This document shows, in pieces, positions 1 through 64,000 of a stretch of DNA of 64,000 nt (positions within the stretch are counted from its first letter, which is position 1; every line of letters starts with the position of its first letter). Origin of the DNA: an uncultured delta proteobacterium (GTDB lineage: Bacteria; Desulfobacterota; Binatia; UBA9968); NCBI GenBank assembly GCA_963760795.1, contig CAVXEP010000029.1, forward strand, positions 128,001-192,000, written 5' to 3'. The position numbers and the translations under genes were made by a program. Below the pieces are notes generated by a model, which saw only the letters and a list, made by a program, of their open reading frames with translations, was not told where the DNA came from and did no database searches.

Positions 1-312
1 GCCGTAATCGGCGGCCATTCTTAAATCATCCTTGGTGCCGATGCCCGGCAGCAGCAAGACGGCGAGCTTGCCTTTCTTGATGACCTCGGAGGCCGCTTGG
101 ATGAGCTCCATCTCGGACTGTTTGGAAAAGCCGTAGGTGACCGTCGAGCCGCCCAGACCATCGCCATGGGAGACTTCGATGATCTCCACGCCGGCATCGT
201 CCAAACCGCGCGCCACGCTGCTGACTTGCGCGGCTGTGAGCTGGTGGCTCAGCGCATGGCTGCCGTCGCGCAAAGAACTGTCGAGAATGTGGATGAAAGT
301 TTTTTCTGTCAC
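1..312 (-). CDS. dmpG: 4-hydroxy-2-oxovalerate aldolase (3' end runs off the window)
   Basis: Not in ORF track. Manual translation from GTG at 312 gives [24 protein letters not shown]...[12 protein letters not shown]...LLLPGIGT (DRE-TIM LRDG motif). GTGA overlap with dmpF. Confidence 0.95.
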
Positions 313-1232
313 AGGGTTGCCTCCGCCTTTGGCTTTTTCCAAGTGCCCGCCACCCAATGGCGGGCAATCTCTTCGCCGACTTTCACCGCCGCCGAAGTCA
401 TGATGTCTAAGTTGCCGGCATATTTGGGGAGAAAATCCCCCGCGCCCTCGACTTCGACGTACAGGGTGACTTTCTTTTTGCGCCCGCTGTTGGGCTGATC
501 TTCGATCAATGGTTTAGCCCGCAGGCGATAACCCGGCACATATTGCTTGATCCGCTGAACCATGGATTCAATGGACTCAAGGATCTTGTTGGCGTCGCCA
601 TCCTCCATCAAGCCATAAACCGTGTTGCGCATGAGGATCGGCGGCTCGGCGGGATTGAGCACGATGATCGCCCTGGCACGGGCGGCGCGACCGATCTTCT
701 CCAAGCCGCGCGCCGTGGTGTCGGTAAATTCGTCGATGTTTTGCCTGGTGCCTGGACCGGCGCTTTTGCTGGCGATGGTGGCGACGATTTCAGCGTACTC
801 CACGGCAGCTACCTGTTGGAGGGCGGCCACGAGCGGTACGGTTGCCTGACCGCCACAGCTCACGAGATTCACATTTGATTCACCTATATGCTCTTCGAGA
901 TTTACCAACGGGATCACGTAGGGACCCACCGCCGCGGGGGTCAAATCGATGGCAATTTTCCCCGCCCCGCGCAGCAGCGGCGCATGTTTCTTGTGGGCGC
1001 TTGCAGTGGTTGCATCGAACACCAAGACAAATTTATCTTGCTGCTTGAGCAATCCCTCGATGCCTTCAGTAGTAATCGCCAGTCCCTCCTGGCGCGCCCG
1101 CGCCAACCCCTCGGATTCCGGAATGATGCCGGCCATGATCACGGGATCAAGGAGGCTACTGCGTTTCAGTTTGTACATGAGATCCGTGCCGATATTGCCG
1201 GAGCCTAAAATTGCTATGGGGGTTTTCGCCAT
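309..1232 (-). CDS. dmpF: acetaldehyde dehydrogenase (acylating), DmpF/MhpF
   Basis: GSGNIGTDL, catalytic [20 protein letters not shown] and [17 protein letters not shown] motifs. Confidence 0.97.
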
Positions 1233-1361
1233 AAGGGTCCTTGGTTCTAGCCCGGATTATTCACCGCAAGTCCGCAATTGAGGCGAAACCTTCAGTTCCT
1301 TTGCCTTCCACCTCGATTGGCACCGTGTAACTGATCTTCGTCGGGGCATGAATACTCCGGG

Positions 1362-2321
1362 CTAGCTGTTCGCTGCCAGCGGCCATTGCGCCACCGCCAT
1401 TCCCATCAGGCCTCGATATAACGGTTCATAGGCAAGCACTTTCGCCGGCACGGCTCCCACCACCCCCGCCAGAACGATCCAGCTTCTGAGCTCGATTTCT
1501 CCATGATCCAGTAATTGCGCCGAAGTAAGATCGGCGAGCTTGCGGCCTTCTCCATCCGCCATCCACTTGAGGATTTGACGATCGAAGTCCTCGCTGATCT
1601 GCCCATAGCCGAACGGGCCGCGATAGAATCGCCAGGGATAACCCGCGGTAAAGTGAGAAAGGCCGCCCGATGCATAAATAGCGATGCGCTTATTAGCCAG
1701 ATGGTTGCGAATGATATTGCCGAGAATTTGACCAAAGGCATAGCAACGCGCCGGTGTCGGACCTGGGGGGTGAATCGCGTTCACATAGATCGGTACGATC
1801 GGCAAATCGGCGGCCGGCAAGAGGATGCGCATGAGCGGCTCGGCGTGGGCATGGGAGATAAGCCGCTTGTCTGGAAAAGTTTCCGAGAACGAAAGGTCAA
1901 AGCCACCTTCCACCGCTTGGTCGAGAATCGTCCGCGCGATCTCAGCGTCGCAGGGATAGGTCCGTTGTTCTTTAAAGAGCCGGTCGAAGAAAACGGCCTC
2001 GTCGCCGGTGTAAATCGCGAACTGGGGAACGTTCTGTGAATTATAGTTTTCGTTCTGATCGTCGCCGATAACGATCAACGCGTCGGGCTTTGACTGCTCA
2101 AGAATGCGCTTGAGCTCGAACAAGCCATTGCGCACCCGGCCGTAGCGCGTTTGCACGTCGTCCGAGCTTTCTTCGCTGAGGCGCGGATGGGGAGGTGGCA
2201 CGGCGATATTCTGTCGTTGCGCGTAGACGGTGCGATTGCGTTCCCGTAGTTCATCCCATTTTTCTGGCGGGGCAACGGCGAAAGCGTGGGACGACGCCAA
2301 GGCGGCGACTAACGATCCCAT
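1362..2321 (-). CDS. class III (LigB-type) extradiol ring-cleavage dioxygenase, DesZ/PhnC-like
   Basis: N-terminal SSHA, IGDDQNE, ASGGLSH and GEIELRSW motifs. Confidence 0.85.
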   Translation of the reverse strand: MGSLVAALASSHAFAVAPPEKWDELRERNRTVYAQRQNIAVPPPHPRLSEESSDDVQTRYGRVRNGLFELKRILEQSKPDALIVIGDDQNENYNSQNVPQFAIYTGDEAVFFDRLFKEQRTYPCDAEIARTILDQAVEGGFDLSFSETFPDKRLISHAHAEPLMRILLPAADLPIVPIYVNAIHPPGPTPARCYAFGQILGNIIRNHLANKRIAIYASGGLSHFTAGYPWRFYRGPFGYGQISEDFDRQILKWMADGEGRKLADLTSAQLLDHGEIELRSWIVLAGVVGAVPAKVLAYEPLYRGLMGMAVAQWPLAANS

Positions 2322-2367
2322 AGGTGCTCTCCTAGTTTATACATTGTGGCTTCGACATGGGGGACGA

Positions 2368-3450
2368 TCATTTTCCCAGAGCCTTTTGTAACCGTTCTTC
2401 AAGCTTGGGGGCTACTTCTCTCTGCCATTCCTCGGAATACTGGTCGATGTCGTACTTGACCCCGGGTTGTGGCAGGACGTAATCCGGAACCAAACTAGTT
2501 GGCACGTCGACGCGTCGACTGGGTTCCAGCAGCGCGCGAGAGACTATTTCCTGCCCCTCTCTCGACGCGACCCAGTTCAGAAACAGGGTCGCAGCATTGG
2601 GATGCGGCGGATTTTTCATCATCGCGATTGTGCTAAAGCCGCCGAGCAGGCTTCCCGGTCCATCCTTGGGAAAAACTCGCACTAGCGGAAAGCCCTCTTT
2701 TCTAAATCGCTCGATCATCGATTGCACCGGCGCCAGGACGATGGGGTAGGTGCCGCGCGCCGCCCATTCGGCAACTTGGCGGTGCTCCCGGGTGAGAGTC
2801 ACCTGCTGCCCCTGGTATAACTTGACGACAAACTCTTCGCCAAACTTCTCGATCAAATAGCGCCCGACGGCCTGACCGGCGCCGCCGATGCGGGGATCGA
2901 ACCCGCCGATCTTACCCTTCCATTCGGGCTTAAGAAGATCCTTCCACGAGGTGATTTGCTCCGGCTTGACGATGTCCCGATTGACGAACAGGTCGGTCAT
3001 CACCCACTCGGTGGTCTGCAGGCCGAAGCGGTTTTTGCTATCGACCCACTTAAGCTTACCACCGCGCCAGTTCTTGGGCTCCTTTACTTCCGGCAAATAA
3101 AACTTGTCGTCAATCGGTTCCGCCAAGTTCTTATCCATAAGAATCAGAATAGTTCTGGTTCCGCCGGTGTACATATCGATGCTCGGTTTTCCAGCCAGCG
3201 CTTCGCGTTCCATTCGAGTGACCACTTCGAAGCCGAGACCTAGATATTCAACGTTAATGCCATAGGCTTTTTTGAAACCCTCGGTGAGGCCTTGACTCAA
3301 CTCGCGGATCGACGGGCCGTTGACGACGACGGTGCCTTCCTTTTTCGCTTCGGCGACGATTTTGTTCCAGGCGGTTTGGCCCTTGCCGCTATGCGGGAAG
3401 CAAACGATGACGCCAAAGATAATGGCAGTAACGGCGATCCGTTTGATCAC
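2368..3450 (-). CDS. ABC transporter solute-binding protein (AfuA/FbpA/thiamine-like family)
   Basis: Signal peptide; AKKEG, SWKDLLKPEWKGKI and PHPNAATLFLNW motifs. Confidence 0.9.
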   Translation of the reverse strand: MIKRIAVTAIIFGVIVCFPHSGKGQTAWNKIVAEAKKEGTVVVNGPSIRELSQGLTEGFKKAYGINVEYLGLGFEVVTRMEREALAGKPSIDMYTGGTRTILILMDKNLAEPIDDKFYLPEVKEPKNWRGGKLKWVDSKNRFGLQTTEWVMTDLFVNRDIVKPEQITSWKDLLKPEWKGKIGGFDPRIGGAGQAVGRYLIEKFGEEFVVKLYQGQQVTLTREHRQVAEWAARGTYPIVLAPVQSMIERFRKEGFPLVRVFPKDGPGSLLGGFSTIAMMKNPPHPNAATLFLNWVASREGQEIVSRALLEPSRRVDVPTSLVPDYVLPQPGVKYDIDQYSEEWQREVAPKLEERLQKALGK

Positions 3451-3520
3451 AGTTGGTTCTCCTTAGTTTCTTGCGCTGCGAAGTTTTGAGTCCGCAACTA
3501 GAATTGCTTTCAATATCGTC

Positions 3521-4751
3521 TCACCGCGGAGAATGCTCCACCGGCACTTGGTGCGACATGTAGACCTCTTTGCGGTGGGCCGCCGACTCCAGCACGCCGA
3601 GGCAGACTTCAAGGGTCGCCTCCCCCCAGCGACCATCGTGGGCGACCGGGCGGTTATTGACGACCGCCTCGTACAGTTCAGTGACCTCGGCGGCGCGACC
3701 GGTCAAACCGCGGGGAATGGGAACTTCCGAGCGCTTGCCGTCGCCGTAAACGATAATGCCATCGGGCGACTGGCGCATTTCGCCGTTTTCACAGCTCACG
3801 ACTGTAAGACCGAAGAATTTCTGATGCTTGACCTCGAACGATTCACCGACCAGGCCGGGCCAGCCGTGCACGGCTTGTTCTTTGTTAATGCCGCGCACGC
3901 CGTAGCGCAGCTGCTCTTTGAATTGTTCGAGCTTGGCCTCCCGGCCCGGGCCGCTGATCTCGTTTATGCTGCGGCGGGCGTGCGCATTGGTATCTTGATG
4001 GCGAATGTAGCCGCCTTCGCCGACCCAGCTGTAGAGTTCGGCGGTGTCGAAAAAACCGTAGCCACTGTAAACCATGGTCGCCGGCACGCGATTCTCAAAT
4101 TCCAAATAGCAGGTATACGCGCCCTCCGGCCGGGTCATATCCCACAAGCCGGTCATGGCGCGCACGCTGCGCACCATAGCCGCCACCGAGTAGTCTCAGA
4201 ACGTCGACATGATGGGGGCCTTGATTCAATACGACGCCATGGCTCGAATTCAAATCTTTGTTGGTGTAGGGCCGAACCATAAAGTCGTTGTAGTTCCAGG
4301 TGTGGATCATGGTGACCGCGCCAAGCTCGCCGCTCTCAATGATCTCGCGCATCTTGCGGATCGCCGGATCGAAGCTATGGGTGTGGCCGCACAGGAGCTT
4401 GACGTTGCTCTTGCGCGCCGCCGTGTTCATCGCCTCGCATTCGTCGATGGAGAGCGCCATGGGCTTTTCGACAATCACATGCTTGCCACGCTCGGCGGCG
4501 GCGATGGTGTGACTGGCGTGAAACTCATGGGGTGTGGCGACGTAGACTGCATCGACATCGGCGCTCTGGCACATCTCTTCGACGCTTTGATAAGTCCTGC
4601 CGCTGAATTCTTCACGGAAGGTCTGCAAGGCATTGGGCCGCGCATCCGCCGCCGCGGTGACTTTGATATAGGGCAACCTGACGATTTCCGGCAGGACTCT
4701 GGTCGCGGCTTCACCCAGTCCGGCAAAGCCCAATCGCAATATTTCGTTCAC
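3521..4751 (-). pseudogene. Gfo/Idh/MocA cis-dihydrodiol dehydrogenase (phthalate 4,5-dihydrodiol dehydrogenase-like), split by a +1 frameshift
   Basis: ORF 4095-4751 (GFAGLG, VEKPMA, CGHTHSFD, NQGPH) and ORF 3521-4186 join as LLGGG-MVRSVRA if base 4178 is removed; may be an assembly error. Confidence 0.85.
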
Positions 4752-4762
4752 CGCATGGTCTC

Positions 4763-6034
4763 CTAGCTTGATTTCTTAGTCGACAGCTTGCTTTGAATAT
4801 ACTCTTTCCAGGGGGTCGACTCAGGCACGAGATCTTCGCAAGCGACCAACGGGAAGCGATTTCGCTGCTCGTCGCGGGCAACATTCGCCGGCTCCCGTCC
4901 AGTTTCTAAACCCCGCATGGCGCTCAGTAATACCTTGCGCGCGGCGAGCATGGGTCGATCCATCGGCGTCAGGTGTTCTTTGGTTCGGTCCATGATCGGT
5001 CCCATGCCTTCGGTGACGCAGAGGTCTTGGATCTGGAAGTTAAGCCCCATACCGCTGTAGCCCTCCTGTTGCATCGTTTGGCGCTGCTGATTATAGCGAT
5101 TGGCTCGGTTGTTAATCGGCCGATAGTCCGGGGTCATCTGCGCTCTGCTTCGTCGCAGAGTCTCCGCGGAGATCGGTCCGGTGGTGCTATACATGAAGGT
5201 ATATTTCCAATGGCGCATGTCGTCGATGGGCACATGCCAGTTGACCGAATAACCGCCCATGGCGTAACCGCCACCGCCGAAGGTGGTCAGATTGGGCAGC
5301 ACGAACTCGGTGACATAAAGATGATAATACCCCGGCTTGGCGTTGCGCCAAATCTTGTAGCTGCGTACGCCGTATTCGGTTAGTTCCGCATCGTAAGACT
5401 CCTGACCGGGCGCAGCGCCACGGGAGTTGAGCCTTTCGAGCTCGGCGCCGACACCATAGCGCTTAAGCGTGTTATTGTTGTAGTGCAGAAACGAGAGATG
5501 GGCGAGATCGATATTGCCTTCGTTGCCCTGGAGATAGTTACAGTCGCTGTAGAGCTTGATGGCAAAGGTGTGATCTTGCGGCGCATTGAGGAACTGGTAG
5601 CTCGGAAAAAACGGCGGCTCCCCCGGTCCCATATAGGCAAAGATCACTCCCGCGCGTTCCGTAACCGGATAGGCTTTGTGGCAAATAGAAGCGCGGAAAC
5701 TTTTTCCGCAATCTTCTTCGCCCGGCATGTCGACGATCTTGCCGTTAATATCGTACAGCCAGCCATGGTAGATGCAGCGCAAACCGCCGTCCTCGAGTCT
5801 ACCGTAGCTCAAGTCGGCGCCGCGGTGGGCGCAATGGCGATGGAGCAAGCCCAGCTGCCCGCGGTCGTCGCGAAAAAGCACCAACTCTTCGCCCAGTAGC
5901 GTTACCGCTAAGGGAGCAGCGCCAGCGGGCAGTTCCTCGGCGAGGGCCGCTGGCTGCCAGTAGCGGCGCATCAACTCGCCGCATGGCGTGCCGGGCCCGG
6001 TGCGAGTCAGTAAGTCGTTCTCTTCCCGTAGCAT
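4763..6034 (-). CDS. Rieske oxygenase alpha subunit, phthalate 4,5-dioxygenase-like
   Basis: GPGTPCGELMRRYWQP, CAHRG...CIYHGW, and EGNIDLAHLSFLH / QD mononuclear Fe ligands. Confidence 0.92.
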   Translation of the reverse strand: MLREENDLLTRTGPGTPCGELMRRYWQPAALAEELPAGAAPLAVTLLGEELVLFRDDRGQLGLLHRHCAHRGADLSYGRLEDGGLRCIYHGWLYDINGKIVDMPGEEDCGKSFRASICHKAYPVTERAGVIFAYMGPGEPPFFPSYQFLNAPQDHTFAIKLYSDCNYLQGNEGNIDLAHLSFLHYNNNTLKRYGVGAELERLNSRGAAPGQESYDAELTEYGVRSYKIWRNAKPGYYHLYVTEFVLPNLTTFGGGGYAMGGYSVNWHVPIDDMRHWKYTFMYSTTGPISAETLRRSRAQMTPDYRPINNRANRYNQQRQTMQQEGYSGMGLNFQIQDLCVTEGMGPIMDRTKEHLTPMDRPMLAARKVLLSAMRGLETGREPANVARDEQRNRFPLVACEDLVPESTPWKEYIQSKLSTKKSS

Positions 6035-6051
6035 GAGCGGAGATTGGTGGC

Positions 6052-6843
6052 CTAGATAAATCGAACCGATACCGATCCCAAGCCGTCAAATGTCGCTTGC
6101 AGCAAATCGCCCGCGCTAACATCGGCGGCGCCGCACAAAGCGCCTGGCATGATAATATCTCCGGCGCTGAGACTGACGCCGAATTGGCCCACGGCGTTGG
6201 CCAGCCATGCCACCGCAACGGCGGGATGGCCGAGCACGGCGCCGCCGGCGCCGGTCTGCACGATGTCGCCGTTTTTTTCCAAGATCATCCCCACAAGTTT
6301 AAGATCCCGCTCATCGACGCGGCGCGGCGAACTGCCGAGCACGACGCGCGCCGAGGAAGCATTGTCGGCGATGGTATCGCAGAGTTTGATTTTCCAACCC
6401 TCGATGCGGCTGTCGATGATTTCCAATGCGGGAACGACGAATCGCGTCGCCGCCATGACCTGCATGGGGGTGACGCCCGGCCCCGTCAAATCGCGGTCGA
6501 GTATGAAAGCAATTTCCGGTTCGATCTTCGGTTGAATGAGTTCGCTCACGCGAAACGAGGTCCCGTCCTGCAGCACCATGCCGTCAAGAATATGGCCATA
6601 GTCGGGCTGATCGACATTGAGCATTTTTTGCATCGCCTTGCTGGTGAGCCCGATTTTCTTGCCGACGACTTTGGCGCCGTCGGCCTTTTTCATTTCGATC
6701 ATGGCGAGTTGAATCTTGTAAGCTTCATCGGTATCGATTTTTGGATATCGTTCCGTGAACGGGCGGAGCACGGTTTTCTCACGCTCAGCCCGGTAGAGGT
6801 TCTGTGCTTCTTTGCGAATCTGCTCTGAGTTTAAACCTTCCAC
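6052..6843 (-). CDS. mhpD: 2-oxopent-4-enoate hydratase (FAH family)
   Basis: GKKIGLTS, QPDYG, IEPEIAF, ALEIIDSRI, DTIADNASS and LGHP motifs. Confidence 0.9.
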   Translation of the reverse strand: MEGLNSEQIRKEAQNLYRAEREKTVLRPFTERYPKIDTDEAYKIQLAMIEMKKADGAKVVGKKIGLTSKAMQKMLNVDQPDYGHILDGMVLQDGTSFRVSELIQPKIEPEIAFILDRDLTGPGVTPMQVMAATRFVVPALEIIDSRIEGWKIKLCDTIADNASSARVVLGSSPRRVDERDLKLVGMILEKNGDIVQTGAGGAVLGHPAVAVAWLANAVGQFGVSLSAGDIIMPGALCGAADVSAGDLLQATFDGLGSVSVRFI

Positions 6844-6920
6844 GTTCCTACCCCGATCTCACTGCGTGTAATGCTTTCTCATTTTGTCGCCCGTCTCATA
6901 TGCCAAGACTATGTTTCGAG

Positions 6921-6949
6921 ATTCTAGTAAACAGCAATTTGCCTGTCAA
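6921..6949 (-). promoter_or_regulatory. sigma70-type promoter for mhpD and downstream genes
   Basis: TTGACA-N17-TAGAAT on the minus strand, about 80 nt upstream of mhpD. Confidence 0.75.
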
Positions 6950-7084
6950 TCGGACTTTTGCTTTTAGAAACTTCGTCTGACACCGACTATCATGCTGCGT
7001 TTAAAGAATTGAGCTAAAGCAGGCGCCGCTAACGTACAACCCCGGGAGCCCGCCCAGCCGTTAAACTCGATGAACGCGCCTTGC

Positions 7085-7214
7085 TCCCCCATGCCGTCAC
7101 TTGATGGGACATTTGGATTTCTTTGCGTTCATCCGCCGATTGCAGAAACGCTAGAACGACTTCGAGCGTTGCGTCGCCCGGCCCGGTAAACCCTCAACGG
7201 AATTTTTCCGCCAT
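7085..7214 (-). pseudogene. internally deleted remnant of a second Gfo/Idh/MocA dihydrodiol dehydrogenase
   Basis: Reads MAEKFR*GFTGPG-DATLEVVLAFLQSADERKEIQMSHQV, matching the N- and C-termini of the 3521-4751 protein fused together. Confidence 0.8.
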
Positions 7215-7233
7215 CGCATGCTCGTTACCGGCG

Positions 7234-8523
7234 CTATTTGCCGTTGGCCAACACCGCCTCCAGCTTCGCGTACTTCTCCTTAATATAGTCTTTCCAAGAT
7301 GTCTGGCCCGACAATAGATCATTGCAGGCATTGATGACAAAATAATTGCGCGCCGGGTCGCGCACGACGTTGCGCGGCTCGCGCCCTTCCTGCAAGTCGC
7401 GAATGGCGCGGATCATCAGCTTACGCGCCACGATCACCGGCCGGTCCATCGGCACCAAATGTTCTTTGGTGCGATCCAGCATGGCTCCCATGCCTTCGGT
7501 GATGCATAGATCTTGCACCTGGAAATTATAGCCGATGCCGCTATAGCTTTCGCTGGTCATGGAGTCTCGGTCTTGTTGGTAACGGTTCGCCTTGTTGCGG
7601 GTCGGCCGATAGCCTTCCAGCATATCGGCGCGGCGCCGTTTGACCGCGGCTTTATCGATGGGCGCGGTGCGGCTGAAGATAAACGTATACTTCCAGTGAT
7701 GCGTGTCATCGATGGGGACATGCCAGTTGACGGAAAACGAGCCGTCGATGTCGTATTGCTCGCCGTAGAACGCGGTGAAACTTGGCAACACAAATTCCGT
7801 CATGTAAAGCCGGTATTCATCGGGCCGCTCGGTGTGGCGGCGGATCTTGTAACTGCGCACGCCGTACTCAGTTAACTCGACTTCATAAGACTCTTTCTGC
7901 GGCGCGGCGCCGCGCGGATTTATTTTTCCGTTCTCCGGCGGCGCTTCCTGGTCACGGTTATTGGCGTTGTAGTGCAAAAACGACAAATGGCCGAGATCGA
8001 TATTGCCTTCGTTGCCTTGCAAATAGTTGCAGTCGCTGAAGAGCTTGATCGAGAAAGCGTTTTCCTCGGGAACATTCAAGAATTCATATTTGGGAAACAA
8101 TGGCGGCTCGCCCGGCCCCATATATGCGAACACAGTACCCGAGCGCTCTTCGCAGGGATAAGCGGCTTGGCAGATGGAATCGCGGCCTTCTCCACCTGAA
8201 ACCTCGCCGGGTTGGTCAAGGCAGCGCCCTTTAACGTCGAACAGCCAGCCATGGTAAATACAGCGCAGCCCGCCGTCTTCGACTCGTCCATAACTCAGAT
8301 CCGCGCCTCGATGGGCGCAGTGACGGTCGAGTAAGCCCGGCCGGCCGTTGACGTCGCGGAACAAAACTAGATCTTCGCCCAACAAGCGAACTGGCAAGGT
8401 GGCATTACTTCCCACCACAAGTTCCTCCGACAGCGCAACCGGCAACCAATAACGGCGCATGAACTCGCCGCATGGCGTGCCGCGATCTGTTTGCGCTAGT
8501 AAATCGTTTTCAGCCTTGTCCAT
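7234..8523 (-). CDS. Rieske oxygenase alpha subunit, phthalate 4,5-dioxygenase-like (paralog of 4763-6034)
   Basis: Same Rieske and Fe motifs; shared SDCNYLQGNEGNIDLxHLSFLHYN block. Confidence 0.92.
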   Translation of the reverse strand: MDKAENDLLAQTDRGTPCGEFMRRYWLPVALSEELVVGSNATLPVRLLGEDLVLFRDVNGRPGLLDRHCAHRGADLSYGRVEDGGLRCIYHGWLFDVKGRCLDQPGEVSGGEGRDSICQAAYPCEERSGTVFAYMGPGEPPLFPKYEFLNVPEENAFSIKLFSDCNYLQGNEGNIDLGHLSFLHYNANNRDQEAPPENGKINPRGAAPQKESYEVELTEYGVRSYKIRRHTERPDEYRLYMTEFVLPSFTAFYGEQYDIDGSFSVNWHVPIDDTHHWKYTFIFSRTAPIDKAAVKRRRADMLEGYRPTRNKANRYQQDRDSMTSESYSGIGYNFQVQDLCITEGMGAMLDRTKEHLVPMDRPVIVARKLMIRAIRDLQEGREPRNVVRDPARNYFVINACNDLLSGQTSWKDYIKEKYAKLEAVLANGK

Positions 8524-8535
8524 GGATCTTCCCGA

Positions 8536-9678
8536 TTAACGTTTTTTGGCGAGCTCCAGTCCTTCCTCGAAGGCATCGATGATCGGTTTGCGCTCCAGCC
8601 ACTCCTTGCGCGCGTCGAGATCTAAATAGTCGACCTTCGGGTTGCGCACTTCTTCGGCGGTGACGTCGTCTTTCGGAATATCGATACGCAGCGAATCGAC
8701 GCCGCCGAGTCCCGTTTTGTTCAATTCCCGTTGCAATGCCAGTTGTCCGTCGCGCGAGAGAAACCAGTTGATAAAAACCCGCGCGGCGTTTGGATGGGGC
8801 GCGTTAGTTGGCAAAACGATCGTACCGTAGAGAGACACGAGGCCGGCGCCTTCGCTCATAGCGCCGAAGGTGTCGACGGGCAGACCCTGCGCGTTGGCTT
8901 TGCGCACTTCATCGGCGCTGCAAAAAAAGCAGATGGCGAATTTGCCGTTGGCCAGCCAGTCCACGCCCTGACGCGTTTCGCGGAACAACGTCACATCCAT
9001 CTGCCCGAAGAGCCGTTTGATGAATTCCGGACCGATCTTCGGACTATAGTAGAAAAAGCGCATGGCACCGTTGCCAGGTCCAGGTTGGCGAATATCGCGC
9101 GCGCCGACCCTGCCTTTCCACTTCGGATTTAAGAATTCCCAGATAGATTTGATCTCACCGGGCTTTACCAAATTCGAGTTGTAATAGATCGAGCCGTACT
9201 GCGGGCTGCCGACGAAGCGCAAAACATACTGCTTCTCGGCATCGGCGTAATGATGTTTCCCCTGCCACCACTTCGATTCATCGAGCACTTCAGGAAGAAC
9301 CAGCGCAGGCTTGATCGGGTCGAGCATCTTGCCTGCGTGAAACACGGTCAAATTGGGATTGATGCCCTCGACGATCACGTCAGCGATGTATTTACCGGCG
9401 CGTCGCTCGGCAGTGATCTGCTGCATGATCTGCGGCGGGCTGCCGCCGGTACGGACAACTTTAATTTCGGGAAACGCCTTTTGAAACACACCGGCGTCGA
9501 TAACCGGCCCCCACTGACCGAGGTAGAGGGAAAGCTGCCCTTCCTTCTTGGCTGCCTCGACGATTTTTTTCCATTCGCGTTCGTGTTGCGATTGTCCGCG
9601 CGCCGGATCCCGTGTGTACACAAGCGCCAAAGCGATACTCGTGAAGACGAGGGCGAGTCTGCCAATTCGAATCGACAT
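8536..9678 (-). CDS. ABC solute-binding protein (AfuA-like)
   Basis: Signal peptide; AAKKEG, NPKWKG and APHPNAARVFINW motifs. Confidence 0.9.
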   Translation of the reverse strand: MSIRIGRLALVFTSIALALVYTRDPARGQSQHEREWKKIVEAAKKEGQLSLYLGQWGPVIDAGVFQKAFPEIKVVRTGGSPPQIMQQITAERRAGKYIADVIVEGINPNLTVFHAGKMLDPIKPALVLPEVLDESKWWQGKHHYADAEKQYVLRFVGSPQYGSIYYNSNLVKPGEIKSIWEFLNPKWKGRVGARDIRQPGPGNGAMRFFYYSPKIGPEFIKRLFGQMDVTLFRETRQGVDWLANGKFAICFFCSADEVRKANAQGLPVDTFGAMSEGAGLVSLYGTIVLPTNAPHPNAARVFINWFLSRDGQLALQRELNKTGLGGVDSLRIDIPKDDVTAEEVRNPKVDYLDLDARKEWLERKPIIDAFEEGLELAKKR

Positions 9679-9690
9679 CTTATCTCCTTA

Positions 9691-11328
9691 TCAGCTGCTG
9701 GCTTTTTCGCCGCGCCGGCCGAACATGTCCTCGGTGATGGGCTTTTGCCGCTTGGCCATTTCTTCGCCGATCTCGAGATACTGTCCGTTGACGATCATAT
9801 TGGCGAAGCGCTGCATCTCTTCGCTCCAGTAGCCTAGCTCGTAGCCATGCCAGGGCGGACGCAATTCCGGCTCGGGCAAATCTTTCTGTTGGCGCCACAG
9901 CTCAATGGCTCTATTCATAAATTGTTTGCGTGGCAAGGCTAGGGGCGGGTAGGGATACTTGCGGGTGGCGTTGACGATCAACCGGCTGTACTGATCGCGG
10001 GCGCCCGACGATTCCATTTTCCCCTGGCCTGAACCAGTGACCGCGGCAGATGGATCCAAACCGCCCAGGCCGCCGCTGACGATTTTTAAATCCTCTTTCG
10101 GTTTGGTACGAAAACTCATCGCCCAGATGATCAGTTCTGGATCGTTGAGCGGAATATCGTTATCGACGATGACCATATACTTCGCCGGACCACTGGTTTC
10201 GAGCTCGGCGACGATTTTTTGCACCTCGCCTTGGCTCACACCGTCATTGACGCGAATCAAACAAAAGTCGCTGCCGCCGCCGAACTGGGGGAATTGCACT
10301 TCAACCACCGGCAAGCTCTTCTCATATTTTAAAATATGATAGAGCTGTGCCGCGTGGGTGAAGCCCCAGACAAGGTTGGTGTCGCTGGGCGGAAAGCCCA
10401 CGGTTACCGGGGTGAACCAGGCGCCCTTGCGATGGGTGATGGCGGTGACTTTGAAAACCGGCCGGACGTTATAATCGACGTTCAAATAACCTGGGTACTC
10501 GCCGAAGGGGAGACGCGGTTCCGCCGTCTCCGTCGACACGATGCCTTCAATGACAGCTTCGCAGTAGGCGGGGACTTCCAGCGGGACGGTCTTGCAGCGC
10601 ACCATTTCAAGCGGCGCCCCCGATAGTCCGCCGGCGATGGCCAATTCGTCGACACCATAAGGAATATCGGCGGAGCCGACCAACATGACTTCCGGTGTGC
10701 AGCCGATCAGGATGGCAAGGGGCATGCCTTCGTTGCGAAGGCGCGCCGCTTGCCAGTGGTAGCGCATGGCGTCATGCACCGAGCCGATGGCCGCGACCAT
10801 GCGGTCCTTGGCGCGGAAAAACGCATTGTAGGTTCCGACATTACGGATACCGGTCGCAGGATCACGAGTGATCATCGGCAGACCGGTGCGCAGAATGCCG
10901 CTGAAGCCGGGTTCTTCTACCGGCACTGGAAAAGCGTCGAGACCGATTTCTTGCAAGGTGTCGCCGGTATGGACTTCTTCGTGTACCGGTCCGTTTTCTA
11001 CGATGGTCGGCGCGATAGGATTGGCAAGGGCGTGATGCCACTTGTCGAGCAGCTGGACATAATTCTCGCAACCGAGAGCGATCGCCAGAATATCGGTTGA
11101 GGCGCCATAGATGCCCGAGAGCACGGACATGTCGTACCGACCGTGGGCACTGCCGACAACGTTTTCGAACAGTAGCGCTTTTCTTTTCGTTTCGGGCAAA
11201 CCGCGCATCTGCACGCGAAACAGCGCACCGATCTCAGTGTCTTTGTTAACTTGTTCTTTGAATCGGTAAAGCTTACCGACCGACTCGAGATGTTGAACTA
11301 ACGCTCTAAGATCGCGAAAATTGCCCAT
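9691..11328 (-). CDS. UbiD-family (prFMN) decarboxylase with atypical active site
   Basis: FRDLR, ALLFENV, CKTVPLEVPA, PFGEYPGY, VTAITHR and LDPS motifs. Confidence 0.9.
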   Translation of the reverse strand: MGNFRDLRALVQHLESVGKLYRFKEQVNKDTEIGALFRVQMRGLPETKRKALLFENVVGSAHGRYDMSVLSGIYGASTDILAIALGCENYVQLLDKWHHALANPIAPTIVENGPVHEEVHTGDTLQEIGLDAFPVPVEEPGFSGILRTGLPMITRDPATGIRNVGTYNAFFRAKDRMVAAIGSVHDAMRYHWQAARLRNEGMPLAILIGCTPEVMLVGSADIPYGVDELAIAGGLSGAPLEMVRCKTVPLEVPAYCEAVIEGIVSTETAEPRLPFGEYPGYLNVDYNVRPVFKVTAITHRKGAWFTPVTVGFPPSDTNLVWGFTHAAQLYHILKYEKSLPVVEVQFPQFGGGSDFCLIRVNDGVSQGEVQKIVAELETSGPAKYMVIVDNDIPLNDPELIIWAMSFRTKPKEDLKIVSGGLGGLDPSAAVTGSGQGKMESSGARDQYSRLIVNATRKYPYPPLALPRKQFMNRAIELWRQQKDLPEPELRPPWHGYELGYWSEEMQRFANMIVNGQYLEIGEEMAKRQKPITEDMFGRRGEKASS

Positions 11329-11347
11329 AATACTCCTCGAATTAAAT

Positions 11348-12511
11348 TTACTTCGCTTCTTCTTTTGAACCTTTGCCCAATATGCTTTGCACCAGCTTCA
11401 CATAGCCGTCTCTTTGCATCCATTCCTCGCGGCTATCCAAGTCCATGTAGTCAACGCCGTCGCGCCGCCGGTTATCGGCGGGAATATCGTCTTTGGGAAA
11501 GTCGATGCGCAGCGAATCCGGCGGCTCTTCTTGACCGCCGCTAAGCGCTTTTTGCAGCGTCAATTGACCTTCTCGTGATAACAACCAGTTGATAAATACC
11601 TTGGCTGCGCTTGGGTGCGGCGGTGACTTCGGCAGCACGAGGGCGCCGTAGCCGGAGACCAGACCGGCGCCTTCTTTCATGGGCCCAAAAGTATCCACCG
11701 GAAGTCCCTGACTTGCGGCCTTATAAACATCCGACGCGCAAAAAAAACAAATCGCATATTTCCCATTGGCCAACCAATCGACACCGACACGCCCGTCGCG
11801 AAACAACGTAATATCCATCTGGCCGAACAGACGTTTGATAAATTCCTGGCCGATGTGTGGACTGTTATAAAAAAAGCGCATGGCGCCATTGCCGGGCCCA
11901 GGTCGGGTTACGTCACGCGCAGCGATTTTCCCCTTCCATTTCGGATTGACGAAATCCCAAATGGATTTGAAATCCTCTTCTTTTGCCAGCTTGGTGTTGT
12001 AGGAAATCGAGCCGTACTGAGGATTGCCGGAGAATTTGAATATGAATTGATTGTCCGGATCGGCGTAGAGATGTTTTCCGCGCCACCATTTCGCTTCGTC
12101 GACCACGTCCGGAAGAATCAGGACCGCCTTCACCGGATCCAACATTTTCGCCTGTAACAGTTCGCGGCTGACATTGACGCCAATCACGACTACGTCCGCC
12201 GAAAACTTGTTGGCGCGTCGTTCGGCCATGATCTTTTGCGACAAGTCTGGCACGCTGCCAGTCACCAGCGACAAGCGTATATTGGGAAACGTCTTCTGGA
12301 ACACATTGGCGGTTTGGATGGCGTTGCCCCAGGTGGCGTACATGTAGACGTTGACCTGGCCTTCTTTGTAAGCGGCTTCGACGGTGCGGCTCCACTCTGT
12401 GGGCACGGATGGCGCCGAGGCAGCGAATGTCGATGAAGGTTCGCGTAAACCGCTCATGACTAACGTCAGTAATGCCGCCGTCAAATATTTGCTGCGTCGA
12501 TCACCACGCAT
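11348..12511 (-). CDS. ABC solute-binding protein (close paralog of 8536-9678)
   Basis: Start reassigned to 12511 (GAGGA RBS, then signal peptide); shares PQYGSI, PGPGNGAMRFFY and DWLANGKxAICFFC. Confidence 0.88.
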   Translation of the reverse strand: MRGDRRSKYLTAALLTLVMSGLREPSSTFAASAPSVPTEWSRTVEAAYKEGQVNVYMYATWGNAIQTANVFQKTFPNIRLSLVTGSVPDLSQKIMAERRANKFSADVVVIGVNVSRELLQAKMLDPVKAVLILPDVVDEAKWWRGKHLYADPDNQFIFKFSGNPQYGSISYNTKLAKEEDFKSIWDFVNPKWKGKIAARDVTRPGPGNGAMRFFYNSPHIGQEFIKRLFGQMDITLFRDGRVGVDWLANGKYAICFFCASDVYKAASQGLPVDTFGPMKEGAGLVSGYGALVLPKSPPHPSAAKVFINWLLSREGQLTLQKALSGGQEEPPDSLRIDFPKDDIPADNRRRDGVDYMDLDSREEWMQRDGYVKLVQSILGKGSKEEAK

Positions 12512-12641
12512 AGAATCCTCGATTATCGTCGCTGTAAAAACCTTACGGTTTAGAACTTTTGCCATGATGGCAGCTCTGTGACAAATAACGATCGTGATCA
12601 TTCAACCGGGTAGGGGCGGAATATTTTTCGACCCTATTCAA

Positions 12642-13625
12642 TCATAAATAGCCGGAGTCGCGATAATAGGCGTCGGCGCCGGGATGAAGCGGGATCAGGC
12701 AATCGCGGCACATCGCTTCCGGGCGGATCTCGGCGGCCAGCGAGGCATGCTTGCCGCCGCCATACTTTTTCTCGATTACCTGACGCGTGTCAACGGCGGC
12801 CCGCGTAATTTGATAGGCGATCTCATCGGGTAACTCTGCGCTGCTGAAAAGCAGCCAGCCGCCAAAACCGACTGTGCGTATTTCACGGGTTAAGCTCGGA
12901 AAGCGCTCGGTGCCAAGGACGACTTTACCCAAGCCGAGCTTTTGGTCGAGGCGACCGATGATCTCCTCGTTGACGGATAGAAAGTCCACCTCGGTCTTGG
13001 CGATCAACTGATCCCACATCGGCATCATCTGCGCTTCATTGAACACCGCTTCAACCTTGCCGTCCATCATCAGCGGTAAGCCTTCAGTGGTTTTGCCGGA
13101 GAAAGTAACGTCGCCGCCCCACTGTTGGAGCATCTCAAGGCTGCCGCCATATTCCTTGAGCACAGAATCGACGACGAAGGAAACCAGGTCCAACTGATCG
13201 TGGTTCTTTCGTCCAGTGGCAACTTTCAACGGATAGCGGCGTTCGACCAAGTCGTCGAGGGATGCTATGCCCGTCGCCTTGGATACGGCGAACAGCACGC
13301 AATCATGATGCGGATAGCTGGCGATGGCGCGCAAGTTTGGATGCGCCGTCTTGAATGGTCCCGTACCGTTCATCGCTAGCCACGCGGTCGCGGTGGGCGT
13401 GGTGATGCCGAAATCGAATTCTCCGTTGGCGACGGCAACGGGGTTGCCCAACGCTCCCAAGCCAAAACGCGGTGTAAACACGCCGACCGAATAACCGCGC
13501 AGCGGGCCTTTGCCATAACTACTGAGCACCCGGGCGATCTCGGTGGCGATGACCCACCAGGGATGATTCGCCTGCTGGGTGACGAAGGTGACGGATTTGT
13601 TTTCGCGGCCAGTATCCATGGGCAT
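12642..13625 (-). CDS. TAXI-family TRAP solute-binding subunit
   Basis: LRAIA, GIASLDDL, LPDEIAYQIT and C-terminal IPLHPGADAYY signature. Confidence 0.85.
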   Translation of the reverse strand: MPMDTGRENKSVTFVTQQANHPWWVIATEIARVLSSYGKGPLRGYSVGVFTPRFGLGALGNPVAVANGEFDFGITTPTATAWLAMNGTGPFKTAHPNLRAIASYPHHDCVLFAVSKATGIASLDDLVERRYPLKVATGRKNHDQLDLVSFVVDSVLKEYGGSLEMLQQWGGDVTFSGKTTEGLPLMMDGKVEAVFNEAQMMPMWDQLIAKTEVDFLSVNEEIIGRLDQKLGLGKVVLGTERFPSLTREIRTVGFGGWLLFSSAELPDEIAYQITRAAVDTRQVIEKKYGGGKHASLAAEIRPEAMCRDCLIPLHPGADAYYRDSGYL

Positions 13626-13639
13626 GGCTTTTTTCTCCG

Positions 13640-14623
13640 CTACTGGCTGGCCACCGCCAACAGCGCGCGCTTGGCCAGGGTTTTGGCCAAGTCGACTTTG
13701 TACTGATTCATCTTCAATGGTCGGGCATCGGCGAGGGCGATTTCACTTGCCCGGCCGGCCGAAGCCTCGTCTATCTTCTTGCCGTGCAGAAAATTCTCGG
13801 CCTCGACGCTGCGAAACGGATGAGTGGCGACGCCGCCGAAGACCAATCGCACGCCGTCGGCCTGCGCCGGTCTTTCCTCGGCGACGGCCGCCACGCTGGC
13901 CATGGCGAAATCCCATGACTTGCGATAGGCGAACTTAATATAGGTGCTGCGCACCGGGCGATAGGGAACTTCGATCTCGCTGATGATTTCATCATGCTGC
14001 AAGATGTGACACTGCAACCGGCTACCGATCCAAACATGCCCCGGGAAAAAATCTTCCGCGGCAACGGTGCGCGCGCCGCGAGATGACGCGATGTGGATTA
14101 TTGCATCCAACGCCACCAGCGCCGGCGCCAAGTCGGACGGATGATTCGCCAGACAAAGATGGCCGCCCATGACGCTGCCATATATGCTGCTGTCGCCGCC
14201 GGCGAGATCACAAAATTTTCCACCAGATTTCCAGCAGGAAAATCCATCTTGTAAATACCAACACCAAACATCCTGGCAAAGATTGCCGCCGATGGTGCCG
14301 AAGTTGCGGATCTGCGGCGAAGCGACGACATGGGCCGCTTGGGCCAACGCATGGTAACTCGCTTGAACATCGGCTGACGCGGCGATCTGGGTTAGCGTGG
14401 CGAGGGAGCCGATTCGCAAGCCAAGGTTTTTCTCATGACGAATCTGGTTTAAACCGCGAATGGTTTTCAAATTGACCAGGACTGTGGGCGTGACAATATA
14501 CTTTTTCATACGAAAGAGAATGTCCTGGCCGCCGGCGATGACGCGGGCGGCTTCGCCATGTTGTCCGAGTAATGCGACCGCTTGCTCCAGCGAAGTCGCA
14601 TTGTAATGTTCGAAATCCTTCAA
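13640..14623 (-). CDS. xanthine dehydrogenase-family FAD subunit with Cys-rich insertion (PaoB/HcrB-like)
   Basis: IAGGQD, ASPQIRNFGTIGGNLCQDVWCWY...CWKSGGKFC...CLANHPSD and RKSWDFA; TTG start overlaps the upstream stop. Confidence 0.92.
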   Translation of the reverse strand: MKDFEHYNATSLEQAVALLGQHGEAARVIAGGQDILFRMKKYIVTPTVLVNLKTIRGLNQIRHEKNLGLRIGSLATLTQIAASADVQASYHALAQAAHVVASPQIRNFGTIGGNLCQDVWCWYLQDGFSCWKSGGKFCDLAGGDSSIYGSVMGGHLCLANHPSDLAPALVALDAIIHIASSRGARTVAAEDFFPGHVWIGSRLQCHILQHDEIISEIEVPYRPVRSTYIKFAYRKSWDFAMASVAAVAEERPAQADGVRLVFGGVATHPFRSVEAENFLHGKKIDEASAGRASEIALADARPLKMNQYKVDLAKTLAKRALLAVASQ

Positions 14624-16959
14624 TGTCCGCCTCCGTTGACCGCCGCCAGTGCTTTAAGCACGCGGTCCGGACTCATCGGTAGTTCGTAAAGCCGCGCCCC
14701 CGTGGCATTGTAAATCGCGTTGGCGATGGCCGGTGCGACGCCGACATAGGGGATTTCCGAGCAGCCCTTGGCGCCAAACGGGTGGGTCGGTTCGCCCAAC
14801 TCAACCATGATCAGTTCGATATCCGGAATATCCAGAATGCCCGGTGTCTTAAGATCGAGGAACCATTGATTGAGCGGCGTGCCGGTGCGCGCGTCGAAGC
14901 GGAATCCTTCGCTCATGGCATAACCGAGCCCCTGGGAGACGCCGCCACGAATTTGCCCTTCGACGATTAACGGATTGATGGCGCGGCCGACATCGTGGGA
15001 GGAAATGAAACGGCAGATTTTTACTTCACCGGTGCCGGTATCGACCTCGACTTCGGCAAAAGCCGCGGCGAAACCGTAGGCGAACAGAAGTTCATCCTTC
15101 GAGTTGTAACGGTAACTCGCTTTCAACACACCGCCGTTGGCCGCGGCGATCTCGCTGAAGCTAACTTTGCGCGCGGGTAGCCCGGCAACGGCGATGCAGC
15201 GATCGGTTACCACGAGTTGCTCCAGCGGCGCTTCGAGTTTTTCCGCGGCGTGGGCCAGAAGCTGTTGCTTCATCGCTTCAGCAGCCCGAGTGGCGGCAAT
15301 GCCGGCGCAATAAACTGTGCGGCTCGAGTAGGGACCGGAGTCGAAGGGACAGTTGCCGGTGTCGGCGTTGTCACCGCCGATGACGTTGAGCGGCAGCTGC
15401 AAAACCTCGGCGACCATCTGCCGCAGTGTCGTCTGCTGCTCGGCGCCTTGGTCCGGTGTGCCGGAAAAAAGTGAAATCGCGCCGCCGCCATCGACCTCAA
15501 CGCGCGCTTCCGAAGATCCCGATGGATTGCTGCCGCAGCTGTGGATGACCATCGCCATGCCGATGCCGCGCTTGAGCGCCGCGCCGTTGGTATTGGGCGC
15601 TTTCACGCGGCGTGACCAGTCGATCTTGGCCGCGCCTTGGCGCGCGGCTTCTTCGACGCCGACTGAAGACATGACTTTGCCGATGACCGAACACAGCGGA
15701 TCGCCTTCGTAAATGCGATTTTTTAGGCGAAATTCCAGCGGGTCCATATCGATGCCATGGGCAAGCTCATCCATCACCGTCTCCACGGCGAAATGACTCT
15801 CGGCATCGGCGCGGCCGCGATAGGGGCCGGTGGATGGATGATTGGTGCGCACGGTGAATACTTCCCACAGCACATTGGGAATCTTGCGGTAGAGATCCAT
15901 CGGCCGGGTGCAGATGGACTTGGCGATGTTTTCGCCCAGTCCGCCGAACATCCAGAAGCCGTTGTCCATGAACGTGCGCGCTTTGAAAGCGGTCATGCGG
16001 CCATCTTTTTTGGCGCCGGCTTTGACGTAGTGAACCAGTGCCGAGCGGTTGTGTGAGTCGAGGCTCTCTTCTTCGCGGGTGAACCAGACCTTGACCGGTC
16101 GTTTAGTTTCCCGCGCCATGAGCGCGGCGAGGACGGCAAAACGGCCGAGCACTTTTACGCCGAAACCGCCGCCAATTATGCTGGATATTATCCGCACCGA
16201 TTCCTTGGGCAAATCGAGAACCTTGGCGACCGCGCTTTGAACTTTGAACGGATCTTGAACCGAGCACCACAGGGTGCATTGACCGTTCTCGTAGAGGGCG
16301 ACGCAACCCCGCGGTTCATGGGGCACGCCGCTAACATGGGCCTGGTGAAACACTCGCTCGACAATCGTCTCGGCGTTGGCGAAGCCTTCGTCAAGATCGC
16401 CGCGCTGATTGACCCAGGTGGGGATTTCATTGGTGCCGCCCATGACGTTGGTGTGGCTGTCGTTGTCTTTGCTCGCTTTGCCGGGGGCGGCATCTTTCCA
16501 CCAATCAGCGCCGGAGTTGGGTAAATGCAAGGTCGACATCGGCGAATCGTCGCGCACCGCGGCTTCAGTATCGAAGACCGCGGGCAGGACTTCGTAGGTG
16601 ACGCGAATCGCTCGAGCCGCTTCCTCGGCGATGTTCCAATCCTCGGCGACCACTGCGGCGACGGAATCGCCGACGAATGAAACTTCTTCATCCAGCGGGT
16701 AGAGTTCGTCTTTGTAGGGACCAAAAAGTGTCCGTGGCACATCTTTGTGGGTCATGATTTTCACCACGCCCCACATTTTTTCCGCTGCTGAGGTATCGAT
16801 TCTTAAGATCCTTGCATGGGCGTGCGGGCTGCGGGTGAATTTCATCCATAGCATCCTCGGCAACGTAATGTCAGCGGGAAATTTCACCGAGCCGTCGGAT
16901 TTTTTGGCGGCGTAGACCGGCGCGAAGTTTTGTCCGACTACCGACAGATCTTCTTTCAT
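14620..16959 (-). CDS. xanthine dehydrogenase-family molybdopterin-binding large subunit
   Basis: RSPHAHARI, GGGFG, GPYRG, DVGRAINP..VEGQ and GAKGCSE motifs; start at 16959 by ATGA overlap. Confidence 0.93.
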   Translation of the reverse strand: MKEDLSVVGQNFAPVYAAKKSDGSVKFPADITLPRMLWMKFTRSPHAHARILRIDTSAAEKMWGVVKIMTHKDVPRTLFGPYKDELYPLDEEVSFVGDSVAAVVAEDWNIAEEAARAIRVTYEVLPAVFDTEAAVRDDSPMSTLHLPNSGADWWKDAAPGKASKDNDSHTNVMGGTNEIPTWVNQRGDLDEGFANAETIVERVFHQAHVSGVPHEPRGCVALYENGQCTLWCSVQDPFKVQSAVAKVLDLPKESVRIISSIIGGGFGVKVLGRFAVLAALMARETKRPVKVWFTREEESLDSHNRSALVHYVKAGAKKDGRMTAFKARTFMDNGFWMFGGLGENIAKSICTRPMDLYRKIPNVLWEVFTVRTNHPSTGPYRGRADAESHFAVETVMDELAHGIDMDPLEFRLKNRIYEGDPLCSVIGKVMSSVGVEEAARQGAAKIDWSRRVKAPNTNGAALKRGIGMAMVIHSCGSNPSGSSEARVEVDGGGAISLFSGTPDQGAEQQTTLRQMVAEVLQLPLNVIGGDNADTGNCPFDSGPYSSRTVYCAGIAATRAAEAMKQQLLAHAAEKLEAPLEQLVVTDRCIAVAGLPARKVSFSEIAAANGGVLKASYRYNSKDELLFAYGFAAAFAEVEVDTGTGEVKICRFISSHDVGRAINPLIVEGQIRGGVSQGLGYAMSEGFRFDARTGTPLNQWFLDLKTPGILDIPDIELIMVELGEPTHPFGAKGCSEIPYVGVAPAIANAIYNATGARLYELPMSPDRVLKALAAVNGGGH

Positions 16960-17477
16960 CGGTGACCTCCGCGGAGCTCCACGGCCGCTTGTTGAACCGC
17001 TTGAACCACCGAGGTGTATCCTGTGCAGCGACAAAGCACGCCCGCGAGGGCGATTTTAATTTCTTCGTCGGTCGGAACGGGATTATGGTCCAACAACCCC
17101 TTCGCCGCCATGATCATGCCCGGCGTGCACCAGCCGCATTGCGCGGCGTAGAGCATGGCGAAATGCTTTTGTAGCGGATGGGGCTCGCCTTCGGTGGCCA
17201 GTGCCTCGATGGTCTGGATCGCTTTGCCCTCGGTTTCGACGGCGAGGGTTAGACATGAGTAAGCATCGACACCGTCGATGAGCACCGTGCACGAACCGCA
17301 GCCGCCGTAATCGCAAGCTCGCTTGGTTCCGGTCATATCCAAGACGTTGCGCAGCACATCGTTTAAAGTCCAGGTAGTCGAGACGTTGACGCGGTGAGAT
17401 TTACCGTTAACGGTTAACTCGATGTCGCGAAAATGGCGGGGATCTGCGGATTTCGTTTCCTCGCTCGGTTCTGGCAC
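16956..17477 (-). CDS. xanthine dehydrogenase-family 2x[2Fe-2S] small subunit
   Basis: GTKRACDYGGCGSCTV, QCGWCTPG and LCRCTGY motifs. Confidence 0.95.
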   Translation of the reverse strand: MPEPSEETKSADPRHFRDIELTVNGKSHRVNVSTTWTLNDVLRNVLDMTGTKRACDYGGCGSCTVLIDGVDAYSCLTLAVETEGKAIQTIEALATEGEPHPLQKHFAMLYAAQCGWCTPGMIMAAKGLLDHNPVPTDEEIKIALAGVLCRCTGYTSVVQAVQQAAVELRGGHR

Positions 17478-17479
17478 GG

Positions 17480-18352
17480 TTAATTCCCCTTTAAAAAGTC
17501 AAGGACAGTTTTATTGAACTTTTCTACTTCATCGTTTTGCACCTGATGACCTGATTTTTCAAACACGTGAAAGGCGCGCAAATTTGGCAGCAGGTCACGC
17601 AGTTCATAACCCAAGTCAATGGGCGCAAAGCGATCTTCTTTACCCCAGATCATGATGGTTGGAATGGTTAGTTCGGGCAGACGATGCTTCAAACTATATT
17701 GCTGGCGGAGATTGCCCTCCGTCTTTAACCGTTGGCGATATTTGTTATGGCTGCGTTGCGCTTCCAAGGCGCCCGGCAAAGTGGCAAGTTTAAGCCGCCC
17801 GTCGATCAGTTCGTCGGTGATGCCACTCTTATCACAAACCAGGCCATCGATGACCGCCCGCATGTTTTCGCGGGTTGGCTCTTCGGTGAAACGGCGCATC
17901 GCCTTTTGCCCCTCGCTGGGCGCCCGTTCGAGCTCCATGGCGCCGGCGATACTGCCGGATGCGACGAGGACCATTTTTTTCACCCGGTCCGGGTTGTCGA
18001 CCGCGTAGCGTGCCACGCCGTAGGCACCCATGGAATTGCCCATGAGATACACCTGATCTAAGCCAACGGCATCGATGAAATCGGCCAGATGATCGGCGAG
18101 CAATTGATCGGTGTGCGTGATCGCGGGCTTGTCGGTTAGCCCAAAGCCGATGCGATCGAGGGCAAAGACCTGAAAGTGTTGGGCCAATGCCGGAATATTG
18201 CGCCGCCAGCCATACTCGCCGCTCGCTCCCGGCCCGCCCCCATGAACCAAGACGATGGGTTCGCCCTCGCCCGCGACTATGAAACGAGTCTTGATTCCGT
18301 TGGCGCGCACATAAAGCGATTGCCAAGGTTTTGCCTGAGTTGTTTCTGCCAT
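17480..18352 (-). CDS. alpha/beta hydrolase, meta-cleavage product (MhpC/BphD/CarC-like) type
   Basis: HGGGPGAS, GNSMG nucleophile, WGKED and SGHQVQ motifs. Confidence 0.88.
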   Translation of the reverse strand: MAETTQAKPWQSLYVRANGIKTRFIVAGEGEPIVLVHGGGPGASGEYGWRRNIPALAQHFQVFALDRIGFGLTDKPAITHTDQLLADHLADFIDAVGLDQVYLMGNSMGAYGVARYAVDNPDRVKKMVLVASGSIAGAMELERAPSEGQKAMRRFTEEPTRENMRAVIDGLVCDKSGITDELIDGRLKLATLPGALEAQRSHNKYRQRLKTEGNLRQQYSLKHRLPELTIPTIMIWGKEDRFAPIDLGYELRDLLPNLRAFHVFEKSGHQVQNDEVEKFNKTVLDFLKGN

Positions 18353-18375
18353 GATCCCTCCTGATTTAATCGCTG

Positions 18376-20085
18376 TTAATGAACGCCCAATGTATAGCCC
18401 GATTTTCTCACCGCAACTGCCAAAAGAGTCCCTAGCCCGACAAGAATAGTGCCGACCACCGACGCGGCGGAGTAGTCCTCTGCCATCAAATATCCCAGCT
18501 GAAGCACCGAAAGCGGCTCGCTCTCACCGGTGGTTAGAAGCACGATACTGCCAACCTGGCGGCTCACCGAACCAAAGATCATGACCGCGACCACGGCTGC
18601 GGTGGGCAACATCAAAGGCACCAGGATATGGCGCAAGGTAAACCAGAAAGAGCCGCCATTGACGCGCCCCGCCTCTTCCAGGTCGGCGCCGAGCTGGAGA
18701 AACGAACTCTTGAGCATCTGCACGGAAAAAGTCATGACCGTTAATGCCAAGATGAGCACCAGAAATACGCGGCTGCCATAAAAGAATTGCGCCAGCGAAC
18801 TATGCAGCGAGAAAAACATGTAACCCAAGCTGAGCACGATGCCGGGGATCATGAACGGCAGCCAGGTGACCAGATCGAAGGCCCAGCGCAGCGCGTATTG
18901 CGTGCGGGCGATCACGTAAGCCAGCAGGCCGAAGGTGACAATCGCGACCGCCATGGTGGCGCCGCCGAGCGTGACCGTGTTCTTCAGCGCTTTGAGAAAG
19001 CCCGTGTCACCGAGCACCGTGCCCCAATGGCGCAGCGACCAGAGCCGCTCCAGCTCGAAATGGCCGAATAAATTCATCACGCTGCCGGTAACGAGGAAGG
19101 TCAGCGGGATGATCGTCGCCAGACTCGCGACGGCGAACACACCCACAGCGACGGGCCAACGCCACTTGCCGAGCTCGAAGAGCGTCGACTTGAAGCGGCC
19201 GGTAACGGTCGTGTAGCGGTTACGCTGGCTTACCCATTGCTGCAGGATCACGAGCGGCAGAATGATGACGAGAATGAACATGCTCAACGCCGTGGCGCCG
19301 CCATAGTTCATGGGCGTTTGATGGATCAACGAATAGATCTTGGTGCTGTAAACCGAAAAGCGAAACGGTGTGCCGAGCACCAACTCGATTTCGAATGATT
19401 CAAAAGAACGGATCAACGACATCAGCGATGCCACCAGGATCATCGGCGCGCTCGCTGGCACGACGATGCGAAATAGGGTCTTCAGCGCGCCGGCGCCCGA
19501 CATGCGCGCTGCTTCTTCGAGGCTCGCATCCATGTTGCGAAAAGCCGCGGCCATCATCATGACTTTGGTGGATATACTGAGAGAGGTCAGATGGGTAAAA
19601 ACAATGCCGCCGAGGGAATAAATACTCGCCGGCGCGTCGGTGAATAGGCCGGTGCGGATTAGAAGCTGATTGCCGAGTCCGAATTTCGGATCCCAAACCA
19701 AAATCCATCCTGAAGTGACGGCCAGAGTCGGGATGAAAAAAGTGATCCAGAAAAGCAGTTCAGCAAAGTGTGCACCGGGCATGTCGGTGCGCGCCACGAC
19801 CCAGGCGATCAAAATGGCAATCGGAATGGAAATAACTTGCACCAGAACGGTTACGACGACCGTGTTCAGCAGCGCCTTGGCGATGCCGGGCTCGTTAAAT
19901 GCCGCGAGCCAGGGCGCAAAGCTCACGCCGCCGCCGTCGCTTTGCAAACTCGACATGAGCAAAAGATAGATCGGCGAGAGAACCGATGACGCCAAAAGGA
20001 CCAGCAGCACGGTCAGGAGCAGGGAGCGCGGCTCGAACCAAAAAGACTCGCGCAGGCGATCCGGTGAGACTGTTGCGGAGGTCAT
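18376..20085 (-). CDS. ABC permease (FbpB-like, duplicated TM domain)
   Basis: Two EAA loops (LEEAARMSGA, LEEAGRVNGG); many hydrophobic segments. Confidence 0.92.
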   Translation of the reverse strand: MTSATVSPDRLRESFWFEPRSLLLTVLLVLLASSVLSPIYLLLMSSLQSDGGGVSFAPWLAAFNEPGIAKALLNTVVVTVLVQVISIPIAILIAWVVARTDMPGAHFAELLFWITFFIPTLAVTSGWILVWDPKFGLGNQLLIRTGLFTDAPASIYSLGGIVFTHLTSLSISTKVMMMAAAFRNMDASLEEAARMSGAGALKTLFRIVVPASAPMILVASLMSLIRSFESFEIELVLGTPFRFSVYSTKIYSLIHQTPMNYGGATALSMFILVIILPLVILQQWVSQRNRYTTVTGRFKSTLFELGKWRWPVAVGVFAVASLATIIPLTFLVTGSVMNLFGHFELERLWSLRHWGTVLGDTGFLKALKNTVTLGGATMAVAIVTFGLLAYVIARTQYALRWAFDLVTWLPFMIPGIVLSLGYMFFSLHSSLAQFFYGSRVFLVLILALTVMTFSVQMLKSSFLQLGADLEEAGRVNGGSFWFTLRHILVPLMLPTAAVVAVMIFGSVSRQVGSIVLLTTGESEPLSVLQLGYLMAEDYSAASVVGTILVGLGTLLAVAVRKSGYTLGVH

Positions 20086-20243
20086 CGGCAGTTCAAGGTT
20101 CTACGTCAGAACCGTGGCTCTGGAGCTTGGACGAATTCGCCGGGTTGCACCTCGATCGCCGCAGCGTTGTAAGCATTGCTCGCCGTATTAACAAGTGGGA
20201 CAAAGAATGTTTCCTTTCGTGGCTCGCCGGGCGTGGAATTTAA

Positions 20244-21545
20244 CTAGAACGCTTCTCGCAGTGTATTGAAAGGCGCGCTGTCCATTGAAGCAGCTGTTTC
20301 TTTGCCATTGGACTTCTGACCCGTCATATGGCCGCGCGCATTGCGGGTGGCGAATTTACGCCAGTAGATCACGTCTTGATCCAGGGGCGACAGGTGTTCC
20401 GGTCCAAAGGTCGCATTGCGTAGCACGCGGTGATCCTGGCCAATAAACATGCGGTCATGGGTGATGCTAAAAATCTTATAATAAAGTTTCCACGCCAACT
20501 TATCGAAGCCTTCAAAATTACCGGTGAGGGCGCACATGTTGTAAAGATGATAGCGGTCGATGGGGATGATGAACTGGGTAAAGTACATGGACTTGTGCAC
20601 CGTGTGGACATAGCAGGGGAGCACATGGAGAAACGAGCCAGCCGCGATGTTGGGGATGAAATTCGTTTTTGGTTTGGTCTTGGGCGAACGGATGCGCCAC
20701 CAATTATTGACCGGAAATTTTCCTAAACCGGGAAAATCCATCTGATAGACCAGTCCGTCGGTGTTCTTGGCGCGCACATGGGAGGCTTCGAGGATCTTGT
20801 GGTCGTGCTCGACGAAGTTAAAATTGGGCTTGCCGTCGACCACCCGGTACTGGAGCCGGCGCAGCGCAAACTGCGGCGAAAGCCGATGCAAATAGGGTGC
20901 GTGCAGGCCGTCGATGAAGTTGTCGAAAAGAAAAGCCCAATTCGTCGTCCAAACTTTGGTGAAATGGATCAAGCTGGTCACGCCCGGCACTTGCATCGCC
21001 ACCGGCAGGTCTTCCTCGACCGCAACCGGCTCCATATCACCGATCCAAACCCAGATCATGTCGAGCCGTTCTTCAACCGGATAGCTTTTGGTCTGGACCT
21101 TCCCGGTCATCATCGAGTTCGGCCCTTCTTGAATGCAGGCGCGCAGTTGCCCTTGGCCGTCAAAGGTCCAACCATGATATGGGCAACTGAGAGTTCCCGA
21201 GCCGGGAAAACGGATATGGCCGTTTGACAGGCTTGCGCCGCGGTGGGGACAGCGGTTGGCGATGCCATGCACTTTGCCGCCGTCGCGCCAAAAAGCGATG
21301 TCTTCGCCGAGCAAGCGGCGCCGAAGGGGTCGGTTTTTTAGCTCCGTCGCCAGCATCACCGGATACCAATAGTTGCGAAATCCTTGCTCGGGCATGTTCC
21401 AGCGGGCTAGATGCGCGCGCGCTTCTTCCGGCAGCTGGGGCTCCGAACCGATACCATGAATTTCCCGCTCGAAAAACTCTTCGTGGCTGCGTTCCTGAGT
21501 GAACAGCGTCGTCAGTTCGTTCTTATAGAGTCGTCGCAGTTTCAT
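20244..21545 (-). CDS. Rieske oxygenase alpha subunit, CarAa/OxoO-like
   Basis: GFRNYWYP, CPHRG...CPYHGW, DNFIDGLHAPYLH and GQD; start at 21545 with AGGAG RBS. Confidence 0.88.
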   Translation of the reverse strand: MKLRRLYKNELTTLFTQERSHEEFFEREIHGIGSEPQLPEEARAHLARWNMPEQGFRNYWYPVMLATELKNRPLRRRLLGEDIAFWRDGGKVHGIANRCPHRGASLSNGHIRFPGSGTLSCPYHGWTFDGQGQLRACIQEGPNSMMTGKVQTKSYPVEERLDMIWVWIGDMEPVAVEEDLPVAMQVPGVTSLIHFTKVWTTNWAFLFDNFIDGLHAPYLHRLSPQFALRRLQYRVVDGKPNFNFVEHDHKILEASHVRAKNTDGLVYQMDFPGLGKFPVNNWWRIRSPKTKPKTNFIPNIAAGSFLHVLPCYVHTVHKSMYFTQFIIPIDRYHLYNMCALTGNFEGFDKLAWKLYYKIFSITHDRMFIGQDHRVLRNATFGPEHLSPLDQDVIYWRKFATRNARGHMTGQKSNGKETAASMDSAPFNTLREAF

Positions 21546-22662
21546 GAGAACGATCTCCTTTGTCCGTGGAAAGCACCACACATTTGTCGGGCGCCAACTG
21601 AAGCTGTACGATATCGCTGGAAGAATAGGCCTTGCCGTTTAGCGCGGCGCGGACGCGCAGCTCGACACCGCTTACGTCGACGGTGTAGTCGCCCATTCCC
21701 TGCCAAGCGCTTTGCTCCTTGATTCGCCCTGCGATGATATTCTCGCCGACGGCAGCCGCTCCGGGCGTTAGCATGATGTTTTCCGGGCGCACTGAGACGA
21801 GCACCTTGGTTCCTCCGGCAAAAGCGCCGGAAAAGCTGCATTGGAGGAGTCCGAGATCGGTTTCGACAGTTTGCACGGCCGGTCCATGGACCGGCCGGCG
21901 CAGCATGCCGTTGATCAAATTGGTCGAGCCCATGAAGTCGGCGACAAACTGGCTGGTGGGCCGTTCGTAAACCTCGCCCGGCTTGCCGATCTGCAGAATG
22001 CGCCCGCTGCTCATGACGGCGACGCGGTCGGACATCTGGATGCTTTCAAGCTGATCATGGGTCACATAAAGCGTCGTGATGCCGAGCTCGCGCTGGAGCC
22101 GCTTCAGTTCCGAGCGCATGCGCTCGCGCAGTTTGGCATCGAGATTACTGAGCGGTTCATCTAGCAGAAGCAGGTCCGGTTCCTTGACCAGTGCGCGCGC
22201 CAATGCAACACGCTGTTGTTGACCGCCGCTTAACTGTGTCGCCGGCCGATCGGCAAGGCCGGCCAAGCCGACTAGCTCCAAGGCCCATCCGACTTTGTCG
22301 GCAATCGTCTTAGCATCGCGCCGGCCGGACGCGCGCAGGGGAAAGGCGACATTGTCGAACACATTCAAGTGCGGCCAGATCGCGTAGGACTGAAACACCA
22401 TGCCGATGTTGCGGTGGTTCGGATCGACATGGATTCTGTTTGCCGAATCGAAGACAGTCTTACCGCGTAAGGTGATCTTGCCCCGTTGTGGCCGCTCCAA
22501 TCCGGCTACGCATCGTAAAGTGGTAGATTTGCCGCAACCGGAGGGACCGAGCAGCGTAAAAAACTCGCCGGACTCGACGGTGAAGCTGACATCGTCGATG
22601 GCATTCACCGAGGCCGCACCGCGCACGGTGAACTGTTTCACGAGGTTCTGGACTTCGAACAT
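21523..22662 (-). CDS. ABC ATP-binding protein (FbpC/PotA-like)
   Basis: [22 protein letters not shown] and YVTHDQ motifs; C-terminal TOBE-like region. Confidence 0.95.
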
Positions 22663-22691
22663 GAGGCATCAATCATGAAAAATGAACGGAG

Positions 22692-23789
22692 CTAGGGGAT
22701 GAGTTCCCGCAGAATCTTTTGCGCCGGCGCGAGAAACTTGGTCATGGCTTCTTCTTTGTGTGCATAGAGATATTTAATGCCAGGTTTCGGCGCGTCCTCG
22801 GGATTGATCACTGGCACGTCCGTGCGCGCGCTGGGTTCGCCGCGCGCCTCGGAAACAAGTTTTTGACCGTCACGGGAAAGCAGCCAGTTGATAAACACCT
22901 TGGTCGCGTTTGGATTGGGCGGGTTCTTGAAAATGGCGGGGCATGAACCGTTGGTTCCGGCGCGCGCCAGTTCAGGAACGAAGAGATCTGCGATATTCAG
23001 TTTGACGCCGGCATCTTTGAATCTCTGTTGCGAGTCGGGGCTGACGCTGGTGAGCGAGATCGGACGAGTCTTGCGCACCACCTGTTCCGCGACTTCGACG
23101 TTGCCTTTCATGAGCAGCACATCTTGATCGACGAAAAGTTTTTTCAAGCCGTCCCGGCCATAACGTTGAAATACCGCGGCGGCTAGCGATTCGCCAGCGC
23201 CACCGACCCGAGGATCGACCGAGACGAGTTTACCTTTGAGCGCCGGATTGAGTAGGTCGTCAAAGGACTTGATCTTCGGATCGGCAAGCGCATCTCTGTT
23301 ATAGGATCCGGTGGAGATGGTGTAGAACATGCCGAAAATATGTTTCTGCTCGACGTCGAGAAAGCGATCTTTGATGCCGCCGATCCAGGCGGAATCATTG
23401 AGCACCTCCGGCAAGGTCATATAGTCCCACATGGACTCCAGACCGCCCTTATTCTTCAAATCGAAAATCTCCGCGCCGGGGCCGAAGGTGTAAACATCCC
23501 AAAGGAACATTTTTGCGCTCTGCTCCTTGGCCACCCGCAGGGGGAATGCCGGCAAAGCGGCTGCGGTAATTTCGAGTGTGATGCCGGGGTAGCTGTCTTC
23601 GAAGCCTTTTTTAAAAGCCATGGCGAATTCGCGGCGCGGCGGGCAGGCGCATTTGACGACACCCTCGCGCTTGGCTGCCTCCACAGTCGCCTTCCAATCT
23701 GCAGCGGGTTTGGATTGGCCGAAAATGGGCAAGCTATAAAGCGTGAAAAACAAGATCGCGGTTAGTTCGAACGCAAATAGTTTCTTCAT
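22692..23789 (-). CDS. ABC solute-binding protein (AfuA-like)
   Basis: Signal peptide; AAKREG and PNPNATKVFINW motifs; GGAGG RBS. Confidence 0.9.
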   Translation of the reverse strand: MKKLFAFELTAILFFTLYSLPIFGQSKPAADWKATVEAAKREGVVKCACPPRREFAMAFKKGFEDSYPGITLEITAAALPAFPLRVAKEQSAKMFLWDVYTFGPGAEIFDLKNKGGLESMWDYMTLPEVLNDSAWIGGIKDRFLDVEQKHIFGMFYTISTGSYNRDALADPKIKSFDDLLNPALKGKLVSVDPRVGGAGESLAAAVFQRYGRDGLKKLFVDQDVLLMKGNVEVAEQVVRKTRPISLTSVSPDSQQRFKDAGVKLNIADLFVPELARAGTNGSCPAIFKNPPNPNATKVFINWLLSRDGQKLVSEARGEPSARTDVPVINPEDAPKPGIKYLYAHKEEAMTKFLAPAQKILRELIP

Positions 23790-23899
23790 CTCTGCCTCCT
23801 AACCTCGTAGTGGCCCGCTAGGGCTGAGCGTTCTTGACCCTAATCGCATAGTGTCCGCTATCCGAGTCCCGGTCTCGCGATACGAAACGCGGTACCGAC

Positions 23900-23929
23900 A
23901 TCCTATTTTGACTATCTCTTCTTTGTCAA
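23900..23929 (-). promoter_or_regulatory. sigma70-type promoter of the leftward catabolic operon
   Basis: TTGACA-N18-TAGGAT on the minus strand, followed by palindrome 23872-23888. Confidence 0.6.
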
Positions 23930-24131
23930 GGATTGCGCTTCATCGCACCCCTGACGCGACGGTTGCGGCGAATTTTCATTTACACGGGATCCCTGTACTG
24001 AGGTTTTGCTTGACACCATAAAATTTCTTCTAGTATGGGAAGTAGCGAGACTCGATCCTGTGATTCGCGACCGGCCGATACGCTGGACTCATGATCCGGC
24101 CTGGGGGCGCGCGCATCCATCGATTGTGAAG

Positions 24132-25844
24132 ATGCGACAAAAAATTTCACCTGCAGGGCCGGCTCGATCCGGTGGCGAGCTGGCGCTCGGGGTCTGCGCA
24201 CTCGCATTTGTTGCGCTCTTTGCCGCCACCCCCGTAGCTTTTGTCATCGTCAATAGCTTCAATATGGCTTCGCCGGGCCATCCTTTTCTTCCGGCACTCG
24301 ACGGATGGCGCCAAGCGTTTGCCGACGAAAAGACGCTCGGCGCCATCGGTTACAGTTTTCTACTTTCGATTCGGGTAGTGATCGGAATTGCGATCGCTTT
24401 TGCGCTGGCGTGGCTGCTGGTGCGAGTACGCATCCCCGGCCGCTCGACAATTGAATTCTTTCTTTGGCTCGCCTTCTTTCTGCCCACGCTGCCGCTCACG
24501 CTGGGTTGGATACTGCTATTGGATCCAAATTACGGGCTGATCAATCAAGCCTTGCGTTGGCTGCCTTTCGTTCACCAGTCGCCTTTCAGTATTTACTCGG
24601 CGGCCGGGATTATCTGGGTTCATTTGACGCTGACGACGGTGCCGGTGATGACGATTTTACTGATGCCGGCGCTCCGTCAATTCGATGCCGCGATCGAGGA
24701 GTCGTCGCTGGTCTGTGGCGCCGGGCCGTTGGCCACGTTACGGCGCATCACTTACCCCTTGCTCTCGCCGACGATTCTCACCGTTGTCATCGCCGGCTTG
24801 ATACGCAGCCTCGAGGCCTTCGAAATCGAGCAGCTGCTTGGCACGCCGGCGGGAATCAGCGTCTACTCGACGAGGATTTATGAACTGGTGTCCTGGGAGC
24901 CGCCACGTTTCCCGGGGGCCATGGCGCTCAGTACGTTTTTTCTCGGTGTGTTGCTGCTCTTGGCGCTATTCTATCAGCGCTATACGGAGAAAAGAGAATT
25001 CGTAACTATGACCGGCCGCGGTCTTTCGTTGCGTCCGTTGATGGTCGGAAGTTGGCGCTATGCGGTGTCTAGTCTCTGCTGCGCTGGCCTGGTCATTGGC
25101 ATCCTACTGCCCATGGCGATGCTCGTCATCGGCTCGTTCATGCGCCTTTACGGTTTTTTCGGGGTGAAATCGCCGTTGACCATGCACCACTGGTTGACGG
25201 CGTTTAGGGATCCGCTATTTCTCGGTTCGCTTAAGAATACCTTGATAATCGGTTTCGGCGTAGCCAGTGCCGGTGTGGCGATTTACGCGCTGCTAGCCTA
25301 CTCGATCGTCCGGTTGCGCGTGCCATTCAGCGCGACAATTGGATTGCTCGCCTGGTTGCCTTGGGCCGTTCCCGGTATTCTTCTCGGTGTCGCGCTTTTG
25401 TGGTTGCTGTTGTCGATTCCGGGTGCGTCGTTGTTTTACGGCACCATGCTGCCGCTGATTATGGTGTTGGTGATCAAAGAGATGCCGATCGGGACCCACA
25501 TGATGAAGGCTGCCTTCGGGCAGGTGTCACAGGACTTGGAAGATGCGTCGCTGGTCTGCGGTGCCAGCCGTTTCACGACGATTCGGCGAATCGCGCTACC
25601 CATGATCGTGCCGACGCTGGTGAGCATCTTTGCCATCGTCTTCGTTTCCGCCATACGGGATATCAGCACGATCATTCTATTGATCACGGCGCGCAACCGC
25701 TCGTTAGCCGTGTTAATGATGGAATATTCCCGCGGCGGCCAGCTAGAAGTCGCCTCGATCATCGGCGTCATCATCGCCGTGGTGGCGATCGCCGCGGCGA
25801 TCGTCGCGCGCCGGCTAGGATTGACAGCGGGCGTGGCTGCGTAG
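24132..25844 (+). CDS. ABC permease (FbpB-like)
   Basis: Two EAA-like loops (IEESSLVCGA, LEDASLVCGA); start estimated at ATG 24132. Confidence 0.9.
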   Translation: MRQKISPAGPARSGGELALGVCALAFVALFAATPVAFVIVNSFNMASPGHPFLPALDGWRQAFADEKTLGAIGYSFLLSIRVVIGIAIAFALAWLLVRVRIPGRSTIEFFLWLAFFLPTLPLTLGWILLLDPNYGLINQALRWLPFVHQSPFSIYSAAGIIWVHLTLTTVPVMTILLMPALRQFDAAIEESSLVCGAGPLATLRRITYPLLSPTILTVVIAGLIRSLEAFEIEQLLGTPAGISVYSTRIYELVSWEPPRFPGAMALSTFFLGVLLLLALFYQRYTEKREFVTMTGRGLSLRPLMVGSWRYAVSSLCCAGLVIGILLPMAMLVIGSFMRLYGFFGVKSPLTMHHWLTAFRDPLFLGSLKNTLIIGFGVASAGVAIYALLAYSIVRLRVPFSATIGLLAWLPWAVPGILLGVALLWLLLSIPGASLFYGTMLPLIMVLVIKEMPIGTHMMKAAFGQVSQDLEDASLVCGASRFTTIRRIALPMIVPTLVSIFAIVFVSAIRDISTIILLITARNRSLAVLMMEYSRGGQLEVASIIGVIIAVVAIAAAIVARRLGLTAGVAA

Positions 25845-25941
25845 GAAAGTTAGTTGAGCGCGGCTTCAACCGGTATTAGGGGAATGTTTCCGGTCAATCT
25901 CAGTGGGCGGACATTCCGATATTCGAATCGCGGGAGGAACG

Positions 25942-26775
25942 ATGTCTGTAGCGCATGAACCCGAGGGCAAGTACATCGACGCGAAGGATCTCAGGCTCCA
26001 CTATCACGAGTTCGGTGGTGGATTCCCGGTTATTTGTATTCACGGCGCCGGACCAGGTGCGTCAGGGTGGAGCAACTTCAAAGGCAACATCGATGCCTTC
26101 GCGCCACACTATCGGGTAATTCTTTTCGACATGCCTCAGTTCGGCAGGTCGTCAAAGCCGATCATCAAAGATCAGCGTCTGGCTTATACAGCCGATATCC
26201 TCGACGCGTTTATGGCTAAGTTAGGCATCGAAAAAGCACACTTTATCGGCAATTCCATGGGTGGCCAGGCGGCACTTAAGCTCGCTGTCGATCATCCCGC
26301 GCGGGTCGATAAGTTAGTCGTTATCGGTAGCGGCGTGATCAAAGCCGGCAGCATATTCCAACCGATGCCTTTGGAGGGCATCCGCAACATCGCCAATTAT
26401 TATAAGGACAGCGGTCCGAGCGTGGCAAAAATGCGCCAGTTGTTGGAAAGCCTGGTGTCGAACAAATCGCTGGTGACCGATGAGCTGGTGCAGGAACGCT
26501 TCGAAGCGAGCATCGATCCCGAGCTGATCGCGCTGGCGAAACATGGCGCGCCGGGCACCGAGGATCTTTATTTCGATTTGCTCAAGGTGAAAGCCAAAAC
26601 GCTGATCGTCTGGGGTCAGGACGATCGCGCCGGCGCGCTCGATGTCGGCCTCTTTATGCTGCGCCGTCTCGCCGATGCGCGCCTGCATATATTTCCACGC
26701 TGCGGCCACTGGGCGCACGTGGAGCATCGCGACGAGTTCAATCATGAAGTGCTGAATTTTTTTCGCAACGCGTGA
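25942..26775 (+). CDS. meta-cleavage product C-C hydrolase (BphD/MhpC/CarC-like)
   Basis: HGAGPGASGWSNF, GNSMGG, WGQDDR and CGHWAH motifs; GGAGG RBS before ATG 25942. Confidence 0.92.
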   Translation: MSVAHEPEGKYIDAKDLRLHYHEFGGGFPVICIHGAGPGASGWSNFKGNIDAFAPHYRVILFDMPQFGRSSKPIIKDQRLAYTADILDAFMAKLGIEKAHFIGNSMGGQAALKLAVDHPARVDKLVVIGSGVIKAGSIFQPMPLEGIRNIANYYKDSGPSVAKMRQLLESLVSNKSLVTDELVQERFEASIDPELIALAKHGAPGTEDLYFDLLKVKAKTLIVWGQDDRAGALDVGLFMLRRLADARLHIFPRCGHWAHVEHRDEFNHEVLNFFRNA

Positions 26776-26787
26776 AGCGCCGCAACC

Positions 26788-28161
26788 ATGGCCATCGATG
26801 ATTCTGTTGAAGTAGCTGCCGCACCACTGGCGCTCGGCAAAGAGCGGCAGCAGTGGCTCATACGCGCGTGGGACGCCATCGACGAGAATAAGCTCGGCGA
26901 GCTCAACCGCATGATGGCGAGCATTCCGAGCCCGACGGGCGAAGAGCGGCAGCTAGCGCAGATGTTAGTCGGCGTGATGAATGGCAGTGGAATCGACGGT
27001 TTCTACCAACCGATGGATGACGATCAAGGCAACGCCGTCGGTCGCTTGCCGGGAACTGGAACCGGTGCGGATCTCTTGCTCTACGCGCCCTTGGATACGG
27101 CATTTTCCAACAACGAGGAAGAGGAATGTCCGTGGATCGGCGAACGCTTGCCGGTCGAGATGACCGCAATGGCGCTGCTGCGCGATGGCGATGTCGTCGG
27201 CAATGGCGCGGAAAATCCTAAGGGCTATGCAGCCTGCGTAATTGCCGCGGCACAAGCAATAAGAGCGGTCGGTGTACCGCTCAAAGGTTCGCTCATGGTC
27301 GGCTTGGGCTCAGGGGGGATGCCGACCAACCGGCGGCCCAATTTTAAAAATTTCAATGCCGGTCAAGGCGCCGGCTGCGCCTTTATGTTGGCACAGGGGA
27401 TACGCGGCGATTTTGCGATCATCGCTAAACCGGGATGGTCGGTGGCTTGGGAGGAGGTCGGGTTGTGTTGGTTCAAAGTCATTGTCCGCGGCGATTTGAA
27501 TTACACCGGCGTACGCCATGTCGTCAAAGGCCGAAATCCCATTGTTCACGCCGCCAGGGTGATCGGTTTGCTCGAGGAGTGGTTTACCGAGTACACGGAG
27601 AAGAATACTTCTGGACTGGTGGCGCCGCAGGGTTCGATTAATGCCATCCAAGCGGGTTGGACCCACAAGCCGGCGTTTGTCCCGGCGGCTTGTCATTTTT
27701 ATGTCGATCTGAGGATCAGCCCGCGCGTCAGTCCGCAGGAAGCGAAGCGGCAATTCGGCGAAGCCATTGAACACATCGTCAAGGCAAGTCCTGACTTGTC
27801 CGTCGACTGGGAGATGATTCTCAGCATCCCAGGGAGCTATACCGATCCCCAGAACTGGATCGTTCAATCCTGCACGCGGGCGTGGGAGTTTGTCGAAAAC
27901 AAAAAGCATCTGCCGCGCACCAAAACTAGCGGCGCCACCGATGCCAATATCTTGCGCGCCGCGGGAATTCCCACCGCGCGTCTCGGCATGCCGCGCGTGA
28001 CCAATGCCAAACAAAGTGAGCGCAGCCGATTTTCCATGGAGACCTGCAACGTCGGTGCGATGAAAGAACTTACTAAAGCTTTAATCTATGCCGCCATCGA
28101 TACCTGCACTCGCGAGAGAGGCGAAATCATCCGATCTTCGATGGACAAGGCCACGCTATGA
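26788..28161 (+). CDS. M20/ArgE-fold 'deacylase'-like protein lacking canonical metal ligands
   Basis: IPSPTGEE, GNAVGRL, YVDLR and GATDANILR support the fold; ligand positions are substituted. Confidence 0.8.
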   Translation: MAIDDSVEVAAAPLALGKERQQWLIRAWDAIDENKLGELNRMMASIPSPTGEERQLAQMLVGVMNGSGIDGFYQPMDDDQGNAVGRLPGTGTGADLLLYAPLDTAFSNNEEEECPWIGERLPVEMTAMALLRDGDVVGNGAENPKGYAACVIAAAQAIRAVGVPLKGSLMVGLGSGGMPTNRRPNFKNFNAGQGAGCAFMLAQGIRGDFAIIAKPGWSVAWEEVGLCWFKVIVRGDLNYTGVRHVVKGRNPIVHAARVIGLLEEWFTEYTEKNTSGLVAPQGSINAIQAGWTHKPAFVPAACHFYVDLRISPRVSPQEAKRQFGEAIEHIVKASPDLSVDWEMILSIPGSYTDPQNWIVQSCTRAWEFVENKKHLPRTKTSGATDANILRAAGIPTARLGMPRVTNAKQSERSRFSMETCNVGAMKELTKALIYAAIDTCTRERGEIIRSSMDKATL

Positions 28162-29273
28162 TTGAACCGCAGCGGCAGCGCAAAATAGGCAGCAGTCCAT
28201 GGCCACGCTACGAAGAGGCGGCGCTGGGGTTTCGCGACTATTGGTACCCCGCGCTCCTGTCGCATCATTTGCGTCGCCGGCCGGTGGCGCTGCAAATTCT
28301 TGGCGAGCCTGTGCTGTTCACGCGCTACCAGGGAAAATGTTTTGCCCTAGAGGACCGCTGCGCCCACCGCGGCATCCCGCTTTCCCAGGGCCGCTGCGAA
28401 TTCCCCGGCACCAACACGATTACTTGCCGCTATCATGGCTGGACGTATAACGCCGCCGATGGCGTATGTGTGGCAGCACTGACCGATGGGCCGGATTCAC
28501 CCATCGTCGGCAAAGCGAAGGTAAAGACTTATCCATTGGCGGAGCGCAAAGGTTTGATCTGGATTTATATCGGTGACGGTGCGCCGCCACCGTTGGAGAA
28601 TGATGTTGCCCCTGAGATCTTGCGCGACGACGCGGTGTTGGGCGTGCGCGTGACCGAGCGAACCGGTAACTGGCGATTGGCGGCGGAAAACGGCTTGGAT
28701 CCATCCCACGCCGCCTACCTGCATCGAAATTCCTGGCTTACCTTGTTGCGAAAATTTCCCGCCGCAAAAACCAACGTCGCGGCGCAGATTGTCGATCAGT
28801 GGGTCGGATACACCCAGAATGCGCCGCTCATGGAAGCGAGCTATCCGGGCTTAGGGGTTTGGCCCAATGGCGAGTGGTGGAAATGGCCGCGTAAAGGTTC
28901 GCCGACAAAGACTCAGTTGCGGTTGCCCGGCTACTTGCGCGTGAACCCCTTTCCAGCGCCTGACATTGTTCATTTTGAGTGGTATGTCCCTGTAGACGAG
29001 AGGCACCACCGTTATTTTCAATTTTCCGTCATGTGGGCATCGGGTTTTCAGGCATGGCGGTTTCGTCTGGCCTACTGGCTATGGTGGCGTTGGCTAGCCC
29101 ATGGCCAATTCAACGGCCAGGACGCTCGAATGGTCAAATTGATGGAGCCGTTCTATGCCGAAGAAGGTGGCTGGGAGCGCGAAAGGTTGTATCGCCCCGA
29201 TGTCGGGCTCACCGCGTGGCGCAAACATTGTCACGAGCAAGCTCGCGCTGTGCAGAGTCGCTGCTATAGATGA
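28158..29273 (+). CDS. Rieske oxygenase alpha subunit, carbazole 1,9a-dioxygenase CarAa / 2-oxoquinoline 8-monooxygenase OxoO family
   Basis: AALGFRDYWYP, NWRLAAENGLDPSH, LPGYLRVNPFP..FEWYVPVDE and FYAEEGGW match the CarAa pattern. Confidence 0.9.
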   Translation: MIEPQRQRKIGSSPWPRYEEAALGFRDYWYPALLSHHLRRRPVALQILGEPVLFTRYQGKCFALEDRCAHRGIPLSQGRCEFPGTNTITCRYHGWTYNAADGVCVAALTDGPDSPIVGKAKVKTYPLAERKGLIWIYIGDGAPPPLENDVAPEILRDDAVLGVRVTERTGNWRLAAENGLDPSHAAYLHRNSWLTLLRKFPAAKTNVAAQIVDQWVGYTQNAPLMEASYPGLGVWPNGEWWKWPRKGSPTKTQLRLPGYLRVNPFPAPDIVHFEWYVPVDERHHRYFQFSVMWASGFQAWRFRLAYWLWWRWLAHGQFNGQDARMVKLMEPFYAEEGGWERERLYRPDVGLTAWRKHCHEQARAVQSRCYR

Positions 29274-29367
29274 GCGCTGCGCCAAATCGTCGTAGTTCTG
29301 ATATGGATTTGAATCTCATGATTTTCGTTGGCCAGGATCAAAACCCCGGCAGACAAGGCGAATTGCG

Positions 29368-30294
29368 ATGTTGGGACTAGGATTAGCGGTATCCCATGCT
29401 CCGTCAATGTTTCGCAGCCTGGAGCATTGGCCGAAGATTCATCGTGTGCTGACGGCGGGCGTGCCACAGCCGCCAGAGTTGGCTGACGAAACCACGGCGC
29501 TGCTGCAAAGCTATCTCGTTCGAATCGACAACGGCTTCGAGGTTCTCAGAATGCAGCTCGCGGCATTCAAGCCGGACGTTTTGTTGGTCATCGGCGATGA
29601 CCAGGGCGAAGTTTTTACCGCAGCGAACATGCCGTCGTTTTGTCTGTTCACCTGCGCCGAGGTCCATGGCTCCCTCAACATCGGTCTGATCGGTGAGCCT
29701 GAAGAAGAGAATCATGTCACGCTACGCTGCGCTAGTGATTTGGCAAACCATTTACTAACGGAACTGAACCGGCAGGGATTCGGGGTTTCGGAAAGCCGGG
29801 AACTCAAACCGCTGGGCCGGCCCAAGCGCGGTCTTGGTCATGCTTTTACGCGGCCGACGGTTAAGGTTATCCCCGAGCTAAACGTTCCCATTGTTGCTTG
29901 TCATGTGAACTGCTATTTCCCACCGATGCCGTCGGCGCGCCAGTGTTACGAACTCGGCCAGGCGATCGCTGGCGCACTCAAAGATCGGCCGGAACGAGTG
30001 GCGATCATGGCTTCCGGTGGACTCTCCCATGATCCGCGTGGGCCGCGCGCCGGTTGGATCGACGCGCCGTTGGATCGTTGGGTGCTCGAACAATTGCGCG
30101 CCGGCAACGGTGCAGCGTTATGTCACCTGTTTGAATTCGATTCGGACACGCTCCGAAGCGGTACCGGTGAAATCAGGAGTTGGATCGTCGTCGCCGGCGC
30201 ATGCAATGGCGCCAGCGCCGAGATTGTCGATTATATTCCAGCGCATCATGCCGTGACCGGCTTGGGATTCGCATATTTTGATCTGTCGAGGTAG
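29368..30294 (+). CDS. class III (LigB-type) extradiol dioxygenase
   Basis: SHAP, IGDDQGE, GHAF, ASGGLSH and GTGEIRSW motifs. Confidence 0.87.
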   Translation: MLGLGLAVSHAPSMFRSLEHWPKIHRVLTAGVPQPPELADETTALLQSYLVRIDNGFEVLRMQLAAFKPDVLLVIGDDQGEVFTAANMPSFCLFTCAEVHGSLNIGLIGEPEEENHVTLRCASDLANHLLTELNRQGFGVSESRELKPLGRPKRGLGHAFTRPTVKVIPELNVPIVACHVNCYFPPMPSARQCYELGQAIAGALKDRPERVAIMASGGLSHDPRGPRAGWIDAPLDRWVLEQLRAGNGAALCHLFEFDSDTLRSGTGEIRSWIVVAGACNGASAEIVDYIPAHHAVTGLGFAYFDLSR

Positions 30295-30327
30295 GAAGAC
30301 GGTGTATCCAACTGAAAGGAACCGCTC

Positions 30328-30912
30328 GTGAGCCCAGCAGCGGAAGAGAATTCTTCTCCAACGGATGTGACAAAAACCGGCAAGGCTGGAGTGCGCTACC
30401 GTGAGGAGGCGCTCGAGGCTTTTTACGACGGTTTCAAAGCGGCGGGAATCGACTTCGCGGCGTATCTGCCCGACAGCATGCTCGACGGCATTGAGCAACT
30501 AATGATCGAGCGCGGCGGTATTGAATGCTATCAGTGCTCGCGCGAGGATGAAGGCATCGCCATGGCGATGGGCGCATTTTTGGTCGGCAAACGGTCGGTG
30601 GCGCTCATGGAAGGGTCCGGCATCGGCATGTCAGGCTTGATTCTCGCCCGCGGGATTGTGCAGAAAACTCCGACGATGCTGGTCATCGGCCACAACAGCA
30701 CTCTCGGTGAGCGTTTCGATTATCATGGCGCGACTCGATTGGTGGCGGAACCTGTGTTGCGCGCCCTCGACATTCCCTATCATGTGCTCTTTGACCCCGC
30801 CGACATCCGCAAGGTGATCGTCGAGGCCCAAGGAACCATCGAAGGGCAACGCATTCCGGTCGGCATTTTGGTGCCGAGCCATGTCATTCGCGAAAGCGGA
30901 GTCAGCCGATGA
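30328..30912 (+). CDS. TPP-dependent decarboxylase, PYR subunit (sulfopyruvate decarboxylase ComD-like)
   Basis: AYLPDS, SREDEGIA and ALMEGSGIG motifs. Confidence 0.85.
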   Translation: MSPAAEENSSPTDVTKTGKAGVRYREEALEAFYDGFKAAGIDFAAYLPDSMLDGIEQLMIERGGIECYQCSREDEGIAMAMGAFLVGKRSVALMEGSGIGMSGLILARGIVQKTPTMLVIGHNSTLGERFDYHGATRLVAEPVLRALDIPYHVLFDPADIRKVIVEAQGTIEGQRIPVGILVPSHVIRESGVSR

Positions 30913-31502
30913 AGCGGACCGATGTCCTGCAACACATCGCTGCACTGCGCAACGGCGATCCGATGATCATCAGCCCCGGTTTGGCGAACTACCCGGTCGC
31001 CCAAGCGAAGGATGAACCGCTGACTATTTATAACATGGACATGCCCTACACTACGCCCATGGCTCTGGGCATGGCCCTGGGTTGGCCGGAGCGCAAAGTG
31101 ATCTCCATCGAGGGCGATGGATCGATGCTCGCGGGACCCGGCGTGTTGTCGACGATCGCTCGTTACCGGCCCAAGAACCTGCTGATGTTTATTTTCGACA
31201 ACGGCGCGTACTTGACCACGGGCTCGGGTAAAGCTCCGACGGCAACGGTGTTCGGTACCGACATCGAACAGTTGGCACGGGCGGCGGGCATGGAAAATTG
31301 CCGAACTGTGAGCGAGCTGGACGCGGCGAAGCTCGCGGTCAACGCAGCCTTTGCGAAACCAGGCCCATGGTTGGTCGTCGCCAAAGTCGACAAGCAGGAC
31401 CGTCCGGTGGAGCGGGGGCAACATGCGTTGCCTATGTATGTTTACGAGGCGGGTCTGGTCTTTCATCGCACCGCGTTGCAAGCAAGGTCGGCTACGACGT
31501 AA
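30909..31502 (+). CDS. TPP-dependent decarboxylase, PP subunit (ComE-like)
   Basis: EGDGSML...FDNG TPP/Mg motif; ATGA overlap with the upstream gene. Confidence 0.85.
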   Translation: MKRTDVLQHIAALRNGDPMIISPGLANYPVAQAKDEPLTIYNMDMPYTTPMALGMALGWPERKVISIEGDGSMLAGPGVLSTIARYRPKNLLMFIFDNGAYLTTGSGKAPTATVFGTDIEQLARAAGMENCRTVSELDAAKLAVNAAFAKPGPWLVVAKVDKQDRPVERGQHALPMYVYEAGLVFHRTALQARSATT

Positions 31503-31532
31503 CCAGAAGTTTCAGCGAAAGGGGATTACCAG

Positions 31533-32624
31533 ATGTTCCAGTCCAGCATTCGTCGCATCATTCTGTCGGCGGTGATGATGTCGATCGGCGCCGCGCCGGC
31601 CGAAAGCCAAGAGTGGAAAACCAAGTGGGATAAAGTCCTGGCGGAGGCCAAGAAAGAGGGTAAGGTCGCGGTCGCTGGACCTCCGGGGAGCGCCTATCGC
31701 GAGGTGATGCGCGGCTTTGAAAAAAAATATCCGGAAATCACGCTGGAGTTTCAAAGTTTTACGCCGACTAACTTCACCGCGCGCTTCGCCAAAGAACGTC
31801 AAGCGGGACAATTTCTTTGGGATCTCTATGTAACCGGGCCCACCGGATTCGATATCGCCGCGAAGAAGGCGGGAGATCTGGACCCGATCCGGCCACTGTT
31901 TATTCTTCCCGAAGTGCTCGACGAAAAAGTCTGGTTCGGCGGCTTCGACAAAGCGTTCTTGGATTCCGAAAAAAAATACATCTTCGCATTCCAAGCGCAA
32001 ATCACGCCGCAAGTGTTAGTCAACCGCGAAGTTGTTTCGGAGAAAGATTTGAACAGCATCAAAGGACTCTTGGATGCCAAATGGAAGGGCAAGATCGCCA
32101 TCAACGATCCCCGCGTCGATGGCGCCGGCAATGGTCGTATCGCGCTATGGACTGGGCAGTTGGGCGAGGAGTTTGTCCGCGCCCTGTTGCGCCACGATTT
32201 AACTCTGTCCCGCGATGACCGACAGCTTGCTGACTGGTTGGCGCGCGGCCGCTATCCCATCGCCATCGGCGTTAACGATACCGATATAGCCGAGTTGCAG
32301 AAACTCGGCGTCGGCGCCAAGGTCGAACCGTTGGGCGGCAAATCGGCCGAGGCCTGGCGCTTAAGCACGGGCTGGGGCGCGGCGCGCTTGGTCAACAAGG
32401 CGCCGCATATCAATGCGGCGACGGTGTTCGTCAATTGGCTATTGTCAAAAGAGGGACAGGCCGCTTGGGCCACCACCGTTTCACGCCCCAGCCGCCGGAA
32501 CGATGTGGTACGGGTGCACGGTATGTCGCCGGAGCCGGGCGTTGACTATTTCGATATCGACCGTGAGGAGCGAGTTCCCCTGCGCGACAAGGCGCAGGAG
32601 ATTTCGAAGTCCGTGCTGCACTAG
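31533..32624 (+). CDS. ABC solute-binding protein (AfuA-like)
   Basis: Signal peptide; EAKKEG, KWKGKI and APHINAATVFVNW motifs. Confidence 0.9.
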   Translation: MFQSSIRRIILSAVMMSIGAAPAESQEWKTKWDKVLAEAKKEGKVAVAGPPGSAYREVMRGFEKKYPEITLEFQSFTPTNFTARFAKERQAGQFLWDLYVTGPTGFDIAAKKAGDLDPIRPLFILPEVLDEKVWFGGFDKAFLDSEKKYIFAFQAQITPQVLVNREVVSEKDLNSIKGLLDAKWKGKIAINDPRVDGAGNGRIALWTGQLGEEFVRALLRHDLTLSRDDRQLADWLARGRYPIAIGVNDTDIAELQKLGVGAKVEPLGGKSAEAWRLSTGWGAARLVNKAPHINAATVFVNWLLSKEGQAAWATTVSRPSRRNDVVRVHGMSPEPGVDYFDIDREERVPLRDKAQEISKSVLH

Positions 32625-32658
32625 TTCACGGCCACTGGAAAGCTATTTCTTGTGCCAT

Positions 32659-32687
32659 CTCTAGCGCAGCTGACGGCTGCGCTAGAG
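32659..32687. repeat. 12-bp perfect inverted repeat between SBP and permease (mRNA-stabilising or attenuating hairpin)
   Basis: CTCTAGCGCAGC-TGACG-GCTGCGCTAGAG; no U-tract. Confidence 0.7.
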
Positions 32688-32770
32688 GAACAAACAAGCT
32701 ATTCGGCGTTGCCGAAGCGCGCCATACTCTGCGCCGTCATCACAACCCATTAAAAAGTTCGCTGCTATCC

Positions 32771-34471
32771 GTGTCATTCTATCAAGCAAATTCATTCAGC
32801 CTGCAGAGTTTTTTTTACTGGCTGGTCTTAGCGGTGCTTCTCTTGGCGGTTCTTTATCCCGCCGGGGTGATCGTTTTTACTAGCTTTGAAGCGCCGAACG
32901 GGAAGCTGGCTGGTGGTCTGAGTTTGCAACCCTGGAGGATGGCATTCGCCGATCCCGCGATCGTGTCGGCCATCTGGAACACACTAAGCGTTACCGTGGC
33001 GCGGCAAGCGATCGCCTTGCCGATCGCAATTGTACTCGCCTGGATCATCGCCAGAACCAACGTTCCCGCCGCCGCTTGCCTGGAATTTCTCATTTGGCTG
33101 GGTTATTTTCTCCCGCCACTGCCCGTCACCATGGGGTGGATTCTCCTCTTGGAGCCCGATTATGGGCTACTCAACCAATGGCTGTCTCGTCTGCCCTTTG
33201 TCGGCGTCGCGCCATTCAATATCTATTCGTTCTGGGGCATCGTCTGGGCCCATTTGACGACATCGACTATCGCCGTGGAGGTGATGCTGCTCACCCCGGC
33301 GTTTCGCAACATGGATTCGAGCTTCGAAGAAGCGTCGTTGGTGTCCGGCGCCGGCGTCATGCGCACCATCGGCAAAATTGTCGTGCCGTTGCTGAAGCCG
33401 ATCGTCGGTGTGGTCCTGCTCCTTGGCATCGTCCATTCGCTGCAAGCTTTTGAGTTGGAATTGATTCTCGGATTTCCCTTTCGCTTTCATGTTTTCAGCA
33501 CGCAGATTCATTTTCTGCTAAACCAGCAGCCGCCCCAATTCGCCGCGGCGACGGCATTGGGCAGCACGATTCTTTTCATCATGGCGCCGCTGATTATGTG
33601 TCAACGCGCGGGCGTTGCCAGACGCAACTACGCGACCGTGACCGGTCGCTACCAGGGGCGCAAACAGAGTTTGGGCAAGTGGCGCTGGGCGATTTTTTTG
33701 CTGGTGTTGACGGTGGCATTGACGATCACGATTATTCCGCTGGTGTTTCTATGTCTGGCTTCCTTCATGGCGCGCTTTGGATATTTCAATATCGCCAACC
33801 CTTGGACGGCGCTTCACTGGACTGGAGTTCTCGACGATTCGGTGTTTTTGCAATCGTTGAAAAACACGTTGCTGCTCGCCGGCGCGACGGCGCTGGTGGC
33901 GGTGGTCTTGTTCACCGCGGTTGCTTATATCGTCATTCGGACCCGATTCATTGGCCGCGCCGTCATCGATATGGTCTCTTGGCTGCCATCGACTTTGCCG
34001 GGAATTATTCTTGGCTTAGGATTGCTGTCAGTATTTCTCGGCACGCCGTTTTTGCGCCCGTTGTACGGCTCGTTGGCGCTATTGATCATTGCCACGGTGA
34101 TTTCCTGCATGACCCTCGGCGTGCAAGTGATCAAAGGCGCGCTGACCCAATTGGCCGTTGAGTTGGAGGAAGCGGCTCAAGTTGCCGGCGGCTCGGCGTG
34201 GCGCAGCTTTCGCGACATCATCGTGCCGATTATCACTCCCAGCGTCCTGCTCGTCGGCACTTTGAGTTTCATCGCCGCGGCGCGAAACGTCAGCACGGTG
34301 GCGTTAATTTCCACCAGCCGCACGCGGCCGTTGTCTTTGCTGCAATTGGATTTTTTGATCGAATCGCGTTACGAAAGCGCCGCGGTGGTGGGAATCATCG
34401 TCGTCCTGTTGACCACCGGGGTTGCCTTAGTATCGCGTGTTTTGGGTTTGCGAACCGGCATTGAAAGCTAG
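32771..34471 (+). CDS. ABC permease (FbpB-like)
   Basis: FEEASLVSGA and LEEAAQVAGG EAA loops. Confidence 0.92.
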   Translation: MSFYQANSFSLQSFFYWLVLAVLLLAVLYPAGVIVFTSFEAPNGKLAGGLSLQPWRMAFADPAIVSAIWNTLSVTVARQAIALPIAIVLAWIIARTNVPAAACLEFLIWLGYFLPPLPVTMGWILLLEPDYGLLNQWLSRLPFVGVAPFNIYSFWGIVWAHLTTSTIAVEVMLLTPAFRNMDSSFEEASLVSGAGVMRTIGKIVVPLLKPIVGVVLLLGIVHSLQAFELELILGFPFRFHVFSTQIHFLLNQQPPQFAAATALGSTILFIMAPLIMCQRAGVARRNYATVTGRYQGRKQSLGKWRWAIFLLVLTVALTITIIPLVFLCLASFMARFGYFNIANPWTALHWTGVLDDSVFLQSLKNTLLLAGATALVAVVLFTAVAYIVIRTRFIGRAVIDMVSWLPSTLPGIILGLGLLSVFLGTPFLRPLYGSLALLIIATVISCMTLGVQVIKGALTQLAVELEEAAQVAGGSAWRSFRDIIVPIITPSVLLVGTLSFIAAARNVSTVALISTSRTRPLSLLQLDFLIESRYESAAVVGIIVVLLTTGVALVSRVLGLRTGIES

Positions 34472-34515
34472 AAGTCGAAGAGCCGAATTCAACGCTTGGT
34501 ATTAAGGATGCATTC

Positions 34516-36753
34516 ATGAAACAAGCAAAACATGTCGGCAGTTCGGTCCCGCGCGCGGAAAGTGTCGAAAAGGTGACCGGAAAGGCGGTGTATGCCGTCG
34601 ACGTAACTTTCCCCGAAATGCTCTGGGGAAAGGTGCTGCGCAGTCCCATTGCCCATGGCCGCATTAAGCGCATCGATGCCAATAAAGCCTTGGCCGTACC
34701 GGGAGTAAAAGCGCTGGTTGCCGGGGCTGACGTCACCGGAGTAAGAATCGGCCGGCAACTTTACGATATGCCGATTCTCGCCGACGGTATGGTCCGCTTC
34801 ATCGGCGAGAAAGTCGCGGCGGTGGCGGCTGAGTCACCGGAGATCGCAGAGCAGGCCGTGGAGCTCATCGAAGTCGAATATGAAGAGTTGCCGCCTTTGC
34901 TCGATCCGGTTGGAGCGATGGCGCCTGGGGCCACTCTGCTCCACCCCCAAGTCATGGAATACCGCGGACTGCCTAGCCCGCTTACCGCGCCGAGCAACGC
35001 TTTTGTCCAATTATCTTGGAAAAAGGGCGCAGTCGAAGAAGGCTTTCGCCGCGCCGACCGGATCATTGAAAATACTTTTCAAACGCCGGTCGTGCACCAG
35101 GCCTACATCGAGCCGCATTCCTGCGTTGTCAAAGCCAATGAATCCGGCGGCGCAGAAATCTGGGCTTGCTGCAAAGTACCCTTCGCGTTGCGCGATCAAC
35201 TAGCGACCGCGTTCGCTATCGCCACCGACAAATTTCTCGTTCATCCATGTAACATTGGCGGCGATTTCGGCGGCAAAGGCGACTTCATGGATGTGCCGGT
35301 GGCGTATCTGCTGTCGCTCAAGAGCGGCCGGCCGGTGAAAATAGTGATGGATTATGGCGAGGAATTTGTCGCCGGCAATCCTCGTCATGCCGCCATCGTC
35401 AAAATCAAAACCGGCGTGACCAAAGACGGCCGCATTGTCGCCCACCACATGGATTTCATTTTTGACAGCGGCGCCTACGGCGCGTTCAAACCGATTGGCT
35501 ATCTGTTCGGAGCTCATGAAGCGGCGGGCCCGTATCGAATGGAAAACGTGCTGATCGAAGAAAAAATCGTTTACACTAATAAAGTTCCCTGCGGCCATAT
35601 GCGCGCGCCCGGTGATCCCCAAGGGGTGTTCGCCAACGAATCGCAAATGGACTTGATCGCCAAAGAGTTGCGTATGGACCCGGCACGTTTTCGCAAACAA
35701 AATCTAATGCATGATGGCGACGATTCTCCGGTGGGCAGAAAAATCTCCCATATCAAAGCGCGCGAAACCTTAGTCCGGCTGCTGCGCGAGTCGAAGTATT
35801 ATAGCCGAAAGAAGCCCAATGTCGGACGCGGCTTGGCGCTGATTCAGTGGCTCGCCTTGGGCGGCGAATGTTCGGTATTCATTGGCATCGATGAAGCTGG
35901 AAAAGTTACCATAGCCTCGGCGATGCTAGACCAGGGTGCCGGCGCCGGTACCGTGCTGCGGCAAATTGTCAGCGATGAACTGCAGGTCGAAGAGCATAAC
36001 ATTGCTTTAGTGACATTGGATACGGCAAACGCTCCGACGGACACCGGAGTCGGCGCCAGTCGCGCGACCAGAACTTACGGCAACGCCTGCTACGACGCCG
36101 TGGTTAAAGTTAAACAGGAATTATTGACCGTGGCGTCGGAGCTTCTCTCCGCGCATCCAGGTGATTTAAAAATCACCAACCGCGGGGTTGCGTCGAAGTC
36201 GCGCCATCTTTCATTTGGCGCGATCGTGAAAGCCAAGGGCACGCCGATCAAAGTCGAAGGGCGCTATCAGAATCACGAGATCGGTGCCGAAGCGTCGATG
36301 TGCGCGCAGATGGCAGAAGTCGACGTCGATCCGGCGAGTGGTGAGATCAAGCTCCGTCGTTTCGTTAGCGTGCATCACACCGGCAAGGTGCTCAATCCGC
36401 TCCTGCACGATGGTCAAATCGACGGTAGCATTGTTATGGGTGCGGGCTATGCGCTGACCGAAGAACTGCTGTTTGCCGAGGGCAACGTGGCGACGCTCCA
36501 CTTTGGCGATTACAAGATCCCCACCATTCGCGACATTCCCCAGCTACGCAAGATCGTCGTCGAGACGCCGGTGGGCCGTGGGCCCTACAACAGCATGAGC
36601 ATCGGTGAGATCCCGATCATTACGGTCGCACCGGCGATTGCCAATGCGGTCCATGATGCCGTCGGTGTCAGAATCAAAACCTTGCCCATCACGGCGGAAA
36701 AAATCGTTGCGGAATTACGGAATCAAAAGAAACAATCGAACACTGTCGGATAG
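34516..36753 (+). CDS. orphan xanthine dehydrogenase-family molybdopterin-binding subunit
   Basis: KVTGKA, LRSPIAHGRI, HQAYIEPH, GGDFGGKG, GHMRAPG and IGE..APAIANA motifs. Confidence 0.92.
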   Translation: MKQAKHVGSSVPRAESVEKVTGKAVYAVDVTFPEMLWGKVLRSPIAHGRIKRIDANKALAVPGVKALVAGADVTGVRIGRQLYDMPILADGMVRFIGEKVAAVAAESPEIAEQAVELIEVEYEELPPLLDPVGAMAPGATLLHPQVMEYRGLPSPLTAPSNAFVQLSWKKGAVEEGFRRADRIIENTFQTPVVHQAYIEPHSCVVKANESGGAEIWACCKVPFALRDQLATAFAIATDKFLVHPCNIGGDFGGKGDFMDVPVAYLLSLKSGRPVKIVMDYGEEFVAGNPRHAAIVKIKTGVTKDGRIVAHHMDFIFDSGAYGAFKPIGYLFGAHEAAGPYRMENVLIEEKIVYTNKVPCGHMRAPGDPQGVFANESQMDLIAKELRMDPARFRKQNLMHDGDDSPVGRKISHIKARETLVRLLRESKYYSRKKPNVGRGLALIQWLALGGECSVFIGIDEAGKVTIASAMLDQGAGAGTVLRQIVSDELQVEEHNIALVTLDTANAPTDTGVGASRATRTYGNACYDAVVKVKQELLTVASELLSAHPGDLKITNRGVASKSRHLSFGAIVKAKGTPIKVEGRYQNHEIGAEASMCAQMAEVDVDPASGEIKLRRFVSVHHTGKVLNPLLHDGQIDGSIVMGAGYALTEELLFAEGNVATLHFGDYKIPTIRDIPQLRKIVVETPVGRGPYNSMSIGEIPIITVAPAIANAVHDAVGVRIKTLPITAEKIVAELRNQKKQSNTVG

Positions 36754-37063
36754 CCGATAGAATCTTTTTCACCGTCTGCCGCGTAATATCATCCCGGCGC
36801 GCAAAATCTTCGGCGCTGCGATCTTGGCAAAAAACATCACCCTGGGGGAAATCGCTGGCTGTGACCAAAAGTCAGCCAGCGACTGCCGAGAGTGACTTTT
36901 TCCAATCGCCTTGTTCTGGTGTAAAGAAGACGGTTTGCTCCGTCCGAATTAGCCATGGGAGGCGCGACCTGCTGCCGAATTTGACGGGATTGTATTGGTC
37001 CTTGGTCGGGATCGCCTAGCCAATTGCAATTTAAGCAAAGAACGGCTTGGACGGTTCTCAATT

Positions 37064-37924
37064 CTAGGTTGAAGACTCCCAACTGTCATAGCCCAATTCG
37101 TTTGAGATCGCGGCAGCGACTTTCATCACAGCCTTTCCCAGGGCAGAAATGCGTGCGGGCCGTACGCGAACCGAAGGACCGGCGATACTGATAGCGCCGA
37201 CCAGCTCTCCGGCATGATTTCTGACCGGCGATCCGACACAGGTGAGGCCAAGTTCGATTTCCTCATTATCGACTGAGTAACCGAGTTTTTGGGTGCGGCG
37301 CAATTCGGCTAGTAATTTGTCGGCCTTTGTAATCGTATTCGGAGTATAACCGCGCAGACTTTGCGACTTGATGATCTTGCGCACCTCGTCTTCATGCAGA
37401 CAAGATAACATCGCCTTGCCCAACGAAGTGCAATACATCGGAATCCGTCTGCCGACACGGGACGGCATACGCAAGGCGTGCGGGCCTTCGACTTTTTCCA
37501 GATAAAGAACTTGATTTTCATCGGGAATGGCCAGGTGGACAGACTCCTGAGTCTCTTCCATGAGATCGATCAAGTGGGGTTTGGCGATTTCGCGCAGATT
37601 GATTCGTGCCAGTGCTTGGTTGCCCAACTTAAATAGCTTCAAGCCAAGATAATAATAACCGGTGTGCCGATTCTGTTGAATTAGACCGTTGTATTCCATG
37701 GCGATGAGGATACGATGCGCGGTGCTCTTGTGCAGCCGAGTCTTCGCCGCAATTTCACTGACACTCATTTCCGGCCGGTCGAAGGTGAAGCAATCGAGAA
37801 TCTCTGAGGCGCGGTCGATGACCTGGATACGATAGATCTGCGACTTGGTGTTACGTAATTTCGCAGGTTGCGAAAACCTTGTAGCGCTTTGGGATGTGCG
37901 ATTACGCGATCCTGTCGTCTTCAT
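37064..37924 (-). CDS. IclR-family transcriptional regulator
   Basis: HTH region IQVIDRA..LHKSTAHRIL; CTSLGKAML, GYSVDNEE and AISIAGP motifs. Confidence 0.95.
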   Translation of the reverse strand: MKTTGSRNRTSQSATRFSQPAKLRNTKSQIYRIQVIDRASEILDCFTFDRPEMSVSEIAAKTRLHKSTAHRILIAMEYNGLIQQNRHTGYYYLGLKLFKLGNQALARINLREIAKPHLIDLMEETQESVHLAIPDENQVLYLEKVEGPHALRMPSRVGRRIPMYCTSLGKAMLSCLHEDEVRKIIKSQSLRGYTPNTITKADKLLAELRRTQKLGYSVDNEEIELGLTCVGSPVRNHAGELVGAISIAGPSVRVRPARISALGKAVMKVAAAISNELGYDSWESST

Positions 37925-38281
37925 GGTTTAGAGACAGCTTGAACTCACGTCCGCCGGGACGCGGCTCCTCCGTTCATAACTAAAAAAGCTTTAAATTAGA
38001 ACGCTAGCACGCTTATTCAAGTATACGGTCGAAGTGTGTTACCAGACTCTAACTTGCCTTGACAGCTAAAAAGCCCGTTGGTTAGTGACCGAGATGTTTT
38101 CTTATAAGTCAAAATGCCGGACTTACCTATGGATAACATCATTTCTAGACTCTTATGCGCTTCAAGCAACCTACGAGCGGGAAGATCCGGCGATTCGTGA
38201 GGCGTGTTGCACGGAGTTAAAGAAAAACAGCATTTCACTGCGTGGGAAAGTACTATGAGACCTAGGAGGAACTCAACATGG

Positions 38282-38770
38282 TGTATCTGGCCATTATGTT
38301 TTGCACAGAGTAGGGTTTTCTTTCAACAGGAATTGCCCCGGAGATTTGAGTTTAAGAGCCCAGTGAGGTCTTTCCGCGTTGTACCACAACAGCCACGGGA
38401 TTAGTTGGCGATTGAACTGATCGGGACTGATAAGCAACCCTTCATGGTAGTCAATGAATTCTTCCTGAATTGTCCGATTAAATCGTTCCACGTGGGCATT
38501 CATCTTGGGGGTTCTGGGATAGGTATGCCAGTGGTTTTTGTGCAGCCGTCTTATCTCTTCATCGAAGTGCTTCATGAACTCAGAGCCGTTGTCGGTAAGC
38601 ACGGACTGAAGCGGATAAGGAAAGACCGCAGCCACAATCCCAAAGAATTCTCGGGCCGCCAAAGAAGCATGGCTCTGGGTGGCCCAGGCAAAACCGAAGC
38701 GAGAGTAGCCACACTCCCCGGGAGCGTTGGCCTTATAGCCTTTGGGCTTTCTGCCCTTGGGGCGGTGTTT
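38282..38770 (-). mobile_element. truncated IS481-like element (integrase core, 3' part only)
   Basis: LTDNGSEF, PRTPKMNAHVERFNRTIQEEF and YNAERPHWAL motifs; TGT terminus at 38282; N-terminal HTH missing. Confidence 0.8.
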
Positions 38771-39183
38771 CTTCTCGACTCTCTGCCCATCGGGCCCAAG
38801 GTCGATATGCCACTGCGCGGCTAGACCGTTATTCAGTTGGATGTCATCGCGATGTTGTGATTCCAGCTGCAAGGTCAATGAGGGCGAAACATTCGCCAGT
38901 ACTTTAAGGCGATTTCGCAGGCGACCTCTCCCCGATCTGAATGTGCTTTCTTTACCCTAGACGCACTGGTGCACATAGTCCCAGTCTAACCGTAGAAATC
39001 GATACGATCCCAGCGTGCAACGTTGCAACTAAGGGACATGCGATGTCGACTTAAATCCCACAACCAAATGGCGATGGACTCTAGTAGAGGGCAAAGCTGA
39101 AGAAAGCGTTCTTCGGCCACCATCAAAGCGCCTTAATCGGCGCGTCGGAGCTCGCACCCCTCGTGACCAGACATCAATTCCGT

Positions 39184-39615
39184 TTACACAGTTAATAACC
39201 GGTCGAAGAACGATCGATAACTGCGCAGCGCTACGCGCAGTTCCTCCGTCGAAACCTTCTCGGAACGCTGCCAGAGAGGTTCGAGGCGGCTCCTTTGATC
39301 GCTGAAGTTTTGTGCTAAGTGTTGCATAATCTCAGCAACCAACTCATCGGCCAACTCGACGGCCCGCTGTGGTTCGTCTACAAAACTGGTTTGGATATTC
39401 TGCCAGCGCGAGCGGAATTCGTTGCCGTCATCTGTGGCGAGCAGAGGGATTAGTGCTTCTTCGTTTATTCCCCTCATATGTGATGGGCTTCCAATTGCCG
39501 TTTCGGCCGTTGCCATTGATCGGGGGGCCTCATTGGAATGCTCGAAGTCTTTCTCGTTGCTTTCCGCCCGCGCCATATCCCTCGAGGATAGTTTCTTGTT
39601 TTCCGATGCTTCCAT
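39184..39615 (-). CDS. hypothetical protein, homologous to the C-terminal domain of 39630-40247
   Basis: RWQNIQTSFVDEP..ADELV and STEELRVALRSYRSFFDRLL. Confidence 0.75.
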   Translation of the reverse strand: MEASENKKLSSRDMARAESNEKDFEHSNEAPRSMATAETAIGSPSHMRGINEEALIPLLATDDGNEFRSRWQNIQTSFVDEPQRAVELADELVAEIMQHLAQNFSDQRSRLEPLWQRSEKVSTEELRVALRSYRSFFDRLLTV

Positions 39616-39629
39616 TATCAGTACCTCAT

Positions 39630-40247
39630 TCAGTGGTTTGGCTGAACACGCGAGGATTTACCGTTGCGCGTCCGCATTCTTTCGCTATCCGTGCTGCTTA
39701 CATCAGCTTCTTCGGACTGGAGAAGATCGTCAAACAACGCCCGGTAGTGTATGAGCGCCTGCCGTAGCTCTTCGGTGCTCGCGGCCGACCTTTTATTGCG
39801 TTCCGCGATGCGACAGGCGGCTCGAAAATTTTCCACGACTTGGGGATGATTGACCGAGATATCCGCAGCTGACTGCTCGAAATCGGTCACAGGATAGCCG
39901 CACCGGTGCATAACCTCTTGAACCAGACTGTTTGCGTCCGCTAGCGCGCTATCAGGCCGATCCACAAAGCGACTTTGAACCAATAGCCAGTTTTCCTTGT
40001 ACCGCACTCGTTCGCCTTGGGGTAAAGAGACGATGTTGAATTTGCGAACTCGTTCCTCGCGTTTGCTCAGGTCGGCTTCAGCGCTATGTTGACTGTGGTA
40101 CGTGCTAACCGTTTTATCGTACTCAGGTCCGAAACGTTCACGTAACCGCTCGGTTGTTTTACGGCGCGCAAAGTACCAAACCCCGAGGCCAATCAAAATA
40201 ATAAAAGCAAGCGCGATAAGAGCAATAATAATTTGTTGTGCGTCCAT
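39630..40247 (-). CDS. membrane-anchored hypothetical protein
   Basis: N-terminal TM; RLRERFGPEYD, VQSRFVDRP and STEELRQALIHYRALFDDLL. Confidence 0.8.
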   Translation of the reverse strand: MDAQQIIIALIALAFIILIGLGVWYFARRKTTERLRERFGPEYDKTVSTYHSQHSAEADLSKREERVRKFNIVSLPQGERVRYKENWLLVQSRFVDRPDSALADANSLVQEVMHRCGYPVTDFEQSAADISVNHPQVVENFRAACRIAERNKRSAASTEELRQALIHYRALFDDLLQSEEADVSSTDSERMRTRNGKSSRVQPNH

Positions 40248-40290
40248 ATCTCACCTATGTATTAAAAAGTGTATTCGCATTAGATAAACC

Positions 40291-40305
40291 GCAAATATTA
40301 TGCCA
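40291..40305 (-). promoter_or_regulatory. sigma54 promoter
   Basis: TGGCATAATATTTGC (GG-N10-GC), upstream of 40247; palindrome pair at 40345/40376. Confidence 0.85.
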
Positions 40306-40769
40306 CTGACTTGCAGCACTAATACGAGGATAAAAACACCTGGCGTCACATATTTGCAAACAAACGCTGCCTTTCATCGCGAATCTGGGACATGAATAGA
40401 GATGCTGCTGCTCAATGTCATCTATAAAGATGCCGGCAGCTATTTCTATTTCTTGAGGAGTCATTTCACGACGATTAAGTCGCTACGACGAATTCCTTCG
40501 GATGAACTATCCCCCTTGCATAACCATGAGAGACTATCCTCTGCCTTTTACCATCCCGGGGCGACCAGGTGCTGTTGAAGGATCGCTGTTCTTGCTGTGC
40601 GAGTATTCCCAGGCATCACATCTGCGGCACAGCAATCGCAAATCAATGGGGCAACTCGGATTGTCGGTTAATTCCTTTCAGGTAACTAGGAATAATACTT
40701 CCCTCGATTCCGCCGGCTGCTACCACCGAACAAAAGTCCAACAAGTTCGAAGGCATTATTTTTCATTGC

Positions 40770-41090
40770 GCTCGAGGAGATTCGGCTCTCGATGTGGATC
40801 GAAGAGGAGGTGCAAAAGCGTTTCGGTTCGAAACGACAAGCTAAGGAAGAAATTCTCGCCCGCTACACCAGCTTAATCTATATGGGAAACGGCCAGTACG
40901 GGTTTGCCAGCGCAGCGCAATACTATTTTGGCCGGCCGCTGGCGAGGTTCACCGCCAATGACGCCGACCAGGCGGCGCTACTCGCCTGGCATCGCCAAGC
41001 GCCGCGTTACTACGCGCCCATCCCGATGGATACGCAGCGAGTGCTGCGCCGCCGAAATCAAACCCTACGACTGATGGCCGCCAGCCGTGC
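40770..41090 (+). pseudogene. fragment of PBP1-type transglycosylase domain
   Basis: KEEILARY..IYMGNGQYGFASAAQYYFG..AALLA GT51 motifs, then frameshift and truncation; boundaries approximate. Confidence 0.7.
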
Positions 41091-41449
41091 AATACGAACC
41101 GTCGCGGAAAGGAAAAATAACATTGGGAGCGAAAAGGTTGCTGGTCTCCGATCTATAGAGGCTGTGGAGTACTACGTGAACTTTTTGTCAAAGCACCGCA
41201 AGGGGCATTAACGTTTGCCGAAACCGAAGAGCGGTTTGTTGGCAAGTAGCGACAAGGGATTGTTTGCTTATAGGAATCATCTACGCGAGCTTGCGCATGG
41301 TCATGCGCCGATACCCGCGCCGGCGCAGTCGGTGTGCCGGCCACAACAGGCTTGAATGAAAACCGCAGTGGTACCAAGATCCCGACACTATTGAAATTTT
41401 TCGCTCGACTTAAAAAGTTGGTCTCAAAATTGCCTTCTCTGGACCCATT

Positions 41450-41884
41450 ATGACATTTTTAGAATCTACCCGATTTGATCAGACCGAACAGACCATAAAC
41501 CGGATCTTCCAGCCCGACCCGCTTACCCCGTACGATTATCTTAGGACCTCGCGGCGATCGGTGCACCTGGAACCGGAGAAACATTTGATGCATGCGATTC
41601 TGGAGGAAGCGATCAAGACATACCGCTTGCATGTTTCGACCAAATCCAAGCGCGAGCATAGGCTGTTTCTAGAAGCGGAACTCTGGATTATGGACCGTAA
41701 CGATGATTGGCTGTTTTCATTTGAAAATCTATGCGAGGTCTTGGGTTTAGATCCCGATTTCGTGCGCAGTGGCTTGGCTCGTTGGAAAGAACAGCAGGTC
41801 GGCCCTGCGGTGGTGCGGAAGACGCCACGTTACCGGGATCGAAGCGCGCGCCAGAGATCTGCGATAAAGCCTGCTTCCCCATAG
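41450..41884 (+). CDS. conserved hypothetical protein
   Basis: EPEKHLMHAILEEAI...EAELWI...FSFENLCEVLGLDPDFVRSGL pattern; recalled as common in deltaproteobacteria-like genomes. Confidence 0.7.
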   Translation: MTFLESTRFDQTEQTINRIFQPDPLTPYDYLRTSRRSVHLEPEKHLMHAILEEAIKTYRLHVSTKSKREHRLFLEAELWIMDRNDDWLFSFENLCEVLGLDPDFVRSGLARWKEQQVGPAVVRKTPRYRDRSARQRSAIKPASP

Positions 41885-41943
41885 GGCGTAGCTAAATAGC
41901 GGCTTGATTCAGCAATCGTCTTTTGATTATCTACATCTTGCAC

Positions 41944-41990
41944 GTCCCAAAATTGGGACAGCGGTAATTCAATCGTCCTGTAAATGAGAC
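41944..41990. promoter_or_regulatory. paired candidate enhancer (UAS) palindromes
   Basis: GTCCCAAAATTGGGAC (41944) and GTCCTGTAAATGAGAC (41975), 31 bp apart. Confidence 0.75.
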
Positions 41991-42031
41991 AGAGCGTTAG
42001 GTAAAGTCGTTATAAATTGCCGTCTCATTTT

Positions 42032-42046
42032 TGGCACGTGGATTGC
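42032..42046 (+). promoter_or_regulatory. sigma54 promoter of the NtrC-type regulator
   Basis: TGGCACGTGGATTGC, matches consensus. Confidence 0.9.
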
Positions 42047-42080
42047 CCCTAACGACCCTATAGTTACAGGAGAGAGGGTT

Positions 42081-43440
42081 ATGCAAGGTAATATTCTAGT
42101 TGCCGAAGATGAATTGTTGCCGAGAAAAAATATCTGCCGGGTTCTTGAAGACGAGGGATATCAGGTTCATGAAGCCGCCGACGGGAGCGCGGCTATAGAA
42201 GCAGTCGACAAAAATGATTTAGATTTAATTCTTCTGGATTTAAAGATGCCGGGCGCCGACGGCATGACGGTGCTCAAGCATGTGCGACAAGCATCGCCGC
42301 AGACTCTAGTGCTGATCATGACCGCTTACGCCTCCATCGAAACCTCGGTTGAGGCGCTTCGCCTAGGCGCGCAGGATTATATCCTTAAACCAATCGTGCT
42401 CGATGGCGTGGTGAAGAAAGTGCGCACTTTGATGGAGAATAAGCGGCTTGCTTGGGAAATCCAAACCCTGCGTCGACAACTCAACCGCGACTTCGAGACC
42501 ACCGAATTGATCGGAAATAGCCTCGCCACTGCGGAAATTCTCGAGGTGATCGAGAAAGTGGCGCCGACCAACTCGACCGTTTTGATTAGTGGCGAGAGCG
42601 GTGTCGGAAAAGAGGTGGTGGCTCGCACCATTCATAAGCAAAGCACGCGCAGCGACAAAACTTTTCTGGCGGTTAACTGCAGCGCGATCCCGGAAACCCT
42701 GCTGGAAAGCCAACTCTTTGGTCACGTTAAGGGTGCTTTTACCGGTGCCTCGAATTATCAGGAGGGCTTATTTCAGCGCGCCAACGGCGGAACTATTTTC
42801 TTGGATGAGATCGGCGAGATGCCGCTCATTTTGCAGCCGAAAATTTTGCGCGCCATTGAAGAAAGAGCGGTAACACCCATCGGCGCGGCCAAGCCGCTAC
42901 CAGTCGATGTGCGGATCATTGCCGCGACCAATCGGACGCTAAAGCAAGAAGTCGACGAAGGAAAGTTTCGCGGCGACCTATATTACCGCTTGAACGTCAT
43001 TCACCTTGATGTCCCGCCGCTGCGTGAGCGGCGTGAAGACATCCCGCTGCTGGTCGAACACTTCATCCGGCGCCAGAATAGCGAGCTCAAGAAAAACTAC
43101 CAGGGCGTGGAAAGCAGTGCGTTGAAAGGTCCTCATGTCGCTGCCATGGAAAGGAAACATTCGCGATCTTAATAACGTGCTCGAGCGCGCCATGATTCTC
43201 GGCAATGGAGACTGGATCACGGTCAAAGATCTGCCGCGCTGGGAAGTGCCCGAGGAAGATGCCGACCGCGCCGTCGGCCACGGCCATGATCTCAGGCGAA
43301 CGGTTCGCGCCTTTGAAAAAAGTCATATTGAAAATGTTCTGAAGGAAACCGACGGGGACCGGACCCAGACCGCTGAATTGCTCGGCCTGAGCCGCTCGTC
43401 TTTATATCGCAAACTCGAAGCATTAGGGATTGAATCTTAG
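42081..43440 (+). pseudogene. NtrC-family sigma54-dependent response regulator (REC-AAA+-Fis HTH), +1 frameshift at about 43126
   Basis: LDLKMP, GESGVGKE, GAFTGA, FLDEIGE and DLYYRLNV motifs; removing one base of AAAGG restores LKVLMSLPWKGNIRDL and the C-terminal HTH. Confidence 0.9.
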
Positions 43441-43689
43441 ATCTGAATAGCGGGAATTTTATTTATCCAGGTCGCGTGAGTTGTGCTAGAGACGGTCATC
43501 GCCAGGAAGACCCATTCGGTGACGAGTAAAAAACAACATCATTGCAGAGCTATCCACGGCACTAGTCAGTATGCCCGCTATTAGGATTTTATTAATAGAC
43601 ATGAAGCAGGAAGGATCGAAGACTATTTAAATCTACGATCCTTCAAGCGCCTCGCTTGGGCGGGTTTTTTACTACGCGCCCGACTTGTT

Positions 43690-43893
43690 TTACCTCTCTA
43701 CCTTATCCACCCAATCGGCGACGCGGCGTTCCGCCTCATCTTTGCTCAGGCCGTATCTTTCCTGGACCTTGCCGATCAATTGATCCCGTTTGCCGGCGAT
43801 CCGATCAAGCTCGTCATCGGTGAGTTCGCCCCAATTTTCCTTGATCTTACCCTTCATCTGTTTCCACTGCCCCGAAATCGTGTCCCAATTCAT
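43690..43893 (-). CDS. csbD: CsbD/YjbJ stress protein
   Basis: MNWDTISGQWKQMKGKIKENWGELTDDEL..GKRDQLIGKVQERYG; GGAGG RBS. Confidence 0.95.
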   Translation of the reverse strand: MNWDTISGQWKQMKGKIKENWGELTDDELDRIAGKRDQLIGKVQERYGLSKDEAERRVADWVDKVER

Positions 43894-43936
43894 AAACTAC
43901 CTCCACAAAGAAATTTGCTAACGAATCGCTATAAGA

Positions 43937-43951
43937 GCAAAAGATATGCCC
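43937..43951 (-). promoter_or_regulatory. sigma54 promoter of csbD
   Basis: GGGCATATCTTTTGC; palindrome pair at 43992/44023. Confidence 0.8.
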
Positions 43952-44047
43952 GCAGCCAATGTGACATGACCTATGGAGATGGACATCATTAATCGCAAGT
44001 TTAGGACAGGAGGAAATGCGATGTTTCTGCCTTGGGACAAATGCGCT

Positions 44048-44689
44048 CTATCGGAGCGAGCGGCGAAGAAGCACAAACGTAATGATCCCAGCGGCGCTTA
44101 ACCCGACCAGAAGCCCAATGTCCGTCCAATGACTATACTGTAACGCGGCCAATAGTTGGTCGCCAACCACGACAGTGGTCAGAGTGCCGGGTATGAGTCC
44201 TATGAAAGATCCGATGATGAAGGTGCTGAACCGGATGCCGAGCGCGCCCACGAACATGTTAACGACTGTAAATGGCGCCACTGGCAACATGCGTATCACT
44301 ACGACCGCGAAGATACCGCCACCTTTAAGTTTGGCGGCGATAGTTTCGAAGCGCTGGCGTTGCGTTCCTTGGCTGCGCGGTGGTCCATAGGTGGCGCCAA
44401 ACCAGAAAGCCATGGCTGCGGCGAGAATTAATCCCGTCAGACCGTAGACTGCCGTGCGCCACGGACCGAAAATACCAACGAAGGCCAAGGTTAGCATCGG
44501 TCGTGGAAATAAAATTAACGAGGCGGCTACATAGCTTGCAACAATGATCAAGGGAGCGGCAGGATGTCTTTCTAAAGGTTCACTCCAAAGCCGGAGCTGG
44601 TCTGCGTCCATTTTTTGTAGAGGGCTCCAGTGCCACAAGGCGATTAAGAAAAGTGCCGTCGCCAGAACTACAAAAATATTACGCGACAT
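44048..44689 (-). CDS. DedA/VTT (TVP38/TMEM64) membrane protein
   Basis: IFGPW, IRMLPVAPFTVVNMFVGALGIRF..FIIGSFIGLIPG. Confidence 0.88.
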   Translation of the reverse strand: MSRNIFVVLATALFLIALWHWSPLQKMDADQLRLWSEPLERHPAAPLIIVASYVAASLILFPRPMLTLAFVGIFGPWRTAVYGLTGLILAAAMAFWFGATYGPPRSQGTQRQRFETIAAKLKGGGIFAVVVIRMLPVAPFTVVNMFVGALGIRFSTFIIGSFIGLIPGTLTTVVVGDQLLAALQYSHWTDIGLLVGLSAAGIITFVLLRRSLR

Positions 44690-44778
44690 AAGGCGTACGC
44701 CACAGCCTTTAAATAATTGTCAGTAGGTACTACTCGATGCAGCGCCGCTTCTACTAAGGATCCGTTCTATAGAACGCA

Positions 44779-44822
44779 GGCGCCGTCCGTCTCTGGTTCG
44801 GGCCAAGAGACGAACGGCGCCT
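44779..44822. terminator. GC-rich stem-loop downstream of 44851-45846
   Basis: AGGCGCCGTCCGTCTC...GAGACGAACGGCGCCT. Confidence 0.55.
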
Positions 44823-44850
44823 ACGAAGTTTTCTGTGTAGCAACGATCGT

Positions 44851-45846
44851 TTACTTTAACCCGAGCGCGGTCGTCGTTTTTTCATCCAATTGTCCGGTCA
44901 CCGCGATATTTTTCGCCTTCTGAAAATTGCGCAATGCCTCCTGCGTGCGCGGACCAAAAACTCCATCCGGTTGGCCGGTCTGGTAGCCAAGGTCATTTAA
45001 CTTCGATTGCGCCTGACGCACTTCCTGCGTGCTAGCGGGCTGCGAGTCACGCATTCCTGCATCGTTGCGCGTATCGCTGCGTCTCGCGCTGCGCCCGCCC
45101 TGGTTCGCTTCCAAAGCCCGCTCTGTCGCTTCCGCTTGCCACATATTAGTCGTCACATCGATTTTGGTCGCCTTGCGGGTTGTCTTATCGAAATCGAGTT
45201 GCACTTCGTAACTGTGATCGGCTTTGACGATTTCCCACTCGGCATAATCGGGCTTATCGCTGTTAACCGACGTGATTTTCCACCCCATTTTTTCCAGCTC
45301 GCGACGGTAGACGTCCTTGTCTTGTCCCGGTTTTAACGCTTGCTCGAGCTGTTCTTTGCCTTTAGTCCAATCAGCTCTGCGGTCGCGGTCGCTAAACCGA
45401 GCATCGCCTCGACCCATGGCGGCTACCTTGGTTCCTTTCAGAGCTTTTTTAGTGGCATCCGCTTTCCACATGTTGGTGGTTACGTCGACTTTGCTAGCTT
45501 TATTGCCTTTATCAAAATCGATCTGCACTTCGTAGCTCTGATCGCCTTTTACAATTTCCCACTCGGCGTAATCGGATTTGTCGCTGTTCACGGCTGTGAT
45601 CAGCCAACCCGCTTTCTCGAGCTCCTTGCGATAAAAATCCTTGGATTCACCCAGCTTTAAATTTTGTTGCAACACTTGTTTCTGTTTGTTCCAGTCGGCG
45701 CTGCGGTCGCGGTCGCTATAACGTCCGGCTGGAGTGCTTGGCACACTGTCGCTGCGCTGAGCCCACGCGAGTTGTGGCGACAAAGCGAGAATTCCGGTTA
45801 ACACCGCGGACCCGCTCATCTTCAATTTCCTTACTGAGATTTTCAT
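44851..45846 (-). CDS. exported protein with two about 100-aa tandem domains and a C-terminal peptidoglycan-binding domain
   Basis: Signal peptide ending AWA; duplicated SDRDR..DYAEWEIVK..SYEVQxDFDK..DVTTNMW; AQSKLNDLGY..DGVFGPRTQEALRNFQ. Confidence 0.88.
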   Translation of the reverse strand: MKISVRKLKMSGSAVLTGILALSPQLAWAQRSDSVPSTPAGRYSDRDRSADWNKQKQVLQQNLKLGESKDFYRKELEKAGWLITAVNSDKSDYAEWEIVKGDQSYEVQIDFDKGNKASKVDVTTNMWKADATKKALKGTKVAAMGRGDARFSDRDRRADWTKGKEQLEQALKPGQDKDVYRRELEKMGWKITSVNSDKPDYAEWEIVKADHSYEVQLDFDKTTRKATKIDVTTNMWQAEATERALEANQGGRSARRSDTRNDAGMRDSQPASTQEVRQAQSKLNDLGYQTGQPDGVFGPRTQEALRNFQKAKNIAVTGQLDEKTTTALGLK

Positions 45847-45909
45847 TTCTTGCTCCTTTCGTTTTGCACTAAATTTTTACTTAGCACACTGTTTTTAAAT
45901 TCGATAAAA

Positions 45910-45924
45910 GCAACCGTCGTGCCA
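45910..45924 (-). promoter_or_regulatory. sigma54 promoter
   Basis: TGGCACGACGGTTGC, upstream of 45846. Confidence 0.9.
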
Positions 45925-46191
45925 GCTCTGGTGTGAATAGTCGCGAGGCTGCATGGATATCGAGCGACAAAGTGATTGTCCCGCGATGCAATTGCTTGTA
46001 GATGGTGGACTGAAAACCTGTGTTTGTATTGCAATGGTAGCGCGCAAACGGGACGGTGGTGGGTAAATCTCACCCTGTGGCAGTTTACCGTGCGTTATGC
46101 CCTAGGCTGGGGCGAAGCACAAATAAGGAACTTGCCTTACCCGTGCCTGCGCCCAACTTGGCCGTTCGTCCTTATCTAAATTTATGAGAGG

Positions 46192-46500
46192 TTACGGTTT
46201 GTTCGCTGTCCGGTTACCGCCCCACACAAAACCGATGCCGATGGCGGCAATATGATTGCCGCGGTTGGTGTTGTTGTCGATGTCTTTAAACGACTAAAGA
46301 AATATTCGTAGCGATAGCCGAGATTCAGAAAGGCCTGCTCGTCGAAGAACAATTTCAAGCCGGCGTTCGGGTCGATAACGCCGGTGATATCGCGATCGTT
46401 ATAGAACGCGCCGATGCTGCCACCCAGATAGGGTGCAGCTGCAATTGGCAACGGCATTAAGACTGCTCCCACGAGAAAGAGAGCGGCTAAAATAAATTTA
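46192..46500 (-). pseudogene. decayed outer-membrane beta-barrel gene
   Basis: Signal-like segment fused to PYLGGSIG..AGLKLFF..LNLGYRYEY; frameshift before GNHIAAIGIGFVWGG; start approximate. Confidence 0.55.
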
Positions 46501-47201
46501 CAGACCGCTAACAGAGGAGCAAAAATACCACCGCGGCATGGCGACAAATCGCAATTATAAAATAAATACTTTTCAACTACGAAGCCAATATTGTCCCGCA
46601 AACGGTGAAAAAGGTGAGACGATGTGTAGGCGTTAAGACAGAACCTGGAATCAGCGTGGCATGTTTCACGAACCCCAAAATATGCTTTTCACGTCCTGAA
46701 ATTGGCACAACAGATTTGATTATGTCTTATTATTGGAACAGAACATCTTTTTTAAGTGATCAAAACGTTTTTCAACTATGCGTGTTTTCGTGCATTTGTA
46801 ATTTTTCATTTCATGATTAACCCGTCGCACTGTCGATCAAACTTCTCGCTATGACAGTTAGAAGACTTCGTCGCAAGCGTAAGGTGCGGCAGCCTTTGAA
46901 TCGCAGGATGGGGCTTCACTGGCTCGGGGTTGGGCCCCGATGCCACCGTGGGGATTGAGGCGTCCCCCGCGATTTACCTCAGTGTGATCATGGTTAAGAA
47001 CTAATAGTTAAATAAATCAGACGGTGAGAGTTAGTCCCGTTTTTGCGACGGCGATCCCTACTTTGAGACGTCGTGCTGAATCTTTATTTCAAAGCGCGAT
47101 TCCAATAACGCGGCTCATTATATCAACCGAAATTCGTTAGCCAAATCTTCAAACGATGCGAATTGTTAATCTTTGTATTTGCAAGCGTTGTGAGTCTTTT
47201 A

Positions 47202-47216
47202 TGGCATGCTGTTTGC
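47202..47216 (+). promoter_or_regulatory. sigma54 promoter of the ferritin-like gene
   Basis: TGGCATGCTGTTTGC; palindromes at 47034 and 47054. Confidence 0.85.
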
Positions 47217-47261
47217 GGTAATTACGATCAAATTCAAGGACGAACATGCGGAGGATATAAC

Positions 47262-47876
47262 ATGGCGGACAGCTCATTTCTGACCGATGTCAAAACTTTA
47301 CGTGAACGGGCGCGTCGACACATCGAACGGGGCGCTGTGACGGAGGGTTACCAAGCCGACCGAGAGGTGGTTTTGAAACTCTTGAATGAAGCGCTAGCTA
47401 CCGAGCTTGTTTGCGTCTTGCGCTACCGGCGCCACTATTTCATGGCTAACGGTATCCACGCTGGAGCCGTGGCCGACGAATTTATGCAGCACGCCAACGA
47501 AGAGCAGGCTCATGCCGATCAAATTGCCGCTCGTATCGTGCAATTAGGCGGCGCACCCAATCTCTCCCCAGAAGGTATGTTAGCGCGAAGCCACTCCGAA
47601 TATGTTGAGGGTGATTCGCTGACTGATATGATTCGCGAGGACCTGGTTGCTGAACGCGTTGCCATCGATAGCTATAAGGAGATGATTCAGTATCTCGGCA
47701 GTAAAGATCCTACTACACGCCGGATGATCGACGGGATTCTAGCAGTCGAGGAAGAACACGCAGAAGATCTGGCGACACTTTTGGAACGGTATGATCAGCC
47801 GGCCTACGCGGGTTCTGTGTCACTGCAAAAAATGAACGATGACGCCCTTGCGATGCATAAGGAAAAGCAGGATTAA
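47262..47876 (+). CDS. ferritin-like (bacterioferritin/Dps-like) protein
   Basis: ALATELVCVLRY, EEQAHAD, DLVAER and EEEHAEDL di-iron ligands; GGAGGA RBS before ATG 47262. Confidence 0.92.
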   Translation: MADSSFLTDVKTLRERARRHIERGAVTEGYQADREVVLKLLNEALATELVCVLRYRRHYFMANGIHAGAVADEFMQHANEEQAHADQIAARIVQLGGAPNLSPEGMLARSHSEYVEGDSLTDMIREDLVAERVAIDSYKEMIQYLGSKDPTTRRMIDGILAVEEEHAEDLATLLERYDQPAYAGSVSLQKMNDDALAMHKEKQD

Positions 47877-47955
47877 AGCGGTCTCGCCGCAATGATTTGC
47901 GAAATCAGGCGATTCGATAGCGCTGGCAGTTACTTCCCGCTAGCGTTATTCCCCC

Positions 47956-47993
47956 GAGACAGATGAGCGGCGATTGCGCTGCTCATCTGTCTC
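47956..47993. repeat. 17-bp stem-loop between the ferritin-like and BON genes
   Basis: GAGACAGATGAGCGGCG-ATTG-CGCTGCTCATCTGTCTC (one G-U pair); no U-tract. Confidence 0.7.
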
Positions 47994-48070
47994 CCTCCCT
48001 CTACTGATAAACATTTTAGGTAGCGACCTGCATCATAACAATAGCAAATTTATCGATGAGGTTTTATTAT

Positions 48071-48448
48071 ATGACGAACGAGATTAAGATCATTACGTTA
48101 GGATTGGCTCTCGGGATAGGATTTATCGGTTGCTCGCGTGAAAGTGACAATCAGGCTCGCGAAACCACAACGACGCGCGACAGCACTACAACCACGACAG
48201 TACCGGCAACCCCTAACCCGACGCTGAGCAGTTCGGATCTAGAAAATGTCGTAAAAGCGAAACTTCAAAGCGACGATCAACTGCGTGTGGCGAATATTAA
48301 CGTTAATGCCGACGCCGACAAGAAAGAAATCACTCTGTCCGGCACAGTGACATCGCAAGAACAGCGTAAACGCGTCCTTGATTTGGCTAAAGAAGCGCAC
48401 GCAGGGTTAACCATTAACGACAAGATCGATGTCAAGCCCATGTCGTAA
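48071..48448 (+). CDS. BON-domain (OsmY-like) lipoprotein
   Basis: Lipobox FIGC, Thr-rich linker, VKAKL..INVNA..ITLSGTV. Confidence 0.85.
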   Translation: MTNEIKIITLGLALGIGFIGCSRESDNQARETTTTRDSTTTTTVPATPNPTLSSSDLENVVKAKLQSDDQLRVANINVNADADKKEITLSGTVTSQEQRKRVLDLAKEAHAGLTINDKIDVKPMS

Positions 48449-48541
48449 ATTGGTCGCGTTACTTGAGGTGGCGCAGATGCGCCGCTTCAGACGAAAAACA
48501 CAAAGGATCGTCAAAATCATGAATACTTAAACTGGAGGTTT

Positions 48542-49072
48542 ATGCACATGCCGAACGCAATTCAAATGGTTAAACAGGACCACAAGAAGGTTGCAAACCT
48601 GTTCGACAAATACAAACACACTAAGAAAGAAGAAGCCAAACGGCGGATTGCCGAACAAGCCATGGAACAGTTGGAGGTTCATGCCTTGGTGGAAGAGGAC
48701 ATCTTTTATCCTGCGGTCAAAAAAGCACTAGGAGACGGAGCGTTAATTCACGATGCGCTTAAAGAACATCAGGTGATCAAAGAGTTGATCGAAGAACTCA
48801 AGATTATCGAGGATTACGATGAGGATTTCGAAGAGAAATGGTCTGAACTCGTAGAAAACGTTCAAAATCATGTCAACGAAGAGGAGAGCGACCTCTTGCT
48901 GCAGGCTGAAGAAAGCGAACTTGATCTTGTTAACTGCGGCGCACTGATGACAGAGCGCAAAGAAAAGGCGATCGAGGAAATTGGCGCCAGCTCAATGGCC
49001 CATACTGGAAAATTACGTCCCGGCTCGAGATCGAAAAACTCGACAAAACACTCAGAAAGCCGGCACGCATAG
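48542..49072 (+). CDS. hemerythrin/HHE cation-binding protein
   Basis: QDH, EVHALVEEDIFYP, EH and HVNEEE motifs. Confidence 0.9.
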   Translation: MHMPNAIQMVKQDHKKVANLFDKYKHTKKEEAKRRIAEQAMEQLEVHALVEEDIFYPAVKKALGDGALIHDALKEHQVIKELIEELKIIEDYDEDFEEKWSELVENVQNHVNEEESDLLLQAEESELDLVNCGALMTERKEKAIEEIGASSMAHTGKLRPGSRSKNSTKHSESRHA

Positions 49073-49252
49073 TTCAGTCCGATCCCCAATCCCACGGGTG
49101 TTCGCCAGCGCGCAGATCATACTTCGCAGTCACGCGGCAGAACGCGCGCTGGCGGCCTGTCGTCAAAAACATAAAATCCTAGTGAAAAAGAAAAGCTCGG
49201 AACTGCGCGGCGATACTCACGGTCGCCGCGCATTCCGAAACCAGGAAGGTCG

Positions 49253-49405
49253 TTACACTCGGCCCATTAGAGCCAGAACGATGATGATTATAAGGACTAA
49301 TCCAAGGCCACCGCTGGGATAGTAGCCCCAGCCGCTGCTGTAAGGCCAACTGGGCAAAGCTCCTACTAATAGAAGAATTAAGACAATTATTAATACGGTT
49401 CCCAT
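49253..49405 (-). CDS. DUF3309-family small membrane protein (50 aa, below ORF-track cutoff)
   Basis: MGTVLIIVLILLLVGALPSWPYSSGWGYYPSGGLGLVLIIIIVLALMGRV. Confidence 0.9.
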   Translation of the reverse strand: MGTVLIIVLILLLVGALPSWPYSSGWGYYPSGGLGLVLIIIIVLALMGRV

Positions 49406-49433
49406 AGCGTTATCCTTTCCATTGTCGTGTAGG

Positions 49434-49568
49434 TTACTTTAGCGCTAACGATTTTCCCACGAGTATCAGGGCGACGCCGCCGATCATCCCGGCGCCGGCA
49501 AGCAGCGGTGGAATCGCAATGGATTCGCATTTCTCCTCTGTGCTTGATCTTGTTGTTCTGCATCCATG
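49434..49568 (-). pseudogene. remnant of a small membrane stress protein (DUF3185-like C-terminus)
   Basis: Strong AGGAGGT RBS and ATG, but out of frame with SIAIPPLLAGAGMIGGVALILVG. Confidence 0.5.
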
Positions 49569-49606
49569 AAAACCACCTCCTTTCGATTTCTCGAACTGGC
49601 GATGGA

Positions 49607-49621
49607 GCAACACACATGCCA
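49607..49621 (-). promoter_or_regulatory. sigma54 promoter (leftward member of a divergent pair)
   Basis: TGGCATGTGTGTTGC. Confidence 0.85.
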
Positions 49622-49772
49622 GTGCGATAGCGGAATTCACGACGCCCCATAGTTATTCACAGGGGGATATAGCGCATTGATGTCCCAAAACCGCGAAGGA
49701 GAGAAAGAAGCATTCCAAGCTTTGGGACACGGCGGGTTGTGTTCACACACTGTATGAAGGTGAATTATTATC

Positions 49773-49787
49773 TGGCATATGAGTTGC
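49773..49787 (+). promoter_or_regulatory. sigma54 promoter (rightward member of a divergent pair)
   Basis: TGGCATATGAGTTGC; shared palindromes at 49682/49713. Confidence 0.85.
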
Positions 49788-49848
49788 GTTGAGTCGCGGT
49801 GAATAGTTAAAAGACATCGACAAAAATATTGGAGTCGCTGGAGGTTCT

Positions 49849-50187
49849 TATGGATTATGCAGAAGGTGTTGCTCAAGGCAGAATGGGTCGTAGGGAAGAT
49901 GAGCGGGACGACATCGGCCGCAAAGTAAGCAATGCGGCTTCTGAAGTGCGCGCCGGGATCACTAATTTCGTCGACGGCAGTTAAGCAAAAAATACCAAGC
50001 TGATGCGGTTCGCAAGATGAGTGATACCGCGTGCGAAGTCACCGATCAGGTCAGGGGATACATCGAGGATCGCGGAATCCGGGGATTGACGGATGATGTT
50101 ACCGATTTGATTCGCCGCTATCCGATGCCTGCTTTGTTATGTGGAGTCCTGATCGGTGTGTTATTGGCGCGTCCACGGGGAGATTAA
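49849..50187 (+). pseudogene. YqjD/ElaB (DUF883)-like tail-anchored protein, frameshifted
   Basis: GGAGG-ATG at 49849; C-terminal LIRRYPMPALLCGVLIGVLLAR is reached only via frameshifts near 49976-49995. Confidence 0.7.
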
Positions 50188-50189
50188 CC

Positions 50190-50642
50190 ATGGCTGCATT
50201 GAAGCCTACACCCGATCACGCCAGTTGGTCCGACCTGATCGCGGGAATTGTGACAGATGCAACGCAGCTGTTTCACAAAGAGGTCGAACTGGCCCGACTA
50301 GAGATTGGTAATGATTTACGTAACGTCAAAGCGCTGCTAACGGGAATCGTAATTGGTGGGATACTCGCAGTTTTAGGTTTAGGCTTGCTTTGCGTTGGGT
50401 TGGCGTTGGCACTTTTTACCTATACGACATTGCCGCAATGGGCTTGCTTCGCTGTGGTTGGCGGAGCGATGCTGGTGGCCGGCGTCTGCTTTATTGCCGC
50501 GGCTAACCGAAGCAAAAAGAAAGTCGATCTAATTCCTCAGCGGACCGTTGAGGCTGTGAAGGAGGATATCGGATGGATCACATCGACAATCAGGACATCG
50601 AACGCAATCTCAAAGACCGCGAACAAACTCGAAAGGCGCTAA
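50190..50642 (+). CDS. YqjE-like ('phage holin family') membrane protein
   Basis: LFHKEVELARLE, two TM segments, PQRTVEAVKED. Confidence 0.85.
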   Translation: MAALKPTPDHASWSDLIAGIVTDATQLFHKEVELARLEIGNDLRNVKALLTGIVIGGILAVLGLGLLCVGLALALFTYTTLPQWACFAVVGGAMLVAGVCFIAAANRSKKKVDLIPQRTVEAVKEDIGWITSTIRTSNAISKTANKLERR

Positions 50643-51130
50643 CGCAAAAGTTAGAGACGCTGGAGACACGTATGCAGGACAATATCGAGCAAGTTAAAGA
50701 GTCGGTGCGACATAGCACAGATTTAAAATACCAAGTGGGCAAGCGTCCCTGGGTAATGTTTGGTTTATCAATAGTGTTGGGTGGTGTGGCCGGGCGCCTG
50801 TTCATGGGTAATCGTCAATCGTTAAGTGCGCGCTCGCGCTCGGAAATCGAGGATATCCTACACAAAGCGAGCGACGCATCAAGCAAAAGCTTTCAAACCT
50901 TGGCCGACAATGTAAACCTCGACCAGTACGCTAAGCATTTTAGTCTAATTAAGAACGCCTCCATAGGCGCGATGACTTCGCTTGCCGTCGAATTGGCCCG
51001 TCGTGTCGTGCCCGCCATCCTAACCCAAATCGATAAGTACTCTAAAAGCACAAACCTCAACAACACCACCGAGAAGGTTCGAGAAGCGGACGAGCAATTA
51101 CAAGATCGATTCAGAACCTCGGTTCAGTAA
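50573..51130 (+). CDS. DUF3618/YqjK-like protein
   Basis: IERNL..TRKALTQKLETLE coiled coil, then RPWVMFGLSIVLG TM. Confidence 0.7.
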   Translation: MDHIDNQDIERNLKDREQTRKALTQKLETLETRMQDNIEQVKESVRHSTDLKYQVGKRPWVMFGLSIVLGGVAGRLFMGNRQSLSARSRSEIEDILHKASDASSKSFQTLADNVNLDQYAKHFSLIKNASIGAMTSLAVELARRVVPAILTQIDKYSKSTNLNNTTEKVREADEQLQDRFRTSVQ

Positions 51131-51324
51131 GTTCGTGATCTGGTCAAAGCTTTCGCGTGGGTCTTAGCAGAAAAGCGCACCCAATGGGGAAAGCGTCCAG
51201 AGTTTGCGAACCAGTGCAGTGTCGCATCGGCAAACCCCTTGCTGCGACAATTATGGCGCACTTCTATAGTGTTCGCAGCGAGGGCTAATTGCGCGCTGAC
51301 CGTTTGTTAAACGCACCTTTTAAC

Positions 51325-53139
51325 ATGGCGCATACGCATGACATAGAAGATCGTAATTCCATGGGGGCCGAGAGCGGCAGATTGCCGGGCATGTGGTTTT
51401 TTCTCGGCGCGGCTCTTTTGGTTGCAATTCTTTATTGGGCCCAGGCGATTTTGATTCCTGTGGCCCTAGCTATCCTCTTAACCTTTTTGCTTGCGCCGAT
51501 AGCAGGGCAGTTAGAGCGCTGGGGAATCTACCGCGGTTTGTCGGTATCTCTAGTCGTTTTGCTGACGGCGCTTTTGCTGGGCGGCATGATTTGGCTTGCC
51601 GCGATGCAAATTCGCAATCTGGCCGATGAGTTGCCGCATTATCGTGCCAACATGCGGCAAAAGATTAGCGATCTGCGCGAGCTGCAGAAAAGCAGCGCGC
51701 TGGATCGTCTTAACGATATGTTCGGGGAGGTGCGCGGCGAATTATCTAAAGACGACAAAACCAGCGTGCCGAAGCCATCTGCCGAAGCCGCCCCCGGCGG
51801 CCCCGCTGGCCAACCGTTCTTTTGGGAATCGTTAAAGCAACCGATTGCCAGCGCCGGTCTGGTCTTGCTGCTGTTGATTTATATGCTCGCGCAGCGCGAA
51901 GAAATGCGTAATCGGCTCATCCGGCTATTTGGCTATGGCAATCTAACGATTACCACCCACGCGCTCGAGGAAATGGGCCAGCGCGTCAGTAGCTATTTAT
52001 TAACCCAATTGGCGATCAATAGCAGTTTTGGAATGATGGTCGCTGTCGCGCTAGCCCTGATCGATCTACCCTACGCATTTCTCTGGGGTTTTCTTGCGAC
52101 TCTGTTGATTTTTGTACCGGTGATCGGTTTCTGGATCGCCGCCGCATTGCCGACAGTGCTCAGTCTGGCGGTGTTCACGAACTGGGGCTGGTCGTTGTTT
52201 GTGCTCGGACTTTTTTTAGTACTCAAGACCGTCATTAACACGATTCTTGAACCGTTGCTTTACGGCAAAAGCGCCGGGGTGTTGCAAGTGCCGCTTTTGA
52301 TCATGCTGGCATTCTGGACCTGGCTCTGGGGACCCATGGGCTTGATTCTGGCCACGCCATTGACTGTCTCGCTGCTGGTTTTTGCCAAGCATGTGCCGCA
52401 GTTGGAATTCCTGAATTTACTAATGAGCGATCAGCCGGCGATGGCATCCCAGATCAGCCTCTATCAGCGCATGCTTGCGCTTGATTATGATGAGGTGTCG
52501 GTAATATGGGAGAATTTCCTGCGTGATGAACCGCCTGAAACGGCTTATGACGCGCTGCTATTACCGGCGCTCAGTTATGCCAAGGCGGATCGCCGGCGCG
52601 GCCGTTTGACGGTGCGACAGGAAAAATTCATTTTCGCCACCGCGCAGGCTTTACAGGAAGAGCTGAACAGCGCTGGAATCAGCCAGAAAGCGAAGTTGCC
52701 GCCGGCTCATAGGACTCGCATCATCGGTTGTCCGGCAGAGGACGATGCTGATGAACGCGCGTTGTTCTTCCTCTGCGACCTGCTCGATCCGCTACGCTTC
52801 GATTGCGAGGTCGTTGCCGATGCGAAGCTTGCCGCTGAAACCATCGCCGGTCTTGGCCCACGCGAGGCCGTGCTGGTGATCGCCGTCCTGCCGCCCGGCG
52901 GCATTGCGCGGAGCCGTTCTCTCTGCAAGCAGCTGCGCGCGAGATTCGCGCACTTGAAGATTCTCGTCTTATGTTGGCAATGTGCCGGCGATCAGTCCCA
53001 AGTTCGACAGAGTATTTTGGCCGCCGGCGCCGATTGGGTGTGCTTTAATTTACTCGAGACACGCGCACAAATCGCCAATCTCGCTGGAGATGCGGTCGCG
53101 CTATCTAGCAGCCTGGATAAAGAAGCCGTTGAGGGTTAA
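51325..53139 (+). CDS. AI-2E family transporter with C-terminal cytoplasmic (B12-binding-like fold) domain
   Basis: IPVALAILLTFLL, EPLLYG and FWTWLWGPMGLILATPLTV motifs; start uncertain. Confidence 0.88.
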   Translation: MAHTHDIEDRNSMGAESGRLPGMWFFLGAALLVAILYWAQAILIPVALAILLTFLLAPIAGQLERWGIYRGLSVSLVVLLTALLLGGMIWLAAMQIRNLADELPHYRANMRQKISDLRELQKSSALDRLNDMFGEVRGELSKDDKTSVPKPSAEAAPGGPAGQPFFWESLKQPIASAGLVLLLLIYMLAQREEMRNRLIRLFGYGNLTITTHALEEMGQRVSSYLLTQLAINSSFGMMVAVALALIDLPYAFLWGFLATLLIFVPVIGFWIAAALPTVLSLAVFTNWGWSLFVLGLFLVLKTVINTILEPLLYGKSAGVLQVPLLIMLAFWTWLWGPMGLILATPLTVSLLVFAKHVPQLEFLNLLMSDQPAMASQISLYQRMLALDYDEVSVIWENFLRDEPPETAYDALLLPALSYAKADRRRGRLTVRQEKFIFATAQALQEELNSAGISQKAKLPPAHRTRIIGCPAEDDADERALFFLCDLLDPLRFDCEVVADAKLAAETIAGLGPREAVLVIAVLPPGGIARSRSLCKQLRARFAHLKILVLCWQCAGDQSQVRQSILAAGADWVCFNLLETRAQIANLAGDAVALSSSLDKEAVEG

Positions 53140-53249
53140 CTAAAAGCAACTGACAGTCGAAGGGTCGCCATATGACGTTGTTCCTTAAAACAGCCCGCAT
53201 GAGTCTCACCGATTGAAAGTTTTGCTATCGCAATACGGGGTTGCAAAAC

Positions 53250-53264
53250 TGGTACGAAGTTTGC
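53250..53264 (+). promoter_or_regulatory. sigma54 promoter
   Basis: TGGTACGAAGTTTGC, upstream of 53371. Confidence 0.8.
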
Positions 53265-53370
53265 TGACATTAAACTCAGAGGAATGATCCAATCGACGAG
53301 ATAATGGGAAAATTTTACCAATCGCGTCTTCGGGATTTTCTACCGACGACGGCCAAGCGAAAGTAAATAA

Positions 53371-53658
53371 ATGACTACAACGGATCTTGATAAAGCGCTG
53401 GTCGATGCGCGGGCCGTGTTTAAGCGGCCCGAAGATGTTGTCACGGCAAGCGATCTCACGCGGGAGCAAAAGATCGAAATTTTGCGCCGATGGGAATACG
53501 ATGCCAGAGAAATTCAGGTCGCCGAGGAAGAAGGAATGACCGCTCCGCCATCGGCGCCTCAGAGTGCGCCCTTGGATCTGATACTCAAAGCGCTACGTGC
53601 ATTGGGGGCGCCGTCGAGTGTTGAAAACTCTGCACCGACAAAACAGGGTGGTTCTTAA
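53371..53658 (+). CDS. conserved hypothetical protein
   Basis: VFKRPEDVV..LTREQKIEILRRWEYDA..AEEEGM. Confidence 0.75.
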   Translation: MTTTDLDKALVDARAVFKRPEDVVTASDLTREQKIEILRRWEYDAREIQVAEEEGMTAPPSAPQSAPLDLILKALRALGAPSSVENSAPTKQGGS

Positions 53659-53689
53659 AGACCCTGGGTTTCCGGCGTCGGTGCTCCCC

Positions 53690-54360
53690 GCGCGTTAGAA
53701 TTTTGCGCTCGGTTTGCCTTCATCAGATCCAGAGGCAGAGTTACGCAAAATACCGTGCTGTTGCCAAGTTCATTCGTGTAATCGATCGAACCTTGATCCG
53801 TCGAGACGATTATTCAACCACGGCGAGTTCGATGCCGAGCCCTTAGATTTGCCGTGATCAGCGGTTTAAAGACTTTCAATTCAGAAAAAAATTCCCATCT
53901 TGGTATCGGCATCTTCCGAGAAGAGCTTGTTGTCGCTGCAATAACCGCGCAGCGTGAGTGTGCCCCCTTGAGGCGTCGCTTACGCGGCGTTCTGCAGAGT
54001 AGGTCTTCTGCCCGGCCACTTGGGCGGTCAACGAGGTTCGGTTGGTCGGCTCAAGTCCACGTTGCAGGTTCGGACTTGAACAAAAACCATCTTCTCGATT
54101 AAATCTCTCAATCGATCGATTTCGTCGCCAAGCGACTCATAAAGTCGGCAATCCGCTCATAATGCTCTTCGAGTTTCACTCGTTGATCGATGTCGCGCAT
54201 GAGTTCGGCGTGCGCCCGCCCAGAGACTTCGTACGTTCGGCAACTCTTTGCTCTACTCCGATCGAGGCGGCACAATTGGTCGTCGGTACTAGACGCAACG
54301 GGCCGATATCGCCGCCGATCGCTTTGCGCTCCAGACGATTATTCGTGAAACAGTAGGGGA
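53690..54360 (-). pseudogene. heavily decayed histidine kinase remnant
   Basis: Fragments EQRVAERT, EIDRLRDLI, GTLTLRGY and GSIDYTNELGNSTVFCVTLPL with stops and frameshifts; boundaries approximate. Confidence 0.6.
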
Positions 54361-54825
54361 GTTGCGAGCGCGATGCCCGTCGGCGCCAGAACGTGGATGC
54401 GCTCGGATGGAGCAAGGCGTGGGCTAAACCGAATTTACCCGCAAAGAAGTAATTGCTGCAAGCAGACCGAACAGTGCATAATGGTCGAGATTGCGCCGCT
54501 GTCTGCTCATGGAGACAACCTCTATGCCGTTGGTCCACAAAAGGCGGTCGCACAACCGACGTAAGTTAGTCCACCGGCGGGGTTTGTTTTACCAGAGACG
54601 GACAGACTTTAACTTCCAGATTTGAGAGCAAACCCAATGGCATTACGACCGAAAATCGACGTTCTGGGTGTGGTGTCCCAAAATTGTGACAAGAGAATAA
54701 CCGTTTACTTACATTTCTCTAACTCAGATGTTATGCAACGCTATTAAAGCTTACACCCAGCTGCCGAGAAGAACCTAACGAATGAAAAATCAAGGCTCAA
54801 GACCTGATCAGCGCGCCACACTTCG

Positions 54826-57663
54826 ATGAAGCCCCAAACATCGATCAAGCTGCGCTGGCATCTAATAGTGCTGATAGTCGCCACATTGGTGCCGATGCTG
54901 ATTTTCGCAGCTATTCTGATGCAGCGTGAAATCAAACAGCAGCAGGAAAATGTCGACCGTGGCATGCGCCATACCGCCCGGGCGCTTTCCCTTGCCGTGG
55001 ACCGCGAAATCTCAAGCGCGCGGGCAGTGCTGGATACACTTGAAGGCTCGCAGTCTATCGACGAACGCAATTTTCCACGGTTTTATCGGTTGGCTGCGGC
55101 CGCCGCGGCGAAACGTCAAGGTTCGCGTGTCATTCTTTTCGCTCTCGATGGTCAACAGCTTGTCAACACCGCTAGACCTTTAGGCGATTCGCTGCCCAAT
55201 CCTTTTCAGGAAGGACAGCCGGAAGGGAAAAATCCCGTTTATCCCGATCTCCCTATCGGTGGAAATGCTCATCTGAAGCAAATTATCGAAACCGGCCAGC
55301 CCACACTTTCCGATGTGTTTATCACCTTAACCAACCGGCGACCCGAGATCTCGATTGGAGTGCCGGTCAAGCGCAACAACAAGATTCTTTACATTCTAGA
55401 TATAGTTTTCGAGTTGGGAACATTTACTAGATTGCTGCTGGAAGAAGGGATACCCGCAGGCTCGGAAGGAGTGATCATCGACCGCCAGGGAGTTATCGTC
55501 ACTCATACCAAGGCTCCGGAGCGGTTTATTGGCCGGCGCGCGGCGGCGCCGCTACTCGAGCAGATGGCCAAGTTGGATGAGGGAGTCGCGATCACGCAGA
55601 GTCCGACAGACGCATCGACCGCGCTCTATTTTGTTCGATCAAATTCAACCGGGTGGAGCACCGGTATCGGTGTTTCGCAAGCGGCGGCGCACGCGGCGCT
55701 CAATCGCACTTTTTATTTACTGATTGGCGGCGCGGCACTGTTGCTGTTGTTAAGTCTGGCGGCCGCGCTATTTCTAGGCAGACGGCTGACCAGCTCCCTC
55801 GCCCGGCTGGCTCATTCGGCGGAAGCGATTCAGCACGGTGAGCCGATCGCACTCAAACGCTCTACGGTTTATGAGATCGATGAATTACATCGCCAATTGG
55901 TTCAAGCCGGAACCCTGGCGCGACAAAGCTTTCAGGATCGCCGATTGCGCATTGAGGCCGAAGCGCAGCGGGCTGCGGCCGAGGCAGCGCGAAGTGAAAT
56001 CCTCGAACGTGAAGCAAAATTGCAAGAAAGCGAGGAACGCTTGCGTGCCTTTCTCGAAAACAGCGCGACGATTGCGTGGATGGTCGACGAAGAGGGGCGC
56101 TATGTTTATCTGAGCCGTAATTATCTGAAGCATTTCGATCTCGGTGCGCGACAATGGCAGGGCAAGACCGTCTTCGATTTGTGGCCGGCGGCGGTCGCCG
56201 AGAAGCTGCGTCAATCAGATTTGGCGGTGCTTGCCCATGGCGGACTGCAAGAGGAGATTGAGCAGACGAAAAATCCCGATGGCAGCCGCTCATGGTGGTT
56301 CAATTCCCGATTCGTGCTCACAGATCGTTCGGGCAAACGCTATGTTGGTAGTCTGGCGGTCGATATCACCGAGCGCAATCGGCTCCAAGAAGAACTCGAG
56401 CAGCGCGTCGCCGAGCTGAAAGAAGCCGACCGGCGCAAGGATGAATTTTTAGCGGTGCTATCGCATGAGTTAAGAAATCCGCTGGCACCGATTGCCAATG
56501 CCGTGCAGATTCTAAAAACGCTCGATGCCGCGGATCCGAAGCTGCGCTGGTGCCGCGACTTGATCGATCAGCAAATCAATTTGATGGCCCGCTTGATGGA
56601 AGATCTGCTCGACGTCAGCCGAATCACCCGAGGGCGATTACCGTTGCGTAAGCAGTTGGTGGAGCTGGGCCCGGTGGCTGAGGACGCGCTACAAATAAGC
56701 CGGCCGCTCATCGAAGCCCGTGGGCATAAGCTAACGGTCGATCTGCCGGCGGAAAGATTGATGCTTGACGGCGACCCGGCGCGGCTGACGCAAGTGTTTG
56801 CAAATTTATTGAACAACGCCGCCAAGTACATGGAAGGCAGCGGCGAGATTCGCTTTACAGCGAGGCTCGAGAGAGCCCTCACTCTCGTCCCCTTCGACGA
56901 GTTCAGGATAGGTTCTGCCGTCGCGGGCGAGAATGGGCGAACAGAAGCCGCGAGAGTAGAGACGGCGAGAAGCAACGAAGTCATCATTTCGGTCAAAGAC
57001 AACGGCATCGGCCTCGCGCCGGAACAACTGCCGCATATATTCGACATGTTTTTTCAGGTCGATACCGGCAGAGATCGCCACTACGATGGCTTGGGTATTG
57101 GACTGACTCTGGCGCGCAACTTGATCGAGCTGCATGGCGGCACGATTGAGGCGAGGAGCGAGGGGCTCGGAAAGGGCAGCGAGTTTATCATGCATTTGCC
57201 GGTGGCGAGGGTCGATGCCGTTTCAGCGGCAAGCGAGCGGGCGGCGCATCAACCACCGGCAGCATTGCCTGGCAAACGTATCGCCGTGGTGGACGACAAT
57301 AAGCTGCAGGCGCGATCCATGGCGATACTGCTCGAGGTGATGGGTTACCAGGTGAAGACCGCCCATGATGGCGAGAGCGCGATTCGCATGATCGCGGAGT
57401 TTGTCCCGCAAGTGGCACTCATCGACATCGGTTTGCCGGGATTAAACGGTTATGAACTGGCGCGTCGGTTGCTCGCGTTGCCGCAAGTAAACGGCATCAC
57501 GCTGATCGCGCAGACCGGTTGGGGACGGGATGAAGACCGGGAGTTATCGCGCCAAGCCGGTTTCCAGCATCATCTTCTCAAGCCGATCGATCGCCGGCTA
57601 CTGGAGGAGCTCCTGGGCGAGATTCTTGGTTCAACGTCGACTGAGTCGATTATCTCGCAGTAG
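54826..57663 (+). CDS. membrane hybrid sensor kinase (TM-Cache-like-TM-PAS-HisKA-HATPase-REC)
   Basis: Two TMs; KDEFLAVLSHELRNPL, NLLNNAAKY, DNGIG, GLGIGL, VDDN and DIGLPG motifs. Confidence 0.93.
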   Translation: MKPQTSIKLRWHLIVLIVATLVPMLIFAAILMQREIKQQQENVDRGMRHTARALSLAVDREISSARAVLDTLEGSQSIDERNFPRFYRLAAAAAAKRQGSRVILFALDGQQLVNTARPLGDSLPNPFQEGQPEGKNPVYPDLPIGGNAHLKQIIETGQPTLSDVFITLTNRRPEISIGVPVKRNNKILYILDIVFELGTFTRLLLEEGIPAGSEGVIIDRQGVIVTHTKAPERFIGRRAAAPLLEQMAKLDEGVAITQSPTDASTALYFVRSNSTGWSTGIGVSQAAAHAALNRTFYLLIGGAALLLLLSLAAALFLGRRLTSSLARLAHSAEAIQHGEPIALKRSTVYEIDELHRQLVQAGTLARQSFQDRRLRIEAEAQRAAAEAARSEILEREAKLQESEERLRAFLENSATIAWMVDEEGRYVYLSRNYLKHFDLGARQWQGKTVFDLWPAAVAEKLRQSDLAVLAHGGLQEEIEQTKNPDGSRSWWFNSRFVLTDRSGKRYVGSLAVDITERNRLQEELEQRVAELKEADRRKDEFLAVLSHELRNPLAPIANAVQILKTLDAADPKLRWCRDLIDQQINLMARLMEDLLDVSRITRGRLPLRKQLVELGPVAEDALQISRPLIEARGHKLTVDLPAERLMLDGDPARLTQVFANLLNNAAKYMEGSGEIRFTARLERALTLVPFDEFRIGSAVAGENGRTEAARVETARSNEVIISVKDNGIGLAPEQLPHIFDMFFQVDTGRDRHYDGLGIGLTLARNLIELHGGTIEARSEGLGKGSEFIMHLPVARVDAVSAASERAAHQPPAALPGKRIAVVDDNKLQARSMAILLEVMGYQVKTAHDGESAIRMIAEFVPQVALIDIGLPGLNGYELARRLLALPQVNGITLIAQTGWGRDEDRELSRQAGFQHHLLKPIDRRLLEELLGEILGSTSTESIISQ

Positions 57664-57733
57664 AGAACATGAAAGGCCAAGCGGCCAAAACGCTTTTTGG
57701 TGCCGCAAGCAAACGATACACTCGGAGTAACCG

Positions 57734-58795
57734 ATGACAATCCCAACTGAGCCGATCGGCAGCATCCCAAGACCTCTTAAGCTGATTGAGGCGATCGCCA
57801 CACGAGGAGTCAATGATCCGTCATTGGAGACGCTCTTTGAAGACGCGAGCCGCGACACCATCGAGCGCTTCGAGGCGACGGGATCGCCCGTCATCGCCGA
57901 CGGCGAGCAAAGAAAATATCACAACTTCTGGACGTACAGCGTGCAGGGATTGCCCAATGCGGCGGAGGACGGCTTTAAGATACCTTTCGTCGCCGGTCAC
58001 ACTCGCCGGATGCTGCGCTTGACCGATGGTCCTTTCCGCTACAAGACCTATGCGGACAGCTACCTGGATTTGGCGCTACGCCATGCCCATGTGCCAGTGA
58101 AGCAGGCGGTCATCTCGCCTTCCGCCCTCAGTCTTATGTATCCGCCCGACGAGATCCCTGGCTATCCGCGCGGGCAGTTCATCGACGACCTGCTCCGCGA
58201 GCACGAGACCGAGGTGCGCGCCTGCTTGCGCAAAGGCGCGCACAAAGTGCAGATCGACTTCACGGAAGGGCGGCTGGCGCTTAAGATCGACCCTTCCGGG
58301 CATCTCTTGCAGAGCTTTATCGATCTGAACAATCTGGCGCTGGCACGCTTCTCCGCCGCAGATCTTCAGCGCATCGGCGTGCACACATGTCCCGGTGGCG
58401 ACCGCGATTCGACCCACAGCGCGGATGTCGATTACGCCGAGCTGCTGCCGCAACTGTTCGAGTTGACGGCGGGCAACTTTTACATCGCGCTGGCCGGGGA
58501 AACGGACCATGTCCGGGTCCTGAAGATCATCCGCGACCACATGAAGGCGGACCAGCGAATTTTTGTTGGCGTTATCGCACCGATCGATGCGCGTGTCGAG
58601 ACAGCCGAACAGGTTCGGGATCGGGTCCTCGAGGCGGCCCAATACATTCCGCTCGAGCAATTGGGCACCACCGATGACTGCGGTTTTGCACCGTTCTGCG
58701 ATGACACTTCGACGACCCGCGACACGGCCTTTGCAAAGATCCGGGCGCGCGTAGAGGGCACGGCGCTTGCAGCGGAAATTCTCGGAGGTCATTAA
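57734..58795 (+). CDS. cobalamin-independent methionine synthase-like single-barrel (Meth_synt_2) protein
   Basis: IGSIPRP, DGEQ, VQIDF, GVHTC and DDCGF motifs. Confidence 0.85.
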   Translation: MTIPTEPIGSIPRPLKLIEAIATRGVNDPSLETLFEDASRDTIERFEATGSPVIADGEQRKYHNFWTYSVQGLPNAAEDGFKIPFVAGHTRRMLRLTDGPFRYKTYADSYLDLALRHAHVPVKQAVISPSALSLMYPPDEIPGYPRGQFIDDLLREHETEVRACLRKGAHKVQIDFTEGRLALKIDPSGHLLQSFIDLNNLALARFSAADLQRIGVHTCPGGDRDSTHSADVDYAELLPQLFELTAGNFYIALAGETDHVRVLKIIRDHMKADQRIFVGVIAPIDARVETAEQVRDRVLEAAQYIPLEQLGTTDDCGFAPFCDDTSTTRDTAFAKIRARVEGTALAAEILGGH

Positions 58796-60825
58796 TGGCG
58801 GCGACAGACCACGAGGATGCGCGGCTTCGTTCCGTTGCCCTGCAAAACGCCCGGAGCATCGTACTTGCGCGCCGGCGCGCAGAGGAAGTGTTGCGCAAGC
58901 AGTCAGAGTGGCTGCGCGTCACGCTTTCCAGCATTGGCGATGGGGTGATCAGCACCGACGCCGAAGGCCGTGTGAGCTTTATGAATGGCGTGGCCGAGGC
59001 CTTAACGGGTTGGACGCGCAATGAAGCGATGGGGCAAGCGCTTGATGCGGTGTTCCGCATTGTCAACGAGTCAACCCGCGAAGGCGTGGAAAATCCGGCT
59101 ATGCGGGTACTGCGCGAAGGCGCCATTGTCGGGCTGGCGAACCATACTCTCCTCATTGCCAAAGATGGCACGGAACGACCGATCGACGACAGTGCCGCGC
59201 CGATCTGCAATGAGAAGGGGAGCATCGCTGGATGTGTACTGGTCTTTCGCGATGTTACCGAGAGGCGCAGGGCGGAAGACGCCCTGCACCGTAGCGAACG
59301 CGAACTCAGCGAGTTCTTCGAAAACGCCAACGTCGGCCTGCACTGGGTCGGCCCAGACGGGATCATCTTGCGGGCGAACCAGGCCGAACTCGATTTGCTC
59401 GGTTACAGCCGCGAGGAATACGTCGGCCGCCATATCGCCGAGTTTCATGTCGATAAACCCGAGATCGACAAGATGCTCGACTGCTTACTGCGCGCTGAGA
59501 ACCTGCATGAATACCCGGCGCGAATGCGCTGTAAAGACGGATCGATCCGGGACGTGCTGGTAAACTCCAGCGGGTTTTTCGAGAACGGCGAATTCATTCA
59601 CAGCCGTTGCTTCACCCACGATATCACCGAGCGCAAACGGGCCGAACAAAAACTCACCGACGCCAACCGCCGCAAGGACGAATTTTTAGCGACGTTATCG
59701 CACGAGCTGAGAAACCCGCTGGCGCCGATTCGCAACGCCGTGCAAATCTTAAAGACCATCAGCCCCGCCACGCCGACGCTCGAGTGGTGCCGGGATTTGA
59801 TCGATAACCAGGTCGCCCAGATGGCGCGGCTGATGGAAGATCTGCTCGACCTCACCCTTATCTCGCGTAATTCGTTGGAGCTGCGCAAACAGCCGGCGGA
59901 TTTGGGCGCGGTGATCGAAGGTGCGATCGAAACCAGCCGGCCGCTGATCGAAGCGGGCCGGCACCAGCTCACGGTCAATCTGCCGGCGCAAAAAATGATG
60001 CTAGATGGCGATCCGGCCCGCCTTATTCAAGTGTTCGCCAATTTATTGAATAACGCGGCAAAGTACACGGAACCTGACGGCGAGATCCACGTAAACGCGG
60101 AGCTCGTCCGCCGAGCGGAGCAGGACGGTTTACAGGACGTGGTTGTCTCGATCAAAGATAGCGGTATCGGCATTGCGCCTGACCTGCTGCTGCATCTTTT
60201 CGAAATGTTTTTTCAGGCCGATCGCAGCAAAGAACGCCATTACGGCGGTTTGGGAATCGGCCTTACGCTGGCGCTTCATATCGTTAAGCTGCACGGCGGG
60301 GGTATTGAAGTTAACAGTGAAGGACTCGGCAAGGGCAGCGAATTTGCCGTGCGCTTGCCGTTAGCTAAAGAATCCGGCGAGCAGGACCAGGGCAGCGTCG
60401 GCGCCGGCAATGAGGCAAATCCGCGTGCGCGGCGTTTGTCCAGGTCGGTATTAGTTGTGGATGACAACAATAATCAGGTCGAGAGCATCGCCATGCTGCT
60501 GAAGATTCTTGATTGCGAAGTGCGCGCGGCTAATGACGGTGTAAGCGCCCTGGAAGCACTGAAAGAGTTCATTCCTGAATTTGCCCTGATCGATATTGGT
60601 TTGCCGGGTATAGATGGTTTTGAGCTGGCGCGGCGTATCCGCAAATTCGACGAATATAAAAATATCGTGCTTATCGCGCAAACCGGCTGGGGAAGGGAAG
60701 AGGATCGTATAGAATCGCGCCAAGCAGGTTTTGATTATCACCTGGTAAAACCACTGGATTTCCAGTTGCTCGAAAGGATATTGACGGGAGCGGAGCCGCC
60801 GACCTTGAGTCAAGCTCGGGTTTAA
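58795..60825 (+). CDS. cytoplasmic PAS-PAS hybrid histidine kinase
   Basis: SIGDGVISTD, VFRDVT, HDIT, SHELRNPL and C-terminal REC; TAATG overlap with the upstream gene. Confidence 0.93.
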   Translation: MAATDHEDARLRSVALQNARSIVLARRRAEEVLRKQSEWLRVTLSSIGDGVISTDAEGRVSFMNGVAEALTGWTRNEAMGQALDAVFRIVNESTREGVENPAMRVLREGAIVGLANHTLLIAKDGTERPIDDSAAPICNEKGSIAGCVLVFRDVTERRRAEDALHRSERELSEFFENANVGLHWVGPDGIILRANQAELDLLGYSREEYVGRHIAEFHVDKPEIDKMLDCLLRAENLHEYPARMRCKDGSIRDVLVNSSGFFENGEFIHSRCFTHDITERKRAEQKLTDANRRKDEFLATLSHELRNPLAPIRNAVQILKTISPATPTLEWCRDLIDNQVAQMARLMEDLLDLTLISRNSLELRKQPADLGAVIEGAIETSRPLIEAGRHQLTVNLPAQKMMLDGDPARLIQVFANLLNNAAKYTEPDGEIHVNAELVRRAEQDGLQDVVVSIKDSGIGIAPDLLLHLFEMFFQADRSKERHYGGLGIGLTLALHIVKLHGGGIEVNSEGLGKGSEFAVRLPLAKESGEQDQGSVGAGNEANPRARRLSRSVLVVDDNNNQVESIAMLLKILDCEVRAANDGVSALEALKEFIPEFALIDIGLPGIDGFELARRIRKFDEYKNIVLIAQTGWGREEDRIESRQAGFDYHLVKPLDFQLLERILTGAEPPTLSQARV

Positions 60826-60944
60826 GATCGCGATCCAATCGACAAAACTCGTTGGCAATTTGTACCAAAGATGCGCGACGCGAAACGAGCCGGTCGTGTC
60901 GCTAAATTGCCGAGCGGACCGACATCTGTTTTTAAAGAATCCAG

Positions 60945-61739
60945 TTAGGGGTTTGCGCCGGAGCTTTTTTCGCGCTGTGAAAGCGGACTCTGCGCGTGAC
61001 GATGACCCCGTTCATATCCGGCGCGAAACTCGCGCGCATCCCACATATCCGGAAAGTGCATTTTCAAATAATTCTCGGCTTCGATGTAACCCTTGCCTCG
61101 ATTGGGCAGGTCTAACGCAGCTTCGAAACCTTTGCGATAAGTCGACTCGATCTGCACGAAATTTTCGGACGAGTCGTAGGACTCCGCTTCCGCATCGCGC
61201 AGGCCGATCCACCATTTCTCCCGGGCGGCATCGATACTTTCCGCCCCGGCATCAATCAGAATTTTTCGCCCGATTTCGAGTTGATCCTCGTCGTCGGTGC
61301 GAAAGATCAGAATCGTTCGACCTTGGCGTAGCGCATCCTCGTAAAAGTACAGTTCATCGCGCGGCAGTCCTTCGGTTAAGGAATATTCCAGGGCGCCGCC
61401 TGCGGCGGCGCCTCCGGCCGCACCGACGGTGCCGGTGATTGCCGCAGTTATGAAACCGATCGCCAGCACCGGCCCGACCCCAGGGAATAGCAGCGAGGAT
61501 AGGACCATGCCAAGCGGCAAACCGCCCGATAAACCGAGTGCGCCGCCGACTACTCCACCGATGACCTTGCCCATTCCGGGCTGCTCGCCGTCAGTCGTAG
61601 GAACGGTGTTTTGCTCGCCATTTTTCTTATCTGGCGTTAGTAGACTTAATTGATCTTTGGACAGGCCTGACCTGAGAAGCTCGTTTAGGGCCTTTTCAGC
61701 AGCTCTGGGCGAGGAAAATATTCCGCTGGCGGTTTTCAT
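60945..61739 (-). CDS. general-stress-type membrane protein (YflT/Gsp17M-like N-terminus, glycine-zipper TM)
   Basis: GIFSS..AEKALNEL..G, PGVGPVLAIG and FYEDALRQG. Confidence 0.75.
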   Translation of the reverse strand: MKTASGIFSSPRAAEKALNELLRSGLSKDQLSLLTPDKKNGEQNTVPTTDGEQPGMGKVIGGVVGGALGLSGGLPLGMVLSSLLFPGVGPVLAIGFITAAITGTVGAAGGAAAGGALEYSLTEGLPRDELYFYEDALRQGRTILIFRTDDEDQLEIGRKILIDAGAESIDAAREKWWIGLRDAEAESYDSSENFVQIESTYRKGFEAALDLPNRGKGYIEAENYLKMHFPDMWDAREFRAGYERGHRHAQSPLSQREKSSGANP

Positions 61740-61768
61740 AGAGTGGTCTCCTTCTGCTTAGAGTAAAA

Positions 61769-61783
61769 GCAATGAGGGTGCCA
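61769..61783 (-). promoter_or_regulatory. sigma54 promoter
   Basis: TGGCACCCTCATTGC, about 30 nt upstream of the start at 61739. Confidence 0.88.
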
Positions 61784-62020
61784 AACCGGGTGTTGCAGGA
61801 ATGGTGGCTTCGATGAAATCAGCTAAGAATTTTTCCCAGGAGTCTGAATACTCGCGCTTAATAGAATTCAAAGCTCGCCGGTAGTCACTGGCGCGATCAG
61901 CTATCAATAAATAAATTCCCGAGGCCGGGTTTTCTGCTACAGTCGGCGCCCGCGCAGAACTGTCGCATTCGTCTCGAGGCGGTTAGAATCCCAATTCTAA
62001 GACATCAGCGGCGTATCAAC

Positions 62021-62035
62021 CGGAACAGCGATTGC
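62021..62035 (+). promoter_or_regulatory. sigma54 promoter
   Basis: CGGAACAGCGATTGC; palindrome-like ATCCCAATTCTAAGAC at 61988. Confidence 0.7.
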
Positions 62036-62067
62036 ACCAACTCTTCATAAATTATGGAGGTGCAATC

Positions 62068-62259
62068 ATGGCGCGATACGGCAAAAGCGCGGGGCAGAAA
62101 GTTAAGCGGGCGATGCATGAGCGTAAAAAAGGCACTTTGAAGAGCGGGCGTTCCGGCAAAACGGTGAAAAGCCGAAAGCAGGCGATCGCCATCGGCTTGT
62201 CCGAAGCACGTCGTGCCGGCGGCAAGGTACCGGCAAAAAGACCGCGAAAAAAGAAATAG
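62068..62259 (+). CDS. DUF6496 small basic protein
   Basis: KVKRAMHERKKGTLKSG..VKSRKQAIAIGLSEAR; GGAGG RBS. Confidence 0.9.
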   Translation: MARYGKSAGQKVKRAMHERKKGTLKSGRSGKTVKSRKQAIAIGLSEARRAGGKVPAKRPRKKK

Positions 62260-62423
62260 CTATTAATAATTCAATTCGGAAAAATTTCGCGTCAGATCGG
62301 TTTAGCTGTCGAGATATCGCTGATATTAAAGGCTATCTCTTGGTGGATGTTGGCTGGGCCGAAGTTAAACCTTCGCCTGGCGACGGAGAGTCTCTATGTT
62401 CCGCCGTTTTAAGTGTCGGCGTG

Positions 62424-62669
62424 TCACGCTCGCCCGAGTGGATTTATTATGGGGTTGTCGAGTGTTGGAATGTCAGGCGCAACCAGCGGCCCTGAAATGA
62501 TCTCTAATGATAATCCCCGTCCCTTTGCAAACTCCGGCTCTTCTCCTGAGATATATTGAGCTTGAGTCTCTCCGAAGACCCATACAGCGCCGTCCTCTTG
62601 AAGCAACACGACCTGCGGTTGTGGATCGGCGGCAAACTTAACCCAGTAATAACCATGCGGTCTCGGCAT
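62424..62669 (-). CDS. small hypothetical protein
   Basis: ATG-initiated 81-aa ORF (GYYWVKF...ISGPLVAP); no recognised family. Confidence 0.5.
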   Translation of the reverse strand: MPRPHGYYWVKFAADPQPQVVLLQEDGAVWVFGETQAQYISGEEPEFAKGRGLSLEIISGPLVAPDIPTLDNPIINPLGRA

Positions 62670-62857
62670 GATTAAAGTTTAGCGCAGCCACGAACGAGAA
62701 CAACCCCTTGTGAAAAATAAAAGGACTCGAGCTAGAACCTAGCGCGGCAAAGCCGTAACCAGTAAGAAGGAGGGAAATTCCCCGAGGAAACACGAGGTTC
62801 GCAAAGTTCTGAGTATGTTCCAATTACCAATTCTAAATTAGCATTTTTCGCACTGCC

Positions 62858-62872
62858 GCGATGAGGGTGCCG
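62858..62872 (-). promoter_or_regulatory. possible sigma54 promoter
   Basis: CGGCACCCTCATCGC, 13/15 identical to the 61769 promoter. Confidence 0.55.
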
Positions 62873-63167
62873 AAAGTTTTCCCACGCAGTGTTCTACACG
62901 TTGACGCCGCCGCCTTTAGCTGAACCTGGATTCCCATGTTCGATCAATGATGAAGGTTTACCCTATCTGACAAAACTGCGGTTCACTCTCGGGTTCCAAT
63001 ATTACCAGTATAAGAAACATCTGCTTCCGGCTCACTTTGTTCTGAATATAGATCACCGCTCGATGAGATAATTCCCAGGGGCGAGACATCTTCAGCGCGT
63101 TGGCGCGCCGGGGTGTTATTTGCCCACGCATTTTACTACTTGCTAGGCTGATCAGAGAAAAGCGGCG

Positions 63168-63182
63168 CGGCACGATTATTGA
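63168..63182 (+). promoter_or_regulatory. possible sigma54 promoter of katE (-12 GA variant)
   Basis: CGGCACGATTATTGA; palindrome TTCCCAGGGGCGAGAC at 63072. Confidence 0.6.
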
Positions 63183-63288
63183 TCATAACACAGTGGTTGG
63201 CGCGCAAGGACTAAGCCCTGCGTCCAGGGTGGGCGATGCCGTCCGCGTAGAATTGATTAACCGCAACATAAAATGAGGGATATTTATA

Positions 63289-64000
63289 ATGGCAAAAGAA
63301 CGTGGCAGCCGTAAAACTCAATCGAATCGCGAGCAAAGCGCGCAATATGGCGACCAAACTGTAACCGTCGGCGCCGGCGGCGAAACCCACCAGACCGCCG
63401 ATGACGGTGCCCCTGTATTGACCACTCAACAGGGCACTCCGGTGTCGGACGACCAAAACTCGCTGAAGATCGGCGCCCGCGGGCCGACGGTGCTGGAAGA
63501 TTTTCATTTTCGCGAGAAAATTTTTCACTTCGATCACGAGAGAATTCCCGAGCGAGTGGTCCATGCCCGCGGTTTCGGCGCCCATGGGTATTTCGAAAAC
63601 TACGAATCCCTTGCCGACGTGACCAAGGCGGATCTTTTCCAGCGCGCCGGTGAGAAGACTCCCGCTTTCGTGCGTTTCTCCACCGTCGCCGGCAACAAGG
63701 GCTCAGCGGACTTAGCGCGCGACGTGCGCGGTTTTGCCGTCAAGCTCTACACCCAACAAGGCAACTGGGATATCGTCGGCAACAACATTCCAGTGTTTTT
63801 CATTCAGGATGCCCTCAAGTTTCCCGATTTCGTACATTCTGTCAAAGAGGAACCGGATCGCGGCTTCCCCCAGGCGGCGTCAGCGCATGACAACTTTTGG
63901 GACTTTGTTTCGCTATCGCCGGAGAGCACCCACATGCTTTTGTGGGTTATGTCGGACCGGGCGATTCCGCGTTCGCTGCGTTTCATGGAAGGCTTTGGCG
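63289..64000 (+). CDS. katE: large-subunit catalase HPII (3' end runs off the window)
   Basis: Not in ORF track. Manual translation gives [39 protein letters not shown] and [12 protein letters not shown]. Confidence 0.97.

What the first reader, a model, noticed from the sequence alone, without database searches (positions are those of the whole stretch)
39184..64000. General-stress island apparently wired to sigma54
Seen: GG-N10-GC -24/-12 boxes lie in the correct orientation just upstream of most transcription units, at 40291(-), 42032(+), 43937(-), 45910(-), 47202(+), 49607(-), 49773(+), 53250(+), 61769(-) and 62021(+). Weaker boxes lie at 62858(-) and 63168(+). I noticed none in the left 38 kb. 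Known: genes such as csbD, katE, osmY/BON, dps-like and yqjDEK are classic targets of RpoS, SigB or EcfG general stress responses. Inference: here the same output is driven by RpoN through an island-encoded enhancer-binding protein and hybrid kinases, forming a self-contained and possibly undescribed general-stress architecture.
Basis: partly seen in the sequence, partly recalled or inferred. Interest (0 to 1): 0.9.

Follow-up and report, generated by a model that had tools for sequence, protein, structure and literature searches.

The report
Sigma-54-driven stress-protection gene island
An uncultured soil bacterium places a block of classic survival genes (CsbD, Dps-like ferritin, BON, DUF3309 and others) behind sigma-54 promoters that share one activator-binding site, so this stress programme seems to be switched on by an ATP-driven activator and not by a dedicated stress sigma factor.

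Summary
Nine of the ten main -24/-12 boxes are near-consensus sigma-54 promoters. Seven match TGGCAY-N5-TTGC, against 0.37 expected. They form the densest 25-kb cluster of such sites in the 6.6-Mb genome. The tenth box (62021) is weak but conserved. The two "weaker" boxes, before o81 and before catalase, are not conserved.

Each good box lies 44-78 nt before a start codon, and the boxes survive in diverged intergenic DNA of two sister species. A palindrome, GTCCCA-N4-TGGGAC, lies about 85-100 nt upstream of most of the boxes, including the activator's own promoter. This points to one autoregulated NtrC-type activator.

The activator's frameshift is probably an assembly error. The link to the hybrid kinases rests on synteny alone, and the island holds no Hpt domain. 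Sigma-54 control of catalase is not supported. "General" stress induction is untested.

Within the genus, sigma-54 boxes precede 19 of 30 csbD genes. Dps orthologues in a sister family have none, 0 of 7.

No paper describing this wiring was found. This scan has noted similar sigma-54 stress regulons on other DNA, in at least six other genomes.

The parts
40291..40305 (-). Sigma-54 promoter (TGGCATAATATTTGC) of the orf205-orf143 operon
   Evidence: Strict match; PWM score 14.6. A palindrome-like GTCCCAGATTCGCGAT lies at -86. The orthologous promoters in G003 (L023 4389-) and L037 (9287-) keep both the box and the upstream site.
39184..40247 (-). orf205 (membrane protein, 39630-40247) and orf143 (39184-39615); no family assigned
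   Evidence: No Pfam or NCBIfam family above cut-off. Conserved at 62-77% identity in G003 and L037.
41419..41433 (+).
   Evidence: Seen. The G003 counterpart, TGGTATCAAATTTGC, lies at L023 9277+ just before the orf144 orthologue. Its -12 element is only 17 nt from the ATG, so the call is uncertain.
41944..41959 (.). Perfect 16-bp palindrome GTCCCAAAATTGGGAC, the candidate activator-binding site (UAS), 88 nt upstream of the activator's own -24 box
   Evidence: Conserved in 4 of 4 genomes aligned (G000, G003, G019, G022) while the flanks diverge. Also present in L037.
42032..42046 (+). Sigma-54 promoter (TGGCACGTGGATTGC) of the activator gene, implying autoregulation
   Evidence: Strict match; PWM score 19.4. 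Kept in the 4 genomes aligned, with one spacer base changed in G022.
42081..43440 (+). NtrC-family enhancer-binding protein (receiver + sigma-54 AAA+ with GAFTGA + Fis-type HTH), broken in this assembly by a 1-base frame shift near 43128
   Evidence: Pfam Response_reg 5e-29 and Sigma54_activat 3e-70. The HTH continues in the +1 frame. Orthologues read through in one open frame of 457-474 codons, and the G003 gene is 452 aa. RNA-library contigs of 3 runs lack one base at 43128. No NCBIfam equivalog cut-off is reached; the best is AtoC at 467 of 714 bits. The nearest solved structure is 4l4u, NtrC family.
43937..43951 (-). Sigma-54 promoter (GGGCATATCTTTTGC) of csbD
   Evidence: PWM score 18.6. 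The box is kept in G003, G022 and L037 while the spacer varies.
43690..43893 (-). csbD (67 aa)
   Evidence: Pfam CsbD 7e-22.
45910..45924 (-). Sigma-54 promoter (TGGCACGACGGTTGC) of the PG-binding protein and VTT/DedA unit
   Evidence: Strict match; PWM score 20.1. Kept in G003 and L037.
44048..45846 (-). Secreted protein with a C-terminal peptidoglycan-binding domain (44851-45846) and a VTT/DedA-type membrane protein (44048-44689)
   Evidence: Pfam PG_binding_1 4e-18; VTT_dom 7e-23.
47202..47216 (+). Sigma-54 promoter (TGGCATGCTGTTTGC) of the dps-like, BON and hemerythrin unit
   Evidence: Strict match; PWM score 20.3. Kept before the orthologues in G002, G003 and L037.
47262..49072 (+). Dps-like ferritin (47262-47876), BON-domain protein (48056-48448) and hemerythrin-domain protein (48542-49072)
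   Evidence: Pfam Ferritin 1.5e-26, BON 3e-10, Hemerythrin 5.5e-14. The Dps-like protein matches PDB 8w1d, 'DPS-like protein', at 2e-72.
49607..49621 (-). Sigma-54 promoter (TGGCATGTGTGTTGC) of a small gene (about 49390-49566). In G003 the matching unit encodes a small membrane protein and DUF3309.
   Evidence: Strict match; PWM score 20.5. G003 box at L023 18986-. DUF3309 5e-23 in G003.
49682..49743 (.). Shared upstream region of the divergent promoter pair, with two palindrome-like sites (GTCCCAAAACCGCGAA and GTCCCAAAGCTTGGAA)
   Evidence: G003 has GTCCCAATCTTCGGAT at the same place.
49773..49787 (+). Sigma-54 promoter (TGGCATATGAGTTGC) of the unit holding the YqjD/ElaB-like protein, the PF07332 protein, o185 and possibly the AI-2E transporter
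   Evidence: Strict match; PWM score 18.4. Kept in G003 at L023 19167+.
49850..53139 (+). Tail-anchored YqjD/ElaB-like protein (split here by two 1-base indels), a PF07332 (YqjE-type) membrane protein (50139-50642), o185 (50573-51130) and an AI-2E family transporter (51289-53139)
   Evidence: Pfam Phage_holin_3_6 3e-23; AI-2E_transport 4e-43. The intact 122-aa G003 protein has only sub-threshold YtxH and DUF883_C hits. RNA-library contigs lack one base at 49978 and one at 50000.
53250..53264 (+). Sigma-54 promoter (TGGTACGAAGTTTGC) of o95 (annotated 53371-53658; the true start is probably near 53304)
   Evidence: PWM score 10.6. Box conserved in G003 as TGGTACGAGGTTTGC. Indels at 53335 and 53351 in RNA-library contigs. 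No protein family.
54826..60825 (+). Candidate sensor block with no sigma-54 box: hybrid kinase HK1 (dCache-PAS-HisKA-HATPase-REC, 54826-57663), a MetE-like protein (57734-58795) and hybrid kinase HK2 (PAS-PAS-HisKA-HATPase-REC, 58795-60825)
   Evidence: Pfam; Atlas. The MetE-like gene plus HK2 follow the activator orthologue in G000, G003 and L037. HK1 orthologues were found in G002, G003 and G022. None of the genome's three Hpt matches lies in the island.
61769..61783 (-). Sigma-54 promoter (TGGCACCCTCATTGC) of o264 (60945-61739; sub-threshold YflT-like N-terminus)
   Evidence: Strict match; PWM score 17.2. G003 box at L024 10764- with GTCCCATTATTCGGAA at -104. YflT E 0.015, below cut-off.
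62021..62035 (+). Weak but conserved sigma-54-like box (CGGAACAGCGATTGC) before the DUF6496 gene (62032-62259; the ATG is probably near 62068)
   Evidence: Conserved in G003 as CGGAATACCAATTGC. DUF6496 1.3e-25.
63289..64000 (+). 5' part of a large-subunit (KatE-type) catalase, 710 aa in full. It lies in the island but has no supported sigma-54 promoter.
   Evidence: Pfam Catalase, Catalase-rel and Catalase_C. The weak box at 63168 is not conserved in G003 and does not reach the PWM listing threshold of 10.

Best explanation
The region is the left part of a roughly 40-kb block (window 39.2 kb to about 80 kb in window numbering, i.e. G000:C29 about 167-208 kb) of stress-protection genes. About 14 sigma-54 promoters transcribe it.

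Most likely mechanism:
1. RNA polymerase with sigma-54 sits in a closed complex at each -24/-12 box.
2. One NtrC-family activator is encoded in the block and autoregulated. After phosphorylation of its receiver domain it binds a palindrome, GTCCCA-N4-TGGGAC, centred about 85-100 nt upstream of the -24 element.
3. The activator oligomerises and uses ATP to open the promoters.
4. Together this switches on CsbD, the Dps-like ferritin, BON, hemerythrin, small membrane proteins (DUF3309, YqjD/YqjE-like), peptidoglycan-binding envelope proteins, DedA and several proteins of unknown family.
5. The most likely input is the co-conserved PAS-PAS hybrid kinase HK2, with its translationally coupled MetE-like partner. 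The dCache hybrid kinase HK1 is a second candidate input.

What is shown: the promoters, their enrichment and conservation, the shared upstream palindrome, the domain make-up of the activator, and the presence of rpoN.

What is inferred: actual sigma-54 dependence, which kinase feeds the activator, the signal, and that the response is 'general'.
For: Promoter enrichment
- 7 strict sites against 0.37 expected, with 0 of 100 shuffles reaching 7.
- 7 of the genome's 89 strict sites lie in 24.8 kb.
- With an independently trained PWM this is the densest 25-kb cluster in the genome, P 9e-8.
- Internal positive controls: the same strict pattern precedes an ammonium transporter and, by its first residues, a PII-type gene. 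These are canonical sigma-54 targets (recalled).

Position
- The boxes lie 44-78 nt before start codons in the right orientation.

Conservation
- The syntenic island in G003 has proteins 62-94% identical, and L037 has an activator 93% identical. Both keep the boxes while spacers and flanks diverge.

Shared enhancer
- The palindrome is conserved in 4 of 4 aligned activator promoters.
- A palindrome score of >=9 of 12 is found upstream of 11 of 14 island promoters. This compares with 8 of 78 other strict sites and 248 of 5000 random 200-nt windows.
- In L037, 6 of 7 sites score >=9, all between -86 and -98.
- The activator orthologues of about 65% identity in G017, G010 and G020 carry GTCCT-N6-RGGAC-type palindromes at their own promoters. 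Ten promoters beside 60%-identical paralogues give 1 of 10.

Machinery
- One rpoN is present, with an RpoN box.
- The activator has GAFTGA, Walker motifs, a receiver domain and an HTH.

Lineage-wide wiring
- Sigma-54-type boxes precede 19 of 30 csbD loci in the genus. Leaving out the two G000 rows and the row from the unpublished genome G004, the count is 17 of 27. The chance expectation is about 0.009 per window.
- Outside the genus, in the same phylum, the count is 5 of 29.
- Boxes precede 3 of 3 Dps orthologues and 5 of 5 distant Dps-type genes in the genus, but 0 of 7 orthologues in the sister family.

RNA libraries
- Contigs from metatranscriptome libraries of three studies cover the activator, csbD, the PG-binding gene, dps, BON, hemerythrin, the yqjD-like unit, o95 and o264 at 95-99% identity. 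This is compatible with expression in soil.
Against: - No transcription start site or rpoN-dependence data exist. Contigs cannot show starts, and RNA libraries can hold DNA.
- The palindrome score is below 9 at 3 of 14 island promoters in G000. In G003 it is below 9 at 9 of 18 sites, including the dps, csbD, PG-binding and o95 promoters. Other activators may therefore share the block, and the genome has at least 51 EBP matches.
- I noticed the palindrome on these same sequences, so its test is not fully independent.
- The activator gene is frame-shifted in this assembly.
- No Hpt domain is in the island. The kinase operon has no sigma-54 box and lies 12 kb from the activator. The palindrome-like site before HK1 is not conserved.
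- Catalase, the most classic marker, lacks a conserved box.
- A second RpoD-like group-2 sigma factor exists, and the genome is only 89% complete, so a sigma-S-like route cannot be excluded.
Confidence: 0.7

Rival explanations
1. The sigma-54 promoters are real, but the block is a mosaic served by several different activators. The island activator would control only itself and a few neighbours, so there is no single stress regulon.
For: The genome has at least 51 EBP matches. Palindrome scores are low at 3 of 14 promoters in G000 and at 9 of 18 in G003, including the dps and csbD promoters of G003. Sigma-54 boxes also precede Usp, HPF-like and envelope genes elsewhere in the genome.
Against: 11 of 14 island promoters carry the palindrome, against about 5-10% of controls. 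In L037, 6 of 7 carry it at a fixed distance of -86 to -98. No second EBP gene lies in the 40-kb block among the ORFs scanned against Pfam.
Confidence: 0.15
2. It is one activator regulon, but for a specific condition and not a general stress response. Desiccation or osmotic stress, iron or oxidative stress, or entry into a resting state are candidates. The dCache and PAS kinases would sense one cue.
For: The sensors have specific ligand-type domains, dCache and PAS. Envelope and membrane proteins dominate the output. Catalase lies outside the sigma-54 set. A group-2 sigma factor could carry the truly general response.
Against: The output set (CsbD, Dps-like, BON, DUF3309, YqjD/E-like, DUF6496) is the multi-stress set of RpoS, SigB and EcfG regulons (recalled). 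The wiring extends to many csbD and dps paralogues across the genus.
Confidence: 0.1
3. The boxes are chance matches or non-productive sigma-54 binding sites, and the genes are transcribed from sigma-70-family promoters.
For: No start-site data exist. Intragenic and non-productive sigma-54 sites are known in E. coli (recalled; PMC4551910 appeared only in the listing and was not read).
Against: Enrichment, correct orientation and spacing, conservation of the boxes within diverged intergenic DNA, and the paired upstream palindrome.
Confidence: 0.04

Closest known systems
NtrC-family two-component sigma-54 regulons (NtrB-NtrC at glnAp2, ZraS-ZraR, AtoS-AtoC; solved relatives NtrC1 and NtrC4 of Aquifex, ZraR)
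   Same: Receiver + AAA+ (GAFTGA) + Fis-type HTH architecture. The best NCBIfam hits are AtoC, NtrC, NtrX and ZraR, and the best PDB hits are 4l4u, 1ny5 and 1ojl. A palindromic enhancer lies about 100 nt upstream of a -24/-12 promoter, and the activator is autoregulated.
   Different: No equivalog cut-off is reached; the best is 467 of 714 bits. No cognate kinase gene lies beside the activator. The outputs are general-stress-type proteins, not nitrogen, zinc or acetoacetate genes. About 14 promoters sit in one block.
General stress responses run by alternative sigma factors (RpoS in Gammaproteobacteria, SigB in Bacillota, EcfG-NepR-PhyR in Alphaproteobacteria); regulon contents recalled
   Same: The same kind of output: CsbD, Dps-type ferritin, BON/OsmY-type, YqjD/E-type, DUF3309, catalase in the neighbourhood, and glycogen debranching, PLD-type and topoisomerase IB genes just beyond the window.
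   Different: The promoters are -24/-12 sigma-54 type with an enhancer, so control would come from ATP-dependent activation and not from sigma-factor replacement. No rpoS equivalog was found above cut-off; the best hit is 294 of 379 bits and is RpoD itself.
DVU3305 regulon of Desulfovibrio vulgaris Hildenborough (Kazakov et al. 2015, PMC4641369; passages seen)
   Same: A two-component sigma-54 activator in the wider delta-proteobacterial group whose targets the authors label 'General stress response, transmembrane transport'.
   Different: That regulon has only two operons. The gene identities were not visible to me because supplements are closed. No CsbD/Dps/BON set or multi-promoter island is described in the passages seen.
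Cross-phylum in-silico sigma-54 regulons (Carrera-Reyna et al. 2025, PMC12316311; passages seen)
   Same: Predicts sigma-54 control of universal stress proteins (COG0589) in Planctomycetia and of signalling genes in Desulfobacteria.
   Different: The main text has 0 occurrences of 'general stress', CsbD, catalase or Dps. No dedicated activator or enhancer is described.
Earlier notes of this scan on other genomes (e1-4022300 Woeseiaceae; e1-2878545 soil/peat bacterium; e1-5204521 and e1-5277763 Planctomycetota; e1-3608231 Smithella-like; e1-5231941)
   Same: Clusters of sigma-54 promoters before small stress genes, several with a shared activator palindrome. These are unchecked AI notes.
   Different: Different lineages and, where stated, different activator types (for example a V4R/XylR class). 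No sequence overlap with this window: 0 look-alike windows.

Membership tests
Sigma-54 (RpoN)-dependent promoter | GG and GC doublets exactly 10 nt apart within TGGCAC-N5-TTGCW-like -24/-12 elements (consensus recalled) | tested here: met
   7 strict matches, plus 43951- and 53250+ with one deviation each.
Sigma-54 (RpoN)-dependent promoter | rpoN present in the genome | tested here: met
   One Sigma54_DBD match, 212 bits, in a 491-aa ORF with an RpoN box.
Sigma-54 (RpoN)-dependent promoter | Enhancer (activator-binding site) upstream, and an activator available | tested here: met
   A palindrome at about -86 to -107 from the -24 box at most promoters; an EBP gene in the island.
Sigma-54 (RpoN)-dependent promoter | Transcription starts about 12 nt downstream of the -12 GC and needs rpoN and the activator's ATPase | not testable with these tools
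   Only assembled RNA-library contigs were available, and they cannot show starts.
NtrC-family (group I) bacterial enhancer-binding protein | Receiver domain + sigma-54 AAA+ domain with GAFTGA + C-terminal HTH | tested here: met
   Pfam. GAFTGA and the Fis-type HTH are read in the translations, the HTH after a 1-base frame break in this assembly.
NtrC-family (group I) bacterial enhancer-binding protein | Membership of a named equivalog (AtoC, NtrC, NtrX, ZraR, GlrR and others) | tested here: not met
   All hits are below the curated cut-offs; the best is AtoC at 467 of 714 bits.
NtrC-family (group I) bacterial enhancer-binding protein | A cognate histidine kinase that phosphorylates the receiver | tested here: inconclusive
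   There is no adjacent kinase. The MetE-like gene plus HK2 are co-located in 3 of 3 genomes with enough flank. None of the genome's three Hpt matches lies in the island.
General stress response (sensu RpoS / SigB / EcfG) | A regulon of multi-stress protection proteins (CsbD, Dps, OsmY/BON, catalase and others) | tested here: met
   Pfam. Catalase is nearby but without a supported sigma-54 box.
General stress response (sensu RpoS / SigB / EcfG) | Control by a dedicated alternative sigma-70-family factor | tested here: not met
   The promoters are of sigma-54 type. No rpoS equivalog is above cut-off. A group-2 RpoD-like factor exists, with unknown role.
General stress response (sensu RpoS / SigB / EcfG) | Induction by many unrelated stresses and starvation, giving cross-protection | not testable with these tools
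   Uncultured organism; no condition-resolved expression data.

The most novel reading that the evidence does not exclude
In this genus of uncultured soil bacteria, whose nearest public relatives are labelled delta-proteobacterium or Thermodesulfobacteriota, the general stress response has been moved wholesale from a stress sigma factor to sigma-54 plus one dedicated, autoregulated NtrC-type activator. That activator reads the palindrome GTCCCA-N4-TGGGAC and is fed by a PAS hybrid kinase and a MetE-like co-sensor. Together with the similar regulons this scan noted in Planctomycetota, Woeseiaceae and Smithella-like genomes, this would make enhancer-dependent sigma-54 control a fourth, unrecognised and repeatedly evolved architecture of the bacterial general stress response, beside RpoS, SigB and EcfG.
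Probability: 0.35. Interest if true: 0.8.

Novelty: new variant of a known kind. Interest (0 to 1): 0.62.

Why it matters
General stress responses are textbook examples of sigma-factor replacement (RpoS, SigB, EcfG). Sigma-54 works differently. The polymerase waits at the promoter and cannot fire without an ATP-hydrolysing activator, which gives very tight off-states and switch-like induction.

A full stress-protection gene set wired this way, with a recognisable enhancer and its own activator, would have three consequences:
- The same output can be attached to a fundamentally different control logic.
- The role of the very many sigma-54 activators in soil bacteria would be partly explained; this genome has at least 51.
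- It offers a compact, testable system of promoter, enhancer and activator that can be rebuilt in E. coli even though the organism is uncultured.

The contrast with the sister family, whose Dps orthologues show no sigma-54 box, offers a natural case of promoter rewiring.

Tried and rejected
- **Start sites from metatranscriptomes.** The four runs laid are kept only as assembled contigs, which cannot show 5' ends. Contig ends near some promoters, several followed by adaptor sequence, were not used. Stretches without cover (46.0-47.3 kb in all four runs; the kinase block in X1 and X5 and most of it in X2) are not used as evidence of silence.
- **Weak boxes.** The boxes at 62858- (o81) and 63168+ (catalase) are not conserved in G003 and do not reach the PWM listing threshold, so I rejected them. 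A PWM hit at 54642- lacks the GG doublet and was also rejected.
- **Palindrome before HK1.** TGTCCCAAAATTGTGACA at 54675 is not conserved in G003, and no sigma-54 box follows it.
- **Mobile-island borders.** No tRNA gene was found in window 30-64 kb or in the next 20 kb. The ORFs of the 9 kb left of the island were listed but not scanned for families. The lower G+C (48-54% against 55-59%) and the patchy distribution remain unexplained.
- **Absence of a stress sigma factor.** No rpoS equivalog is above cut-off, but a 509-aa RpoD-like group-2 factor and an RpoH-like factor exist, and the genome is 89% complete. No absence claim is made.
- **Hpt relay.** The genome's three Hpt matches are all on another contig.
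- **Naming the unknown ORFs.** NCBIfam gave nothing. Pfam at E<=1 gave only sub-threshold hints: YflT for o264, and YtxH/DUF883_C for the YqjD-like protein.
- **Co-occurrence of island parts across the genus.** The pattern is patchy and confounded by fragmented assemblies. G019's contig ends at the activator. G002 has dps and HK1, but the activator orthologue was not found there.
- **Literature.** Five full-text searches found no paper on sigma-54 control of a CsbD/Dps/BON set. Supplements were closed, so regulon tables of PMC4641369 and PMC12316311 were not seen.
- **Taxon.** I did not verify this. Titles of the nearest public relatives read 'uncultured delta proteobacterium' or 'Thermodesulfobacteriota bacterium'.

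Full report
**Where the window lies.** The window is G000:C29:128001-192000 of a 6.58-Mb, 35-contig assembly that is 89% complete with 6% contamination. Titles of its nearest public relatives read 'uncultured delta proteobacterium' or 'Thermodesulfobacteriota bacterium' MAGs. The finding's region has lower G+C (48-54%, one 2-kb bin at 60%) than the left 36 kb (55-59%).

**Observation.** All twelve positions hold the sequences described.
- Seven match TGGCAY-N5-TTGC. Dinucleotide shuffles of the window give a mean of 0.37 and a maximum of 3, and 0 of 100 reach 7.
- The genome has 89 such sites. Seven lie in the 24.8-kb finding and none in the left 39 kb.
- To avoid circularity I trained a weight matrix on 37 sites outside the island that lie in non-coding context before an ORF. 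At score >=14.5 with the GG doublet required, the genome has 139 sites. Eight lie in the finding (0.52 expected, P 9e-8), one in the left 39 kb and four in the next 18 kb. This is the densest 25-kb cluster of the genome. A second cluster at C29:307.7-328.3 kb has seven.
- The same strict pattern precedes an ammonium transporter and, by its first residues, a PII gene. These are canonical sigma-54 targets (recalled) and serve as internal positive controls.
- The boxes face their genes and lie 44-78 nt before the start codons.
- The box at 53250 (TGGTAC) scores low but is conserved. The box at 62021 (CGGAAC) is weak but conserved. The boxes at 62858 and 63168 are not conserved, and I reject them.

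**Genes.** Pfam gives the following units, each behind a box:
- orf205-orf143 (membrane proteins, no family).
- The activator.
- csbD.
- A secreted peptidoglycan-binding protein with a VTT/DedA protein.
- A Dps-like ferritin (PDB 8w1d at 2e-72) with a BON protein and a hemerythrin protein.
- A small gene. In G003 the matching unit is a small membrane protein plus DUF3309.
- A tail-anchored YqjD/ElaB-like protein, a PF07332 (YqjE-type; name recalled) protein, o185 and an AI-2E transporter.
- o95.
- o264 (sub-threshold YflT hint).
- DUF6496.

Without a box are two hybrid kinases with a MetE-like gene between them and the KatE-type catalase.

The block continues beyond the window with the rest of the catalase, DUF748, a PLD-type enzyme, a glycogen debranching enzyme, a second PG-binding protein, topoisomerase IB and a second BON protein. 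Four more strong boxes lie there.

**Assembly errors.** The activator ORF stops after 363 codons, and the HTH continues in the +1 frame. Orthologues read through in one open frame of 457-474 codons, and the G003 gene is 452 aa. Illumina contigs of three RNA-library runs lack one base at 43128. They also lack one base at 49978 and one at 50000, where the YqjD-like gene is split. So the breaks are most likely errors of this assembly, or at most private to this strain.

**Conservation.**
- G003 carries a syntenic island with proteins 62-94% identical. L037 carries a compact one: orf143, orf205, activator, csbD, PG-binding gene, dps, DUF3309, AI-2E, MetE-like gene and HK2.
- In alignments of the intergenic regions, the -24/-12 elements are islands of identity in otherwise diverged DNA. 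The five spacer bases vary between species.
- The Dps orthologues of G000, G002 and G003 have a box (3 of 3), as do five more distant Dps-type genes of the genus (5 of 5). A 72% paralogue in G003 has none (0 of 1). Seven orthologues of 61-64% identity in a sister family have none (0 of 7).
- CsbD genes were found in 17 of 24 genomes of the genus and in 0 of 16 genomes of the two sister families searched.
- Of 30 csbD loci in the genus, 19 have a TGGYAY-N5-(T/C/G)TGC-type box within 230 nt, against about 0.009 expected per window. The count is 17 of 27 without the two G000 rows and the row from the unpublished genome G004. With the stricter T(T/C)GC form it is 11 of 30.
- Outside the genus, in the same phylum, the count is 5 of 29.

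The wiring is therefore a trait of this genus, with scattered parallels elsewhere.

**The enhancer.** The most over-represented 7-mers in the 190 nt upstream of the nine strong promoters are GTCCCAA and TGTCCCA, with 7 occurrences each against about 0.15 expected. One divergent promoter pair shares its upstream region, so these counts are somewhat inflated.
- Upstream of the activator's own promoter lies a perfect palindrome, GTCCCAAAATTGGGAC. It is conserved in four of four genomes aligned.
- I scored the twelve outer positions. A score of >=9 is reached upstream of 11 of 14 island promoters, mostly at -60 to -107 from the box. This compares with 8 of 78 other strict sites and 248 of 5000 random windows.
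- In L037, six of seven sites reach >=9, all between -86 and -98. In G003, nine of 18 do, but not the dps, csbD, PG-binding and o95 promoters.
- Activator orthologues of about 65% identity in three further species have GTCCT-N6-RGGAC palindromes at their own promoters. Promoters beside 60%-identical paralogues do not (1 of 10).

This is the expected signature of one autoregulated activator with a regulon. The fit is incomplete, and I first saw the motif on these same sequences.

**Input.** The activator has no kinase gene beside it, unlike its paralogues.
- The MetE-like gene and HK2 overlap by one base and follow the activator in all three genomes where enough flank is available.
- HK1 orthologues were found in G002, G003 and G022.
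- The genome's three Hpt matches lie on another contig.

So the kinases are candidates only, and the system is not shown to be self-contained.

**Other sigma factors.** The genome has RpoD, a second 509-aa RpoD-like factor and an RpoH-like factor (RpoH box recalled). No hit passes the rpoS cut-off; the best is 294 of 379 bits. With 89% completeness I make no absence claim.

**Expression.** Contigs of metatranscriptome libraries from three studies (rhizosphere and soil) cover the activator, csbD, the PG-binding gene, dps, BON, hemerythrin, the YqjD-like unit, o95 and o264 at 95-99% identity. This is compatible with expression in nature. It shows neither start sites nor sigma-54 dependence.

**Literature.** Five searches found no paper on sigma-54 control of a CsbD/Dps/BON set.
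- In passages of PMC4641369 I saw one D. vulgaris activator, DVU3305, whose two operons are labelled 'General stress response, transmembrane transport'.
- In passages of PMC12316311 I saw predicted sigma-54 control of universal stress proteins, but 0 occurrences of 'general stress', CsbD, catalase or Dps.
- Supplements were closed.
- This scan has noted similar regulons in at least six other genomes. None shares sequence with this window. Those notes are unchecked and are not counted as support.

**Verdict.** The kinase input is unproven, catalase lies outside the regulon, and the 'general' character is untested. It is a new variant of a known kind, namely an NtrC-type sigma-54 regulon with the output of a general stress response.

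Noticed in passing
window 43128; 49978; 50000; 53335-53351; 40502-41211: Single-base indels relative to independent RNA-library contigs break the activator, the YqjD-like gene and probably the 5' end of o95. A monofunctional transglycosylase is also split into two overlapping ORFs. This pattern suggests homopolymer-type assembly errors.
   Followed up: partly
window 41975-42030: Between the palindrome and the -24 box of the activator promoter lies a second inverted repeat, TGAGAC-N32-GTCTCA, around an A+T-rich core. It is conserved in all four genomes aligned. It may be a bending-protein or repressor site.
   Followed up: no
G000:C29:307707-328314 (outside the window; L062, L063): The second-densest cluster of sigma-54-like sites in the genome, 7 in 21 kb, with two EBP genes at C29:322491 and C29:328698. 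Four of the five non-island strict sites that have GTCCCA upstream lie on this contig (C29:274882, 311720, 318548, 328314), three of them within this cluster.
   Followed up: no
G000:C13:189782-190402 (L155) and G017 L025:15455-16075: A strict sigma-54 box precedes a 207-aa fusion of a ribosome-hibernation (S30AE, 'sigma-54 modulation protein') domain with a cold-shock domain. The box and the gene recur in G017.
   Followed up: partly
window 54675-54692: A near-perfect 18-bp palindrome, TGTCCCAAAATTGTGACA, lies 150 nt before HK1. It is not conserved in G003, and no sigma-54 box follows it.
   Followed up: partly
window about 63010-63060: A conserved block (CTGTTCTGAA.ATAGATC ... GCGAGACA) lies about 250 nt upstream of the catalase gene in both G000 and G003. 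It may be a non-sigma-54 regulatory site for katE.
   Followed up: no
window 53655-54700: About 1 kb between o95 and HK1, holding the doubtful ORFs o82 and o104, has no counterpart in G003. It is a possible insertion or a decayed gene.
   Followed up: no
csbD loci L096, L104, L106 (G008, G014, G019): Three csbD paralogues without a sigma-54 box are each preceded by a conserved G+C-rich hairpin (GAGGCGACCGC...GCGGTCGCCTC) just before the ribosome-binding site. It may be an upstream gene's terminator or a leader structure.
   Followed up: no
whole genome G000: There are at least 51 scored matches to the sigma-54 activator (109 first-look candidates) in one 6.6-Mb genome. The congeners are similar, while the sister family has 5-17.
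   Followed up: partly

What the first reader, a model, noticed from the sequence alone, without database searches (positions are those of the whole stretch)
57734..60825. MetE-like protein lacking its Glu zinc ligand, coupled to a PAS-PAS kinase: candidate enzyme-derived sensor
Seen: a single-barrel methionine-synthase-like gene sits between two hybrid kinases and overlaps the second (TAATG at 58793-58797). It retains HxC (HTC) and the last Cys (DCG), but reads FYIALAGE where MetE-family proteins have the zinc-ligand Glu. No Met-pathway gene is nearby. The kinase has no TM and starts with a short helical leader (EDARLRSVALQNARSIVLARRRAEE) before the first PAS. Inference: the MetE fold may be repurposed as a Zn-thiol/redox or homocysteine sensor that docks on this leader and feeds the stress regulon. 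I recall this pairing from other genomes but cannot verify it here.
Basis: partly seen in the sequence, partly recalled or inferred. Interest (0 to 1): 0.8.

Follow-up and report, generated by a model that had tools for sequence, protein, structure and literature searches.

The report
MetE-fold partner protein of sensor kinases
A small protein built like the catalytic half of methionine synthase is encoded, in soil bacteria of many phyla, directly in front of a sensor kinase that carries a matching 30-residue N-terminal helix, so the pair looks like an undescribed two-gene sensing module.

Summary
A 353-aa single-barrel MetE-fold gene (57734-58795) overlaps a soluble PAS-PAS hybrid kinase (58795-60825) at TAATG. 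It keeps H217-x-C219 and C316 and has Ala at the canonical Glu position (A252). E256 is invariant.

The pairing holds well beyond this genome. In 72 of 75 related loci with enough downstream DNA, from many phyla and 73-88% identical, a kinase gene starts at the MetE-like stop codon. The stop and start overlap in 58 of 75. The kinases differ in architecture (HisKA, HisKA_3, HWE; with or without PAS, GAF, REC) but share one N-terminal helix, consensus LLRSVALQNAxSILLARQRAE.

The helix gives a strong match only in genomes that hold the MetE-like gene. A complex model places it on the barrel's outer helices: score 0.69, best control 0.28.

Relatives of 51-64% identity and the genome's other paralogs showed no adjacent kinase.

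Best reading: a stand-alone MetE-derived sensor or regulator that docks on the kinase leader. The signal is unknown; a homocysteine-like thiol or the zinc-thiolate state is inferred. The link to a stress regulon is not supported. I found no description in the papers searched.

The parts
57734..58795 (+). MetE-fold single-barrel protein (353 aa), kinase-linked ('K-type') clade
   Evidence: ORF. PF01717 weak match. AlphaFold2 model pLDDT 93.7, pTM 0.92. Foldseek best match 3rpd, TM 0.78.
58382..58390 (+). Codons of H217-T218-C219, the HxC zinc motif
   Evidence: Sequence. H217 and C219 are invariant in 75 of 75 orthologs.
58487..58501 (+). Codons of A252-L-A-G-E256. The canonical Glu position is Ala, and there is an invariant Glu 2-4 residues later.
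   Evidence: Alignments. A252 in 72 of 75 and S in 3 of 75; E256 in 75 of 75. Non-linked relatives have Q or E at 252.
58679..58681 (+). Codon of C316, the last zinc Cys, in DDCGF
   Evidence: Sequence. Invariant in 75 of 75.
58793..58797 (+). TAATG stop/start overlap between the two genes
   Evidence: The same kind of 1-nt or 4-nt overlap occurs in 58 of 75 related loci.
58795..58899 (+). N-terminal leader of the kinase (aa 1-35), predicted docking helix
   Evidence: Conserved across 75 kinases (A4). Single strong match in the own genome. Predicted contact residues 4, 7-8, 10-19, 21-26 and 29.
58795..60825 (+). Soluble hybrid histidine kinase: leader, PAS (aa 41-159), PAS (186-279), HisKA (294-354), HATPase_c (405-524), REC (552-661)
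54826..57663 (+). Upstream dCache-PAS hybrid kinase. This is local context and not part of the conserved module.
   Evidence: A matching upstream kinase was seen only in the window and in its same-genus relative L044/L039. Upstream kinase-like ORFs in a few other loci were not compared.

Best explanation
The two genes form a self-contained sensing module. The first product is a MetE-fold (beta-alpha)8 barrel. It keeps the His-x-Cys...Cys zinc centre and the three residues that hold the amino-acid end of homocysteine in MetE (S10, E58, D175). It has lost the canonical, exchangeable Glu ligand (A252).

The barrel is made together with a cytoplasmic histidine kinase by translational coupling. It binds the kinase's N-terminal amphipathic helix (about residues 10-30) through the outer helices 129-135, 146-154, 178-185 and 190-204. 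These helices directly follow the strand that carries D175.

Occupancy or chemical state of the zinc-thiolate pocket is proposed to shift these helices. The candidate signals are a homocysteine-like amino-acid thiol, or oxidation or alkylation of the site. The shift would change how the leader is held, and so switch kinase autophosphorylation.

Shown: gene coupling, co-occurrence, leader conservation and fold.
Predicted by a model: the docking interface.
Inferred only: zinc binding, the ligand, and the direction of regulation.
For: (1) Linkage. 72 of 75 loci with at least 500 nt downstream have a match to kinase residues 1-165 starting at the MetE-like stop codon. The 80 loci come from records titled Binatia, Acidobacteriota, Planctomycetota, Burkholderiales, Gemmatimonadota, Verrucomicrobiota and others. 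Stop and start overlap in 58 of 75.

(2) The leader is the constant part. The 35-aa leader alone is found by tblastn in 68 of 80 loci. It heads kinases with HisKA (55 of 64), HisKA_3 (7) or HWE (1) cores, with PAS (55), GAF (19) or REC (45). In four Gemmatimonadota loci, leader and coiled coil run straight into the kinase core.

(3) Exclusive co-occurrence. There is one strong leader match in the own genome (E 2.8e-14, next best 0.015). Among 41 related genomes, strong matches (E <= 2.2e-19) occur only in the 3 that hold the close ortholog, and always adjacent to it. In 5 of 5 genomes from other phyla the best leader match is adjacent to the single MetE-like gene.

(4) No other conserved neighbour.

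(5) Control. 0 of 31 loci of other PF01717 paralogs show a leader, PAS1, kinase-core or REC match.

(6) Complex model. ipSAE 0.69 (runs 0.62-0.74) against a best control of 0.28. Partner pLDDT is at least 77, and at least 87% of contacts are shared between runs. The tool's mark was reached by 58 of 80 solved complexes and 2 of 110 mismatched pairs, and it states that these counts hold only roughly because my own alignments were used. The lowest-error contacts include the near-invariant leader residues N18, I22 and R26.

(7) Strong constraint. dN is 0.07-0.17 while dS is about 0.4-2.7, giving a ratio of roughly 0.05-0.17 over 23 usable pairs.

(8) One in-frame natural fusion of MetE-like, linker, leader and HisKA_3 kinase (P0272).

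(9) S10, E58 and D175 are nearly invariant across the family and its paralogs. They parallel the MesA positions 8, 59 and 174 and E. coli S433, E484 and D599 given in PMC7857596 (passages read).
Against: - No binding, zinc content or activity has been measured.
- The predicted interface is not specific to the kinase-linked clade. Of the 12 interface positions conserved in both groups, 10 are identical in relatives that have no kinase. The groove could therefore serve another purpose.
- The heptad-like conserved face of the leader could also be a kinase homodimer coiled coil.
- Only the 80 closest of at least 589 relatives were examined.
- The fusion is a singleton on a 2.4-kb contig. At least three other 'long' forms that I read look like frameshift or gene-calling artefacts.
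- E256 may simply replace the missing Glu, in which case the protein could be an ordinary enzyme.
- Amino-acid identity this high is more typical of an enzyme than of a sensor.
Confidence: 0.6

Rival explanations
1. The protein is an ordinary thiol methyltransferase, for example a core methionine synthase that uses an unknown methyl donor. It is merely co-transcribed with a kinase. E256 completes the zinc site, the leader is the kinase's own coiled-coil cap, and the two proteins do not touch.
For: The HxC...C motif and the S/E/D triad are retained, and E256 is invariant. Purifying selection is very strong. Relatives of 51-64% identity stand alone in varied contexts, as free enzymes would. The fold is closest to MesD 3rpd.
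Against: This does not explain why kinases with different cores and sensor domains all keep one leader, nor why strong leader matches are found only beside this gene. The genome has MetH. No MesX was found (with a silent control and a genome 89% complete). No SAM or B12 riboswitch was found. The complex model passes its controls.
Confidence: 0.2
2. The MetE-like enzyme acts on the kinase chemically. It either makes or loads a small ligand for the PAS domain, as heme oxygenase does for bacteriophytochromes (recalled), or it modifies the leader covalently.
For: Enzyme-then-sensor gene order with tight coupling. The active-site residues are conserved.
Against: 9 of 64 partner kinases give no match to PF00989, and four Gemmatimonadota kinases go from the leader and coiled coil straight to the kinase core. 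The PAS types differ between loci. The leader shown has no conserved Cys that a zinc-thiolate enzyme could alkylate. The model puts the leader on outer helices rather than in the pocket.
Confidence: 0.08
3. The association is hitch-hiking. A two-gene cassette spreads horizontally and the leader is conserved only because the cassette is young.
For: Distribution is patchy: 3 of 25 genomes of the genus and 2 of 401 in a phylum-wide sample at E <= 1e-60. Yet identity is 73-88% across phyla. The flanking genes vary.
Against: Synonymous sites are close to saturation (dS about 1-2.7 for most pairs), so the copies are old. The kinase bodies have been reshuffled (30-50% identity, different domain sets) while the leader stayed in place.
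Confidence: 0.07

Closest known systems
Core (single-barrel) methionine synthases MesA-MesD; MesD structure 3RPD (Price et al. 2021, PMC7857596; passages read)
   Same: A single MetE-type barrel of about 350 aa. 3rpd is the best structural match (TM 0.78). The HxC...C motif and the Ser/Glu/Asp homocysteine triad are shared by alignment.
   Different: - About 18% identity to 3rpd.
- The canonical Glu/Asp zinc ligand is replaced by Ala.
- No MesX was found and no corrinoid-protein neighbour.
- The constant neighbour is a histidine kinase.
YxjG/YxjH-type 'methionine synthase II' proteins (PDB 1YPX; NCBIfam NF005085 / NF004875)
   Same: These are the best sequence matches (1ypx E 4.5e-9; NF005085 58.8 bits). 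The spacing from the HxC Cys to the Glu position is the same (+33, my count on the alignment).
   Different: The scores are far below the family cut-offs (313 and 576 bits). These proteins have LEYDxER where this protein has IALAGE. None of the 31 paralog loci examined has a kinase.
E. coli / T. maritima MetE (two-barrel cobalamin-independent methionine synthase)
   Same: The fold of the C-terminal catalytic barrel (TM 0.75). Zinc-thiolate chemistry is implied by the shared ligands.
   Different: No N-terminal folate barrel: the protein is only 353 aa, and PF08267 was not found in the genome. The Glu665 equivalent is absent.
Stand-alone sensor proteins encoded next to kinases, such as H-NOX/HnoK and NosP/NahK (recalled from general knowledge; no paper read here)
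   Same: The same logic: a soluble sensor protein is encoded immediately next to a partner kinase and is thought to control it by direct contact.
   Different: The fold and cofactor are unrelated (a zinc barrel against heme proteins). Here the partner carries a dedicated, conserved N-terminal docking helix, and the partner was a histidine kinase in 62 of 64 cases.

Membership tests
MetE, cobalamin-independent methionine synthase (EC 2.1.1.14) | Two barrels: N-terminal Meth_synt_1 (PF08267) plus C-terminal Meth_synt_2 (PF01717) | tested here: not met
   The protein is 353 aa with only a weak PF01717 match over residues 226-319. PF08267 gave no match in the genome, which is 89% complete.
MetE and core methionine synthases (MesA-D) | Four zinc ligands, His-Cys-Glu/Asp-Cys (E. 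coli H641, C643, E665, C726; PMC7857596) | tested here: not met
   H217, C219 and C316 are present. The Glu position is A252 (or A254 in the other register). Whether E256 substitutes could not be tested.
MetE and core methionine synthases (MesA-D) | Homocysteine-binding Ser/Glu/Asp (E. coli S433, E484, D599) | tested here: met
   S10, E58 and D175 are invariant in 75 of 75 orthologs and nearly invariant across the paralogs. The equivalence rests on alignment only.
MesD | Adjacent or co-occurring MesX (DUF1852, PF08908) | tested here: inconclusive
   No PF08908 match in the genome. However, the tool's control genomes also gave no match, and the genome is 89% complete. No such neighbour appears in the 85 loci clustered.
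MesA/MesB/MesC | Methyl supply from corrinoid proteins; anaerobic hosts | not tested
   No conserved neighbour other than the kinase. Corrinoid proteins were not searched for.
Methionine synthase activity in general | Methyl transfer to homocysteine; complementation of a metE metH mutant | not testable with these tools
   This needs an enzyme assay or a genetic test.
YxjG/YxjH-type (NF005085, NF004875, NF006589) | Score above the NCBIfam curated cut-off | tested here: not met
   58.8 against 313, 46.5 against 576, and 37.9 against 392 bits.
Accessory sensor protein of a histidine kinase (functional class, not a homology family) | Conserved adjacency to kinases of varying architecture, and direct binding | tested here: inconclusive
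   Adjacency is met (72 of 75; domain variety). Binding is only modelled (0.69 against a control of 0.28).

The most novel reading that the evidence does not exclude
K-type MetE-fold proteins are a new class of stand-alone cytoplasmic sensors, present in at least several hundred species of soil bacteria. An ancestral zinc-dependent thiol methyltransferase lost its exchangeable Glu ligand, which left an open zinc-thiolate site that reports a homocysteine-like thiol, an oxidant or a methylating electrophile. It passes this state to histidine kinases by clamping a portable 30-residue N-terminal docking helix that can be attached to any kinase core.
Probability: 0.4. Interest if true: 0.85.

Novelty: new variant of a known kind. 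Interest (0 to 1): 0.75.

Why it matters
Most cytoplasmic PAS kinases have no known signal. This case offers a defined, widely distributed partner protein with a recognisable ligand pocket and a short docking helix that can be tested as a peptide. If the reading is right, three things follow:
- An enzyme fold not previously linked to two-component signalling joins the known sensor types.
- A portable docking tag for kinases is defined.
- The signals of hundreds of orphan kinases in Acidobacteriota, Planctomycetota, Verrucomicrobiota, Gemmatimonadota and Burkholderiales become directly testable.

It also warns that these genes, currently annotated as methionine synthases, probably should not be counted as methionine biosynthesis in metabolic reconstructions.

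Tried and rejected
- **Literature.** Four full-text searches found no paper that links a MetE-like protein to a histidine kinase.
  - 'methionine synthase', 'histidine kinase', 'PAS', 'MetE-like'.
  - 'cobalamin-independent methionine synthase', 'sensor histidine kinase', 'operon', 'accessory protein'.
  - MesD and MesX terms.
  - Meth_synt_2, PF01717, 'histidine kinase', 'signal transduction'.
  - PMC1552090 (passages read) concerns a statistical co-distribution of phytochromes with methionine synthase and is unrelated. Supplementary files were not consulted.
- **Promoter and terminator scan**, 57400-61200: no more sites than in shuffled sequence, so uninformative.
- **Rfam**, 53-62 kb: nothing at gathering thresholds.
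- **Zinc-site geometry.** No coordinates of the model are returned, so I could not measure whether E256 reaches the zinc site.
- **Fusions.** Of 26 longer proteins I read six.
  - P0272 is a clean in-frame fusion.
  - P0271, P0273 and P0275 contain stretches between the two parts that look out of frame.
  - P0278 has a short garbled junction before a divergent leader-like kinase.
  - P0280 has only an N-terminal extension.
  - In one search, P0202 carries a Crinkler domain, and P0156 joins a MetE-like fragment to a REC domain, which is probably chimeric.
- **Hints to the ancestral function.**
  - In a second genus of the same order, the 58-61% relative lies next to cobT and an aminotransferase in 3 of 4 loci. 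These genomes are close kin.
  - The Trichlorobacter plasmid copy lies near cobO, and the Streptomyces globisporus copy lies next to an AhpD-like gene.
  - No consistent theme emerged.
- **RNA libraries**.
  - Contigs from four metatranscriptome runs of four studies cover parts of both genes. Some are near-identical, for example 161 nt with 0 differences and 212 nt with 1 difference.
  - One 250-nt contig from a relative (35 differences) bridges the gene junction.
  - The tool warns that contigs in RNA libraries do not prove transcription or a single transcript, so this is not used as evidence.
- **ORF picker.** My greedy ORF picker lost the MetE-like gene in about 20 GC-rich loci. I re-did the count directly with tblastn.
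- **Misses.**
  - L079 has a leader-only hit.
  - L083 was a parsing error of mine; its leader is visible.
  - L092 has a kinase core 186 nt downstream but no recognisable leader.
  - L050 has the PAS1 match but a leader region that looks frameshifted.
  - In L106 the downstream ORF, on only 405 nt of flank, is not a kinase, and a kinase lies upstream instead.
- **Rows dropped.**
  - L081 (1280 aa), L095 (1661 aa) and all incomplete ORFs were left out of the Pfam tally because of the residue cap.
  - L050, L057, L086, L092, L106 and L122 were left out of alignments A4 and A5.
  - The same loci except L057 were left out of the overlap count.
  - L014, L030 and L036 (in-frame TGA) were left out of A3.
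  - The L069 pair is misaligned and is ignored.
Full report
**1. What is in the window**

One is a 353-aa ORF at 57734-58795. The other is a 676-aa ORF at 58795-60825. They share TAATG at 58793-58797.

The second ORF is a soluble hybrid kinase with PAS, PAS, HisKA, HATPase_c and REC domains that tile residues 41-661. Its first 40 residues are a charged leader. Upstream, at 54826-57663, lies a membrane dCache-PAS hybrid kinase.

The first ORF scores just above the PF01717 cut-off (24 against 21 bits) over residues 226-319. It lies far below every NCBIfam methionine-synthase cut-off; the best is NF005085 at 58.8 against 313 bits.

**2. Fold and active site**

An AlphaFold2 model built on a 54-sequence alignment is confident (pLDDT 93.7, pTM 0.92). 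Its best Foldseek matches are listed below.

| Match | TM-score |
|---|---|
| 3rpd, single-barrel methionine synthase (called MesD in PMC7857596) | 0.78 |
| Catalytic barrel of T. maritima MetE | 0.75 |
| 1ypx | 0.71 |

Identity to these structures is 15-22%.

Price et al. (PMC7857596; passages read) give the zinc ligands of E. coli MetE as H641, C643, E665 and C726. They give the homocysteine-binding residues as S433, E484 and D599.

By alignment, this protein has H217, C219 and C316, and also S10, E58 and D175. The Glu position is A252 in the alignments to 1ypx and to the YxjG-type paralogs. It is A254 in the alignment to 3rpd. Both residues are Ala.

Position 252 across the family:
- Among 75 kinase-linked orthologs it is A in 72 and S in 3.
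- In relatives without a kinase it is Q or E. Examples are ELAGE in a Streptomyces globisporus plasmid copy and in P0280.

So the loss of the Glu is a derived feature of the kinase-linked clade.

E256 is invariant everywhere. I could not obtain model coordinates, so whether E256 reaches the metal remains open.

A loop that follows E58 reads YHNFW in the kinase-linked clade and PSFA, one residue shorter, in the other relatives. The pocket region also carries many invariant acidic residues: D223, D225, D233, D314, D315, D323 and D324.

**3. The pairing is conserved**

The protein belongs to a very large and very uniform family. All 8000 scored candidates passed E 1e-3, and the best 120 are 80-99% identical.

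The best 80 loci (L044-L123) are 73-88% identical. Their record titles name the following groups, among others:
- Binatia, Pyrinomonadaceae, Thermoanaerobaculia, Holophagales and Terriglobales
- Planctomycetota, Verrucomicrobiota and Gemmatimonadota
- Burkholderiales, Steroidobacterales, Polyangia and Eisenbacteria

Of these 80 loci, 75 have at least 500 nt downstream. In 72 of the 75, a match to kinase residues 1-165 begins at or next to the MetE-like stop codon. The three misses are explained under Tried and rejected.

Start positions of the 75 leader-bearing downstream ORFs relative to the stop codon:

| Arrangement | Loci |
|---|---|
| 1-nt overlap | 34 |
| 4-nt overlap | 24 |
| Longer overlap (start ambiguous) | 2 |
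| 0-5 nt after the stop | 14 |
| 38 nt after the stop | 1 |

I clustered 966 ORFs from 85 loci. Only two families recur widely: the kinase (68 loci) and the MetE-like protein. The module is therefore a two-gene cassette set in variable surroundings.

**4. The constant part of the kinase is the leader**

Pfam tally over 64 downstream proteins:

| Domain | Proteins of 64 |
|---|---|
| HATPase_c | 62 |
| HisKA | 55 |
| HisKA_3 | 7 |
| HWE_HK | 1 |
| PAS | 55 |
| REC | 45 |
| GAF | 19 |
| MEKHLA | 9 |
| Hemerythrin | 1 |

Overall identity of these proteins to the window's kinase is mostly 30-50%.

Yet all begin with the same segment, consensus DEExxLLRSVALQNAxSILLARQRAExEL. R26 is invariant. E7, L11, A15, N18, A19, I22, R28, A29, E30 and L33 are at least 90% conserved.

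What follows the leader varies:
- In some kinases it runs directly into a PAS domain.
- In others about 140 residues separate it from that PAS match.
- In four Gemmatimonadota loci the leader and a coiled coil are followed by the kinase core with no PAS.

The 35-residue leader alone is found by tblastn in 68 of 80 loci.

**5. Co-occurrence**

- A leader HMM finds one strong match in the 6.58-Mb own genome (E 2.8e-14; next best 0.015).
- Among 41 related genomes, strong leader matches (E <= 2.2e-19) occur only in G000, G002 and G003. These are the 3 of 25 genus genomes that hold the close ortholog, and each match is adjacent to it.
- Many genus genomes give a weak match (about 24 bits) in an unrelated ORF of about 105-150 aa.
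- Five genomes from other lineages each hold one MetE-like gene with the best leader match right behind it. One of them (G443) also has a second, weaker leader (E 5e-10) on a distant 848-aa ORF.

Controls:
- 0 of 31 loci of other PF01717 paralogs show any leader, PAS1, kinase-core or REC match.
- Relatives of 51-64% identity showed no adjacent leader or kinase. These are four loci of a second genus of the same order, G185, and four plasmid or chromid records (Trichlorobacter, two Streptomyces, Pseudoalteromonas). For G185 only about 1.5 kb on each side was available.
- P0278 (61% identical) does carry a divergent leader-like kinase, so the boundary of the linked clade lies near 60% identity.

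**6. Docking**

A complex prediction used the 75-row ortholog alignment and the 75-row leader alignment.
- The median ipSAE was 0.69 (runs 0.69, 0.62, 0.74), against 0.00, 0.28 and 0.00 for the three controls.
- Partner pLDDT was at least 77, and at least 87% of contacts were shared between runs.
- The tool's mark was reached by 58 of 80 solved complexes and 2 of 110 mismatched pairs. It warns that these counts hold only roughly with my own alignments, and that a pass supports binding but does not show it.

Leader residues 4, 7-8, 10-19, 21-26 and 29 touch barrel residues 81-82, 133-138, 146-154, 181-186 and 190-204. These barrel residues are the helices that follow strands 122-127 and 171-175; the second strand carries D175. 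That offers a simple route from pocket occupancy to leader binding, but this step is inference.

One caution applies. 10 of the 12 interface positions that are conserved in both groups are the same in relatives without a kinase.

**7. Age and selection**

Against the window's gene, dS is about 1-2.7 for most cross-phylum pairs and 0.4 for the same-genus pair. dN is 0.07-0.17. The copies are therefore old and under unusually strong purifying selection.

The gene is patchy in distribution: 3 of 25 genus genomes, and 2 of 401 genomes in an even sample of the phylum at E <= 1e-60.

**8. Methionine synthesis**

The genome has a MetH-type gene. It showed no two-barrel MetE and no MesX (a weak negative). 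It holds 17 PF01717 matches in all.

Nothing ties the window's gene to methionine biosynthesis. There is no pathway neighbour and no riboswitch.

**9. Verdict**

The nature of the signal and the role of E256 remain open. The link to a stress regulon is not supported.

Within the papers I searched, the pairing is not described.

Noticed in passing
Outside the window: G000:C30:170016-171053 (+), locus L036 1480-2580; also L014 (G022) and L030 (G018): A YxjG-type MetE-like paralog has a single in-frame TGA exactly at the zinc-ligand Cys of the HxC motif (ALHL*RGN against AMHICRGN in a sister paralog). The TGA sits at the same place in three genomes, and '1 TGA' matches are listed in further genomes of the genus and order. 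The genome has a tRNA-Sec, and a GC-rich hairpin starts about 15 nt after the TGA. This is a candidate selenocysteine zinc ligand.
   Followed up: partly
Whole genome G000 and its genus: There are unusually many single-barrel PF01717 paralogs: 17 matches over the cut-off in the own genome, and 4-17 protein matches per genome across the genus. Their substrates are unknown.
   Followed up: no
L040-L042 (G039, G038, G036): In a second genus of the same order, the 58-61% identical relative without a kinase lies directly upstream of cobT (DBI_PRT) and a class I/II aminotransferase in 3 of 4 loci. This is a possible cobalamin link for the ancestral enzyme.
   Followed up: partly
G443:C3:2410112-2410240 (+): A second, weaker leader match (E 5e-10) heads an 848-aa ORF far from the single MetE-like gene of that genome. 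One partner protein may serve more than one kinase.
   Followed up: no
G000:C1:125531-125638 (-) and equivalents in most genus genomes: A small ORF of about 105-150 aa gives a weak but recurrent match (about 24 bits) to leader positions 6-41. It is unexplained.
   Followed up: no
Protein P0272 (654 aa, one contig of 2358 nt): An in-frame fusion of the MetE-like protein, a short linker, the leader and a HisKA_3 kinase. It is a singleton, so it may be a real fusion or an assembly error.
   Followed up: partly
window 38000-50000: GC content drops to 0.48-0.52 against 0.55-0.59 elsewhere. The drop starts at an integrase-core fragment (38294-38878, rve_3). The region holds a REC plus sigma-54 AAA protein without a recognised DNA-binding domain (42081-43172), a DedA/VTT protein, a peptidoglycan-binding protein and a Dps-like ferritin (47163-47876). 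It may be an acquired island.
   Followed up: no
G000:C13:100870-101683 (-): The MetH B12-activation domain (PF02965) is matched in two adjoining pieces that lie in different open frames of 244 and 645 aa. This may be a frameshift or a split gene.
   Followed up: no
window 60945-61739 (-) and 53371-53658 (+): A 263-aa protein with a Gly-rich hydrophobic middle and a 95-aa protein flank the kinase region. Neither matches any Pfam family. A catalase gene starts at 63289.
   Followed up: no
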